The position numbers and the translations under genes are program-made. Source: Cyanophora paradoxa CCMP329 (Eukaryota; Plantae; Glaucophyta). From it: DNA of 64,000 bases. Position 1 is the first letter of the stretch. The number at the start of each line of letters is the position of its first letter. The stretch spans positions 1-64,000 of the forward strand of contig QPMI01000478.1 in NCBI GenBank assembly GCA_004431415.1, read 5' to 3'. This document shows, one piece after another, positions 1 through 64,000 of this stretch. Below the pieces are notes generated by a model that made no database searches, was not told where the DNA came from, and saw nothing but the letters and a program-made list of their open reading frames with translations.

Positions 1-3000
1 GCGAAGCTCAAGCCCGACCGATACATCTCGGTCGGGCGCCGGCCGTCTAGATCCCACGAGGACGCAAGGGAGCCAGCCGGAGAGATCAGCCTCCGCTTCG
101 TCTTGCCGTTCATGGAGGGAAACTCGACCAGCCACGCCTGCAAGTCTTCGGAGCGCCTCGCGCAGGACGCCTGCAGCATCTCCGGGCGCCTCGTTGGCTC
201 TTGGCGCTTCGCTGCAGCGGAGGCCCTGGCGTGCACCTCGCACCTTGACGACGCCGACTATGCGCGCGTCGCCTGTGCGCCTTGCATTCTTCGTTACCCC
301 CCAATGTGCCTTCGTAACCGCCTGACTTGCCGTACCCTACCCGCAGGTGTCCCCGAGAGGATCGAGCGGCCCGTCGGCGACAGCGAGGCGGTGGTCTGCA
401 CGGGAATCCGGCTGCTGGCGGAGCGGGTGGACGTGGCGGAGTACGCGGAGGGGTACCGGCCCGAGGGGGCGCCGCTGTGGCCGGCGCTCCTGCTCAACGT
501 TTACTATTTCGATGTCGACATCGGCGAGGTGACTGTGCAGGTCGACCCTGCGTTCCTGCTGTCCCAGTGGGGCTCCCCCTGCGACGCCGCCCCCAACATC
601 TGCGGCTGCGTCGGCTGTTGCATCGTGCGCCCGCCCCGTCCCTCCCCTCGCCGCCGGCCACTCATTTCGACCGCCGCTCCGCCCCGCCCCGCCCATCCGC
701 AGCACGAGAGCTACGCAAAGAACGAAGACTGCGCGGCGCTCTGGGCGCGGCCCGAGGTCTGCCCCGCGGAGGAGGACGGGGGGCGCCTCGTTCTGCGGCC
801 CAAGCCGCAGGCCGCCCAGGAGGAGGCGCCGCCCAAGGCCGGCTCGAAGGCCAAGCGGCAGGCGCCCAAGGGCGAGGAGCCGACGCCGCTCGACGCCTGC
901 CCCGAGCCGGTGCGCGCGTGCGGCGTTCGATCCATCCCGCCCTCCGCTCTGTCTGACGGAGTGGGGCGGGCCGGGGCAGGAGATTCTGGAGCGCTGGCGG
1001 GCGATCGTGGCGCTCCAAGCGGGCCGCCCGGACGCGCTCCCGCCCTCTGCGCCGCCCGATTCGGACGACTTCGCTGCCGCCTACGTGCGCTGCGCCGCGC
1101 GCCGTGCGGCCTCATAGTCTTGACTGCCTCGGCACAGAAGCACTTCAGAGACGTGGCGGGCGTGCTCGCGAAGCTGCGTGACAGGGTCGTCGAGGCGGAG
1201 CGGCAGCTGTACTTCGAAGAGAGCCCTGACTCGTTCGCGTACGCCGGGGCGAGCGCGGCAGGCTCGGGGGGCAAGTTCCTCGCCGCCGGCGACCCAGAGT
1301 ACCTGTGGGGCATGGAGGTCCGCCCGGGGTACGTCTGCCGCGAGGGTGCGTCTGCCTCTCCCGCGGCACTGCGCGCAGCCCTCGCCTCCCCTCACTCACG
1401 CTCGCGAGCTTCAGGGGCGCTCTTCAAGCGGCCGCCGTACTACTACGCTGGGACGTGGCAGGAGGGGGACCCAGGGGCGGACGGGCAGCTCCTCGCCTTC
1501 GCCCGGTCCTTCCTGCTGGCCATCGCGGCCCACAGGGCGCCGCCGTTCACGCCGGCGCCGCCCGACGAGTCGGACCGCCGCGGCCTCATCAAGGTTCGCG
1601 GAGCGCCTGCCCGCCCGCCCGGCATTGGCCCCGCAGCCGCTCACTTTCTGGGCCCAGGCGAGCCTTCGCGAGCTGCAGGGCTTCCTCGATGCCTTAAAGG
1701 GCGCCCTGGAGCGGGTCGGCGAGCAGCCCCCGGCCTGGAGCGAACTGCGCGGCTTCGAGGACGAGCGGCGGCTCGGGCAGCGCGTCTCGACCCACCTCGG
1801 AGCCGCCTGGGCGGCGACCGAGGGCCCCGAGGACACCGCGGAGCAGACTGCGAAGCGGTTTCTGGACGAGGAGCCGTGGTGCTCCTCCGTTTCTGCGCGG
1901 GCGGCCCTTGCGCGGCACGCGCCGCTGGTCGCGGAGTGGGTCCAGGCCCAGCTGGACCTCGAGGAGACGCGCGCCTCGGCGCGCGCCGCGCGCCTGCGGA
2001 CCTTCGCGCACGCGGCGGGGCGCGCCGAGGGCCAGCGCTTCCGCGCCGCCTGCGGGCACGTCTTCGCGGAGCTCGGCCGCAGGCGCATCGCGGCGGCGCT
2101 GGAAGCGCAGCGGAGGGAGAGCGAGGAGGCGCTGAACAGGGCGGCGGCCGCGGAGGAGGAGGCGGCGGCGAAGCGGACCGCCGCGGCGAAGGAGGCCGAG
2201 GCGGCCAAGCGGAGGCGGGCGCTCCAGAAGCAGAAGGGCGGCGGTCCCGGCGGCGCCGGCGCCGGCGGCCGCGGCCGCGCCGGGCCCGCCGGCAGCGACG
2301 ACAACAGCGACAGCGAGGACGAGGCCCCTGCCCCGGTCCTGCAGCCGCAGCCGCAGCCGATGCCGCCGCCGCCCGCGCCGCGGGCGCCCAAGGCAAAGCA
2401 GAAGGCCGCGGCGGCTGCGGCGGCGCCGGCGCCGGCTTCGGCCCCGGCGCCGGCTCCGCCGGTGGAGGAAGAAGTGGACTCTGAGGAGGAGCGGGACCGG
2501 CGGAGGCGGGAGCGGGAGCAGAGGGCGGCGGCGAGCCGCGCGGCGGCGGCGAAGCTGCGGCGGGAGCTCGCGGAGGCCAACGGGGAGCTGGAGCGGGCCC
2601 GGAGGGAGCTGGACGAGGCCAAGGAGGCCAGCTTTGTTTGTTTACGGTTCCGCCGCTTCTCTCCCTCCGCTCAACTCTCCGCCCGCTCGCGCAGGTCCGC
2701 GCGAGCGCGGAGCGGCAGCGGGCGGAGGCGGAAGGCCTCAGGGGGGTAGAGGAGCGCCAGCTGAGGAGGGAGCTGCGCGAGCTCGAGGACGAGGCGAGCG
2801 GGGGGCCCCGCTACCCCCCTCCCTCTCTTCCTCCCCCCCCCTTAGATCTAATCTCGCCGACGGATCGGGTCCGCGCGGGCAGATCTCGGACCTGAAGCAG
2901 GTGCAGGGGGCCGAGCAGGTGCGCCCAGCGCCCCGGCCCGGGGCCTTGCGCCCTCGTCTCCTTGTATTCACGTACGCCGGCTTGCAGAAGCGCCTGGCGA

Positions 3001-4354
3001 AGCTGCAGGCGGAGCTCGCGGAGGCGCGGCGGAAGGGGGACGAGGAGCGCAGGCGGGCCGCCGACGCCGCGGCCCGGGCGAAGCGCGCGCAGGTGCCAGC
3101 GCCCGATGCTATCCGCCCGTCTTATTATCGCTGCCCCACCGCCCTCCCTCGTCTCGCTCGCCTCGCCGCTTCTCCCTTTCATCACCGTAGCCATAGACCT
3201 AGCGATACATCTGCGCCCAATCCTTAAGACCTAGCCCCCCCCCCCCCCCCCTCCCCCTCCCTTCTCCCCCCCCCTTCCCTCCCTCCCTCCCTCCCTCCTC
3301 GCCCTCGCCCTAGCCCCGCCGCCTCACCTCACTAAGACGAGCGCACCCTTTGAGCGCTCACTGGGCCTGCCGCTGGCCACCCCCTCCCCCTCTACCCCTC
3401 CCCCAGCACATCTGCGCCCACTCCATAGTATGAATCCACGAGACCCGCGCCTGGCCGCGCCCCCGCCCCGCCTCACGGGACCTCCTAGGAGGTCTCCCCT
3501 TCATCACCGTATCCAAAGACCCAGCGCTACCTCTGCGCCCAATGCACAAGAACCCGCCGCCCTAGCCCTCCCCCTCGCCCCTGTCCTAGTCCAGCCGCCT
3601 CACCTCAGAGACCCGCGCCTCGCCCCGCCTCGCCAGCCTCACGGGACCGCAGGAGGAGGCGCAGCGGGTCGAGGCGGAGGCGCGGGGGGCCCTCCGCGAG
3701 GAGGACCTCCGCAGGGCGCGCCCGTACCCCCCCTACTCCCCCGGCCCCCACCCCTTCCTCAAATCTAGTCCTACGGTCACGCGTTTCTTCGTCCTACCCA
3801 GCTTCCCCCCCCCTCCCGTATCCCCCCGTATCCCGCGTCCCGCCCGCCCGCCCGTACCCCCTCGCTTCACCACAATCCGGCACCCCCCTCCCCCCCTCTC
3901 TTACCCCCCCCCCCCCCCCCCAGGCGATCGCGGAGCACGAGCGGGCGATCCAAACTGCCGAGCGGAACATCGCCTACTACGCTTCAGTTGAGGCCAAGTA
4001 CACGTGCGCAAACCTTGCGCCCCGAGAACGGGGGGCGGAACGCCGCCGCTTCTTGAACGGAAGCACGCCTAGCTACTAGCGCCTCCGCCACGCCCCGCTT
4101 CTAGCTGGGGCCCTTATTCCCTCGTTTCCTTCCTATCGATTTCCTTCCTAAGTACGTGTGGGCTCCATCCGAGCGAGAAAAGTAGCTTCGAAGGCGGATA
4201 GAATCGCACGAGAGCGTGTGGACGCGGGCGCAATAATAATAACAACAATGAAGCCGCGCGCGGCTCACGCACTCGCTCGCTCGCTCCCTCGCCGGCGCCG
4301 CAGGGAAGCGAAGGTGGCAGAGATGGCCCCGGCGCAGCTGGCCGCCCACCTAAG
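1..4354 (+). CDS. Multi-exon region, 5' end outside the window or uncertain: unrecognised globular N-terminal part followed by a long Glu/Arg/Ala-rich coiled coil. Probably the N-terminal part of the JAMM gene below
   Basis: Coding-like exons bounded by GT/GC-AG (e.g. ...YRPEGAPLWPALLLN, QKHFRDVAGVLAKLRDRVVEAERQLYFEE, ASLRELQGFLDALKGALE...AAAKLRRELAEANGELERARRELDEAKE, AIAEHERAIQTAERNIAYYASVEAKY). No family recognised. Confidence 0.65.
3090..3650 (+). repeat. Intron containing degenerate internal duplications and poly-C tracts
   Basis: TTCATCACCGTA at ~3178 and ~3500; (C)ATCTGCGCCCA-like at ~3208, ~3409 and ~3531; AGACCCGCGCCT at ~3441 and ~3608; CCTCACGGGACC at ~3471 and ~3637. Confidence 0.75.
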
Positions 4355-6347
4355 GTGAGAGCGGCGGGGCTGGAGGGGTGACGGCCCAAAGGGGGGTGAT
4401 GAGAGCCTAGACCCGCCCCGCCCAGCCCCGCCCCGCCCCGCCCAACCCAGCCCGGCCCCGGCATCGCCCCCGCCGCCCTCGCCTCACCGTGGGTCGCCCC
4501 AGGGACGTCCGGGATAGCGTGGCGAGGTTCGAGGCGCGCCTCGCACGCGGCCCGGCGGCGGCGGCGCCCACCCCTGTACCCCCGACCCCCGCTCCCCCTC
4601 CCCCCCCGCTGGAGCCCACCCGCTCCACGGGCCCCTCCTCCCAGCCTCCTCGCCCCCCGCCCTTCGCCCCCCCCCAGATGCAAGCCGCCAAGAAGTACAA
4701 CCCCCTCGAAAGGGCTACCCCCCGGGGGCCCGCCCCCGCCCCCCCCTCCTCCTCGGCCCCGGCGCCGCCCTCCTCGTACCCCCCCGCCACCTCCCCCCCG
4801 GGCGAGAACGACGACGAAGAGGACGAGCTCCTGGCCGCCCTCCTGTTGGAAGACCGTACCCCCCCTCCCCCTCCCCCTCCCCCCTCCCTCCCTCCGGACT
4901 CCGTCGCCCCCTCTTCCTCCATTGCAGCCGCCCCCGCCCGCGCCGCCTCCTCTGCGCCCCCGGCGGCCCCTGCGGCCGGGCCGTCCAGTTCCCCTACCGG
5001 CCTGCACGCGACGGTACCCGTCTCTTCCCCCCCCCCCCCATCTTTCTCCGCATGTTCTCTTGTTCACTTTCGGGGCAGCGGGGCTCGGAGACCGCTCCGC
5101 AGGGCAAGGCCCGCGCCCCCGACGTCGACCTTCGGCGGGTTCGAATCGCGGCGAGGCTCATTGAGAAGTTCGAGGCGCGTACCCCCCGGAGCGCCCGCCG
5201 CCGCTCCGCCGCCCCCCTCACTTTCGGCGCAGGAGCTCGCGCAGCCCAACACTTCGAAGAACAAGGAGACGTGCGGCATCCTCGCCGGTACCCTGGTCCG
5301 CTTCTTCCCCCACCCCCCCTTCCCCGATACTTCGTTCGCTGATGATGGGCGACGCAGGACGGGGACACGCATTTCACAGTGAAGTCCATCATCCTGCCAA
5401 AACAGGTACCCCCTCGCTTCCCCCCCGCCCCCCCACCCCCCCAAGCGACCCTTTCGCCGCAGTCGGGCACGTCGGATACGTGCGACACGGACCCCGACGA
5501 GATGGCGCGTCTTACCCCGCAAGGCGACGCCGTACCCCGCAGGCCCCTAACTGCCTCCTCCTCTCTTTTCGCGCCGCAGGACTACATCAATCTCATGTTC
5601 GAGAGAGACTGGAAAGTCCTCGGCTGCATCCACGTACCCGCCCCCTCGCTTTTCTCGTACCCCCTCCGCCTGCTGATGTCTCTACCCCCGCGCAGACGCA
5701 CCCCTCCCAGAAGTGCTTCCTCTCGTCCATCGACCAGCACAACCTGCTGGGGTACCAGCTTCAGCTCCCCGAGGCTGTATCCATCGTCATCGCCCCCTCG
5801 TTCAAGGAGGACCGGTACCCCCCTCCCACCCCCCCCCCCGCACTCCTTCTTACCTCATCCTGATTGACGTACCCCGGACAGCCTCGGCGCGTTCCGGCTT
5901 ACGCAGGAGGGGGTAGAGTGCCTGCTGCGGTGCCCCAAGGAACTCGCCTTCAAGTTCCACGAGCACGAGGTACCCCCCCACTCTTGCGTCCCGTACCCCC
6001 GCATCCCGCGCTGACACTTGTTTGTGCGTACCCCCAGATCGCGCACGATCGAATCTACCACCGGACGACGCACTGCGAGATCGTGCAGGGCGCCGTTGGC
6101 GCGGACATGGTAGAGGCGCGCCCGTACCCCCCGGCCCCTCTTCCCCCCTTCCTCCCCTTCACGCCTTTCGATGCAGGCGATCGATCTTCGGGAGCGGCTG
6201 GGGCCATCCTACGCCGACAAGGCATCTTCCTCCTCCTCCCGGGCCGCCGGGCCGGCGCCGGGGCCCTCGGGCGCCGCCGGGGCCGCGAATCCGAAGGGCG
6301 GCTCTGGACCCCCCCCAAAGAGGGCTAACCGCGGCGGCAAGGCGTAG
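4304..6347 (+). CDS. AMSH/STAMBP-like JAMM (MPN+) zinc metallo-deubiquitinase domain preceded by a Pro-rich linker (multi-exon)
   Basis: Spliced peptide LRRVRIAARLIEKFE|ELAQPNTSKNKETCGILAGTL|...VKSIILPKQ|SGTSDTCDT...|DYINLMFERDWKVLGCIH|THPSQKCFLSSIDQHNLLGYQLQLPEAVSIVIAP...|LGAFRLTQEG...RCPKELAFKFHEHE. The catalytic E...HxHx7SxxD motif is intact, as are the AMSH-type second Zn ligands (H two residues after the catalytic D, C, HxH). Stop TAG at 6345-6347. Confidence 0.9.
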
Positions 6348-7478
6348 TCGACTCGTTCTTGTTTGCTTGCGCGCGCCCCCCCCCCCCCCGCCCCCCCCCC
6401 CCCCCCCCCACACCCCCCACCCCCTCCCCTCCCCTCTTGCTCCCCTCCTCTTCTGCACAGCCGGGGTGGGCTCGGGCCCGGGGCGCGCCCTCGCGGAGGT
6501 CCTGCCGTAGCTGTGCGTGCACATGCCTAGCTATAGCTATATATAGTCGGCAAAAAGTTCGGCGCGGCCGTAACTTAGTAAATGCTGCGGCACTGCCCAG
6601 TATACGTACCCACTGCCCACTGCCCACACCCGTTTTCAAAAGTTTGCGACTTGATCATGAAGCCTTGGACATGTACTAATGATGTACATGTGTAGCCTTA
6701 ACAGCTGCAGCTTTTCGATTCGCAGCTGCACTGGCAGCCTGCAGCATTCGCGCATGCCATGCCTCATCATATCATCATCGATTCAAATGTCCTCATGGCA
6801 TGCGGCCGCATCATGCATATGCGGCCCGCATGATGCGGTCGCATGCCATGATGCTTGCATGCTATTTCGAGTCCTGGCGAAGAGAACTCGGAAATTAGTT
6901 TCCTTTCGCCATACTGTAAAACGAGAAATGTCCGCAGTGCATACAATGCATATGATCATGACTGGTTATAAATATAATATATACCGGTAGGTCCGGTACT
7001 GCACATTTACATGCCATGATGATGAAATTACACCATCAAATTACATGTAAAATACTTGGTGATGAAACTCCGGCGCGTCACGGACGTCGAGTCACTGAGT
7101 CGTCAAGTGACTGCACTGCGCATGCGGCAGGCTGCAGCCTGCCAGGCTGCAGCTGTCGACGTCAGTCTGTCACTCGATCGCGAGCTCGCTGACTCGACGC
7201 TGATGATCAGATGATGCTGCCAGGCTGATCGAGCTCGACTCTGCTGGCTGCTCGACTCGGCGAGTCACGCCGCCGACTCGAGCTCACGTGCACGCGCGCG
7301 CGCGGCTCATGAATCATCATGGCATGATCATGGGATTCATGGCATGAGCGTGACCTCGAGCTCTAGATCTCATGCACTGAGTCACGCCGCGGCCGTGACG
7401 CCGGATCCGGGTCGACGTCACCCCGCGCCGGAGCTTCCGAACTTCGGAACTTCCGGTTTAACTTTAGCGCTACTAGCT

Positions 7479-7582
7479 ATAGCCTATAGGCTAGCGCATA
7501 CTATCATATTACTATGATAGTAGCCGCAGACTGTAACATGTGATAGCCTATAGGCTAGCGCATACTATCATATTACTATGAT
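7479..7582 (+). repeat. 40-bp direct repeat (ATAGCCTATAGGCTAGCGCATACTATCATATTACTATGAT x2)
   Basis: Copies at 7479-7518 and 7543-7582. Confidence 0.9.
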
Positions 7583-7613
7583 TACTATGATGATACCGTG
7601 TAACATGTACACT

Positions 7614-7804
7614 TAAATACTGGGCTCTTTTTTTTAAAGATCTACGGTGGGCGTGCCCACTCGTAGTACACAACGAGGATACAAGTCACGGTATCGGGAA
7701 TCACAGGGATTCGAAGTACAACGTAGCGGAAACAGCAGGAACCGAACCCGGGAATCCGGGAGGTCGTAGCACGACCTTATACCACTGCGCTAAATACTGG
7801 GCTC
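7614..7804 (-). mobile_element. tRNA-derived SINE-like retroposon (~163 bp body) with A-tail and a 14-bp flanking direct repeat
   Basis: The minus strand reads TAGCGCAGTGG (Pol III A box) ... AGGTC-GTGCTAC-GACCT (anticodon-like arm) ... CCGGG-TTCGGTT-CCTG (B box/T arm), then a 3' stem-loop (7642-7666) and A8 (T8 at 7628-7635). TAAATACTGGGCTC flanks it at 7614-7627 and 7791-7804. Confidence 0.7.
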
Positions 7805-7814
7805 ACTTAATTAG

Positions 7815-7871
7815 CAGAGTCCCAAATTAACAGACCGAAATTTTGGCTTAGTCTGTTAATTTGGGACTCTG
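7815..7871. repeat. Perfect 21-bp inverted repeat (hairpin / MITE-like termini)
   Basis: CAGAGTCCCAAATTAACAGAC (7815-7835) and its exact reverse complement at 7851-7871; a third partial arm at 7965-7980. Confidence 0.85.
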
Positions 7872-9035
7872 GCACTCTGCTAATTCGCTGCTGTTCAGTC
7901 GTCACATACAATCTCCCCCCCCAAAGTTGAAATAACAGCCTCATACAAGCCTAAATTTGCATGATCTGTTAATTTGGGACGTCGACTCTGTTATTTCTAC
8001 AAAGGGAGGGTCAGATTTAATAACCCACTAATTAACGGGCTGTTAATTTAGTGTTACACGGTATATATATAGCCGCATTATAGCGTTCGGAACTTCGGAT
8101 TCTTCGGAACTTGCGAATCGGAAGTACTACTAGTACTGTGGTTCCGAGTCTTCGAATTCCGACTCTTCCGAGTCTTCCGAGTTCCGACAGCTGCAGCCGC
8201 TGAGCCTGCGCCGCTGCGCGACAGCCGCTGAGCCTCCGACAGCCTCCGGCGACAGGACCCGGGAGTCCGGGACTCCTGCCACTGCCAGCTGGCGCTGCAG
8301 CTGGCCGTGCGGCGCGCCGGCGGCCCGGCGGACTCCGGGAGTCTGCGGGCCTGCGCCGGCCGCCGCCGGCCCGCCGCCGCCCGCCGGCCCGGCGCGCGCT
8401 GCCTGCGGCGCTGCGCATGCAGCCTGCAGTACTAGTGCAGCCTGCGCATGCAGGCTGCAGCCGCTGAGCTGGGCCAGCAGCCTCAGCCAGCCTGGGAGGC
8501 AGTGTGCCAGTGGCAGGCACTGGCAGCCTCAGGCTGCTGATGGGTCGAGTCTGCGAGAGCGAACCGTTATATGTGCCAATGAATGCCATGAGTCAATGCC
8601 CTCTCCGGAGAGCGAACCGTTACTAACTGTTACTAACCACTGGTAACCAGCCTTCAACCCCCAGCTGCATTTTTCTGCGTTTTAATAATTTTGACGTCGT
8701 GACGCACGGTGACCGGACGTGCCACTGTCACGGCAGTGACGGCCACTGACGGCCCAGTGACGGGCCAGTGGCCAGTGGCCACTGGCCAGTGGCTACCGTA
8801 GTACTACCGTAGAGCAGGAAAATAGTGGGCCGGAAATTAGTGGACTAGAAAACTTGGCCCTCCCTCAGGCAAAATACTGGAGCCCGAAATTAGTGAGTTA
8901 AGTTAGTACTGGGTTACTTAGGCTGAGGCCGCGCCGCCGGCGCCGGCCCGGCGGGTGCCCCGGGCCGCGGCCCGCCGCCCGCGGCGCACTTAACTTACTA
9001 GTACTACGGTAGTAGTAAGTTACTACGGTTATGCT

Positions 9036-9111
9036 GTACCAAATTAATGCGTTTTCCGCATGCAGACAAAACGCATTAATTTGGTACCGCATTAATTTGG
9101 TACCGCATTAA
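9036..9111. repeat. Perfect 20-bp inverted repeat followed by tandem copies of the arm
   Basis: GTACCAAATTAATGCGTTTT (9036-9055) pairs with AAAACGCATTAATTTGGTAC (9068-9087); GCATTAATTTGGTACC then repeats in tandem. Confidence 0.85.
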
Positions 9112-10208
9112 TATCGAAACGCTAAGAACACTGCGGTCTCAGCCGGTCTGTACCCCCTTACCGCAGCTGCAGCCAAACTGGTTTTAAAAAGCATTAATTT
9201 AATTCCGGGTCCGGTCCGGGTCCAATTACCGTCCAAATGACTCCAAAAACACATTAATTACTGTCATCAATTTACTGACGCATTACTTAAGTGTTTTACG
9301 CATGATGCCATCATTGCCATGATCATGATCATCGGCCGCGGATGATCGATATCAGCGGCTGATATTATGTGATATATACCCCGGGGTCCGCGCCAGCTGC
9401 AGCCTGCCAGGCTATAGCTAGCGCTGCAGCCTGCCGCAGTACTAGTGCAGGGGGCCTAGGCCTGCCCGCGGCCGCAGACTAGGCCCGCAGTGCCACGGTG
9501 CGCACTGCGGCTCTGCAGCCTGCAGCTGGCACTGCGGCAGCCTGGCAGCGGCAGCGGCCCCGGCGGCCCGCCGGGCCGGCCCCGGCGCGGGCGCAGGCCT
9601 ACGGTCGCCTACCGTATACGTAGTACTAGTAGTACGGTCCGTGACGTGACGGCGTCACGGCGTGTACCACTGTACGTACGGTACCGGGTAGTCACTGAGT
9701 ACGCCGTAGTACCGTACTAGTACGTACTACGGTAGCTTTAGCTATAGCCTCAAGCAGCTATACTACTGGCAGCTATCATAGTATAGCTATAGCTCAGCGG
9801 CTAGAGCAACTGGCAAGAGCCCGGCCGCGGCGATCCGGTGTGGACCGTGTGGCGCGAACGATCGATACTCGTCACGGTATCGGACAGCTGCGGCACTCCG
9901 GACTCTGGACCCGGGACTCCGCCGCGGCCGACCGAGAAGACCGCGGCCGTACGCGTATACGTAGCGTCCGCTGCCCGCGGCACGCCGAGCCGACGACGGC
10001 CCGACGTCGCCGAGTCGACGCGCGCCCAGTCGACGTCGGCCGTCAGACAGTCGCCGAGTCTGCCAGTCTGATCAAGCGTTCTGCAGCTGGCGCCGGCCCA
10101 GTGCCGGGACTGGCCGGGACAAGCGAAAAGCGTCCCTTGCGTACCGAGTAGCGAGTCTACTAGGCTAGTTCGGCCGCTATCATAGTGTCCCGAGTCGCGC
10201 AGATATCG

Positions 10209-13200
10209 ATGCAGACGCATGTGCCATCGCATCAATGCATATGGGCACGGCCAACGCCCTCTAGATCTGCAGCTGCCCATGCATATGGCCACGAAGATGC
10301 GCATCACGTCGGCGCCAGAAGCAGCAAGAGCAGGGGCCAGCAGCACAAACTCGACGGATCGATATCAGACAGCCGCGGTCTCTCGCGATCGCCGAAACGC
10401 CTTCGGAATTGCAGAAGGCAGAGCTCACCGGCGCGGCCGACTTCCGGCCGGGCGGTATGCATCCCAGCGCTTCTCGCGGTAGCGCTTGTGCTTTTGGCGG
10501 CGGGCAGCCCCGTGCAGGCGACCGGTTCGTGCATGCTCGCGATCGTGTCTAGAGATGTCGGACTCGTTTATATCATTTGTGTGCACATTCGCCCCGGGGC
10601 GTTGGCGTTAACGCTTTTGGATGGCGGGGCGCCTTTGCGCACATCATAGTAGGGGCAGGGCCTGACCTTATCGCCGACGCCGTTCGATTCGAATTCGTTA
10701 ACGTTTCTATTGTTGAGCTACTGATGCACGTGATGTGTGCATTTGTACGCATGCGCAGATGAGCCCGTTTTCACCGACGTCCCTCAGCTCGGCGAGCCCG
10801 TCACCCCCAGCGATCATAATTTGATCTGCGGTCAGTGCTCTTTCAATGGCCTCGAGCTCATTTAGTATCGCACCTATTCGCAGCTGCAGCCGCGTTCCGC
10901 TAAATGCGCCGTCTGTGCGCAGACTCGGGCCTGGATGCCAGCAACCCCGTCTACTACAGTGCGATGTCGCCCACCAACAACCCGCAGAATACATTATAGC
11001 GTCGCACCCGCGCGCCAATTTCGCCGATTGTCATGCCGATCCTGCAAACACGCAGAGACGAACGCGACGTGCGAGCTATGGTGGCTCTGCTATGAGCCCG
11101 AAGGTGCGATTGCGCTGTTCTTGGGGCCAGGAGCAAGAGCTCGCGATCGAGCTCAATCGCTGATCCCACGCATTTGTTGCGCTTAGCCTGCGGATCGTTG
11201 GAGGTGGCGTTCCTTGCAAGCAACGGAGTGAACTATACCCGTTCGACGCCATTCGTTCCTGGTGCGCCTGCAGATCCGCACTCTGCACGTGATACAGATC
11301 CAAGAGCTCGAGCTCACTATCATAACGTTGCATGAATTGTCTATTCGATGATCCGATGATCGCGCCGCCAGATCCTGTTGAGTGGGAGGCGACACCGAGC
11401 CTTCCAATCTCAAACGATCCTCTATACCCGGGTCGGCTCTTTAACGTTCCCACAAATCGCAGTGTCGGGTTGTCTACTCATGAAAGTTATATCAGGCTTC
11501 ACAATCGTCAAGTTCCGCTTCCGGGTCGGATTCTTGCAGAGCACGCGCGTTAACTGGCAGCCACTGTCCCGCACGCTTGTCGCAATGTGAGCAGATTGGA
11601 GCCGAGTCTGAGATCGCAATCGCGAGAGCGATGGCAAGCTTAAGATAACATGACGAGGCGATGACTTGCATCTGTTGCGCAGGTGGCGAGACACCCGCGT
11701 CGGTGTTGAGTTCGACAACCGGTTGCGGCGGGTTACGGTCGCGGGGGCGCGCTTCTCGGCTGAGCTGACTTTCGATCGTGCGTGTTAAGGAAGCGACGGC
11801 TGCGCCTGCAAAGGGTTTCGCTCATCATTCCGCTTCCATGCGCAGCTCGCGGCAATGGCCCGCAACTGGACCGCATCACATCTGTCGGGACCGAAGTGTC
11901 CGAGCTGCTGGACCTGAATGACCCTGACGCTACGGTTGGTTTGACGCTACGATCGGCGATTCATATCGATGGCGGAACGGCGCTCACTGTGGTTGCAATC
12001 GCTCGCAGGGATACAAGAAGATGGGCTTCGGACCCTTTCATGTCTATGCCGCCCCCGGTGCTTTTTTAATTGTTCGATTGCAAAGCGGCTCAATTCAACG
12101 AACGCCGGGCTTCTGTTTGTTGCGCAGGGGCGAGCGGCAAGCTGGTGTTCGACAACACGGATGTGCGCGGATCGCGTCTGCTCGTGTGATTCGACTTCGA
12201 CAGCGGGTCTGACATCGCTCGCAGACATCGGCGAGCTGGAGGGTGAAGTACCGGCCCCTGAACTCGACCGGCAACTACACCTACTGGGCCAACAACAGTC
12301 TCTCTTACAAGCGAGCCTTCGCGACCTCTCATTCCGCCCCTCCCTCTTCGAATTCGCTCACACGCTTCGCAGCAACTCCGTCTCGGTCACGTTTAATTAC
12401 TCAGCTGTCATGCCCAGCAACAGCAGACCGCTTGAGATCATCGTCGAGACCATCAACAGCAGACCGCTTGAGATCACGCCGGCGTCGGGCCGCGTTGCAA
12501 AGGGCCGCCGTATCTTCCTGCAAATCACTTCGACGTCGGGCAGCTCCGCCCTGGCAGCTTCCGACGTGCAGGGTGCGCCCTTTTGTGTTTATTGCCGTTC
12601 GTTTCGTGCAAATAATAATCCGGATTCGTCCGCTGCCAGTGGCGCTGTCCGACGCGTCGCTCGTGTCGGCCGCCCCAACGCCCTACTCGACCTCGGGAGA
12701 CACTACAATCTTCGCCTACAACGCCGCGGCGCGCGCTTTGTTTATGATTGAAGTTAAAAGTGTTAAATATGCAGGCCCATACCAGCGCTAGCTGCTTCGT
12801 CTGAAATTCTGAATATACTCGCGCGCGCAGGTCGGCGCTTCGTCGTTCACGGCAACGTGGAGACTGGCTTCGAATGTTGACCTCCGCACCACACCGGAGC
12901 TGGTCGGGACGTGCTCATACGCGATTCTGGACGCCACAGTAATCTGCTCCCCCGCTCGCATCCGAAGCAACTTCGCCCCCTCAAATGTGAGAGCCGATGC
13001 GCCCTACCGTGATTCGCTTCCGCATCATTTTGGCTCACTGTTTTAAATTTGTTGCAGATGACGTGCTTGATTAGCAAGGCAAGCCCCAGTGCAGACCTCC
13101 AAACGACAGACTTTGGGTAAGGATCAAGGAAATTGTTGAACTGCTTTTGAGCGAAGCTGAGATTTTGCGGTGCAGCCTTGGAAGCGTCACCGTAAATCTT

Positions 13201-16200
13201 GGCACTCTTTCGGCCGCCCAGCAGATTGGCGCAACGCAGCAATGGAAGCAAACTTTCCTCGCTACGCAGCCTGGCTCGACGCAGCTGGCGCCGACGTGGG
13301 CAGACGCGGTGATTGATTTGAGCACAGAGAACAACGAGAAGCTCATTCCAGCGTCCCGCTCGCCTGTCGACGTGCTCGAGGTTCTGCCTGCAAGCATCTC
13401 GTACGACAAGACGCGCGTGGCACTCAACACGCGCATCACCGTGACGTTCACATCCTCCGCGGTGCGTTATCAGATCTTTTGCGTCACCCGCGCCTGTTGT
13501 AACAGGTCAATCGGGAACAGAACATCGCTATCACGCCGGCCGATTTCGCGGGCGACATTGGCCTCGACGGGGCCAGCGCCACCAATGTGAATGCGTACAC
13601 GGTCAGATACACCGTCCTGCAGTCGACCGTGCGCTGTCCCGCAATCTAGATCTGAGGTGATGGTTTTACTTTCACGATCTGAGCAAAGCGCAGCTGGTGT
13701 CAGAGGCGGCGCCTCTCACGAAGCTCCGGTGGTCGACGTCATTCGGCTCGTCGTCGATCACGGCGCCGAGTGGTGTGGTCATCAATCTCCGCCCTGGAAG
13801 CTTCGTCCAGACAGCCGAGTTCGACGCCTCGTACAGAGTCTGCCCCGGGATCCGTAGTCCTAGCCTGCAGCTGGCTCCTCGCGATTGGCGTTCGCCCATT
13901 GACGTCGACCTCCCGCCCTCAGTACGTGGCGGCGCTCGTGAACTACGACGCGGACGCGAGCGGCGCGTACCCGGCCTTCTCCGCGAGCGATCTCGTCAGC
14001 AGCTGGTCGGGCGCTGGCGACCCCCCTGTGCACGTCGCGCCGGCCCTTTCAGGCTATTCGGTGCGCCGAACTCGACTCTCGCGCGGCTGCGGGCCTCGCA
14101 ACCCACGCGCACGGCCCCTCACGCGGGGGGGCGGCAGTACGCGGTCACGTTCAAGGCGGCAACGGCTTCGCCAATGACTTTCACGTTGTCCTGGAACACT
14201 GCCGCGATACTCGCTTCCGGTAACGTCTTCAGCTTCAGCCCGCAGGTCGTCATACTCCAGCTCGAGTGCCCCTCGATCAGCGCCCTCGGAGCGACCATCC
14301 GCTGCTTCATCTACTCGACTCCAGAGTCGGCGCCCTTCAACCTGGTTCATGAAGCTTTTGGCCTTCGCATTGGTTGCTCGGTCGAGCTCCAGATCCGCTG
14401 ACTGGGGCGTTCTGACAGACTCACATCCAAGCACCTCGGGTGCAGTCGCCGGCGACTGGCTCCTTCGGCTCGTACGAGGCCGTGATCCCGAACAAATACT
14501 CGTTCACCTATTACAAAACGGACAGGTGAGTCGCCGTTTCTTGCTAGCGAGCCGCCCTGCCAGCTTCCTTTGCGTCCACGTGTGACGGGCCGGGCCGGGC
14601 CGCGGGCCGCCAGAACCTCGCCCACGTCGGCGATCAAGGTCAGCTTCAGCGAGAGCTACATCCAGACGTACCAGACCGACATCCCGCGCGGCGTCCTGGC
14701 CGCGAGCACCTCGATCAACTACGTCGACAGCGCCATCTCCTGCTCCAAGCTCCGCATCCACGCGCTCGGCGGCTCCACGGAGTGCTTCATCCAGAAGGTC
14801 AACGGCGCCGACTTCACGGGCACAGACATCTTCAACGTGACGATCGGGGATCCCCGCGTGACCATGAGCGCCATCACCCTTGTCGACGGCTCGACGGTTC
14901 GCCCCTCCGGATCCCCTATCGCGCCAGCAATATTAATTACAATGGTCGCCTGCGCGCGGGGCTGACGCCCTCGGCCGACACAACAGGTGAGTTTCACCAT
15001 AACGGCACTGTCGGACGCGGCAACGGGCACAGTAAGCATCTCGGCGAACTACATGAACATGGCGGGCGATCTGAACAACGTCTACATCGGCGGTTCCCCG
15101 CTCACAATCACGCTTGTGCGGGCGGAGCTCGCTTGCGACCGCACTCGCGTTGCTCTCTCGCGCTCTGTGTCCTGCAACCTTACGGCCACTGCGGGGAGCT
15201 CAGCACTGGAGCTGACAGACTTCTCGAGCTCGGCGACATTCCCTGGCGGCACCGCTACGATCTCTAGCGCGCTCACTTTCACAGCAGCGCCGTCGACGGG
15301 CAGCCCGAGCACCATCGCCGTCGGATTCGCCACCGGCGGCCCGAGCCTCACCTTTGACGTGGACGTTGTGGAGGTTCAAACAATCTCCTGCGCTAACACG
15401 CGCCTGCTGCCCGGCTGCCAAACTGTGTGCACGGTTGCGAAGGGTGCGGGTTTGTACTTATCTATATGCGCACACTTCGCTTGAGATCGCCGGCGCGGCC
15501 CGGGCCCGCAGCTGCCGGCTCCCCGGATCTTCTCGTGACGGACGTGGACCTCGTGGCTCCGCCGCTGGGCACCTCTCAAAACCTCGCGACTGCAGCTGGC
15601 GGGGCGCTCGAGTTCGTGTATGAAGGTGAGCGCCGACCGCGAGGGGCTTTTGCAGCACAGAGTAATTATAAACTGTTTTCGCATCTGCGCGCAGCTGTGC
15701 TCGGAAACGGAGACACTGGAGTATCTCTTGGGATCGCCTACGGCTCCTCGATTGATGGTTCATCTGTCTCAACGACCGGAAAGTCGATCACTGTAAAGTC
15801 GGTCAGTGCCTCATTTTGATACTTCGTGCTTCCGAGCTCTGTGTTCAATTCTCTCACCCTCAACTGGGCCAGATCTCTACGCTTGGCACGCTGCAGTGCG
15901 GCCAGACATCGTTCGACAAGTACAGTGACTTCAAGCTGTTGTACGACACAACCTACACCTGCGCCCGTGCGTAAAACTCTTTCGCAATATCATTTCACGG
16001 CCAGTCGTAATTTTGCAGCAGTGTCTCCAATTAACGGGTCAGCGGCGCTGCAAGCCAGCGATCTGCAACTCTCGTCCAATGGTTCAAGCACAACCTTCGC
16101 GTCCACTGCGAGCGACGGCAGCGGCGGTCTTACCTTCACGGCGAAGCCGACGCAGGGCGGGGCCGCGACCTGGTCCATTGGCCTCGGCAGCTGCGGGGTG

Positions 16201-19200
16201 GTCGAGCAAAAGACCATCCAGTACCTCACGAAGCCCGTCCTTAGCTGCCCTGAGGTCACGGCTCTCGGTGCTAAGGTGCCTTGGAGCTGCACGCGACACG
16301 AAGGAATTGCGCTAATGCCTCCCAGATCGGCTGCACACTCGACGGCCGGTCGACGTCGCCGGATTTCCTCGCGAGCTGGGTCACACCGCTGGCAATTGAC
16401 GCTCCTGCTGCTGGCACGCTGACGCCTTTCTCTCTTGTTTCACCGGGCCTGTATGCGTTCAACTTCACAAACACGAACGGGTGCGCGCACTCTTGTAGCT
16501 GGGAACCTGTCTTTGCCGCTGACGTATTCTAACGCCCTTGCCGGTGCACAGGACGAATTCCGTAACTTTCCGCACGGAGTTTGAGCAGAGCATCATCAAG
16601 ACCAGCAAGTCTTCGACAGACGTCAACGGCACGGTCACAACGACGTCTCAGTCGGTGCGAAGTCGAGCTCATCATGATCATCGAGCGGCCTTAGACCAAC
16701 GTTAACAGACCTGCTTTGCGTCGCGCAGATCTCAATCGGATCAACGACTGTTCTGTACGTCGCGGCGTCGATGGAGTGTCGGAAAACGACAATTCTCTCT
16801 GGGGCATGGGGGCGCTGTTACTTGAACGCGACAGGAAACAGCGCGCCTTTCCCCAGGGCCGACATCTTCAGCGTGACATCCTCCAACTCTAGCCGCGTCT
16901 CAATCGGTTCTCGCACTCTCGTTGATGGCACGAATGGCGCAGCGGTGCGCGTGCACCCTCATTGTTGTCTTTTTCCGGTTGTAAATCCAGCGACCTTGAG
17001 CTGATTCATGCTTGCCTGACAGGTCCAGTTCGACGTGATCGCGGACGCACGTGCACCCGTTTCGACGGTTTCTGTCAGCGCAAGCTTCGCAGACCTCGGG
17101 GGCTTCAACGTGGGGAGCGTCACGATCGCGGGCTCGCCTGTCTCCGTCAGCGTCGACCGCAACCTCGTCAACGCGACCATCTCGTGCGCGGGATCGCGCA
17201 TGAACGGCGACGGCGGCCGCGTGCTCTGTACGATCAACAAAACCGACAACTCGGTCCCCTTCCCCTCGAGCAACATCTTCGCGCTCACGTCATCGGTCCC
17301 AAGTAAAGTCACCTTTGGAGCCATCTCTCTTATCAACAGCGGAACGACGGTGCTCAGATTGAGAGCCTAGTTCGAATTCTATGCTGCAAAATTAATAGGT
17401 TTATTTAATTTCGCCGTGCGCAGGCGCAATTCGAAGCTATCGCGGTGGGGGGATCTGCGCCGGGCACGGTTAGTATCACGGCCGAATTCACAAATTTGGA
17501 GGAGCACGTTTTGAAGGCATCGAACATCGGCGGGGTGGCGACCGTCACTCTTCTGCGCGCGACGGTGACGTGTACGCCGGCTCGCGCAGTCGTCACAAAC
17601 AACATCACGTGCTCCGTCGCCCCGACCGGCGGCAGCGCGGCGCTGACCGATGCCGATTTCACTGCCTCGGCTGCCTTTGCCGGGGGAAGTGCTGAAATTA
17701 GCGGCTTGGCTTTCTGGAAGGTTCCTGCGCTCGGAAACCAAACGGCCGAGGTTTCGTGGGCCAGCGGCGGCGGCAAGTTGACCACGCACGTCGTTATCAT
17801 TGGTGCCTCTTCGCTCAACTGCGCCAAGTCGCGCCTTCAGACCGGCTGCTCGACTCTCTGCACCATTTCGAAGGGCAAGCGATTTCATTCGCGAACTCTG
17901 CCCGCACACTTTTCATGATTGCTCTCCTGCAGCGCCGACCTCTCCGGCTCTGCTGGCGACCGATGTGACGCTCGGGGCCGTCACGCACGGCTCTGTCACA
18001 TCGGTCGCCGCCAGCAGCGGCGACCTTACCTTCACATACACGGGTAAGCACGCAAGAACATTCGCTACAACACCGTGAGATGCATCTGACTTCGACGTAT
18101 CCCAGGCGGGCTGAACGGCGGCGACGCGGGCCAGAATCTGACGTTCGCATGGGTGAACACGAACGGCGTCCTGGGCAACGCCATCGGCGCTTCGACGGCT
18201 GGCATGTACAAGACCGTGCAGACGATTTCGGCCATGCTAATCTGCGGCCTGCCTCCGGCGGCGTCCTTCAAGCTGCTCACCAACCGCCAGTCGACGTGCA
18301 CTCGTGAGCGCTCTCGAATTCGCCGCCGAGGTTTCTCTGCGGTGTTTTCCGCATGCTAGACTGAAACTGTCGTTTAGTTGTCAGGTCGTCGGGATCGGCC
18401 AGTTTACTCGCAAGCGACGCCGCGCTGGCTTATTCAGGCCCGAGCACGACGTTTGGCAGTATGACAGCGGCATCAGGAGGCAACCTGACGTTCACTGCAA
18501 CTGCGACAGTCGGAGGCACAGCGCAGTGGAACATAACCCTGGCAACTTGCGCAAACCCTGCAATCGTCACATCAGTGGACTATCTTGCTCCTTTGAGCCT
18601 CTCATGCCACTCTCTCTCTTATGTGGGGGCCACCATTCGCTGCAACCTAACCGTGACTGCGGCATCGGCGCCGTTCCGATCGTCGATTAGCAACCCGTAC
18701 GTTGAGTCACCAGAAGCCGGCACGATTGCAACCGCGTACACGAGCTACGCCACATCGCCCGAGTCTTACTACTTCCACTTCTCGAACACGGCCCGGTGAG
18801 CGCATTGCAATTCCAATAATCCAAGGTTGACAGCAACGCTGACGAGCTACCGCTGCCAGTACGCCGACTGCTACCGTGAAAGTTGACTGGCTCGCGACCG
18901 TCATTGGAACGGCAGTCAACAGCACCTACGTTGCGGTGCGCTTCCACATTAATTGCCCTCATGATCATGCACTTTTTCTTATTACGCATTTGTGATAGAC
19001 TTCCGCGGCCACGCCATTCAAGGTTTCCTACGTGAATGCAACGCTGTACTGCGCCGCTGGGATGATCAACGCGTCTTCTGGAACGACAACTTGCTTCCTC
19101 AACAAAACCTCTGACAGCATTCCATTTGCAGATGCGAATATCTTCGTGCCTATTGCCAACGACGATCGCATTGCCGTCGGCTCTGCTTCCCTTGTGTCGG

Positions 19201-22200
19201 GCATGGCTGGCAGCCAGGTATCGCCTAACCTCGAGCCCGCCTAGCGCGCGCTAGCGCTTTGCCTGATTCGGCGATTCAACTCCGCAGGCATCGTTCACGG
19301 TCACTGCTGATCCGTACCCGAATCAAGTTGGCGCCGTCTCTGTTTCGGTAGGATGGTCGGGATTGCAGGCCGTTAGCACGCTTCCGGCGAATGTTATGGG
19401 CTCGCCTGTCATCACATTGAAAAGGCCCACGGTCGGCGCGTCGCTGACTTGCCTTAGCAACCGTTTGTATGTCGGCGACGCCGGGGCTCAAGGGCGCATC
19501 CGCTGCTACATTAACGCGACCGGCGGCACTCTCTTCCCTGCCCAGTCTGCCACAAGCGTGAATGTCATGTTCAGTGTGACCGCCAATGTCAGCAACGTGC
19601 TGCAAACGATCAGCGTTTCTTACGTGCCCGATTCGTACACGACTCTGACCATTCCCAACTTTGGTTCTATGTCCGGCTGGACGGCTGCGACGTTCGAGCT
19701 CAGAGGATACGGCTTAGGCGGTATTGGCGCTGCCACCGCCATCAGCGTCTCGTACGCCAACATGGGCCCCGGCTTCAAGAACGACGTCGACACCACCCCA
19801 GTCTCAAACTCGCCGTATGTCATCACCGTGATAAAGCCCAGCGTGAGTTGCACCACTACCCGTATCGCTCTCAACAAGCAGCTGTCCTGCTCGATCTCCC
19901 CTGCCCCTGGAACTCCCGCCATTGTGGCCTCGGATTTCGCTTCCACAGTATCAATCAACTCGTACCCTGCTGCCAAGACCGTCAACCTTGAAGCACTAGC
20001 TGCCGGTTCGATCCCCTTCAAATGGACGCCGACTGCCGCGGGATCGGCGACCACCGGCGACTACGGAGACCAGGGCGTAAGGACCCTCACCGCCACGCTT
20101 GCCAATGGGGGAACGATCACGACGCAAGTGTCTGTTATCTCATTCGACTCTAATTCGTGGACATGCGATACCGCACGCATCTCGGCGTCTTGCACAACAA
20201 TCTGCAGGCTTAGGCCGAGTGCGTTCGGCGTTCTTGAAATCAGTCTTGCACAATTTGCCCTTGATTGTGAGAAGCTTTTGCAAGCTGACTTTTTCTCCAT
20301 GCAGTCATATACTCCGCCGGCAACTCGCGTTCTGCACAGCTCATTGCAACGGACGCCGTCTTTTCAGCAACCTACGGAAGTATTCTCGCCACTTCGACAG
20401 CAAGAGACCCTGGGCATTCGTATGACCACATAACGGTCACTTACTCCGGTGACTGCAAGCTTTTCTGGCAAAAGAATGTCTCGCTCGATGACTGAACATG
20501 ATTGATGGGCAGGCGGGCTTGGCGGTGGCAACAATGGTGACTCTTTGAAAGCCGCCTACTCGACTTCGGTTGGCGGGGACGACTCGACCTCGATCGCCAC
20601 TAACAATGCTACTGTAAAAGTGGTGTGCTAATTGTTGCAGCGGCATGGACTTGCTTTGGTGCAAAAGCTGCGCGTACATTGATTTTTATCGCGCTCAAAG
20701 GTTTGGGCACACAATCTTCGCTGTGGATCTTCGAATACTGGATCGTTCTCGAACGGAAGTGCAAGCAGCTTCCGGTTGCTATACGATGTGCAATACGACT
20801 GTATATGTGCGTGGTAGCAGCTTGCAAGAGCAGCCATCGTACGTCTTGAACTGAGTTTACTGCAGACGATAAGGTGGCTGGGTCCGCGGACTTCACTGCA
20901 GCGGACGGATGGACAGTTGGGGGCTGGACGGCATTCGTGTACCCCAGCTCCGCTCTTACTCTCACCTACCCAGCCTCGTTCGGCAGCAGCGTAGCTTTCA
21001 AGATAACACCGAAGGTTTTGGGGTACCAATCATGGTCGCTTTACGTCGGCGACAGCACGTGCAAGACTCCGGGCCTCAAGGTCGCCTCCAAGCAGGTCGA
21101 AGTCATTTCCGTCAGTCTCTCCTGTCCTCAGTCGACTGTGTTCGCTCCGAACGATGCTGGAAATTGCACAATTACAGCCAATGGAATAGTTCCCCCGCTT
21201 CTGCCCTCTTTCTTCAGGCGCAGCTCAGCGCGCGTCGAGTTTGACGAAATGGTCGGCACCGATGCAAACTCCACTTCGCTCACGTTCCGCTTCCGCACGA
21301 AAGCTGGAGCTCCCGACGCGGACAAGAGAATCTTATTGAATCTCAACAACGACCAAATTGCTGTTCCAGACGGATACACGCTTTTTGAGACGTCTCAAAA
21401 CGTCCTTATTTCGTGTACGCTTGCGAGTGGTGTGCGGGTTCCTTAAAACGCTAAGTGGCGCGCAGATGTCAACCCGGCCTACCTTTCGAGCACTTCGGCG
21501 TGCGACAGAACCCGCACAAAGGTACCAGGGCGTCTTCTGCGCGTACTTTAACTTGAGGTGATTTGCTCACTGCGACACTCGGGGAACGCAGAACACAGAG
21601 AAGGTCCGCTGCAAGTTCCGGTCAACGCAGTATTCCGAGGACTTGGCGGATAATCAGTTCACGTGGTCTACCAACCGCACTTCTTCCGTTGGCGATGTGT
21701 CTTCCATCGATAAGCACTCAACATACCCGGCGACGTACAATCAGCTCAATGGGGCGTGGACAGGACCATCTTATATTTGGTACGACGCGCTTGCGTCCGG
21801 TCTCGGCACTGTCGACATCAGCATCTACTACGCGCGCACGGGGGCGCACATCGCCACATACAGCATCACAATTATCGACGCTCAGCTCGTTTGCGACAAG
21901 GCACGCGTCGTGCGCGGCGATGTCACCAACTGCTCAGTCGAGTGCGTTCTCTTGCGTTTCTCTGGGCGCCCTCGATCTGCAGATCCATTAACACACCGCC
22001 ACGCAGGGCGCTTCCAGGTTCTCCGCCTCTTGTATCTAGCGACTTGAGAGCCACGGTTCACTTGTATGCAAGCGGAGGGTCCTCAAACACAGCCAGCACG
22101 TGGACAAACGATGCGCGCACCCTTCATTCTATTTCGTTGCTTCCGGCCACATCTGCATTCGCTGAAGGCGCATGTGCTTGTGCCTGCAGGACCCCGACTG

Positions 22201-25200
22201 CACTGGAACGTGCAACGGAGCGCAGTGGACTTGTATGAATGCACCGAACGTCATGACGAAGGCATCGGCGTACGGTCCGCCTCTTTTCTCCAGTCGCAAA
22301 ATTTAAAAGCTGCGAGAGCGATGAATTCTAGCCACTTATTCTTTGATTTCAGATGGCGGTTCGGTTGTCGACCCCAACGCTGTTCATGCCGGAACCCGAG
22401 TGCCGCGATTCAGTTTCAGCGGCTCAGGGGCATACAGGAGCAGTCCGGTAAGCTTTAAGTTCGGGGTACCATGGCGCTACCCGAATCCGGAGCTGCGTGT
22501 CTGGTGGAGCACCGCCGTTCTGGGTCCCTCTACTGCAGACAGCGATAACGACAAGAAGCTTAGTGCATTGTGCGCCCGTAACCGCCGTTACATGCATATA
22601 TACGTGCTGTTCATTTTAACTAATTTACTATCAGGGTCGAAGTTGTGGATCGTGCGTGCTTTACGGTGGCCAAGCAAACGCAGCCGCCAATCTGATTTGT
22701 TTTTTGCAGTCGAGACACCAGCGGTCGCCTGTTCGCCGCAAAGCTCAAGGGCCTCTCTCAACAGCATGCAGACAGTGACGTGCACGATTCAAAAGAAGGC
22801 CACTCAAATGTGCGCACCTGCAACTTGTGTGCCATTCAAGTACCGTTTGAATTTTGTCTATGCACGCGCAGCGACACGCGCATCGATGAGCGCTGCGTCT
22901 GTTTAACCACATGCTCGCCATGCTATGGGACCAATGACGTCACCTGTCCCCATCTCAACCCGTACGCCCGTTGTTTGTGCACACTTTGAACTCGTGCCGA
23001 CAAGAAGCTTCCATGGCCAGGTGGGCTAAGCCAACACAGTCCACGAGCGAATGCTGCAATTTCGTGTACGCTTTGGGTGGCCCCGAAGTTTCCCATGACT
23101 ACCCGGTGCGCGGTCATAGGATCGATGATGATCACTCTCGCTTCCCTTCCCCAACTAGCGGTTCTTTGTGGTGATTTCCGGTGTGCTTTCAGCCCAACTG
23201 CTTGGCAAACGGGGCCGTCAAAATGGCGATCTTGTACCAGAACAATGGGGCCGGCCCTGGCTACACTGATGTAGCCAAAACCGGCGGCTACAAACCCACG
23301 ATGATGAACGGTGCCCGTTTGCTGCTGGCGCTTGACAAGATTGAGATAAAAGGCAAACTTTCGCGTCGGTGCAGTCACGTCCTCTGTCTCTGACCTGAAG
23401 CTCTCCGACTTCGCAACTCCGGTTCGTGGCGCCTGATCCCTGCGAATGCGACCGCTTCGGAAATTCGAATCCTTCTGCAGGCGTTTGGACAAACGGTCCC
23501 CTCGTGTTAGCAGCTTTCTTGCTTTCGCTTGTCCACTCCATACAGGCTCGTTCGACGTATTAGAATTATACGTGACCATAGCCCTCGCAGTTGTCAATCT
23601 GGATTCCTTTTCAGAGGCAAATGGAAACATTCAGGCACATTTTTGTATTTATGCGCATGGCTGATATATGGTTGACAGAATGAACGCAGTTCACGATCAC
23701 ACCGAACACACTGACTCCTGGAGGCGTGCTCATTGCCTTCCCATGGAATCCAAGTCTTTCTACGACAAACGTCACTGACTTCTCGAAAAATTTGACGATT
23801 GGTGCGCTTGCCTTCACATAAACGTGGACCATATGCATTCGCATATGCGTCGCGGTGATTGTGCTGCAGTGGATGCGTCGATCAGCTCGTGCTTCAGCAC
23901 CCGAACGCTGCTCATAGCAGGATCTCCCGTAGCGTGCACAATCGGTTCGCAGCCGCGCCTTACTCACGTATCTCGTGGAGCGTAACCGCATACGTTCTGC
24001 AAGCAGTGAAGGATGCCGGATCCGATCCCATCAACTGGGACTCTACGAGCGCAGATTCGAACTTGGCAGACTTCGCCCACACGAGTGCGGGCAGATCACC
24101 GCCCTCCGCACGCTCTCGATTATAATATATAGCCGACGATAGCCGACTATACACCCTCCGATCAAGATTTTGAGCTGACTATAATTGCAGTCACACCGGA
24201 CCTGTCTTTCGAGTCGCCCAGCGACGAGGCGATTACCTTGACTGCGACTGGAACAGACGGAGCTACTCCAACTTACACGATGGTTCGTTAGCCGGTCCCG
24301 CACTTGCGGGGCCTTCAGAGTTTCTGAACACATAACGTGCGCAGATCGCCTGGAAAGGCCGAAACAGCACTCGCACCCTCCAAGTCGGATTCCGCGACGC
24401 GGACGACGGTATCGCACGGAGCCTCTGGACGGGCATTGTCAAGGGTATTGCCGACTACAGCTGGCACTGCGACGCGCCGTTCTTGTATGGAAGTAAATGG
24501 GGCTCTCGAGACTCTACTTACCGATTCTACAGTACGTAAACTGCATCCTCTTGCAGCCAGTTAACGTCTGCTGAATCTACGGCAGTGGATCCCATTCACC
24601 CCGTCCAATGCTCGCTCACCAAATACGAACGGAGCCCGCGCCTCGCCGCAAGCAACTTCCAGATCAGCGTGGCCGCTGGCGGTCCTGGTGGAAGCTTCAC
24701 ACCCCTCGCTGGCTCTGGCACCGCTGCTGCCTCGGACAGCGCCACGGATAACACTCGGTTCTGTGAGACCGGATGCTTTGACAAGTTCACCTTCACGTGC
24801 AATCCCTTCGTCATACGCATTTTTCGTCTAGCCATGCGACGTTTGACGTGAGATTTTCGAACAGGCACACGACTCCTAGCACAGGGAGCGCGAATCGATA
24901 CACGTATAACGTTGTGACGGCCAAAATTACGGCTACGGATCCGGTGGACTCGGCGGTGCTGGACGGCTACATGCGCGTCGAAGGTGTGAGAGACCGAGAT
25001 GATCATGACTTCCCGCTCTAGATATAGCTCTAATCTCAGCCGTCCACTAATCCATACGACTTGCAATCGAAGGGGAACGGCTCGATCAGCTGCCCTTCAA
25101 AATGTCATACATCAGCGTGACGTGGAGCTGCTTCCCGCGCTATCTCGCGTACGGGTACCGGGGCATCTGCGAAATCAGCCAAATGAGCCAAGGCGACGAC

Positions 25201-28200
25201 TTCACGGTCGTGGACGAACGTGACCTCGCCGCCGGAGCCGCCTCGAGCCCCTTCGACCTCATTTCCTCCACGTGTGCTAGCGCCTCATTTCCTCCCCCGG
25301 CGTAAATTCTAGCTCGCGCGGCCAGCGCTCATGCGGACCACGCAGGCCCGATGGCGTGCGTCTCATGTGGGTGAATGGAGCATCGTTCCTGAACAAAGTA
25401 CGCCATGCATTTGTATTTGATGAGATTCATTCGTGTCCTTTATCTCTATAACCAACTCCGGATCTGTCGCAGCAATACGCGATTGTTTCAATAGACGCCG
25501 ACTACCCCCAGTCCTCCTATGACATTGCCCTAGTGTATCCGAAGCCCAGCGGGAACGTTTCGATCGCCGCCTTCGGAAACCAGCACAACATCAAGGTTGT
25601 CGATGTCAGTCTCGTGCTGCCCGCGAATCCCAGTCCAAGTCGAAACGACCGCGAGGTCTACACCATTTTGCCTTTCGCGTACCCCGACAACCCATACAAG
25701 AAGCGTACTACAATTCCTCTCGGGTCGTCCATAACTCTGCAGTGAGTACTGTCAATTAGAAAATTGCAATGTGCTTCTTGCCTTGACAGGCGCTGTCCAT
25801 GGCAGGGTCTGCGTGGCGGCTAACAGCTATCCCATTGACTTCTCAGCGAATCCATCTCCTGTGAGCATTCCCGGCGTCTTCATCTTGTGTTTCTTAATCA
25901 TTTGGCGCGGCAGTTCGTTTTCAGTATCGGCCCTACGGCTTCGCTATCTGTCACTGTTCTCTCGGAAACCGTTCAGCCCGGCAGCTGCGGAAACATCACT
26001 GTCACAGCTGTTGCCGTAACGCCGACGACAATCCCCACCCATCAAATTACAAACGACGGAGGCGGCTGCACTACGACTGCTCGGACGTACAAGACTGACT
26101 ACGACGACTTGGCCGCGGGTGGATACGAGGTTTTCAAGCTCGGCTGGTCCACTAACTTTGGCTATAACGTGCATGCTCATCCCGCATCCGGACATGTCTA
26201 AATTCAAATGTTTTGTTAGGGAAAACTCGCTTATCATGTACTCCGCAGACTGGATTTTTGTCGTCGGATGTGTACACACGCTACCGCAGCTTTGTGGGAA
26301 GCGAGCCTGTCGCCGTCACGTACAACTCGAAGGAGTGGGCTTGGGCCAATGCGAGCCTTGAGGCGTCGGCGCCGGCCAGCCAAAACCGGTTCCAGAAGAA
26401 TTCCGTGCGACTCATGCACTTGCAGAATAAAAATTGCGGGCATTTTACTAATTCTTATTGTGCTGTAGATGTTCATCGCCGGTTTCAACTACAAGGTCAT
26501 GCCACCTGTGTCTCCGGTCGTCGTATTCGATCCGCCTCGCATCGTCAAGGGTTTCTACACCAAGGCTACTCTCAGCCGGGTGCGCTTCCGCATTGCCTCG
26601 GCTGCACTGCGAATCTCGTCGCTTCTAGAAGTTTTAATTTGACTTCGTTGTCCTTCGATTTAGATTGGCGATGCCGGCTTCTTGTCGTACGACGATTTTG
26701 TGGTCCTTCCGCCTTTCGATGCGACAGTAAAGTATGACGGGGCCGGAAATGTTCAGTTCCACAAGTTCACGGCGGGCGCGAACGGTTCCCTCACGCTGAA
26801 CCTCAAAATGACCGGCGACAGGACCAGCGATCCCCAGACCTTGAACCTTCTCTACAATTTCGACGGTTCGCATTGATTCCTTTCACTTCAGTCTTGCAAT
26901 AAACATTGCATGCACTTCTGCAGGAGGCCAAACAGCCGTGAACGTAACAAGCACGATTGAAGTCGTGTCGATGTACAATGTGACCTGCCCGACAATGACG
27001 TCGACGAGCACGAAACGCTGCCGCGTTGCCGCCGCTCCGTACAAGGTGCGCCCAAACATATGTATTGCAATTGCTGTTTAAGTTCTGGCGGTCAAGGGCA
27101 CGCATTTTAATCTTGGTCACCCGACAGCTAATGGCAGTCCCTGGCGGCGGCTATGCATATGTGCGTCCAGGCAGGCGTGCATGAAGTGTGTCGAAACACG
27201 CGCTGACTTTGCACCCCTTCCGCAGTACGCGATGGGCGCTGACGGTGTGGCTGCTGGAGATGGGTGCAGAGCGTACGGCACCACGGACTCTTCGAGAGGC
27301 TGCCCGTACATCCCTACCGGCGTGATGACGCTCCAGGTCCAAAGGCTTTCTGCTTACGCTCACACATATTAGCATGGAATAGCATGTTATAGCATATTAG
27401 CTTTCTGCTCTGCTGAAGTAGCATGTTATATATGCGCTCACATATTCGTAACGCAGTGGGGCTATAATCCGAAAGCTACCGACCTGAAGTTTGGCGATGT
27501 TAGATCGAAGTCCTGGCCGTACGGCATGTATAACTTCGACACTAATACGTGGAGGTGCTGCCCCACAAACGAATGATGCGTAAATGAAATCTGTATGAAT
27601 TCTGACGCCGCCCATGCACGTGCTGGTCCCAGAGTCCGCCCGACAACAGAGTACGGCGACATTGTCTTTGATGCAGCTACGGGGACTGCTTCAATAAGTT
27701 TCGACTCTGCGGCAACGCCGGGCAAGGATGACTCCGGAAACTTCCAACGACTTGGCTCGGCCGTTCTTCTTGATGCTGTCAAAATCATGTGGTCGGAATC
27801 GTGCGCGCTGCTGATCTCTACGATCTCGTACCTTGGTCTTGTTTGGACTGAGGTTTTGCGCAGCTTGACCAATCACGATCTGACGCCACTGACGCAAGTT
27901 CCATCGAATGCCGGAGACCAGACCGTTTATCAGTCTTTGGCACACAGTGCCGACGTCGTGCAGATTGTTTTGGGGACACCATCATGTCTCAAAACCCGCG
28001 CGCTGCCTGGCGCCACCACAACATGCACAATAGCGAGCGAACGGGGGGCAAACGCATACATGTGCAACTCCTACGTCGGTCCCCTCGGATCCTACGATCT
28101 CCGATATTCATGCTACGCTTCTAGTTCATCGGCGTCCGATTTCTATCTGTACGAGAGCGACATCACGATTAAACCGGCGACGCACGCGAATTTCACGGGC

Positions 28201-31200
28201 GTCTCGACCTCGGCCTCGACAGCTGGCGGCCTTGACTTCGGTGTCACAATCAACGCCACTGACTCGGCACTCGGCTACATCCCCGTGCAGGCGATGTGGA
28301 CGCAGCAGATGGCGGGGACTGCAACTGGCACGCTTGGCAGCTGGGTGCAGAAGATCGCCGTCATCGCCACACGCATCTCGTGCCCGGACTTCATCTTCCG
28401 CTATGCTGAGGACAAAGTCACATGCCAGCTGCTGCCAGATGGAAACAGCGCTTCCTTGACAAAGACGGACTTCGTTTCCATAACATCGAACTCCTCGAGC
28501 CTGACGTCGACGATTATCATGGGGAATGACGACGCGGCGTCCGGCGGGGTTTGTTGCTCTTCTTTTCATGTCTCCCGGTTCGTGCATACGGTCTCGAGCG
28601 TTCCGTCAATTCGCAGGTCAACTTCACCTTGGGAACGACCGGCTCAGCAGCTTTCCAGAGCCTTGCGGACTCAACGTTCAGCCTCACCGCTCGATACTCA
28701 TCCTCTTATGTTGCCGGCGCTGCCGAGGCGCCGTACACAGGGACATTTGTTTTCGGTGCGATCGCTCTCACTTTTGCCTGTCTATGTATGCGCTCTGAGC
28801 TTTCCCCGACAAACGTCAATGTGCAGGACCTACTGTGGATTTTGCGATTTCGTGCTCTGAGTACACTGTTCGCTATAGAGAGTTCACTACCTGCATGGTC
28901 CGTGCGACATTCGCGTTTGTGCTTGCGGAGAAAGCTGATCATTATTCACACTGGTGCAGGTCAACCAAACTACTGGCGCCAAGAAAGTTTCATCCTCGTA
29001 CTTCTTCGCCCCGCAAAGCGTTGATGCCAACGGCGTGACAAGGGATTACCTGAACTGCACTGCGGCTGGCTATGGTTACATCGATATTGCTCCCGGCGTT
29101 TTCAAATTCACTTGCCAGAGCATAGTGCTTGAGACGGCTGCCACCTACATCCGCATCCGTTGGGCCGGCGCTGGCGGCGGAAAGCTACCCGACACCCGGG
29201 TCTACCTCACGCTTCCGATCACGACACTCTCATGCCTTCCTACTCGGGTGGCCTACGGAGACAAGATCACCTGTGTATTGAGCTCGCCCGATGCGCCGCT
29301 GCCGACCACCATCATTTGGAACGGCGTCGCTACCAACCCAGATACCTCCTCCGGCGCCATAACGTGGAGCGGAGGCTGGAAGTCGTACGCTGGCACGCTC
29401 AACATTACCGGGGTCACCAACAAGGGTTCCGCAAACGAGACCATTACCGGTAAGGGTTTAAAGAAATGAAATGTACATGTAGTGCTCGCGTGGCGTCTAA
29501 TCAGGCGCTCTATTGCAGCAAAACTTGGTTTGATCGAGACCGGTGTCTCCAAATCTTCGCCGCCATCCTACGTCCAGATTATTAGAGTAGACGGCATTAC
29601 TTGCGTGCCCGGCACACGCGTTGCTTTCGGAGGCACAGCGAACTGCACCGTGAACAAGAACAGCGCCTCAGCGCCGCTGCTGACAACGGACATCGCGCTG
29701 AACCGCTCCGACTGCAAGCCGTCTGGAGCATCGCCTGGCACCTACTCGTCATTCACCTCGCTCGCCCTTGGGCCGGAGGCTGCTGGCTCTCTCACGTTTG
29801 GATTCAAGTCGCTGTCGGATAACGGTGACGACACGGCTGCCGCTGGTTGCGCCATTTTCGCCAGCTACGGGTCGTCTATCTCCGTTCTCCGCAGCCACAT
29901 CACATCCGTCACCACATCCACAATCAAGGCGACCATCACCTGCGCTCCGCCCACGACCATGTTTAAGTACGGCACGATTACCTGCTCGCTAATGCCCGCC
30001 ACTTCGTACAATCTGGCCACGGCCGATTTCGTCGCCGGGAGCCCGATCGTTGGCAGCGGGGGCCTGGTCATTGGCACCCTCACCAGCTGGCCCGCTGCCG
30101 GAGCGGTCCGTCTTGACGCGCGCTCACCTCCCTTTGTTCTGTCTTATTTTGCCCGCAGTTCAATTTCACAGTGACGAAATTCGACACGCTCAACGATCAG
30201 CCTTTCTCGCTTTCGGCCCGCTACTCGACCGGCGTGGACGCGAGCTACACGACAGCCACGACGTCCTCGTTCACCTTTGGGCCCGCCCTCGACTTCTCGA
30301 CCACGTGCTCGCCCTCTACGATCTCGTACAACCAGACCACCACCTGCGACGTCACGCAGACGGTCGGCTCGGCGCTCGGCAGCGACGCCTCCACGAAATT
30401 CAATGCTCCTACCTTCACGGACGCGGCGGCGCTCACCTGTGGCGCATATACGGATGTGGCCGCCGGCCATTTCAGATTCACTTGCCGAAGCCTTGTCGTG
30501 GAACGCTCTTCAGCTGTGCTCATTTCTCTTCCGTGGAAAGCGGGAGGCAGCAAGGCTGCATTCAACGTGACGCTCCAGACGTCGACAGCCATGTCGTGCA
30601 GTCCAAAGCGCGTCGCAGTCGGCGACAAAATCACTTGCACGCTCAGCTCCAACTATGCCCTCCCGCTCGACATCGCATCGTCCGCTTCATCCACCATCGG
30701 CGTCGTCTCGTTCGCCGGTCAGTCATGGCAGCAGTCCGGCAATAACCTCGTCATTCAGGGCACAGTGCAGAGCCCGTCAAAGAACGCCTCCGTTTGGGCT
30801 ATTCTGAAGGAAAGCAAAGTTTCTCCGCCCGATTACGTGCAGCTGGTCAAGGTCTCTACCATCGCATGCTCACCCGGCTCGAGCTCCCCTTACCGCGTTG
30901 CGTTCGGCGCCACGGTGACCTGCGTGATCAGCCCCGACGCCAGCTCGCCCGACCTTGTCGTGAACGACGTTCGCCTCAACAAGACCGACTGCCGCGCGGC
31001 AGGCACGAGCGGAGGCACTCCATCGAGCTTCGCGGGGCTGGTCCTCGGCTCGTCCGGCAGCCTTAACTTCACTTTCACCTCGAGCTCAATCACGGGCGAC
31101 GACGCGGCCGCCTCCGGGTGCTCTGCGGCGGTGGTGTACGGCTCGAGCATCTCCGCCGCGCAGGGCCTCGTCGCGACCATGCCGGTGTTCAAGACCATCT

Positions 31201-34200
31201 CGGCTCTCGTCAGCTGCCCGTCGGGAAGTTCAATCTTCAAGTACGGCCAGATCACATGCACGTTGGCCGCGAACACGTCGCACGCCCTCCAAGTTGGAGA
31301 CTTCGACGCGACAACACCCATATCGAGCGGCGCCGGCTCCAACCTGGTTCTTGGCTCCGTGCAGGCTGGGGTGCGCGCGTCTCTATCTATGCGCAGCTTC
31401 TAAATTTACGCACGTGCATAACCTGCTGACCATTATTTTGTGCAGCTCACTTTCACAGTGGGCGGCTTTACGGCGATCGGAAGCAGCACGTTCACGCTGA
31501 AGGCCCTCTACTCGCGGTCCGTGAGCGCAAGCGACGTGTTCACCGCGACCGCAACCTACGGGCCCGCCCTGGACTTCTCGGTCGCCTGCGACCAGGCGAG
31601 CGTGTATTTCGACGCCTCTACTGGCTGTGTGGTGCGCATTCGTATGCGTGGAAAGCTGGTTCTTGCCGCATCAACCTTCCAAGCACGTGTAACCGGCTGC
31701 GGCAGGTTCAACAAACCCAGGGCGCGCCTCTCGTCACTTCGTCTGTTTTCGAGGCTGCGCGCGTCCTCGACGGCAGCACGCTGCAATGCGGCGCGTACAC
31801 GGAGCTGCAGCCTGGCAAGTGGAACTTCACATGCGTCGGGAAGGTCGCGGAGAGCCCCGTCCCGGCCTCTATCGTCCTCGCCTGGGCCGGCGCTGGCGGA
31901 GGCCGCCTGCCACTGTACAACATTACGCTCTTCAAGGCTCGAATCTTCTGTTTCGGTCCTCGTTATTTCTGCGCTGATAATGAATGCGTGCTTTTCAGGT
32001 CGTTTCTTCAGTAAGCTGCGCGCCAGCACGCATTGCCGTCGGCGAGAAGACGAACTGCACGCTCAGCGCAAACCTGGCCATCACACCGTCAATTCTTGCG
32101 ACCACATCCACGTCCCTGGGCAGCGTTGGCCGGACACCGCTGACGTTCGGCACATGGGTGCAAGCAGGCAACAACCTGAAGGTCGAGGTCACTGCGGCTC
32201 TAGCTGTGAAGAATGAGAGCGTGACTGCACTTTTGAAGGGCGGAGCCCAGTCGGCGCCAGGCTTCGTGCAGGTGGTTGAGGTCGGAGCGATCGCATGCGC
32301 GCCTGGCCGCCGCCTGGCAATCAGCACCGAGGCTGAATGCTCGATAACCCCGACGGCCTACTCGGCTGACCTGCTTCCTACGGACTTGACCATCAGCGGC
32401 ACAGCCTGCGGCAACGGCTCAAACAGCTACACGGCTTTCAGCGCGCTCAGCGATGGCGACGGCGGTTCTGTCAATGTGACGTTTAGCGCGACGAACCCTG
32501 TCGGCCCGGCCTCGGCTGGCTCCTGCCCTCTCACTCTCGTGTACTCGACCGCCTTGTCGCCCACAAACGCATTGGCAAAGTCTACCACCTTCGCTGTTGT
32601 GGATTCCTACTTGATCTGTCCGAGCATTATCTGGAAGTACGGAACGGTGCGGGATCCTACCTTAAACTCAGTTTGCTTCCTCTAGTCGCGGATCAGTGAT
32701 TGCAATTGCGTTCCGCAGTTCATGTGCTCCATCTTGCCAGCGTCGAACCAGGTCCCGTCTCTGCAGCGGACCGACTTCGCGGACAGCGCCCCGATCTCGT
32801 CCAACGCCTCTCTTATCTTCGGAAACATTATTTCTTGGGCAGCGGCTGGCGGGGTGCGAGCGAGCCCTATACGCCAATATCGATCTTCACTTCCTCTGGC
32901 CTCTTGTTTCTGACTCGCTCGCCCCCTCGTCGCAGCTTAATTTCACTGTCTCGAATTTTACTGCGGCCCTGGATGCACCGTGGTACCTGCAGGCTACCTA
33001 CAGTCCGGCCATCAGTGGGCAGGCGGCTCTTAAGACCCTTGCTGCTACCTTCGGCCCCGCAATCGACTTCAGTCTCAACTGTACCTACGACGTTCTCGTT
33101 TGGGGCCAGACGACTGAATGCACGGTCCGTGCCTTTTGACTGGAAATGCAGGACACGCAGATCTCATAGATCTCATGTATTGTTCAGATCCGCCAAGTTG
33201 CTGGCTCGCCCACTCTAAACTCGTCCTACTTTGCGGCTGCTCGGAGCGTGCAGCACGCGCTGGACACCACGACGGGCCCGCACCTGTCATGCACGAGCTT
33301 CAACGACACGGAGCCTGGAGTCTTCACTTTCTCCTGCACCAGCCTGGTCATCAGGGCGCCCCGCCCGATGAAGATTGTTGTGCCTTGGAAGGGTCCTGAG
33401 GGCGGAGAGATCCCGTCCTTCTACGTGAAGCTGGACACGATCACGGAGCTCTCCTGCACTCCGCGGCGCGTCGCGGTGGGCGATGCCTTCAAGTGCACTC
33501 TGAGCGCCAACGGGCCGCTCAAGCCCTCGATGGCGATCCCGACGGACACGTCCCCGAATCCGCTTGGCGTGTCTTCGGACATCTCTCCCCTCAGCTTCAA
33601 CCTGGGAACATGGCAGCAGGAGGGAGATTCTCTTTCTATCAGGGCCACGGTCACGCGAACCTCGATTGGCGAAACGATCGTTGCGAACATGATCGGTGGA
33701 TATGGGTCGCCGCCTGTTACCATGGACTTTGTCAAGGTCGGTCGAGTCGACTGCGTGCCCGGCACCCGCGTGCTGCTTAACACGGCGGCGTCCTGCACCA
33801 TCTCGCCCGCGGCTGGCTCGCCAGGCCTGCTCGTCACCGACGTCAAGCTGAACAAGACGGAATGCGGCGCTGCAGGTAGCGCCAACTTCACTGGACTTGC
33901 TGCGTCCGCGAGCGAAGCTGGAAAACTGGTATTCACGTTCTTCGCCAACTCTGTGGTCGGGGACGATTCGACGGGCTGCGTTCTCCCGATCCGTTACACG
34001 ACGAACGTTTCAGAAACTGAGAGCGTGGCAATCAGCACGAAGTTTGATGTCGTCGATCGGTACAATCTCACCTGCGATTCATCCGCCATGCGCTGGGCAC
34101 GTCCAGCCTCGTTTGTGTGCAACCTGGTTGCCTGGAACTCTGGATCGGCATCGAGCGCCCTTGTTGACGCGGACCTTCAGCTCGCTTCCTCGCCAAACGT

Positions 34201-37200
34201 CGCTTACACGCGCTCGTCGCTTGCCCTCACATTCACGCACGCTGAGGTTGCCTCTTCACAGTACACGTTCTATGTGCGTGGATTTGTAATATATATTCTT
34301 TCGCACGAGCACCTCTGACGTAGACCTCACGGTCGCGCGCTGCAGTTGCGGTGGGCACCGAGCATCGTGCAGGCAGACGCGTTTGGCACAATCGACATCC
34401 CGTCCGTCTTCAGTGTGGACGTCGTTGAGGCCTCGCTCTCATGCACGAACACGGGCCGCCGCGTTCCATTTACGACGATGGCCTGCACGCTGACGCCGTC
34501 CGCGCGCTCGGTCAACCTCCAGACGACGGACGTCGCGGTCGCAGTTGACTCGGGTGCCGTCGACACTGGCTCTGTCACGGCTACCGCTTTGGGCAATGCC
34601 GGCTCCCTCACCTTCACTTACAACCCGCCCGCCACGCCGCTTACAAGTGCGTTTTAACTGCTTTTTGCGCCCGCTATATGTATGCATGCACACGCTCGCT
34701 TAAAACATCGATGTGACTAACGTGAATGCTCGCAATCACGTGCACGCGCAGCTGCGACTGTCCGCGTCAAATACGCGCAGGTCTGCCGTGATCATGATGC
34801 TGCAACGTTTTTTATATGGCGCTTCTGATGCGCGCATGTAGGGTATCGATGGCGTGGAGCAGTACATCGGCAACACCGGAACCGACGATCCGTCAAATAC
34901 AAGGAGCATCACCTTCGTTGCAGCGGACCTTAGTTGTCCAACGGAACGCCTGCGCCTGGGCGCATCAAAAGCTTGCACACTCACGGGCCGAGATGGATGG
35001 ACGGCGCCGATCCTCTCTGACTTGTCCGACTACGAAGTAACCGGCGCGGACCTGCTCGACTTTTACGGCACTCGCGCCGTGACATCTGCTACGCTCACGT
35101 CGCTTCAAGTCAGGGCAGACAAAGCTGGCACCCTTGCCACGCTCAAGGTTTACTACAGCAGTGCTGTCATTGCGACTCGAACTGCTCTAGACACGTCTGC
35201 TTCGGTGCGCTGAATGAATTCGCGCTGCAGTTTTTCGCGTGGCTTTAATGACGTCGACATTGCCTTCTGTGAACGCGCAGTTTACGGTCATCGAAACGCG
35301 TGTACTCAATCCGCTGCTCTGCAACACGACCCGAATTGCTGTGTCTGGTGTAGCCCGCTGCACGCTGTTCAAATCAGATGACAGCGCAGCGTTCCTTCCG
35401 GATGATTTCATTGGTACGCTGGCGGTTCATACTTGTCTGCAGGTGACACCATTGATATTGTTTGACCACGATCCTGCGTCAGATCAATACAATGTGCCCG
35501 CGTCGACCCGGGACCCGGTTGTCACCGCGCTAGGCCTTGACTTCGACTTCGAGACAACAATCGCAAACGGGTGAGACTTCGAATTCTGTCCAGAGGGCGT
35601 GTGTGTGTGCGTGTGAGCTCGGGCAGCTGACGCTGAGCGTCTCTGCAGGCCGACGTACACGTATACGCTAACGTTCACGTCGGGCATCGGAGGCGGGGAT
35701 GCTGGTTCGACGGCAATCACAATTATCGAGGGCGACCTGAGCTGCACGCCGCAACGGCGTGGGCCGAACACGACCTTTGCATGCCGGATCACTCCGACCC
35801 CGAACAGCGCGGCGCTCAAGCTCACTGACATTAGCGCACCTTACACAAATTCGCCGCTGCTGGTCGTCGGGCCGGCTCGGACGGATGCGAAGAACGCGTC
35901 CATCATCTTGTTCGAGGGGACGACCGTGGATGCTAACACAGCTTCCATCCTCGTTAGCTACAGCCCCGCGGTGCGCTGTGGACACCGCGCAGCGCGCCTA
36001 CGACCAGCACGTACATGTGCTAAACTGTGAACGTTGTTCCTGCAGCTTGGCGGCCCTCCGCTTGGCGCGTTTGTGTGCGTTTAATTTCAGTTTGCTTTTG
36101 CTGAATTCAAATGCATGGTATTTATTGACATCGCGGCCTCTCTCTGCAGCATGGCCGTCGTGGGGGCGCAGCTGGACTGCGATCCTCGCGTGCGAGCTGG
36201 ATCGAGATTGGCATGTCGAATCTTGCGAGCGCCCAACTCGCCGGCGCTGCTCACAACGGATGTTTTCGTTGCCGTGTATCGCATTGGCTACCGGCAGCTT
36301 ACGAACCGTCGCGCCTTTACGCAAGCCGGCAGCAACCTCCACACATACCTGCAGATTCCGCCCGCGCCACTCACTGGCGAGATGGGTATTGTGTCAGTTA
36401 ACTACGGAGGTGGCAAGCTCGGCACGTGGTATCCGATCGCCGCGCTGAGCTCCAACTTTACCGGTACGCTCGCACAATTGCTCGCCATGGACAATTTTGA
36501 ATGTATGATAATTAATTCTGTGCAGTTATTTGGGGCACTCTCAGCTGCAAGGAGCCGCGTCGCCGCGTCAACTCCATCGAACAGTGCTTCATCGACCGCG
36601 CCCCTCTCTCTTCTCCGCTTCGGCCGACGGACCTCGACGTTCCTTCGATGCGGGGGCAGATCTCCGATCCCACCACGCCTTTCGCACAAAACGGCTCGGT
36701 GCGCGTAGATGCAGCATCTGGTAGACGATCCACAAAAGACTAATCTTGTTTCCCGCAGCTGGCAATCAACGTCACGATGTCGACATACGGATCGGTTTCG
36801 CTCTCAGCGTTCTGGTCGGAGTCCGTGGACGACGGCCAGGCGCAGATCCCGTCGACGTACAACGTCACTGTGCTGGACGGGCGGGCCTCGTGCTCTCCGA
36901 GCCGTATCGCGGTCGGCTCCAACGTGAGCTGCGTGGTCCTGCCGACCCCCGGCTCGGCGGACCTCGTGCCCGAGGACGTGAAGCCCGCCCCTGTGCCCGG
37001 CGGGTACATCGCGTCCGGCGATCTCGTACCGATCAACGGCAGCATCACGTTCAGCGCCCTCGCCGTCGAGGCGAAGGACGCGGTCCCTGTTTCTGTCTCC
37101 TGGAGCGACGGCCTCGACGGCGGCGAGCTCGCTGCTCAGCTCGTCGATGTCATTCGCGCCAATCTGAGCTGCTTGCCTCGTGCCCGGGAGGGCTACGCAA

Positions 37201-40200
37201 CACCGTGCCTCTTGGCCCGGATCGGCCAGTCGCCGGCACTCGAAAGCACCGACTTCAAGACCCCCGTGACGTCCATTCCTTCTGCCGCGAGCTTCGGAGG
37301 CTATTCAGTCAGCGCGGACGGGCTCGGCGGCCAAGACTTTACTTTCACGCCGGCTTGGCTTCGGTCGTCCGCGACAATCGCGGTATCATACGACGATGCC
37401 GTCCAGCCGACGTGGCCCGATGTTCAGGTCGACAGCAGCCCTGCCACGGTCGTCTATGTAGGGGGCGCCCTCTCCACGAGCACCGCCCGCGTCGCTGTCA
37501 ACACAACCGCCTCGTTTTCGATCGAAGCCAAAGTCAACGGATCGAAGCTGGAGCTTTCTGACATCGACCCGCTTTCCTTCGATCCCGACGTTGTTGGCGA
37601 CTCGGGAGAGCGTCTTTCCGAGGACGTAACCAACTCGGGCTTGGCGTACACGTACCGGTTGGCGGCGCCGGGCCTGGCGACCATCTCTGCGGCGTACGCG
37701 TCCATTATCGGAGGCGGAGCGGTCGACGGCGCGCCTTTGGTGTCCGTGCTCAGCGCGTCGCTGACGTGCTCGAGTTCCCGCGCGGCTGTTGGATCTGTCA
37801 TCACGTGCAATATTGCGAGGGTTGGTGCCTCACCGGAATTCCTTGCGAGCGAGCTCGTCCTGGCCGTTAGCCCCTCCAGCGTCGCCACTGTCTCGGCCCT
37901 CGAGAATTCCACGGACCCCGACTATCAGTTTACGTTCACGGTCTCGATCGGGTCGGCTGTGGAAGATGCAAGCATTTCCGTCACCTACGCCGCTTCCATC
38001 GACGTAGACACACGTAACATTGCAGGCTCGCCGCACGCATTTGTTGCCATCGGTGCGGCCTGCAAACTCTTGTCTCAAGTTATGTGCAGAGTCTGAATTT
38101 CGATTTGGCGCCAGGGGCAACGCTCTCTTGCTCTCCACTCCGTTTGCGAGTTGGAGCGTTGTCTGTGTGCGAGGCTGCGGAAATCGCTGACAGCCCCCAG
38201 CTTCAGGAAGACGACTTGATGTGGGTATCTAACGCAGCTGGCACGTACAGCAGCGTTTACCGGAAGGACAGCGGAGCTCTCGCAGTCAATTTCACAGCGT
38301 CCTCCGTGACGGACGGCTCGGGCGCTTTCTTAGTGGTCCGACCTGCAATTTGTTCTCTGCCTTTTGTCTGTCGAGGCAGCGCTATTGATATATTGATATA
38401 AACTCCGACAGCTGCGCTACTCTTCCGATCGGGATCCTGCGACGGCTGTCATTGGCAATCTTACTGTTTTCGTTATCGACATGACTGTCTCCTGCACGCA
38501 TGCGCGTGTTGTGCCAGGTGTGACCATCAATTGCACCGCTACACGAGTTGCTGGTAGCGCCGCCATCGCTACCACCGACGTTCAGCCTGCGTACTCCGAG
38601 CCATTGGATGCGGCAACTCCCTCTGCTTGGACGGAGATCGGAAGTGCGGCGGACCCGCAGCTGTTCTTGACGTTCACCTCGGTCACGCCGGGAAGCGCCA
38701 CCCTTTACTTCCCATCGGAGGGCGAGGTCGGGCCGTCGTCAAAGAACCACTCGCTTGATATCGTTGCAGCCGATCTCGCGTGCGACCGCTCGCGCTTGGC
38801 CCTGAACGGCACCACTGTGTGCACGCTGGCGCGGACGGGCAGCTCTCCAGCGCTGACCGTGGATGACTTCGAAGCCCTCTCTGTCGCCCCGACCGGCGTT
38901 GGAATCTTGTCTGCACTCTCCGAAACGGACGACGGCGCCGGCAACGTTTTCTTCACGTACCGAGCCACGGACCCTACGACCAGCCAGACCGTGTTCGACG
39001 TCCACTATGCAGCAGCGATCGACCCGTCGACAATGGCCGTGCCTCGAGATGTTCCGGCAGCAGCAGTTGTGCTCTCGGCGACCATCCACTGCACTCCCGA
39101 CCGGCTCGCCATCCGCGCGCCTTTCACGTGCACCCTCGCCCCTGGGAACGACACTTGGCCCGTTCTGGAACCCACTGACTTTGCACCGCTTGCCATTTCT
39201 CCTGCGGGGGCGCAATTCAGCGCTATCTCTTCGATATCAGACGGAAAAGTGAACTTTGACGTGGCCGTGACCGCCCAGTCGCTGTACCCGAACCTCACAA
39301 TCTTCTGGGGGTCTACCGTGCACGATCTGCCCGACATCCTAGCAGTCCCGCCGACTCCTCTGACGGTTCTGAGCGCGAATGTGTCCTGCTCGAGCAGTCG
39401 CCAGACGGTTGGCGCGACCATTTCGTGCGAAATCGAGAGCCTGGACACGTCCCCCAAGCTAGAGCTCCAGGAATTCACGATTTCAATCGAGCCACCAGTC
39501 GGTGAAATATCGGCCGCCATCGAGTCGAATGCAACCTCGAGCTCCAGCCGTCGCCGGCACATCCTCGAGACGAGCGGGTTGTATACGTTTACAATCAAAG
39601 TGCGGATCTTTTGAACGCTAAAATAAAAATGCAATTATAGATTTCTAACAAACGGCACGCAGATCACGAACCTGACGGATGGGGCGAGAATCAGCGTGCG
39701 ATATGCCGCGGCCATCGATCCCGAACAGAAGGTCCTCCAGGACGAGGCGCTGCCCCTCGTGTCGATCGGTCTGTGACGCTTGCGTTTCTATATCACGGCT
39801 CCAATTGCAAGCTGAAGGTTTTGATTCGCAGGCGGCGACCTGACGTGCTGGAACTTGCGGCGTCGTCTCGGGGCGATCACGGAATGCGAAGTCAAGAAGT
39901 TAAACGGCAGCGCGGACTTGCTCCCTTCGGACGTAAACAGGCTCCCGTGCGCCGCAGGCAAGTACACGGATATCAGCACAGTATCCGGGGGCGGCCTCTC
40001 TTTCACGTTGATCGCGGATGCCGTGACTTCCGACGAGGGAGAGAGCCTCGTCGTCCAATACGCACCAGCGGTCGACCCGACGGAAGCCCAGCTCGGGCCT
40101 GCGTTCAACGTTGTTGTCATTAACGCCGCATTCGCGTGCACGAAGTCGCGCATCGCGGCTTACTCGGCCTTTAACTGCTCGGTCACCGCTCCTCCGTCCA

Positions 40201-43200
40201 GCGCGTCTACCCCGACCTTGCTCTTGTCTGACTTCGACTCGGAAGCACCGTCCGCTCCTCTGGGTTATGTCGTGGGCCCCAGCTGGGCGCGCACAGCCGA
40301 CAACACGTTTACTCGTCAGTTCACGGGGGCTGTCGCCTCGTCGACGGTGCTCCACCTGCGGTGGGCGGAGAGCGTCGGCGGCGGAGGCGCTAACGTGACA
40401 GTTGATGTTGTCGAGGCTCGAATTGTATGCCCAGCGCGGCGGGCCGTCGGCGCGACAGCTGCCTGCCTTCTAGAACGCCTTGGCGCGTCGCCAGCGCTGC
40501 AGGCATCCGACTTCGCGGCACCGGTCGCGGCCCCGGCGGGCTTCGGCACTTTTGGCGCTCTCATAGTGGACGCTTCCGGGAACGTCGCTTTGCCATACAC
40601 GACATCAAGCTTGACTCCCGCGACCGAGATTACAGTTGTCTATTCCTCTGCTGTAGACGACCGGTCAGCTCCAGTGAATGGCTCCGGCATTAGCATTGCC
40701 ACACTCGGCGCCGGGTTTTCTTGCCCGCAACGCCGCGCTGTCGGCTCTGCCATCTTGTGCACACTCGTTGCCGCCAGCGGCTCCGCCCAATTCCAGGATG
40801 GAGATCTGCTTGCCGCCTCCTACGAGCCCGCGGCATCCATCGCAGAGGCCATCGTTTCCGTGAACGGCTCTTCCGCCGTTCTCAGCGCGAAGTTGGTCGC
40901 TTCGGCCCTTTCTGTTCGCGTCACACCGCGATGGAGCGCTGCACTGGCGACCGATGATCTTGTGGCTATGTCGTCTGTAGCCGCTTCGGTCGGCGTCGTA
41001 GGTCTGCTTGCCCGTCGTTCATGTTCAGTGATCGTGACTGATCGTGCGCCGCTCGCGATCGCAGACGCAACCTTGAAGTGCGACAACAGCGCCAGCATGG
41101 AGTACGGAAGCAGCATCGCCTGCTACGCTGAGCCTGTGGCGCCATCTGAGATCCTGCTGGCGGACTTCCAGGCGCCGTCACTAGTCATGGCCGCGAAATA
41201 CGTGACAATGACAGCGCTCGCACCCGCCTCGGATGGGCGCTTTGTGTTTACGCTCACCGGCCAGCGCATCACCGAGGAGAACATCGCTACAGTGGGCATC
41301 AGCTACACAGAAGCCATCGATCCGTTCGCGAGCCCCGTGCGAGGGTCGCCAATGCGCTTCTACGTCAATCGCGTCACAAGTGCCGAGGGCGCGATGAGTG
41401 TCGTCAGCGCGCGGTTCGCAAACGACGGATACGAAATCTCAATTGTATTCTCTATTGCCAGCTTGAGCAGTACCGCAACCGTGCCCGCGTCCGCTTATTT
41501 CTCGGAGGAAAGCGTTGCAGCTCTCGGGCAGTTCTCTACGTGCTCCTGGACATCAGCGAACACGCTGACGTGCCAGACTTCCGCGGACGCCACACTCCTT
41601 CCGAAGTCCGGCATCGTGGTTTCCGTGCCCATCCTTGCTGCAGATGGCTCCGGCCGCTCCTTCACTGGACCCGTTGTCATTGACGAGCCGCTCGTGCCTC
41701 TGATCCCTTCTCTGAGTGTGGATGCCGCCCCAAGCATCCCTTCGTGCCGCCCGATTATAGTGAGCGTGGTGAAGACCTTTGGCTTGTCTGTTCGTCCTGG
41801 TCGCTTCCAGTGGAGCTGCGCCGACAACGATACATGCGCCATTTCGCCGCGCGTTCAAGAGGCGATCGATGCAGCGAACGCAAACAACAGCAACCAGCTC
41901 TCCATTCCCGTTGAGGCTCCAGCGGACAAGACCTATCGCTTCGGGATCGCGATCTCAAACTTCTTCGGTGCAGTCAGTGAACAGACCATCGTATCTGTGT
42001 ACAAGGTATGCATACGCAGGCTCTAGATCTATAGCGCGAGCAGTTATGCCAGCACTGTCTTTCGTTCGATTGACATGCGCACCCTCTTTCGCACGATCAG
42101 TCTGCCGGCTTGGTAAGACATACTCCTCTTTTTTCGCCTTTCTATTCTAAATCTGATGGGCGGTTGTCAGCCTCCTTCTCTATTGATCGATGGCGGGTCA
42201 ACTGTTTACACGAGAACCACAGCCCCGACTACAATCAAGTTAGTGGTTTAAATTTCTTATGACGCATGCGTAATTCCAGCTGACGTTAACGTTGCGACAG
42301 GGCAATCGCACTCCGGACGCAATGCGAAACGGTAGGCTTATTTATATGACATTTCAACTGCTATTTGAATGCGTTGAGCACCTCTAAATACACTGTTTTA
42401 CACAGGACGATCCAGCGTTGCTTTCAGCATTGACGTCAGCCCAGCGCTCGGAAGGTACGGTCTGCTGTCCAGCTCTATTGTTAGTTCCGCGCACGTACCC
42501 GAGCTTGAATTGTAAGCCGGTTTATACGTGCAGGCATCGAAGTGCGCTGGGCCTTGCCTCCGAAGCTGCAGGCCTTGGCTCCGTCGACGGTCGACCTCAC
42601 CCGGCCTACGCTCGCCATCCCGCGGGGGACGCTGCCGCCGGGAGAGTCTTTCACCCTGACAATGACAGCCACGGACCAGAAGCAGAATCCGCCAACTAAA
42701 TCGACAATCAGCGTCGAAGTCGTCGTCCTGGAGCAGCAGCTGCAGGCCGTCATCACTGGCGGAGATCGCGTTGTTCCGCCGTTCGATCCGCTCGAACTCT
42801 CCGCGGGCTCCTCCCGCGATCCCGACTACGAGGACGGCAGCGCGGCCCCCGGAACGGCGTCGAAGCTTTCCTACACGTGGACAGCCCTTGACGCCTCCGG
42901 CAAGGCAGTCTACACGTCGCCCCGCAGCACGGACCCCTCACTCTCCGTCACTCCGTCCGATGCAGGTAAAATGCCCTAAAGCCGATTACTAGTAGTCATT
43001 AGCATTTCTCAACGTTCTTGCAGGCTTGCAGCAGGGGACTGCGTACACGCTCGTTCTCTTTGTGGAAGCGGAGCGCGCGGGGGTACTCCCGTCCTTATCT
43101 TACGCGAACGCCACGGCATCTACCGTCCTCCGCGTCGGCGCGGGCTCCACGCCCGTGGTCCAGGTCCGCGTTCTGATTCGAATTCCCTGACCAGCTGCAG

Positions 43201-46200
43201 ACCGGCGTTCGCGACAGATCACCAGCACGCGCCCGGCTGACACGTTGTTTGCAACCAAGTTCCCCATCCAAATCCGCTGCCAGGCGCACCAGACGGGTAA
43301 CGCCAACTCTGACCGCGACATGGTCTTCGCTTGGAGCGCGCCGAACGGCGAGCCCGAGCTGGCGAACATATCGACGCTCGCTTCGCGCTCAATCCAGGAC
43401 TCTAACTCCGTCTCAACTCTGTCGCTGACCGAGAAGTCGGGCATCGAGCTCAAAGCAGATCGGATCTACATCATTCGATGCTCTGCTTACACTCAAGCCG
43501 GCGGCATCGCTTTCGCTGGTGAGGCTGTTCCCATTGTTTCCAATCGAAACGCTGACGTCAACTGGTTTTCTTAAGGTTCTCAAGACGTTTCTGTTCGAAT
43601 CATTTCCGGTTCGTGGCTTCAGTCGATCGCGAAGAATCATAGGATATGCATAAGTATTCCGAGCTCACGTTAAAGCAGGCCCGAAACCAGGCGATTGTTC
43701 GGTGGATCCTCTTGCCGGCATCGCGTTGGAGACACCATTTGTCGTAACGTGCTCTGGTTGGACAACGAGCTACTCCTCCGAGGCGACGCTTCGTTATCAG
43801 CTCAAGGTGTGATCGAGACCCGCGGCCGCGCGATCTGGTGCAATTTCAGTGTGGAAGGCTGATCGTGATGTGGCGCAGATGGTTTCTTCTGGCGGCGAGC
43901 TGGTGACAATCACGCAGCCGCAGCCTCCGGCTGTGATGAGAACGTGCGTCGCTTCTTCCGTCGTGTCACTTCTGTTTAGAGCTGAACGAGCCGGCGCTTG
44001 ACCTTCTCGATCAGGACGTTGCCCGCTAACGAGGGAGGCACCGGCAACCTAACCCTCGTCATTGTTGTCGTTGATGAGTTCGGATCGGAAACCGGTGCGC
44101 ATTGGCTTCGTTCAAAGCTCGCTTATGCTGACGGAAAGTGCGCACTGCGTAGAGCACCGGACAAACGTCGCTGTGCGGAGCCAGCTTCTGGAGGCCCTGG
44201 CGGGCTCTCTTGCTGCTGGAGACGAGACGAAGACTCAGCAGCTGGCGAAGGATTCGATCGCAACGCTCCTAAAGCAGGCGGGCAGCGCGATCGCCGCGAC
44301 CGAGGGCGACGGGGACCGCGAGGGGATGATCGGCGCCACTGTCAACGCCGCCTTGATGGTCGCCAATGTAATGAACAAGGGTGCGCTAGATCTAGAGCTG
44401 CGCGCAGCGCCTGCGGACGCTCTACGACGAGATCGCTGATCTATAGCTTCTCTCGCAGCCTTCGCCACATCCAAGGACCCCACCGTGGCGCTGACGAAGA
44501 TCGATGATGCCGACGGGACCATTCAATCGCTCCTAGCCCCGCTCATCAAGGCGGTTAAGAAGATTACGAGCTCAAACGACACCACAAAGGGCGAGGTAGG
44601 TTGAAATATTAAATACCTCTCAAATTAGGGGGCGTCGGACGTTCGCCGGGTCGCGATCGGGCGTCTGAGCGCGTGCGTGCGGTCGCAGATTTTCCAGACG
44701 ATGTCCGCTGTGTCAGTTCTCGCCGAAGTTGTTGTCCGGTGAGCGATACCAGAACTGAAATGATGGGAGGGCTTGAAGTTTTTACCGGTGCACGTGCCTT
44801 TCCTACAGGACCTCGACTCAGGACGTCCAGGCACAACTAGCGGAGCTGCTGAGAATTCTCGTCGACACGCTTCACGACTGCACGTATCTGGACGAGGCCA
44901 AAGGCATGATTATGAAAACTACGGACGCGTTTGTCGGGTGAGTAAATAATCTGCGATGTTGACGCTCTCCTGCGCTTGCACTGCAATTTACTCACTGTTT
45001 TATCAGATCCCCTGACTGGACCCGGTTGTCGGGCATCGTCCAAGGCATCCTGGATCGCTTCATTGAACGCGCGCTCTCGTGCACCGCGTGCGGCACGGGC
45101 GATGAGATGGCGAGCTCGAAGCGAATCACGCTCGTCTTTGGCCGCGTCTGCTTCTCCACGGCTTCAGCGTCCAACACCATGGCCATCAATACGAATGGCG
45201 AAGGCGGGCAGGTTTCCATTCCTTCGGAGCTTCAGGCGCTGGCCCAGAAGACCTTGGGGAAGACCACAGACGGCTTGCCTTTCAAGTTCTCGACGTTCAA
45301 GGTCCGCATAACTTTATATTCCGACTTCGTGCCCGGGTGTTGACTCCGCACCAGCGCAATCCGTTTGAGGACTCTATCAACGTTAACAGTTCGGCTTCAT
45401 AGTGCGTTCCGAATGAAAAAAATATAATTTCTTATACGTTGTGTCCTCTAATGCTCCATCAGCAACATGTCGCGTCGCGCTGGGGTCGTCGACATGGAAA
45501 TTCCCGGATTTCCCGTCTCCGGCCTTTCCGAGCGCATCCGCTTCCGCTTCCTGCTCTCGAACGGGTCCGCTCTTGATTATATGTATATCAACATATAAAT
45601 CTTATGTCACCATTTGCATTCTCCGCGCGTTCTTTGACGCCGTCTGCGCAGCACCGCGCCTGAGCTCCCCTTGGACCTTGTATTCTTCAACAAGACTGCC
45701 GGAACGTGGCAGCGGTGCTCCAACGTCACTATCGAGATTCGGGGCACTGCGTACTACGGAATCGGCTCGTGCGACCACCTAACGCCCTTCGTGCGCACAC
45801 ACCACGCGCGATCCTGTATCGACTTGCCACAGAATGCTCACATCGGATTCCTTGCGAAAACGCGCAGACCGTCGGCGCGCCGCCTGCCGGGACCGACGTC
45901 CTGCAGGCCCCGATCCGCGGCGAAATTGTCGCCTCGTCGCAGAATTCCGAGATTCCTGCCAGCAGCAGCGTGAACCTCGGCGCGGCGATCGCTGTCCCGG
46001 TCGTGCTCGGCATGCTCGCCATCGTCGCCGTGTCGGTCTTCGTCGTGTATCGCCACATCAAGAAGCGCGTGCACATGGTTCCGCCGGGAGGCTTCGTCCC
46101 CGTCGTCCCTGGCGCCGCGGAGGGCTGGAGACAGCGCGCGCTTTCGCCCCGCGGCGGGGCTCCGGTGGGTGCTTACGCCGTCGAACCGGATATCGAGGGC

Positions 46201-46296
46201 GGCCATGCGTACGGACGCGGCTCAACGGCAGCTCTGTCGGGGCCGTATGCCGCCCCGCAGCAAGCCCGCCGTCAACCCCTGCATATTGTCGTCTAA
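10209..46296 (+). CDS. Giant multi-exon type-I cell-surface protein: signal-like segment, dozens of two-Cys filamin/Ig-like repeats, PKD/REJ-like module, GAIN/GPS motif, single TM helix, short cytoplasmic tail
   Basis: Hydrophobic N-terminal segment CIPALLAVALVLLAAGSPVQAT (~10457-10523). Continuous + strand exons separated by short GT(GC)-AG introns carry the recurring module LSC-x2-4-R-x3-G-x4-C...SP-x-L-x3-DF...G-x-L-x-FTF. REJ-like LAIPRGTLPPGESFTLTMTA...LQAVITGGDR...LELSAGSSRDPD...LSYTWT (42.6-42.9 kb) and PKPGDCSVDPLAGIALETPFVVTCSGWT (~43680-43763). GPS FFNKTAGTWQRC...GSCDHLTPF (45683-45790). TM LGAAIAVPVVLGMLAIVAVSVFVVY followed by RHIKKR; stop at 46294-46296. The start codon and single-gene status are inferred. 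Confidence 0.8.
28620..34300 (+). repeat. Four-copy higher-order (~400 aa) tandem repeat within the giant protein
   Basis: Recurring landmarks FG (28752), FGPALDFS (30276), YGPALDFS (31557), FGPAIDFS (33050). Each is followed by L-x-C...G-x-F-x-F[TS]C, LSC-x-P-x-R[VI]A-x-G[DE], V-x-x-[IV]-x-C-x-PG-x-R, and [FW]KYG in the first three units. Confidence 0.85.
42230..44100 (+). other. PKD/REJ-like module of the giant protein
   Basis: REJ-type motifs (L-x-I-P-x-G-T-L; V-I-x-G-G; L-x-L-x-A-x-x-S-x-D-P-D; Y-x-W; P-x-x-G-x-C-x-V-x-P-x-x-G-x-A-L-x-T-x-F-x-V-x-C-S-G-W), recognised by eye rather than by HMM. Confidence 0.75.
45683..45790 (+). other. GPS autoproteolysis motif (C-terminal end of a GAIN domain)
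   Basis: FFNKTAGTWQRCSNVTIEIRGTAYYGIGSCDHL|TPF matches the GPS pattern W-x-x-C...C-x-H-L|T-x-F; the codons for CDHLTPF lie at 45770-45790. Confidence 0.75.
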
Positions 46297-47172
46297 GGAT
46301 TTCCGTCCTATCGGATCATGTATATTCTGTAGTCAAGATCAGGTAGAACTAAAACCATTATTGTTCTTTCTTTCGACTTTCGTTTTGCTTCCATGGTATT
46401 AATATTCGAGTCTTGCCTGTTTGGCGACACGCCACGTATATTTCGAATTCTGCCTAGAATGTAGGACCCGTGTATACGTACGAATAAACATATTTTGATC
46501 AAGCTATATAGATAGAATTGTCGTTTCATGATCACCAGCGCGTGCGCTGCGTGCACAGACTTCGGCTTTTTCACGATATATAGTACTACGATAGCGGCTT
46601 TTTCCTCCGGCTTTCTGCTTTTAATTTCCGATCCTCTGCCGTCCTTCGCCACGGTGGACCATGAATATGTACGAATTAAACATGTGAGTTGGCAAAGAGC
46701 GAAAGAACACCCAGGTCTCAGAATAATCGAGAGGGGGATACAGAGTGCACTTGTATGTTCTCTGGGATAAATATTGAAGATTCATGCAAGAACGGACCTG
46801 CTACATGCAGCTTGACCATGTCACCCGTGGTTTTGCTGCCGCTTCGAAGAGGCATGCGAAACTTCGAAGGGGCGCAATTCCAAATGATGCGAAGGTACGA
46901 AGTGCGATATCGATCATGCTCAGACTCAGTCATGCGAAAATGCTAAGGGGAGCAGATTATTGTTTCATACAAGGCCATCAGATAGACCCTGGCCCCCGAC
47001 CCCCTGAGGGCCCCCGGCCGTGGCAGGGCTAGCGAATCGCTGCGCTACGTTACGCACTTCGAATTCAAAGCACATTTACAGTACAGTCATCAAAAGCTTT
47101 TACTTGCTCTCTAGAGCCTCGAGCTCGAACGCGTTTACTTGCAGAATTGAAAACTTTGCTAGCTAGCTATAG

Positions 47173-51994
<4,822 letters not shown>

Positions 51995-52048
51995 CGCTCG
52001 TCTTTTTTTCGAGGGGGCTGTCCGCGAGGCGGGTACACGGCAGAAGCG
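51995..52048. promoter_or_regulatory. Ultra-short bidirectional promoter / 5' UTR interval between RTCB and the SDR gene
   Basis: RTCB ATG at 51994-51992 (-) and SDR ATG at 52049 (+), leaving 54 bp between them. Confidence 0.55.
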
Positions 52049-53956
52049 ATGTCGGCGCTCTGGGACGCCTCCGGCATTTCTCCTGCCGCTGCAGGGACGT
52101 TCAGTCGAATTGCAGCGGCGGTGTGCGCCTTCCTGCTGCTGGCGACGCTGCTCCTAAGGAGCTCGAGGCGGTCTCGGAGAGCAGCGGCCTGCGACAGCCA
52201 CTGCGTCTTCGTCACAGGTGCAAGCGCTCTCAGCGTCGCTTCATCCTGCGACGACCCGCTTGCTGGCGGCGCCCTGCGGCTAGCGTCACATGGCGGGAGC
52301 GGGCGCTGACGCGTCCGGCTTTCTGGCGGCGCGGCGCCCTGCGGCTAGCGTCATATGGCGGGAGCGGGCGCTGACGCGTTTTGCCCCCGCGTACGCGCCC
52401 CGCAGGATGCTCTTCTGGCATCGGGCAAGCGATAGCGGTGTCGCTGGACGCCGCTGGCTGCAAGGTCATCGCTGGCGTGCGGCGGGCGGAGGACGGGCAG
52501 CGGCTGCAGGACGCATGTCGCTCATTAAAGTGTGAGCGCCGCGGCCTCGTCTGCGCCTCTCCGCAGCGCCCGACGGCCGGCCGGCAGACGTGATCGTCGA
52601 CGTGGCGAACCTGGATCTCGTGCGGCGGCTTCCCGAGGCGATCGCCGGAATGGTCGGAGACAGCCGCCTGTCTCTCGTGAACAACGCGGGTGCCCGCGAC
52701 GCTTGCCCGAGTGCGATCAATTTTCCCGCGGGCCGGTCCGACGAGCGCGCGCCCGCAGGCGTGATGATGCAGGGGCCGCTGGAGAGCACTGCCATCGAGG
52801 AAATGAAGCGCCTCTTTGACGTCAACGTCTTCGGCGTCTGCGCGGTCTCGCAGGCGCTCCTACCAACCATCCGGCGGACCCGCGGGCGCCTCGTCATCAT
52901 CGGTGCGCCTCGCAGGCCCTCCCGCGCGCGCCGCTCTCTCGATCTAACGGAGCCCGCGCGCAGGCTCCATCTGCGGGTTCGGCGCGCTACCCTTCTGGGG
53001 GGCGTACAGCGCCAGCAAGTTCGCGGTCGAGGGCATCGGTGCGGTACCCCGGCCTCCCTCGGCTCCGTACCCCCCTTAGCCCCTTTCTCCCGCAGCGGAT
53101 AGCCTGCGGAGGGAGCTTCGACCGCTCGGCGTCCCCGTGTCCCTGATTCAGGTCTACCCCTCTTCTCTCCCCCCCCCCCCCCCCCCCTCTTCGGTCCAGC
53201 GATCGAGAGCTGACGCCAAGCAGGCGGGCGCCGTCCGGACGCCCATGATCGGGGAAAAGGTCAGCTCAGCTGAACTCTCCGCTCGCTCGCTGATCAAATT
53301 TGAATTTGATCCGGATCAAATCTTCGAAGGTTGCGGGCGGGGAGTGGGCGGCGCTGGCGGAGCGGGCCCCCGCGTACGCGGCGGGGCTGGAGGGCTTCCG
53401 CCGCTTCTTCCTGGGCCTCCAGGGGGGCGCCTGCGAGCCGGCCCAGGCGAGCCCGTACCCCCCCACCGCCCCCCGTTTCTAGAGCCTGCCCGGCTTCTGG
53501 CCTTGTCGCATATGGGCGCTGGCCGAAGCCCTAGGGTCCCTTGGCCTTGCCTCGAGGCAAGAAGCCTCCACCGCGTCCCGCCCCTGCGCTGGGGCGCCCG
53601 CGCCGGCGCAGGTGCCTCGAGCGCGGGCGCCCTGCCCCGCCCTGGCCCGGCCTGGAGGGGAACCTTTAGAACCCGCCCTGGCCCAGCCTCTGGGTTTAGA
53701 ACCTTTAGAACCTCTGGCTGACTGCCGCGCCGCGCCGCGCCCCGCTCCCGCGCTGACCGCCTGCGCAGGTCGCGGACGCGGTGGCGGAGGCCCTCCTCTG
53801 CGCCGGCCAGCCCCGGGCCCGGTGCGCCCTGCCCCGCCCCGCCCCGCCCAGCTAGCTTGGCGTGGCTGTTGGCTGCTTGGCTTGCGTAGCACAGTATCCA
53901 CCTCGCCCTAAGCCTCCCCCCCCCCCCCCCCCGCCTCCCACACTCCCTCCGCCCAT

Positions 53957-53988
<32 letters not shown>

Positions 53989-54118
53989 CTCCCAAGCCCT
54001 CCTAAGCCTCCGCTCGGGCAGGTACCTTGTGGGAAGGGACGCGGGGCGGCTGCGGGCGCTCCACGCGTGGCTCGGCGACGCCGCCCTCGACCGCGTCTAC
54101 GAGCTCGCCCTCCGCTAG
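52049..54118 (+). CDS. Classical short-chain dehydrogenase/reductase (RDH/17beta-HSD-like) with N-terminal membrane anchor, multi-exon
   Basis: N-terminal hydrophobic IAAAVCAFLLLATLLL; VFVTG|CSSGIG (TGxxxGxG); LVNNAG; FDVNVFG; GRLVIIG|S; YSASK (YxxxK); SLRRELRPLGVPVSLIQ; stop TAG at 54116-54118. Confidence 0.93.
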
Positions 54119-54769
54119 GAATCGAATTCGATCGAATTTGATCCCGGGCGCCCCGTAGCTATGACAGGCGAGCTCGTAGATCGAATCGTAGGACGCCGCC
54201 TTCGACCGCGTCTACCGGCTCGCCCTCCGCTAGCTAGAGCTCGCGGCCGCTAGCGGCTCCCGGGGGCCCCCCGGGATAGCAGCCCGGCAGTCCTCGGCCA
54301 GGCAGCAGTCTCTCGGGCCGGGCTTCGGTCCTCCGCCCCTTACTAGTTATTTTAATTCGCTCATCAAGCTTCGATTATTCCGCTCTAATCTCGTTTCCTG
54401 TCGCTGCACAGTTTGCGTCAGTTTGCGTCTCGCTTTCAATCTTTGCAGTTCCCATGCACACTTGAATATCCGTTTTCACATCCAACGTACAGTACAGTCT
54501 CCCGGCTTTCACGCAGTTGTTTTGGGGTTGTCTAGTCCTGTAGTTTGCAATTGCTGCAGTCGTTCTTTTCTTTTTCATTGCAGGCTTTGAATTCAGCTTC
54601 AGGCTAATTTAATTCGAGAGTACTAGTCATGGGCCCTGGCCATGGGTGGCCAACTCATGCACTCTGGCCAAGTTGATGTCTCCCGTTAGTTTCCCAGGCA
54701 CTAATCTCGAAGGACTACCGCCATAGTTCGCTGAACACGCTTGTTCTGTTCTCTTTCAATTTCAACGAT

Positions 54770-55940
54770 CTCTTACAAATAGGTTACTCCTTGCGCGGGC
54801 CGACAGCGGCGCCGCGGCCCGCGCGCTGCGCCCGTCAGAGGTCCGCCCCCTCGAGATCGGTACCCCCCTCCGCGGCGAGGCCCGCCCCGCCCGCGTCCGC
54901 GAACGCGGTGTCTGCGAACGAAGCTCGAGCGGGATCCGAAAGGGGGCCGGGCGGGAGTCGAACCGAGGGCGTCCGCGTCGGAGACGTGACGGTCCCCCGC
55001 CTCGCTCTCTACCCCCTGCACGGGTACGCCGTCCGCGAATGGGTCCCCCTCGAGGAAGTCTTCCCCATCCTCCTCGCCCACCTAATAACAAAATTCGATC
55101 GCGGAACGGGTTCGAATCCGAGCGAGCGGCGAGCGCGGCGCGGGTCGACCAGCATCGCGCACCGCCTGGGCCTCCTGGTCCACTTGGAAGTAGTCGAAGG
55201 AGGTGTCCGGACAGCAGTGGAAGCTGCGAGGGCGCCCGCGTTGGCAGAGGCGGTCGGCGCGGGCCGCAGCGGCGGGGCCGCAGCGCACTGCTTGTCGCTG
55301 CTGCCGTCGGGCCACCTGCGCGGGCGGGGCGGGGCGGGGCGGGGCGGGGCGTCAGTTTTGCTAAAGGCGTACAGCGCAGCGCCTCTGCTCGGATCGACGC
55401 ACAGCCGCACGATGACAGTCTTGGTCTCTCCGCGCTGGCCGGGGCGTCAGGCGCGGCCGGGAGGCCGGGCGGCCGTGGCGGGGGCGCGGCGGGGGCGAGC
55501 GCGCGCGTGCGTGCGGACCGGGCACGTGTCCTTCTTGTCGATCGGCGTGCAGAAGACGCTAGGGTCACCCTTCTCGGGCGGGCAGCACAAGTCCGTCGAG
55601 AACTCGCCGCCTGCAGAGCGGGTCAGGAAAGTGTAACGGCGATCCACGGGATCCAGAATAAGCAGACCCGACGGGAGAAGGGCACGGATGGGAGTCTGCA
55701 CGTGCAATGCCGTCGGTTAGGAAAAGCGCGGCACCGGCGCGGGGCGAGGGCGCGGACATGGACGAAACCCTTGGGGCAGATGCCGCCCACATCCGCGGGG
55801 TCGATGCACTTGCGCGGCATCTCTCCTTACGATTCCACTCTATGTCCTGTGACGATTTCGACAGGCTCTGCTCGCCTGCCGGCTCCTCTTTCAGCTCCCG
55901 CGGCGCCGGAGCAACGCCGCACTGCCAGCAAACGCTGCGG
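54770..55940 (-). CDS. Putative small Cys-rich protein of unknown function, multi-exon; boundaries uncertain
   Basis: Exon-like segments between GT..AG: MPRKCIDPADVGGICPKGFVH, GGEFSTDLCCPPEKGDPSVFCTPIDKKDTCP, RWPDGSSDKQC. No family recognised. Confidence 0.45.
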
Positions 55941-56207
55941 GGATGAGCCTTAGCGCTCCTTCGGTGAAGGCAAGAAAGCTGAGTCGAAAGCGTATGCGAA
56001 GGCTGGGCGGCGGGCTCACTCTGAGTTTCGCGCCGGACTAACTGACGCCAATGACGGCGGTGGCAGACTGCCTGGGCGGATCCGCCGCCCTAGCTCTCCC
56101 ACCTCCCGCCGCTACGAAGGCCGGCCTCGCAGGCCTCCCGCCCGGCCTGCTCGCTCTTTCGCGGGACGTTCTGTACCCAGACCGGTCCGCTTCCCCCCTC
56201 TCCAAAG

Positions 56208-57159
56208 ATGCCGCCAGCGACGCCGGAGCGAGGCGGGGTCGCCGTCGCGCCCGAGGAGGGATCCGAAGGCCAGATCAACACGCTCTGGAAGGTTCGCGCC
56301 GCGGTGGTTGGGCGAACGCCCGCGAGCGCGAATGCGCGGCGCTGAGGCCCGCGCGTCACACTCGCGCGGCCGCAGGAGGTGCTCGCGGACAGGCCAGACC
56401 AGCCGCACGAGTCCCGCTGGTGCGGGGCGCTCGCGCGGCGCTTCCCGCTTGAATTCGCAGCTCACGCCGCGCCGCGCAGGTACGGCGACGCCAAGGACTA
56501 CTGGTCGGTGCGCTCATCCCTCGCGGTTGCCGCGCGTCGCCGGCCGGCCGCGCGAGCGCTCGGCGCCGGCGAGCCGCGGGGCTTAGCTTGGCTCGAAGCC
56601 CGCGCGGATCGGATCGAATCGAACGCGGCTGACGGGGCGCGGTCGCCGGGCGCAGAAAGTCGACGCGACGGTGGACGGAGTGCTGGGTGGCTACGGGAAG
56701 GTCCGCGCCCCAGCGCCCGGCCCCGCCAGGTTCGAATCCGACGCCCCGCGCCCCGCCAGGTCGACGGGATCGACATCCGCGGCTCCGCGGCGTTCCTCGA
56801 GGCGCTCATGGGCGAGCGCCTGAAGCAGGGCGACCGGCTCCACGCCGTCGGTGCGCGGCGCCCCGCCATCTGAAGATTTGATCCCAGCTACGCCCTCCAA
56901 GCCTACACGCTAGGCTACGCCCGCTCCGCGCCGCTAGGCTTTCGAATCGTAGCTTCCTGACCCTCGCTTAGCTTCCTAAGCCGGGCCCTCCCCGCCAAGC
57001 GACCTATCAGCGGTCCTCTTTCTGAGCTTAGATTAGATCCGAGCTTCCTTGGCTAAGCTCTCGGACTGCGGGGCGGGGATCGGGCGGTTCGGCTAAGCTG
57101 TCTGTCTAAATCCTAGGCCTAGGCCTAGGCCTCTGCCGAGTCCTCGTTCTCCTGAGCTC

Positions 57160-57196
<37 letters not shown>

Positions 57197-58716
57197 GCTC
57201 GCGCCGCGCCTTCTTCCGCGCCGCGCCGCCTTCCAAGCTCAAGCTCATCGGCCGGCCGGCCCGCACCGGTCGCCCCGCCTCGCCTCAGACTGCCGAGCCT
57301 TCTAAGCCGCTCATTGTCTAAGCCGAGCCTTCTCTACGGGCGTGGCACGCCGAGTCCTCCTCTTCCTGAGCTCATCTATCTACATAGCTCGCGCCGCGCC
57401 GCCCCCCAAGCTCATCGGTCGCCTCGCCTCAGACTGCGGGGCGGGGATCGGGCGGATCACGAAGGGCTTCCTCTCCGTCTACTTCGGGAGCGTCGACCTC
57501 GTCGAGCAGGACCCCCACTTCCTCGAGAAGGCAAGGGGGGGGTAGAGGGGGGGGGGGAGGGGGAGGGGGATGTGGGGCGAGAGGAGGGGGGGGGGGAGGG
57601 GGGGGGACTTCCTCGAGAAGGCGCACCAGCGGGCCAGAGGGGGCCGCCGCCGCTCGCTTCTAAGCTTGGGGCCCCTCCCCGCGAGCGGCCTAGGGTTAGG
57701 GCTAGACACTCTTGGAGAAGGAGGCGCTAGCGAAAGCGCGGGGGGGGGGGGGGGGGGGGGGGGGGTAGAGAGCGCGAGCGAAGCTAGAGCTAGGGCTAGG
57801 GAAGGGAGGCGCTGGCGAAAGCTAGAGAGCTGGAGCTAAGTTAGCGCCACCTGAAGCTGCCCCGACGCCGCCGCCCGCGCCGGCGCTCCCACTCACCTTG
57901 CTCACCTGATCTGACCTGACGCCCCCCGCCGGCGGCAGGCGAGGCAGGACCTGGGCTCGACGGGGCGCAAGTACCGCTTCATATGCAGCGGCCTCCAGGT
58001 GTGTGCGCCCCGCGCAGGTTCTTGCACGTCATCATAAGCATGAACCAGCCATCGATAAATACCATGTAAATACCATGATTTCCCACGGATGATTAGATGC
58101 CGGATCTTTCCGCGCGCCCCCCACTCAGGCCGCCTAGGCCCCCGGCGCGCCTCGCCTGAGTGTGACCGCGCGATCTCGCCTGACGGACGATGCCTCCCCC
58201 CCCCCCCCCCCCCCCCCCGCCCGCAGGAGTTCAACCCGGAGCCGGGGACGTACGACGTGATCTGGATCCAGTGGGTCATCGGCCACCTCACCGACGGTAC
58301 CCCGGCCGCCCCCTGCGTACCCCCCCCCCGCATCTCAACGGCCGTACCCCCCGCAGAGGACATGGTGGCGTTTCTGAAGCGGTGCCAGCGGGCGCTGCGG
58401 CCCGAGGGCTGGATCGTGGTCAAGGCGAGACCCGTACCCCCCCCACCTCCCCCCACGTCCTTTCCGCTTCCGCCCCCCCCCCGCCCCGATTCGCCCTCCC
58501 CTCCCCCCCTCTCCCCCACCCCCAGACCAGATCGTGGTCAAGGCTAGCCCGCCCGGCACCCATTCTCCTCATCCCCCGCACACTTCCACCCCAACACACA
58601 CCACCCCTCCTCCTCCTTCCCTCCCTTCCCGCCCTCCTCCCTCTCTGCCAGTCCCGAGCCAGTCTCGGCGTGCCTGAGCCCGGCCCTGTGTACAGCTCTA
58701 CAGCCGTCTAGACAGC

Positions 58717-58747
<31 letters not shown>

Positions 58748-59825
58748 CCCCCACCCCCACCCCCACCCCCACCCCTCCGCTTGAGCGGTTCTACCCCCCC
58801 CCCCCCCAACCCCAACCCCCGGGCCCACTCCTGCCCCCTTCTCTCCCGGGGGCCCCGGGTACTCCGACGCCGCTCACTCGTTCCCGAACCCGAACCCGTT
58901 CCGAACCCGTCTAGGCGGGCCCGACCCCGGCCCTGTCTACAGCCATCTAGACAGCAACCCCCCCCTTCCCCCCCCCCCCCCCCCCCGCCTCCGCTGCTTC
59001 CTGCCCCCTTCTCGCTCCCTCTCCCTCCCGCTCACTCATACCCCTGCAGGAGAACAACGCGAACGAGGGCTTCGTGGTCGACAAGGACGACTCGAGCGTC
59101 ACCCGGTGCGCGGTGTCGGCCTCTTGATGCAAGCTTTTTTAAGGCTTTAGAGCTTATTTCTTTCTTTCTTTCTAGAACCTTGACAAGCTTGATACAAGCT
59201 TTTTTTAGAGCTTTTTTTTTAGAGCTTCCCCTGGGCGCTTCTAGTAGGGCTCTAAGCTAGCTAGCTAGCTAAGATCCAAGCGAGCGGCCTGGCAGGCCTG
59301 ATAGCTGGCATTCCGGGTGCCTCCTGTTCCCAGCCGTGTGGGGGATTCGGGGCTCCCGACCCGTCCCGTCCGCCTTTGTTCGCGCCGCGTCGGCCCTTAT
59401 CGGCCTTATAGGTCGAACGCGCTGTTCAAGGAGATCTTCGCGCGGGCGGGCCTCGCCCTCCACAAGGAAGAGCTCCAGGTGCGATCGATTTGTCAGATCT
59501 AGAGTATGTCGGGTCGCCGGGTCGGAGGGCACATGTCGTCTTAGAGCGGACGGGCCTTGGGCTTGCTTCTGTCGGGCCGCGCCGGGTCGCGCCGGGTCGG
59601 GGGGTACATGTAGATTTAGAGCAGACGGGCCTTGGGCGTGCTCCCCGCCCCATAATTATGTAAGCTAAATAAAGAAGAGCGGACGGGCCTTGGGAGTGCT
59701 CCGCGCGCCATAAATCAAAAAGCGCGTTTTGCTTTGCACGAGAGCTCACGCCCTCCGGATTTGATCCGCCGCAGAGGGGCCTCCCAAAGGATCTGTTCAA
59801 GGTCCGCATGTACGCGCTCAGGTGA
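56208..59825 (+). CDS. NTMT1: Alpha N-terminal protein methyltransferase 1 (NTMT1/METTL11A/Tae1 family), multi-exon
   Basis: INTLWK|EVL...[10 protein letters not shown]|[15 protein letters not shown]|[13 protein letters not shown]...|[14 protein letters not shown]...VDLVEQ...|[22 protein letters not shown]|[10 protein letters not shown]...GWIVVK|ENNA...[12 protein letters not shown]|...Q|[16 protein letters not shown]. The start could alternatively be at 56051. Confidence 0.95.
57040..57432 (+). repeat. NTMT1 intron with (TCTA)n microsatellite and duplicated acceptor/exon-start sequence
   Basis: (TCTA)n at ~57160-57195. GACTGCGGGGCGGGGATCGGGCGG at ~57064 copies the exon start at ~57432, and GCCTCGCCTCAGACTGC at ~57277 copies the acceptor junction. 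Confidence 0.8.
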
Positions 59826-60563
59826 GCGGGGCTCTAGCCCTGCCCAGGTGAGCGGGGGCGGAGCTCGGCTGCGAGTCAGTTCGGAGCGTTCAATCGCGCC
59901 CCGCTTACGATTACGTATTCGCACCCCCAGGTGATCATGATAGCTTTTATATAATTAGTAGCGCCACCAGTGAACAGCAGTAATTATAAACGCGGGGGGG
60001 AGGGGGGGGTAGAACCGCTCAGGTCGATCTTATATATATATATAATCAATTTGGGCCTAGCACGTGTGGTTAGTTGTTCGAGTGGTCAGGAAAGTGCGGC
60101 ATTTATAATTATCGGCGAGGCAAGAAGTAACGTGGGGTCTGTACATGTGCATGAAGGATCGGCGGATCGCGAACGCCCGCGCATATATATCATCGATTAA
60201 TATCTGTACTACGGTAACTGCGCCCGCGGCCCTCCAATTGCAAGGCTCTCTGGCTCCCGGAGTCCGCCCCCATGTGCAAATTCTGTCGCTTCATTCGAAT
60301 TCGGTGTACAAGACTGTTCGCGGTAAAAATAGAGATATCGCGAGAGTTGCACACGAGTGAATCGGGATCTAGAAGCATTACGAAAGTATAACTACGAAAT
60401 CAAGAGCTTGGGTACTACCGCCGCCACGCGTCTTAAGCTTGAGCTTGAGCTTGAGCTTCAGGGCTTCAAGTATATATTCTGTCTTCGAGTGCAGAGTTTC
60501 TTCAACTGTTTATTCTCTCTTCGAATGCTTCCGAAGGATTCAAGAGTTTCGAGTTTCTTACCT

Positions 60564-63500
60564 TCACCACGGCACGGAGAGGAACGCGGCGAACGCAGAC
60601 GAGAGCGCGGCAAAGAGGAGGCCGACCAGCGGCGCATACACGAAGGAAGCGCCTATCCCGTTGGGCCAGTAAGATCCGTTGGCGTTGACTGAGCCACTGT
60701 ACGACAGGAGCGCGAACTGCGGACGCACGTCGAATTAAATTTAAACTGGAAAAGAGAGATTATACAAGATCGAAAACTGCTCATGATCATTTGCGCATGC
60801 ACCCCCGCGCACCGGGGTCAGGTGGTTGCACTTGCCACTGTACACGCCGGCGGTGGCGGAGGCGGACGCCAGGCCGCAGCTCGTGTCCCAAGCCTTCGTG
60901 TCGGCGTTGTAGAAAGCCAGCGCAACCCGCTGAGTCGCAGCTACTGTGGCGCTGCTCTTGATGGGGAGGGCAAACTAGACGGGGGAGGGCGAACGTAAAG
61001 ACGAGATCCTTGTCAGTTAGCTTTGCAGTGTGCAAATCAACTTGCAAGCACCGTAATGTTGGACGGGAAAGTTTTGATCTCGATCACGTTACCGCTGCTG
61101 TCCAGGCTTGTCGCGGAGATCTGAGTACGCCATGTGCATAGCAGTCAGTTTTAATTTGCGGTCAGTGATCTTGCAGGCAGTTGCGGGGATATGCATGCGC
61201 ACGTCATAAATCTCGGACGCAAGGTTAGAGCCCGCCGGAGGCGTTGGGAAGCCGGAGGCGGCGAGAATCACAATGGCAGTCTGCGTTCATTGAAATTTGA
61301 ATCCCGCATGTCGTAATATTCACAGATCGAGATCGCGATCGATACGCGATATCGATATCGATTATACCTGATAATCTCCGGAGTATGCGTTCTCGGGCAA
61401 GATAATCTGCGGTTGGGCAAGGCAATCATTGAACAAGCCACAGAAAATTCGATGCAGTGCCTCGCACCGAAACGGACTTGAACGTGAGCTGAAGGGATGC
61501 GAGTGCACTTCCGCAGACCTGCCAAAGACAATTTCGAATTGATATGGACTTTGCCTTATTAAAGACTGTTGGAACCTTGAAGCGGGCCGGCTCGATCTCG
61601 CTGGATCGCGTCTGGGCTCCACAGCTCCCGCTACCAAGTGTCACCTGCGCGTTCCAATGCACAAATCAAACTTTGATTCGACCCAGAAAATCCATGGCTA
61701 GCCGGTTTTGAAAAGTAAAGCGAAATTCCGCACCTGGGTCGAGACTTTGCTGAGCGCGGCCGACGTCTGGGCACGGATAGAAGCGGCCTCAGATGAGGTG
61801 GCTGGCAGAGCGGACAGCAGGCCCGCCAATCCCGCTTGCAGTCCCTGCACGTTTATCCGTCTTAGTAAAAGCCGCTGGATGTGCACTGAAAGATTTAGGG
61901 CATCTGACCGCTGCGTCGATTCCAGCAGTTGTTGCGAGGTTCTGCGCGCACCAAATGCGCGTAATAAGCTTGCAGTTAATCTTGTGCACTCGTACTAGAG
62001 ATCATTAATGTCGAATAGAGCGAACTGACCGGATTCTTGCTCAAGACCGCCATCAAAAGCTCGGCTCCAGACTTGGCGGCGGTCGCCTGCAAGCCATTCC
62101 AAGGCGATCGGATATCGCGAAATTCGAGAAGCAGAGAGTTACGAAAGACTCACGGAAACTGCTCCGGTGCTGGCCGCAACTGGAGCAACACTGGCGAAGA
62201 AGTTCACCACCGCACCAGCCGTCTGCGCGCGCGGGCAGCCGATCGCGATTTGAGGAATGCGATGCGCACGCAAACGGAATTCCCCAATTAATATTCATAA
62301 CACAATCAGGGTCCGATTCATATCTATTTAAAATGTGACATCGTGACATCGAACCTCGCACCTCAGGGTCGGCCAGGTTGACTCCCGCCTTGTTCGCCTC
62401 CGTTGTGACCGTCGTCATTGCTGATGCCATCGCGCTGGAGAGCTGCAGAGTGAATGCGTTAGAAATGTTAGGCGAAGAAAAGAGAAGGGTGGACTCAGGA
62501 AATCCAACCAGGTTAAGCAGCGTCGAGTTCCCTGCGGCCTGCTGCAGGAGACGACGGCCGCGGCGGAGCGAGCTGCCTGAGGCGGCGTTGTACTTCGCCT
62601 TGAGGCCGTGGACCAGCGCCACGATCTGCTTCATCTTCTGCTTGAAATCCAGTTTGTCGTTCTGCATCGCCTTATCTCAGTATTCACGCATTGTCGCGTG
62701 TGGGATTAGTGTGTAGGCACGCGGGGATGCGACCTGCCGACCCTGGGCTCGGCGGGACGCGTGGGATCGCGAGGGATCGCTATCGCTCTGTAGTATTCTC
62801 TAGAACCGTGTATCCCTATGAGTGATCTGTACCCGGACAGGCCCGGCGTACCCGTAGTAGCTATAATAAGCGGTGGCCGAGGCGTACTGACGCCGACGTC
62901 GGCCCTAGCAGCACGTAGGCTGCACTAGCAACTAGCAGCACGAAGGCTGCACTATCTAGCTCCGCATGCACGATAATCATGCATGCGACACGCATTGAGC
63001 TGGCAATTGATTTGCGTACCGCAAGTATCGACGTCATCCGAGCGTTAAAGTCCGCGACGGTTGCCTGTTTGCAATAAAGGTATGCGTAACCAATATATAT
63101 AATTGAAGCGAACTGGCGTTGCGCGCGATTCGAGTGCGACACTCACCTCGAAGTCGCTCACAGCGTTTCCGGATGAAATAATTAGCGGAGTGACAGTAAC
63201 TGTGCCTGCGTTTGCGGTGGTAGATTTGCCCCCATTCGTGTTCGCGATTTCGACTGACACAATCGCCCGAATGGCACTCGACGATACCTTATCCATGATT
63301 TAGCAAGCCCGAGAAATATTAGCGAACTTTAACGATACATGTGGCATTAATATTGTCAGAGCTTACCGCGGGGAAGAAGAGTTCAAGCGGCATTGTCAGA
63401 GCTTTAGTGTAGACGGTGACGGCGCTGCTGGAGTCCGATGTGGTGTAGGAAACGGTGTACGTCAGCGTGGTCGGAGTCCAGCCCGAGCAATTGACCTGGG

Positions 63501-64000
63501 CCCGCAGGCTTAGGCGCCGATACTTGATGGCATAAGCTTAAGAAGGAATGCAAGCGTACCGTTGCGGGCTCGACGCCGGCCTTGACAGAAGCCGGCTCGA
63601 TCGTGCATATCCCTCCCGAAGGAGCCGCTGAACCCCGCCAATTGCAAAAACCAACGTTAACATGTACAGGAACTTAGATTGCAGATGCGGGCCTCATTCG
63701 CATTTTTAGAGCGGACCTGTCTTCTCATCGACATTTGGGGCTTCTGTGGGTGCAGGCGCCGGCAGCGGTGTTGGTGACGGCGTCGAGCTTTGTCCAGAAT
63801 GCACGTGCACATGTACATGCCATGATCCGATGATCAATATTCCAATCTACACAACGTTAACAGCGCAGTCCCTTGCGCGCACCTCGGCGCCGGCGAAGGA
63901 GTTGGGCTTGCGGTAGCGCTCGGGCTCGGGCTCGGGCTCGGGCTTGGTGTTGGCTGCACGTGCACAGCGATTAGCCGCGTGGTGAAGCATTTAATTTGCC
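60564..64000 (-). CDS. Second REJ-like + GAIN/GPS surface protein (3' part; start beyond the window) ending in a hydrophobic GPI-signal-like C-terminus
   Basis: Ser/Pro linker PTPSPSPSPSATASPTPSPAP (~63.9 kb). REJ C-terminal signature AAPSGGICTIEPASVKAGVEPAT|VNCSGWTPTTLTYTVSY (~63.45-63.63 kb). Helical region containing RRGRRLLQQ (~62.55 kb). GPS ALAFYNADTKAWDTSC...YSGKCNHL-TP|FALLSY (CNHLTP at 60830-60813). Ends ...GASFVYAPLVGLLFAALSSAFAAFLSVPW* (TGA at 60566-60564). Confidence 0.8.

Follow-up and report, generated by a model that had tools for sequence, protein, structure and literature searches.

A Predicted Giant REJ Protein With a GAIN-Like Region and a Single Transmembrane Helix in the Glaucophyte Alga Cyanophora paradoxa

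Introduction

GAIN domains comprise about 320 residues. Subdomain A is helical, subdomain B is a β-sandwich in which the post-cleavage strand is embedded, and some adhesion GPCRs that carry a GAIN domain stay uncut. In polycystin-1 (PKD1), a tandem array of Ig-like domains leads into REJ and then into a GAIN/GPS region with HL|T beside the first transmembrane (TM) helix, in the same order as the modules, REJ, and GAIN-like region of the locus described here; its 11 TM helices, PLAT domain, channel-like C-terminus, and PKD-domain repeats are all absent from the Cyanophora protein. The nearest described relatives in layout are the sea urchin proteins SpREJ1, SpREJ8, and SpREJ9, single-pass members of the PKD1/REJ group that combine REJ, GPS, and one TM helix (PMC1934368). 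GAIN domains are known from Dictyostelium and Tetrahymena (PMC3321182), and REJ together with GPS is known from the brown alga Ectocarpus (PMC4700764). A predicted protein of the jellyfish Sanderia malayensis (P0022; 1,754 aa) has Pfam matches to REJ, GPS, and SEA and one C-terminal TM helix.

Here we describe a locus of the glaucophyte Cyanophora paradoxa, situated in a 64,000-nucleotide stretch of contig QPMI01000478.1 (hereafter, the window), which is probably one gene for a giant type-I surface glycoprotein with REJ, a GAIN-like region, and one TM helix. Like SpREJ1, SpREJ8, and SpREJ9, it lacks a channel domain and has REJ, a GPS-like motif just outside the membrane, exactly one predicted TM helix, and a short tail. 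The GPS consensus of the PKD1/REJ family, W...C...C-x-H-L-T-x-F, immediately precedes that helix. The original prediction of an undescribed class of GAIN proteins was therefore too strong, because the urchin proteins already combine these three elements. What is new is the glaucophyte lineage, the size, and the modules: the urchin proteins are animal, have 1,450–3,274 aa as against 8,500–9,100 aa, and carry lectin, EGF, or partial REJ sequences in their N-terminal parts, whereas the Cyanophora protein has 56–59 Ig-like modules that belong to no Pfam family. In addition, the urchin GPS is caught by standard domain models and the Cyanophora GPS-like motif is not. The jellyfish protein shares REJ, the single C-terminal helix, and a GPS that aligns to the Cyanophora family, but differs in having SEA between GPS and the TM helix and no two-Cys modules. 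Our literature search found no paper joining Cyanophora paradoxa and REJ.

Extent of the Locus and Its N-Terminus

The locus (10209–46296, + strand, as are all features below) is intron-rich, with about 100 exons over about 36 kb and a median intron of 73 nt. The coding signal is unbroken on the + strand over this whole interval, and the exons run in frame as far as a stop shared with the public gene model. The run of same-strand exons originally predicted is thus borne out, with every described element in its place, and the by-eye estimate of several thousand residues, possibly 8,000 or more, agrees with our exon models, of which a conservative one (97 exons) gives 8,550 residues and a homology-hinted one about 9,100. 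Protein length is given as a range rather than from one model because the exon-finder settings produced artefacts: with a low intron penalty, long exons were over-split and tiny end exons added, while with homology hints some introns were read through and the model diverged from the public one at 43.9–45.3 kb. The exon model is imprecise at 22–28 kb. Open reading frames on either side, at 1–6 kb and 48–63 kb, gave zero Pfam matches, and a tblastn search with the REJ-GAIN parts of the Cyanophora family against 47–64 kb, including 60.5–64 kb, found no second paralogue.

The putative first coding exon (10209–10524) was placed by ORF translation and splice scoring. Its hydrophobic segment at 10452–10505, AVCIPALLAVALVLLAAG, is followed by VQA|T and resembles a signal peptide or a signal anchor, and a similar N-terminal hydrophobic segment occurs in the paralogue P0009. 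A phase-1 donor after 10524 connects this exon in frame with an acceptor at 10759. The signal-like segment of the original prediction is accordingly present as a hydrophobic stretch, but the signal peptide and the start codon at ATG 10209 are uncertain, the latter because about 81 residues stand before that segment. An N-terminal non-repeat region made of many short exons (10759–14100) follows, as delimited by paralogue alignments: residues 10–199 of P0003 are collinear with the exons at 10749–11940, and the alignment with P0004 begins at 12834.

The locus belongs to a Cyanophora gene family with a common C-terminal cassette. A protein search returned only 21 matches among 1.84 billion representatives, these being EukProt Cyanophora paradoxa models. 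Word-index protein searches with P0002 (residues 1740–2242) and P0014, whose reach is bounded by word matching and a length window, retrieved only the query itself and one paralogue. The expectation of a non-animal lineage was correct, the organism being a glaucophyte.

The Two-Cys Module Array

Most of the coding sequence is an array of Ig-like modules of about 95 aa (14111–41339). An HMM trained on module sequences of the window matched 56 times in open frames, all on the + strand and between 14.1 and 41.3 kb, and 59 times on our spliced model, with jackhmmer/hmmsearch matches reaching E 2e-34; at about 22.4–27.9 kb, module matches were sub-threshold only. Each module has one conserved Cys pair, placed early (residues 12 and 25 in the sequence used for modelling). 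The dozens of two-Cys, β-rich modules of roughly 100 aa noticed at the outset are therefore real as a sequence family, and an AF2 model of one (pLDDT 83.6) predicts an Ig-like sandwich.

Invasin/intimin-type Big adhesin domains and filamin repeats superpose on this model and are its closest folds, led by InvE, FdeC, InvD, a Salmonella STM14_2015 chimera, and invasin (Z 9.7–8.7, rmsd 2.5–3.1 Å over 94–97 residues), with filamin at about Z 8. In bacteria, Big domains in long tandem arrays make rod-like adhesins. There is no relation to Big or filamin domains at the level of sequence, and Z values of 8–10 can mean a common fold only. Of 131 modules compared with Pfam, none reached any curated family, the best being two weak matches to Big_12 (E 0.005); no Big, PKD, or filamin model matched at a qualifying level, so that the likeness is one of fold, and a module profile searched against PDB sequences found nothing significant.

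The REJ Domain

The REJ region extends over 41400–44242. The REJ-like stretch of the original prediction is confirmed by Pfam PF02010, which matches residues 1361–1755 of the public model P0002 (42587–44242) at E 1.6e-26 and 93.4 bits (cut-off 25), covering profile positions 35–429 of 452. When single exons were compared with Pfam, most of the long ones gave no match; only the REJ exon (42509–42976) did, matching PF02010 by itself (E 2.8e-12). The long exon 39832–41967 probably contains, at its end, the Cys-rich N-terminal start of the domain.

The GAIN-Like Region

Overlapping the end of REJ, a helical stretch that is a candidate GAIN subdomain A (44153–45061; helices in AF2 at low confidence, chain pLDDT of about 80 in ESMFold2) is followed by a β-rich stretch that is a candidate subdomain B (45062–45790), proposed from a family profile (A2) and hhalign. 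The GPS-like motif, ...FFNKTAGTWQRCSNVTIEIRGTAYYGIGSCDHLTPF, stands at its end and reaches to the donor after 45790; the following exon begins TVGAPP. Its W and C are followed by C-D-H-L at 45770–45781, giving the form ...W..C...C-D-H-L|T-P-F. Both the helical stretch and the motif were thus located as first described. The predicted scissile bond (45781–45782), placed by the HL|T position in the motif, falls between the Leu codon 45779–45781 and the Thr codon 45782–45784. Positions 45782–45975, interrupted by an intron at 45791–45867, encode TPFTVGAPP, the predicted post-cleavage strand, and then a stalk of about 35 residues; the end of the motif and the TM helix are likewise some 35 residues apart. 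In size (about 375 aa) and in its order of helices before strands, the region fits the GAIN scheme.

Several comparisons point to GAIN. The A2 profile of the candidate subdomain B had four matches in the PDB at E up to 10, all of them GAIN domains of adhesion GPCRs, among them ADGRG6 (E 0.0012), ADGRG3 (E 0.015), and ADGRG1 (E 0.032), corresponding to entries 6v55, 7qu8, and 9s9u. These E values are weak, and the Cyanophora protein retains just two of the four canonical GPS cysteines and has no 7TM domain; the alignments terminate at the motif itself, C-x-H-L-T-x-F. With hhalign, the Pfam-validated GPS of the jellyfish protein was matched at E 3e-4. The W, both C, and the H, T, and F of the motif do not vary among six paralogues. 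Among language-model neighbours, ranks 2–4 were GPS or GAIN clusters (0.82–0.89), while rank 1 (0.90) was an unrelated cluster. ESMFold2 modelled residues 1724–2097 of P0002 at a pLDDT of about 80 and docked the post-cleavage strand (2098–2106) between 2028–2031 and 2061–2066, inside the sandwich as in adhesion GPCRs. The docking score was 0.78, whereas the best control scored 0.45. The docking mark is attained by 51 of 78 solved complexes but by just 2 of 108 mismatched pairs; contact agreement from run to run was at least 62%, with a pLDDT of at least 43 for the partner and about 80 for chain 1.

Other results were negative or uninformative. Pfam GPS (PF01825), the search proposed with the original prediction, had no match on P0002, nor on six paralogue GPS segments even at E 10. 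An AF2 monomer of P0002 residues 1700–2194, from an alignment of only five sequences, had a pLDDT of 46, and Foldseek with this model returned mostly designed helical repeats, with latrophilin GAIN at ranks 10 and 13 only (TM-score 0.10–0.12), too low to be of use. The GAIN identity of the region is thus supported by profile, hhalign, and strand docking but not proven.

Membrane Anchor, Tail, and N-Glycosylation Sequons

The single TM helix (45976–46050), LGAAIAVPVVLGMLAIVAVSVFVVY followed by RHIKKR, is the only strongly hydrophobic 19-mer of P0002 (Kyte-Doolittle peak 2.81); in our own model one further window, a module strand, lies barely above the 1.8 cut-off. The cytoplasmic tail (46051–46296) has 81 aa, is rich in Pro, Gly, and Ala, and ends with the stop TAA at 46294–46296; our model and P0002 are identical here and throughout the last 887 residues. 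One TM helix and a tail of about 80 aa had been predicted, and so they were found. No Pfam domain follows REJ, and the tail has no recognizable domain. Nothing resembling 11 TM helices, PLAT/LH2, a channel-like C-terminus, or a seven-TM domain was found at the locus, in agreement with the claim that it has no channel or GPCR module. The ectodomain has 115 N-x-S/T sequons, compared with 70 ± 8 in shuffles, and the tail has none.

Alternative Explanations

In the public annotation the locus is not one model but two or more, probably four (tig00020824 g14228 to g14231), of which P0013 (g14228) maps to 12410–19241 and P0002 (g14231; 2,242 aa) to 36648–46296. If these were independent genes, REJ, the GPS-like motif, and the TM helix would belong only to the last of them. 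However, both located boundaries fall inside a module: the splice 19217|19288 is spanned by a single module HMM match, and ATG 36648 lies in the middle of one. The public P0002 model also skips obvious module sequence. Moreover, two paralogues annotated as single genes have the same end-to-end order as the locus, namely P0004 (7,713 aa), collinear with 12834–43809 and aligned without interruption over both boundaries, and P0003 (7,530 aa), which matches 10749 through 45859. The original single-gene claim is therefore at odds with the annotation but favoured by collinearity and by the cut modules, and we regard several genes as unlikely. A silent or decaying copy of a Cyanophora family gene is less probable again. 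None of the listed RNA runs contained the 3′ 6 kb of the locus, and two RNA-labelled runs (X5 and X11) gave no contigs there, although missing contigs do not prove silence; about 100 exons are free of frame breaks up to the same stop as in the public model, and protein identity to P0004 is 40–58% along the whole length. Two further runs, X3 and X4, were rejected as RNA evidence, since their contigs span introns without joints and are hence genomic. That downstream exons might add TM helices and yield a polycystin-like multi-pass protein is hardly credible: TAA 46294 is common to the public model and three of four exon-finder settings, the 1.7 kb past it are AT-rich (43–54% GC except for one 62% window) and contain no TM-like ORF, and five paralogues elsewhere (P0001, P0003, P0006, P0014, and P0023) each have the GPS-like motif, one helix, and a short tail.

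A more substantial alternative, to which we give something short of even chances, leaves the one-gene, single-pass architecture as described and takes the GPS-like motif to be a structural remnant in an uncut chain. In adhesion GPCRs, the consensus motif alone does not assure cleavage (in line with PMC12488864). The silence of Pfam GPS, the two absent canonical cysteines, and the H-M-T that replaces H-L-T in the paralogue P0003 would all suit a remnant. Against this, the H, T, and F next to the predicted scissile bond are invariant across six paralogues that are otherwise only 28–38% identical, which is how a working cleavage site would be expected to be conserved.

Proposed Architecture and Function

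From the outside in, the protein would start with a signal-like N-terminus and a non-repeat head and continue as a rod of lineage-specific Ig-like modules. A polycystin-type REJ and a GAIN-like domain ending C-D-H-L|T-P-F would come next, followed by the short stalk, the TM helix, and the tail. Self-cleavage, shedding, and mechanosensing are what we infer for it. Like its counterparts in polycystin-1, SpREJ3, and adhesion GPCRs, the GAIN-like domain may undergo autoproteolysis at HL|T. In that case the embedded TPFTV strand would keep the giant N-terminal fragment attached, and force could pull this fragment off or shed it. The role of such a protein might be that of a surface filament that adheres, forms a coat, or senses force, and not that of a channel or GPCR.

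Implications for Glaucophytes and the GAIN Family

This gene is fragmented in the published annotation, and other family members probably are as well, which would skew gene counts and protein-size statistics for C. paradoxa, a reference glaucophyte. The module represents a new Ig-like family, found only in Cyanophora among the 1.84 billion representative proteins. With this locus, REJ-GAIN/GPS without a channel or GPCR part is probably extended to Archaeplastida, which bears on the origin of GAIN autoproteolysis and on whether it arose first in simple membrane-anchored adhesion proteins. Tentatively, and as an idea that we ourselves hold to be rather doubtful, the giant REJ-GAIN proteins of glaucophytes may form an expanded family of surface filaments that cleave themselves, can be shed, and are anchored by a single TM helix, and the cassette may be an ancient pan-eukaryotic module for force release or shedding, older than its coupling to 7TM and 11TM domains and present first in single-pass adhesion proteins. 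With a single-pass GAIN protein in a culturable alga, cleavage and force-dependent shedding could be studied free of any 7TM signalling downstream.

Gene Model and Probable Single Gene

The locus at 10209–46296 (+) lies in a region of lower GC content (53–62% across 10000–47000) than its flanks (about 70%, range 65–74%, across 1–6000 and 48000–60000) in this GC-rich eukaryotic DNA. The flanks also have a strong GC skew (-0.26 at 4–6 kb, +0.27 at 48–50 kb), and the long ORFs in these same flanking intervals had no Pfam match. Between 10 and 46 kb, the + strand open frames are interrupted every few hundred bases and shift frame from one to the next, the pattern that a gene rich in short introns would produce. 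Exon models were obtained with a purpose-written exon-chaining program, in which a three-periodic Markov coding score, with the repeat hits as its training set, was combined with iteratively learnt splice-site weight matrices, and in-frame stops were disallowed. A conservative setting gave 97 exons encoding 8,550 residues and ending at the TAA at 46294–46296, and with homology hints added the model had 96 exons and a length of about 9,100 residues. These models disagree on details, and both are inexact at 22–28 kb, so protein length is given here as a range, which agrees with the original prediction of several thousand residues, possibly 8,000 or more. The introns within 10000–46300, about 95 in number and short (median 73 nt), have splice sites with an unusual, GC-rich consensus (donor G|GTGCGC, acceptor GCGCAG|). 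The spliced full-length protein was used for coordinates, the hydrophobicity scan, and the module and sequon counts; database searches and folding used single exons or public proteins (P0002 and paralogues) rather than the joined model.

The first exon (10209–10524, +) has an ATG at 10209, a good donor after 10524 and an in-frame acceptor at 10759. It encodes AVCIPALLAVALVLLAAG and then VQA|T, a stretch resembling a signal peptide; because about 81 residues precede the hydrophobic segment, the start may lie elsewhere, or this segment may instead act as a signal anchor.

Public annotation divides the locus. With the long exon at 39834–41966 as query, only 21 matches were found among 1.84 billion representative proteins, and all the strong ones were EukProt Cyanophora paradoxa models. 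One of these, P0002 (tig00020824_g14231.t1, 2,242 aa), is encoded at the locus itself (36648–46296), and over its C-terminal 887 residues it matches the end of our independently built exon model exactly and without gaps; it omits module sequence near 38.1–38.5 kb. The DNA is thereby assigned to the glaucophyte alga C. paradoxa. A second public model, P0013 (g14228), covers 12410–19241, and the g-numbering suggests two further models between them. Both annotated boundaries cut through repeat modules: a module HMM match (profile positions 1–83) bridges the splice 19217|19288, where the end of g14228 was produced by reading on into the intron, and the ATG of g14231 at 36648 falls within another match (profile positions 2–91). 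The paralogue P0004 (7,713 aa, a single model on another contig) is collinear with 12834–43809 at 40–58% identity and crosses both boundaries uninterrupted, while the paralogue P0003 (7,530 aa, also one model) matches both the short 5′ exons from 10749 and the GAIN/GPS exons to 45859. The public models are therefore best read as fragments, and the sequence comparisons make a single gene, as originally proposed, very probable, although no transcripts of the 3′ 6 kb were found in the listed public RNA runs, two RNA-labelled runs giving no contigs. The two runs that do contain this 3′ segment are genomic DNA (their contigs span introns and contain no joints). Other giant genes of the REJ-GAIN family are probably also fragmented in the Cyanophora annotation. 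The models g13367 and g13368 (tig00020710) share one 90% cluster.

The Repeat Module

The predicted dozens of two-cysteine, beta-rich modules were borne out. A jackhmmer search seeded with 38763–39071 found the module on the + strand only, at 14.1–41.3 kb, with 56 HMM matches in open frames, rising to 59 when the spliced model was scanned. Some 40 of them lie head-to-tail, separated by linkers of 6–49 residues, across the roughly 3,900 residues that lead up to the REJ domain. Paralogues carry 14–64 copies. The two cysteines, residues 12 and 25 in the modelled sequence, are almost invariant, and 0 of 131 modules matched a Pfam family at the curated cut-off. AlphaFold2, given the 131-sequence alignment, returned a confident beta-sandwich (pLDDT 83.6, pTM 0.76). 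Foldseek found only generic Ig V-type matches to this model (TM about 0.5); an exhaustive aligner ranked invasin-type adhesin domains highest (InvE and FdeC, Z 9.7; InvD, 9.1; invasin, 8.7; rmsd 2.5–2.7 Å over 94–97 residues), with filamin repeats next at about Z 8. The modelled module has an Ig-like fold, and such Z values do not establish descent. At 22400–27900 (about 1,200 residues), module HMM matches were sub-threshold only and Pfam gave no match in either the locus or P0004, with which the segment is collinear; it could consist of diverged modules or represent a different type of domain.

REJ and GAIN/GPS-Like Region

The REJ domain was recovered by Pfam as PF02010 (E 1.6e-26, profile positions 35–429 of 452). 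After it come about 200 helix-rich and about 180 strand-rich residues, the latter ending ...LDLVFFNKTAGTWQRCSNVT...YYGIGSCDHL|TPF. The Pfam GPS model matched neither P0002 nor paralogue segments, and only two of the usual four GPS cysteines are retained. In the motif, W, both cysteines, H, T, and F are conserved without exception across six paralogues whose identity is otherwise 28–38%. Searched against the PDB, a profile of the strand-rich part had four matches at E up to 10, all adhesion-GPCR GAIN domains (among them ADGRG6, 0.0012; ADGRG3, 0.015; ADGRG1, 0.032), whose alignments terminate at C-x-H-L-T-x-F. In hhalign, the motif aligned at E 3e-4 with the Pfam-validated GPS of P0022, a REJ protein from the jellyfish Sanderia malayensis. 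Language-model neighbours at ranks 2–4 were GPS/GAIN clusters (0.82–0.89), a lead only, as an unrelated cluster held rank 1 (0.90).

Folding of the region as an AlphaFold2 monomer, suggested as a check in the original prediction, was poor and its fold search uninformative. In a two-chain test, P0002 residues 1724–2097 folded at pLDDT about 80, and the peptide 2098–2106 (TPFTVGAPP) docked as a strand against 2028–2031 and 2061–2066, scoring 0.78 against 0.45 for the best control (contact agreement at least 62% and partner pLDDT at least 43 across runs). Among solved complexes, 51 of 78 attained the docking mark, as did 2 of 108 mismatched pairs. The last strand is likewise embedded in published GAIN structures (PMC3321182); the modelled docking speaks to likeness to GAIN, not to cleavage, and may stem from the model's memory of such structures. 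Taken together, the region is likely GAIN-like, and the predicted self-cleavage is somewhat more probable than not.

Membrane Anchor and 3′ Side

A single clearly hydrophobic helix (45976–46050, +) is followed by RHIKKR and a Pro/Gly/Ala-rich tail of 81 residues (+) that ends in TAA. N-x-S/T sequons are enriched (115 vs 70 ± 8 in shuffles) and all lie upstream of the helix, a pattern that fits type-I, N-out topology. Additional downstream TM exons, which would have counted against a single helix, did not appear: the 1.7 kb beyond the stop codon, with a GC of 43–54% save one window at 62%, has no TM-like ORF, and the order GPS, one helix, short tail is common to paralogues at five other loci (P0001, P0003, P0006, P0014, P0023). 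The segment 46297–48000, AT-rich for this genome, is probably 3′ UTR and intergenic spacer. No paralogue was found at 47–64 kb by tblastn, for which the REJ-GAIN parts of four members of the family served as queries; at 60564–64000, ten ORFs had no Pfam match, and the region has no C-x-H-L-T-type motif.

Relation to Known Proteins and Proposed Function

The observation of a same-strand giant gene with repeats, REJ, a GPS-like motif, one TM helix, and a short tail is confirmed, and its interpretation is partly supported. The suggestion of an undescribed class does not hold, since REJ, GPS, and one TM helix are already combined in SpREJ1, 8, and 9 (PMC1934368). The jellyfish model P0022 was found here to have Pfam REJ, GPS, and SEA with one TM helix, GAIN domains are present in Dictyostelium and Tetrahymena (PMC3321182), and Ectocarpus has REJ and GPS with 6–7 TM helices (PMC4700764). 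The novelty lies instead in the lineage and size of the protein, in an Ig-like module restricted to that lineage, in the existence of a multi-gene family, and in the corrected public gene models; we found no literature linking Cyanophora paradoxa with REJ.

These features show a type-I surface protein of giant size, with an ectodomain built as a long Ig-like rod on a membrane-proximal REJ-GAIN-like base. At about 4 nm per module (our own assumption), the rod would extend over a few hundred nanometres. By analogy with polycystin-1, SpREJ3, and adhesion GPCRs (PMC1934368, PMC3321182), the base would undergo self-cleavage at HL|T within the secretory pathway, the two fragments would be held together via the embedded strand, and force on the rod could free the N-terminal fragment. 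Signalling, if any, would have to go via the short tail or partner proteins, as the protein has neither a 7TM nor a channel part. On the simplest reading, it would be a filament for adhesion or coat formation that carries its own break point.

Follow-up and report, generated by a model that had tools for sequence, protein, structure and literature searches.

Work on GAIN domains has been concerned almost exclusively with their role as a switch in adhesion GPCRs and polycystin-1, where cleavage frees a strand that activates the membrane bundle of the receptor itself. In adhesion GPCRs, the domain has a two-subdomain layout, and a cleavage motif between the last two strands is followed by a hydrophobic "Stachel" strand that acts on a 7TM region. 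In polycystin-1 and PKD1-like proteins (REJ-GAIN/GPS-11TM), a REJ module precedes a GAIN domain with an HL|T site beside the membrane and a cysteine-poor GPS, and the architecture includes a PLAT/LH2 domain, 11 TM helices, a channel-like part, and a cytoplasmic tail. An earlier note on the DNA described here started from the premise that characterized GAIN domains sit on 7TM or 11TM proteins. This is too narrow for GAIN/REJ ectodomains, to which sea-urchin REJ1 (PMC2120838) and a one-TM isoform of Drosophila Cirl (PMC13197933) are exceptions. REJ1, described in 1996, acts as a recognition receptor; its ectodomain is large and glycosylated, and has EGF and C-type lectin heads in addition to a REJ module. 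Only one membrane segment, of 18 residues, lies near the C terminus, with ∼15 residues after it, and the protein proved to have no GPI anchor (PMC2120838). In the Cirl isoform, the anchor of the GAIN domain is not a 7TM region, and signaling needs a partner (PMC13197933).

Here, we analyze a gene on the minus strand of a 64-kb stretch of Cyanophora paradoxa DNA (the whole stretch is referred to as the window), the predicted product of which combines features of these systems. Like polycystin-1, it has a REJ part followed by a GAIN domain, an HL|T site close to a putative membrane segment, and a cysteine-poor GPS, but it lacks the PLAT/LH2 domain, the 11 TM helices, the channel-like part, and the cytoplasmic tail. 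Like REJ1, which is an animal protein, it has a REJ module in a large, presumably glycosylated ectodomain, one short hydrophobic segment near the C terminus, and no channel or 7TM region. As in the Cirl isoform, the GAIN domain would sit on a non-7TM anchor, but that isoform arises by alternative splicing from the gene for a 7TM receptor, not from a dedicated gene family, and retains a genuine membrane helix. On balance, we consider the locus to be probably an intact multi-exon gene, of which the window covers the 3' two-thirds or more, encoding a surface glycoprotein of the secretory pathway with a REJ part, a GAIN domain, and a C-terminal hydrophobic anchor.

Structure of the gene

From position 63953 to a TGA stop codon at 60564-60566, the minus strand of the window reads as 19 exons in a single open frame, all bordered by GT..AG. 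In order, these exons encode a Pro/Ser/Thr-rich linker and a REJ-type motif, followed by helical and beta regions, the latter closing with CNHL|TPFALL, and by 50 final residues. The linker is encoded by two 71-nt exons, 63883-63953 (PTPSPSPSPSPSATASPTPSPAP) and 63717-63787 (STPSPTPLPAPAPTEAPNVDEKT), the second of which is in frame with both neighbors; frame and splice sites were read from the sequence. Because the first of these exons begins at an acceptor at 63954, the upstream part of the gene, with the N terminus and any signal peptide, lies outside the 64-kb window. The N terminus is likewise truncated in every public model of the family. From the REJ motif to the end, 17 exons (501 codons) form one frame, with every intron except the first in phase 0.

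The C-terminal part of the REJ-type module, which includes beta strands, lies at 63147-63627 (63627-63560, encoding PSGGICTIEP; 63495-63367, encoding VNCSGW..LTY; and 63287-63147). The helical part, which would correspond to GAIN subdomain A, is encoded by seven exons at 61734-63064 (63064-63020, 62661-62509, 62442-62362, 62222-62154, 62086-62030, 61941-61909, and 61844-61734), within which there is an intron of 358 nt (62662-63019). Six exons at 60813-61644 (61644-61576, 61518-61468, 61406-61368, 61280-61203, 61120-61052, and 60974-60813) encode a beta sandwich, the putative GAIN subdomain B, with the GPS motif at its end. The last of these six encodes FYNADTKAWDTSC...YSGKCNHLTP, and the last exon of the gene (60716-60567) begins with FALLSY. 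The GPS core C-N-H-L-T occupies 60816-60830, with a predicted scissile bond between Leu (60821-60819) and Thr (60818-60816). A direct check of the sequence found the peptides quoted in the earlier note where it had placed them on the minus strand.

The exons of the window gene align end to end, contiguously and exon by exon, with P0002, the closest complete Cyanophora paralog; 57% of all residues are identical, as are 45 of 54 in the GPS exon. This contiguous mapping rules out chance as the cause of the gene model. Support for the 60813/60716 junction (phase 0, GT..AG) comes from the sequence and the paralogs: it is present in P0001, the public model of the locus (270 aa, with the same stop codon), and HLTPF spans the same place in six paralog models, a seventh (P0010) running on into the intron straight after HLTP. 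The searches used single exons, with P0002 as a proxy for the joined 17-exon model. The putative assignment of the REJ module draws on the mapping onto P0002 and from Pfam REJ (PF02010) matches in P0009 and P0010 (34.9 and 27.4 bits, respectively, for a cut-off of 25), which cover only the last 130 profile positions (311-442 of 452); P0006 and P0005 remain under the threshold. The exons in the window share the PSGGxCT...CSGW motif with P0009 and P0010, but are singly too short to score on this profile.

Predicted GAIN fold and GPS motif

An AlphaFold model was made for P0002, standing in for the window gene. Residues 51-252, equivalent to the helical part, are all helices in this model, and strands are found between residues 267 and 411. 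As assessed by Foldseek, the top matches are the GAIN domains of BAI3, BAI2, GPR110, latrophilin-3, CELSR1, and CD97 (E 8e-8 to 1e-4). Residues 242-413 align with the GAIN domains of BAI3 (4dlo), CD97 (9mqr/8ikj), BAI2 (8oek), and CELSR1 (8vy2) with Z-scores of 11.0-12.1, e.g. BAI3 with a Z of 12.1 and rmsd of 3.4 over 151 aligned residues, and CD97 with a Z of 11.7. In the ESM Atlas, the best match in shape (TM 0.49 over 314 residues) is to a cluster labeled "sperm receptor for egg jelly-like". Modeled through its paralog, the region thus appears to adopt the GAIN fold that the earlier note had proposed, with adhesion GPCR domains as best matches (Foldseek E ∼1e-7; Z 11-12). In the model, this match lies in the beta subdomain and the overall layout, whole-domain TM-scores being only ∼0.3; when the GAIN part was folded alone, pLDDT rose from 69 to 75, with whole-domain TM-scores still near 0.3. 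Compared with adhesion GPCRs, the helical subdomain is larger, sequence identity is only 10-18%, and there is no 7TM region for the strand to activate.

In the P0002 domain model, the HL|T site falls in the turn that connects the final two strands (351-358 and 362-367). All eight family members have CNHLTP (60830-60813 in the window gene) without variation, and Phe comes next in the seven whose models pass the intron. Also invariant are the GPS tryptophan and two cysteines (Trp378, Cys382, and Cys400 of P0002), whereas the other two of the four canonical cysteines are absent. The Pfam GPS profile (PF01825) matches P0001, which carries the GPS of the window gene, at the right place and over profile positions 5-45 of 45, with a score below the cut-off (14.3 versus 22.5 bits; E 0.062). 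No relevant Pfam match was obtained with ten single exons, and a family profile searched against the sequences of solved structures identified no GAIN structure; its matches were to fungal lectins and due to chance (E ∼0.01). A third C.HLT in the window, at 7115, is also due to chance.

The 3' end of the gene and the C terminus of its product

The earlier note counted about 45 residues after the GPS, ending in a hydrophobic stretch and a stop codon with no cytoplasmic tail. The ending is as it described, and the length is 52 residues after the HL|T bond. The last exon (60567-60716) starts with the final beta strand, FALLSY, and goes on to a Ser/Gly/Asn spacer that contains the sequon NGS and SYWPNG. 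Next come a cluster of small residues, GIGAS, and a hydrophobic stretch of 26 residues (60650-60573; residues 23-48 of the last 50), with only Pro-Trp before the stop. A candidate poly(A) signal, AATAAA, is found 50 nt past the stop (60509-60514, minus strand). Farther on, a convergent gene on the plus strand has its last three exons at 59048-59972 (59048-59104, 59411-59475, and 59772 to ∼59972), joined by two GT..AG junctions that recur in the contigs of four runs; it is transcribed and ends at ∼59972-60239, i.e. about 330-590 nt from our stop codon. The poly(A) signal and the nearby transcribed gene make onward splicing past 60564 unlikely. In agreement with the earlier note, no 7TM, 11TM, or PLAT + 11TM part follows the GPS.

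This C terminus fits the rule of thumb for GPI attachment, with GIG or GAS 28-30 residues from the end, a spacer, a hydrophobic stretch, and no charge thereafter, which makes a GPI anchor plausible. All six paralogs with a modeled C terminus end 0-5 residues past the hydrophobic stretch, although their tails are only ∼30% identical. The window gene also encodes four N-x-S/T sequons, which fit a luminal or extracellular location. Literature searches returned nothing on the GPI transamidase pathway in Cyanophora, nothing on Cyanophora and GAIN domains, and no paper describing a GPI-anchored GAIN protein.

Alternative explanations

Were the beta domain of the ZU5/FIIND type, the resemblance at HLT would be a coincidence. 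ZU5 domains do superpose on the beta subdomain with a Z of 12.3 (rmsd 2.5), equal to that of the CD97 GAIN domain (Z 12.3), and the FIIND of CARD8 reaches 9.1. ZU5 domains are, however, cytoplasmic and without a preceding helical subdomain, whereas a helical part precedes the beta domain here, and the CELSR1 and GPR126 alignments reach into it. In addition, Foldseek puts GAIN at the top, the sub-threshold Pfam hit is a GPS match in precisely the expected position, and the REJ and sequon context speaks against ZU5, all of which makes this explanation very improbable. Less easily dismissed, but still unlikely, is that a genuine GAIN gene is a silent or dying copy that belongs to an expanded family, is not transcribed, and owes its intact state solely to a recent duplication. 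Contigs of four runs (possibly RNA) cover none of its exons, although the neighboring gene is covered in all four; none of the runs recorded as RNA includes the window stretch; and there is no transcript-derived protein with the GPS exon of the window gene among 1.84 billion representatives. On the other hand, rare transcripts are dropped from contigs, and sampling was of laboratory conditions only. Moreover, the 19 exons are free of stops and frameshifts, with canonical splice sites, and identity to the nearest paralog is only 57%, yet all the motifs are kept; such divergence without damage argues for selection.

As for how an intact gene of this kind ends, weak donors of its own type (GTGCCG and GTGAAG) occur just ahead of the stop, from which splicing might continue past 60564 to exons encoding a tail or a TM bundle. 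This is scarcely credible, considering that the 330 nt past the stop are AT-richer and contain AATAAA but no hydrophobic open frame, that the 3' exons of a transcribed opposite-strand gene lie beyond, and that six paralog models stop at the equivalent place. The main rival concerns the anchor itself: the product may be a type I single-pass protein with a helix at its C terminus and essentially no cytoplasmic tail, like sea-urchin REJ1, whose similar end bears no GPI lipid (PMC2120838). The 26-residue stretch of the window gene is sufficient for a membrane helix, and in five paralogs a lone Arg or Lys 1-4 residues from the end provides a minimal positive-inside signal. In P0006 and P0008, however, the stretch is just 16 residues long; every member has a small-residue cluster 6-10 residues upstream of it; no charged residue follows it in the window gene; and in the clear single-pass member of the family, the helix is longer and leads into RHIKKR and a genuine tail. 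We consider a tail-less helix possible but doubtful, and slightly favor a GPI lipid as the anchor.

Proposed mechanism

The order encoded would be a head (beyond the window), a Pro/Ser/Thr-rich stalk, the end of a polycystin/REJ-type module, a GAIN domain (subdomains A and B) with H-L|T, and a hydrophobic C terminus. We propose that the GAIN domain would cut itself at Leu|Thr in the endoplasmic reticulum, after which the large outer fragment would be held solely by the last beta strand (TPFALLSY). This strand would sit on a remnant of ∼50 residues, kept in the membrane by a GPI lipid or, alternatively, by a tail-less helix. A pull on the head, or ligand binding, could then free the ectodomain, which would make the protein a tether of a detachable or force-limited kind. 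As no part of it would reach the cytoplasm, a partner protein would be needed to pass on any signal. More specifically, and tentatively, this may be a dedicated family of GPI-anchored GAIN proteins, in which the cleaved ectodomain hangs on one strand of a lipid-anchored peptide of ∼25 residues, and the GAIN domain is a mechanical fuse or shedding device, or else exposes its strand so that it acts as an agonist of a separate receptor.

If so, a lineage distant from animals would use GAIN with no TM partner in the same protein. This glaucophyte family retains the fold and the cleavage motif without a bundle or a tail. This would imply that GAIN has an older or more general role, which is to hold and release an ectodomain mechanically, signaling having been added later, and it would offer a minimal natural system in which to study cleavage and force-dependent release.

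The Cyanophora family and its giant member

Sequence and profile searches identified eight short paralogs, every one from Cyanophora, and the motif-bearing proteins found by exon search (E 4e-19 to 2e-5) are likewise all from Cyanophora. Five of the eight family clusters were looked up, and each contains a single EukProt model. At the sensitivity reached by these searches, the family is thus lineage-specific, as the earlier note had suggested.

The same window contains a giant paralog on the plus strand (∼10209-46296), a single-pass REJ-GAIN gene with a huge repetitive ectodomain. Its GPS exon (45638-45790, ...FFNKTAGTW...CDHLTPF) is 39-45% identical to those of the short paralogs. The window gene is a true paralog of the REJ-GAIN/GPS part of the giant gene. 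Common to both are the REJ tail motif, C-x-HLTPF, and a motif given in the earlier note as F[FY]N-x4-W, the spacing of which is actually F-[FY]-N-x5-W. In both, an intron lies within one codon of the same GPS position, as claimed; in the giant gene, CDHLTPF is followed by a GTGCGC donor at 45790/45791, one codon later than in the window gene. By contrast, the last exon of the giant gene (45868-46296) encodes a 25-residue membrane helix, the basic stop-transfer cluster RHIKKR, and a tail of ∼78 residues. The two genes are convergent and 14.3 kb apart, in line with the 14 kb noted before, with at least one other transcribed gene between them. Finally, the public Cyanophora annotation splits the family into wrong pieces, and the model at the window locus, P0001, misses seven exons.

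Exon structure and paralogues of the window gene

Read from the sequence, the minus strand of the Cyanophora paradoxa window contains, from 64000 down, 19 short exons with GT..AG borders and a single open frame. Two Pro/Ser/Thr-rich linker exons of 71 nt each, delimited by GT..AG borders and frame, come first (63953-63883 and 63787-63717). Because the former starts at an acceptor, the gene extends upstream past the window edge. They are followed by 17 exons at 63627-63560, 63495-63367, 63287-63147, 63064-63020, 62661-62509, 62442-62362, 62222-62154, 62086-62030, 61941-61909, 61844-61734, 61644-61576, 61518-61468, 61406-61368, 61280-61203, 61120-61052, 60974-60813, and 60716-60567, and by a TGA stop at 60566-60564. 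Beyond the first of these 17 exons, every intron is phase 0; 15 measure 57-139 nt and one 358 nt. Each peptide quoted in the earlier note was found in this gene, although the motif given there as F[FY]N-x4-W reads F-[FY]-N-x5-W.

When the GPS exon alone (54 aa) was searched against 1.84 billion representative proteins, seven matches were obtained at E up to 0.001, five of which are motif-bearing Cyanophora models (E 4e-19 to 2e-5); the protein matches are all EukProt Cyanophora models. The public model of the locus (P0001, tig00020824_g14237.t1, 270 aa) agrees with our gene on the last junction and the stop. Translated singly, the window exons align end to end along the paralogue P0002 (454 aa), successively at residues 10-56, 57-68, 74-130, 131-157, 158-180, 182-199, 200-210, 212-247, 248-270, 271-287, 288-300, 302-326, 327-349, 350-405, and 406-450, with 57% identity overall and 45 of 54 residues identical in the GPS exon. 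This confirms the exons that P0001 lacks.

Sequence and profile searches delineate a family of eight members (169-622 aa), in Cyanophora only, bearing out the paralogue family proposed earlier. All eight carry CNHLTP unchanged, followed by F in the seven whose models pass the intron; upstream of it, V, L, F, N, K, W, and C are likewise invariant. The model of the paralogue P0010 continues from HLTP straight into intronic sequence, and this intron position is therefore shared with the window gene. Public annotation of the family cannot be relied upon: in P0001 seven exons are missing and one intron is retained, P0009 runs on into a long Pro/Arg-rich frame, and P0010 stops within the intron directly after HLTP. 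The family models also start at odd internal places, with no signal peptide, i.e. they are N-terminally cut.

A predicted REJ-type ectodomain and GAIN domain

By sequence, the Pfam REJ cut-off (25 bits) is passed by P0009 (34.9 bits) and P0010 (27.4 bits), with matches limited to the last ∼130 of 452 profile positions, whereas P0006, P0005, and P0008 fall under it. Pfam GPS matches P0001 precisely at the expected site, although its score stays under the cut-off (14.3 versus 22.5 bits), and the family profile did not match a GAIN domain by sequence among solved structures. The fold was assessed on P0002 as a proxy for the window gene, using AlphaFold with the family alignment (pLDDT 69; 75 for the GAIN part alone). 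The model consists of a beta hairpin, about eight helices, and a beta sandwich, with the predicted Leu-Thr scissile bond in the turn between the final two strands. In Foldseek against the PDB, GAIN domains rank first (E 8e-8 to 1e-4), namely those of BAI3, BAI2, GPR110, latrophilin-3, CELSR1, CD97, and CL1. VIA-align gave Z 12.1 for BAI3 (151 residues aligned, rmsd 3.4), 11.7 for CD97, 11.2 for BAI2, and 11.0 for CELSR1. On this paralogue, the GAIN fold suggested by the earlier note is thus borne out.

GAIN-type and ZU5 beta sandwiches have a fold in common, as already described, and in an exhaustive structural search with the beta part ZU5 domains came level with CD97 (Z 12.3). What settles the choice for GAIN is the helical subdomain in front of the beta part, together with the GPS motif, the surrounding REJ context, and four sequons in the window gene. 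The ESM Atlas points the same way: the closest cluster in shape, at TM 0.49 across 314 residues, is "sperm receptor for egg jelly-like", and the clusters nearest by features carry GPS or REJ. Whole-domain TM-scores against animal GAIN domains stay near 0.3, indicating that the helical part is unlike theirs in size or packing.

In its mode of action the window-gene protein is predicted to resemble an ectodomain of the polycystin/REJ type that carries a GAIN self-cleavage module. It is neither an adhesion GPCR nor polycystin-1, since it has neither the 7TM of the former nor the PLAT and 11TM parts of the latter. The premise that GAIN domains sit only on 7TM or 11TM proteins was too strict, as sea-urchin REJ1 has a single segment (PMC2120838) and Drosophila Cirl a one-TM isoform (PMC13197933). 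Literature searches found neither GAIN domains in Cyanophora nor a GPI-anchored GAIN protein.

The C terminus

The absence of a TM bundle was upheld: 52 residues follow the Leu-Thr bond before the stop, and an AATAAA lies 50 nt past it. Onward splicing past 60564 into TM exons is disfavored by this AATAAA, by the lack of a hydrophobic open frame in the 330 nt beyond the stop, and by a convergent spliced neighbor; the gene very probably ends here. We regard as sound the family assignment, the fold, and the lack of a TM bundle.

The tail opens with TP and the last strand, FALLSY, continues with a Ser/Gly/Asn spacer that contains NGS and SYWPNG, then GIGAS and a 26-residue hydrophobic stretch with one proline break, and closes with P-W before the stop; no charged residue comes after the stretch. 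All six paralogues whose models reach the C terminus share this plan, although their tails are only ∼30% identical to that of the window gene: [SV]PYWPG, a small-residue cluster, a 6-8-residue spacer, 16-21 hydrophobic residues, and 0-5 residues beyond. In the last exon of the window gene (as SYWPNG) and in the tails of P0003, P0005, P0006, and P0008, the conserved [SV]PYWPG motif lies 8-12 residues ahead of the hydrophobic stretch. By the usual rules for GPI signals, the pattern is consistent with such a signal. This reading is unproven because five paralogues have a single R or K close to the very end, and because sea-urchin REJ1, which has an 18-residue segment near its C terminus, was shown not to be GPI-anchored (PMC2120838). 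We infer that the window-gene protein may be GPI-anchored, self-cleaving, and a tether; the earlier observation is confirmed and its interpretation partly supported.

The giant gene, the plus-strand single-pass paralogue in the same window, differs in that a 25-residue helix is followed by RHIKKR and by a tail of 78 residues. Its residues after CDHLTPF (TVGAPPAG..., 45790/45868, plus strand) are unlike a hydrophobic last strand, and its final acceptor or cleavage ability may be questionable.

Expression and neighborhood

The window gene is intact, and its transcription was not seen in contig sets from four putative RNA runs, none of which touch any of its exons. Contig pieces within it are confined to the 358-nt intron 62662-63019 (62692-62786 and 62884-62990) and run into unlike sequence, suggesting either a dispersed repeat or a portion of a different transcript. 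The plus-strand neighbor (59048-60239) is covered in all four runs and spliced (59104>59411 and 59475>59772), with its 3' end at ∼59972, possibly as far as 60239; its encoded end may be the C terminus of a class I methyltransferase. Blocks of 65-74% G+C at 1-6000 and 48000-60000, the latter containing this transcribed neighbor, flank the REJ-GAIN family genes, which have 52-62% G+C.
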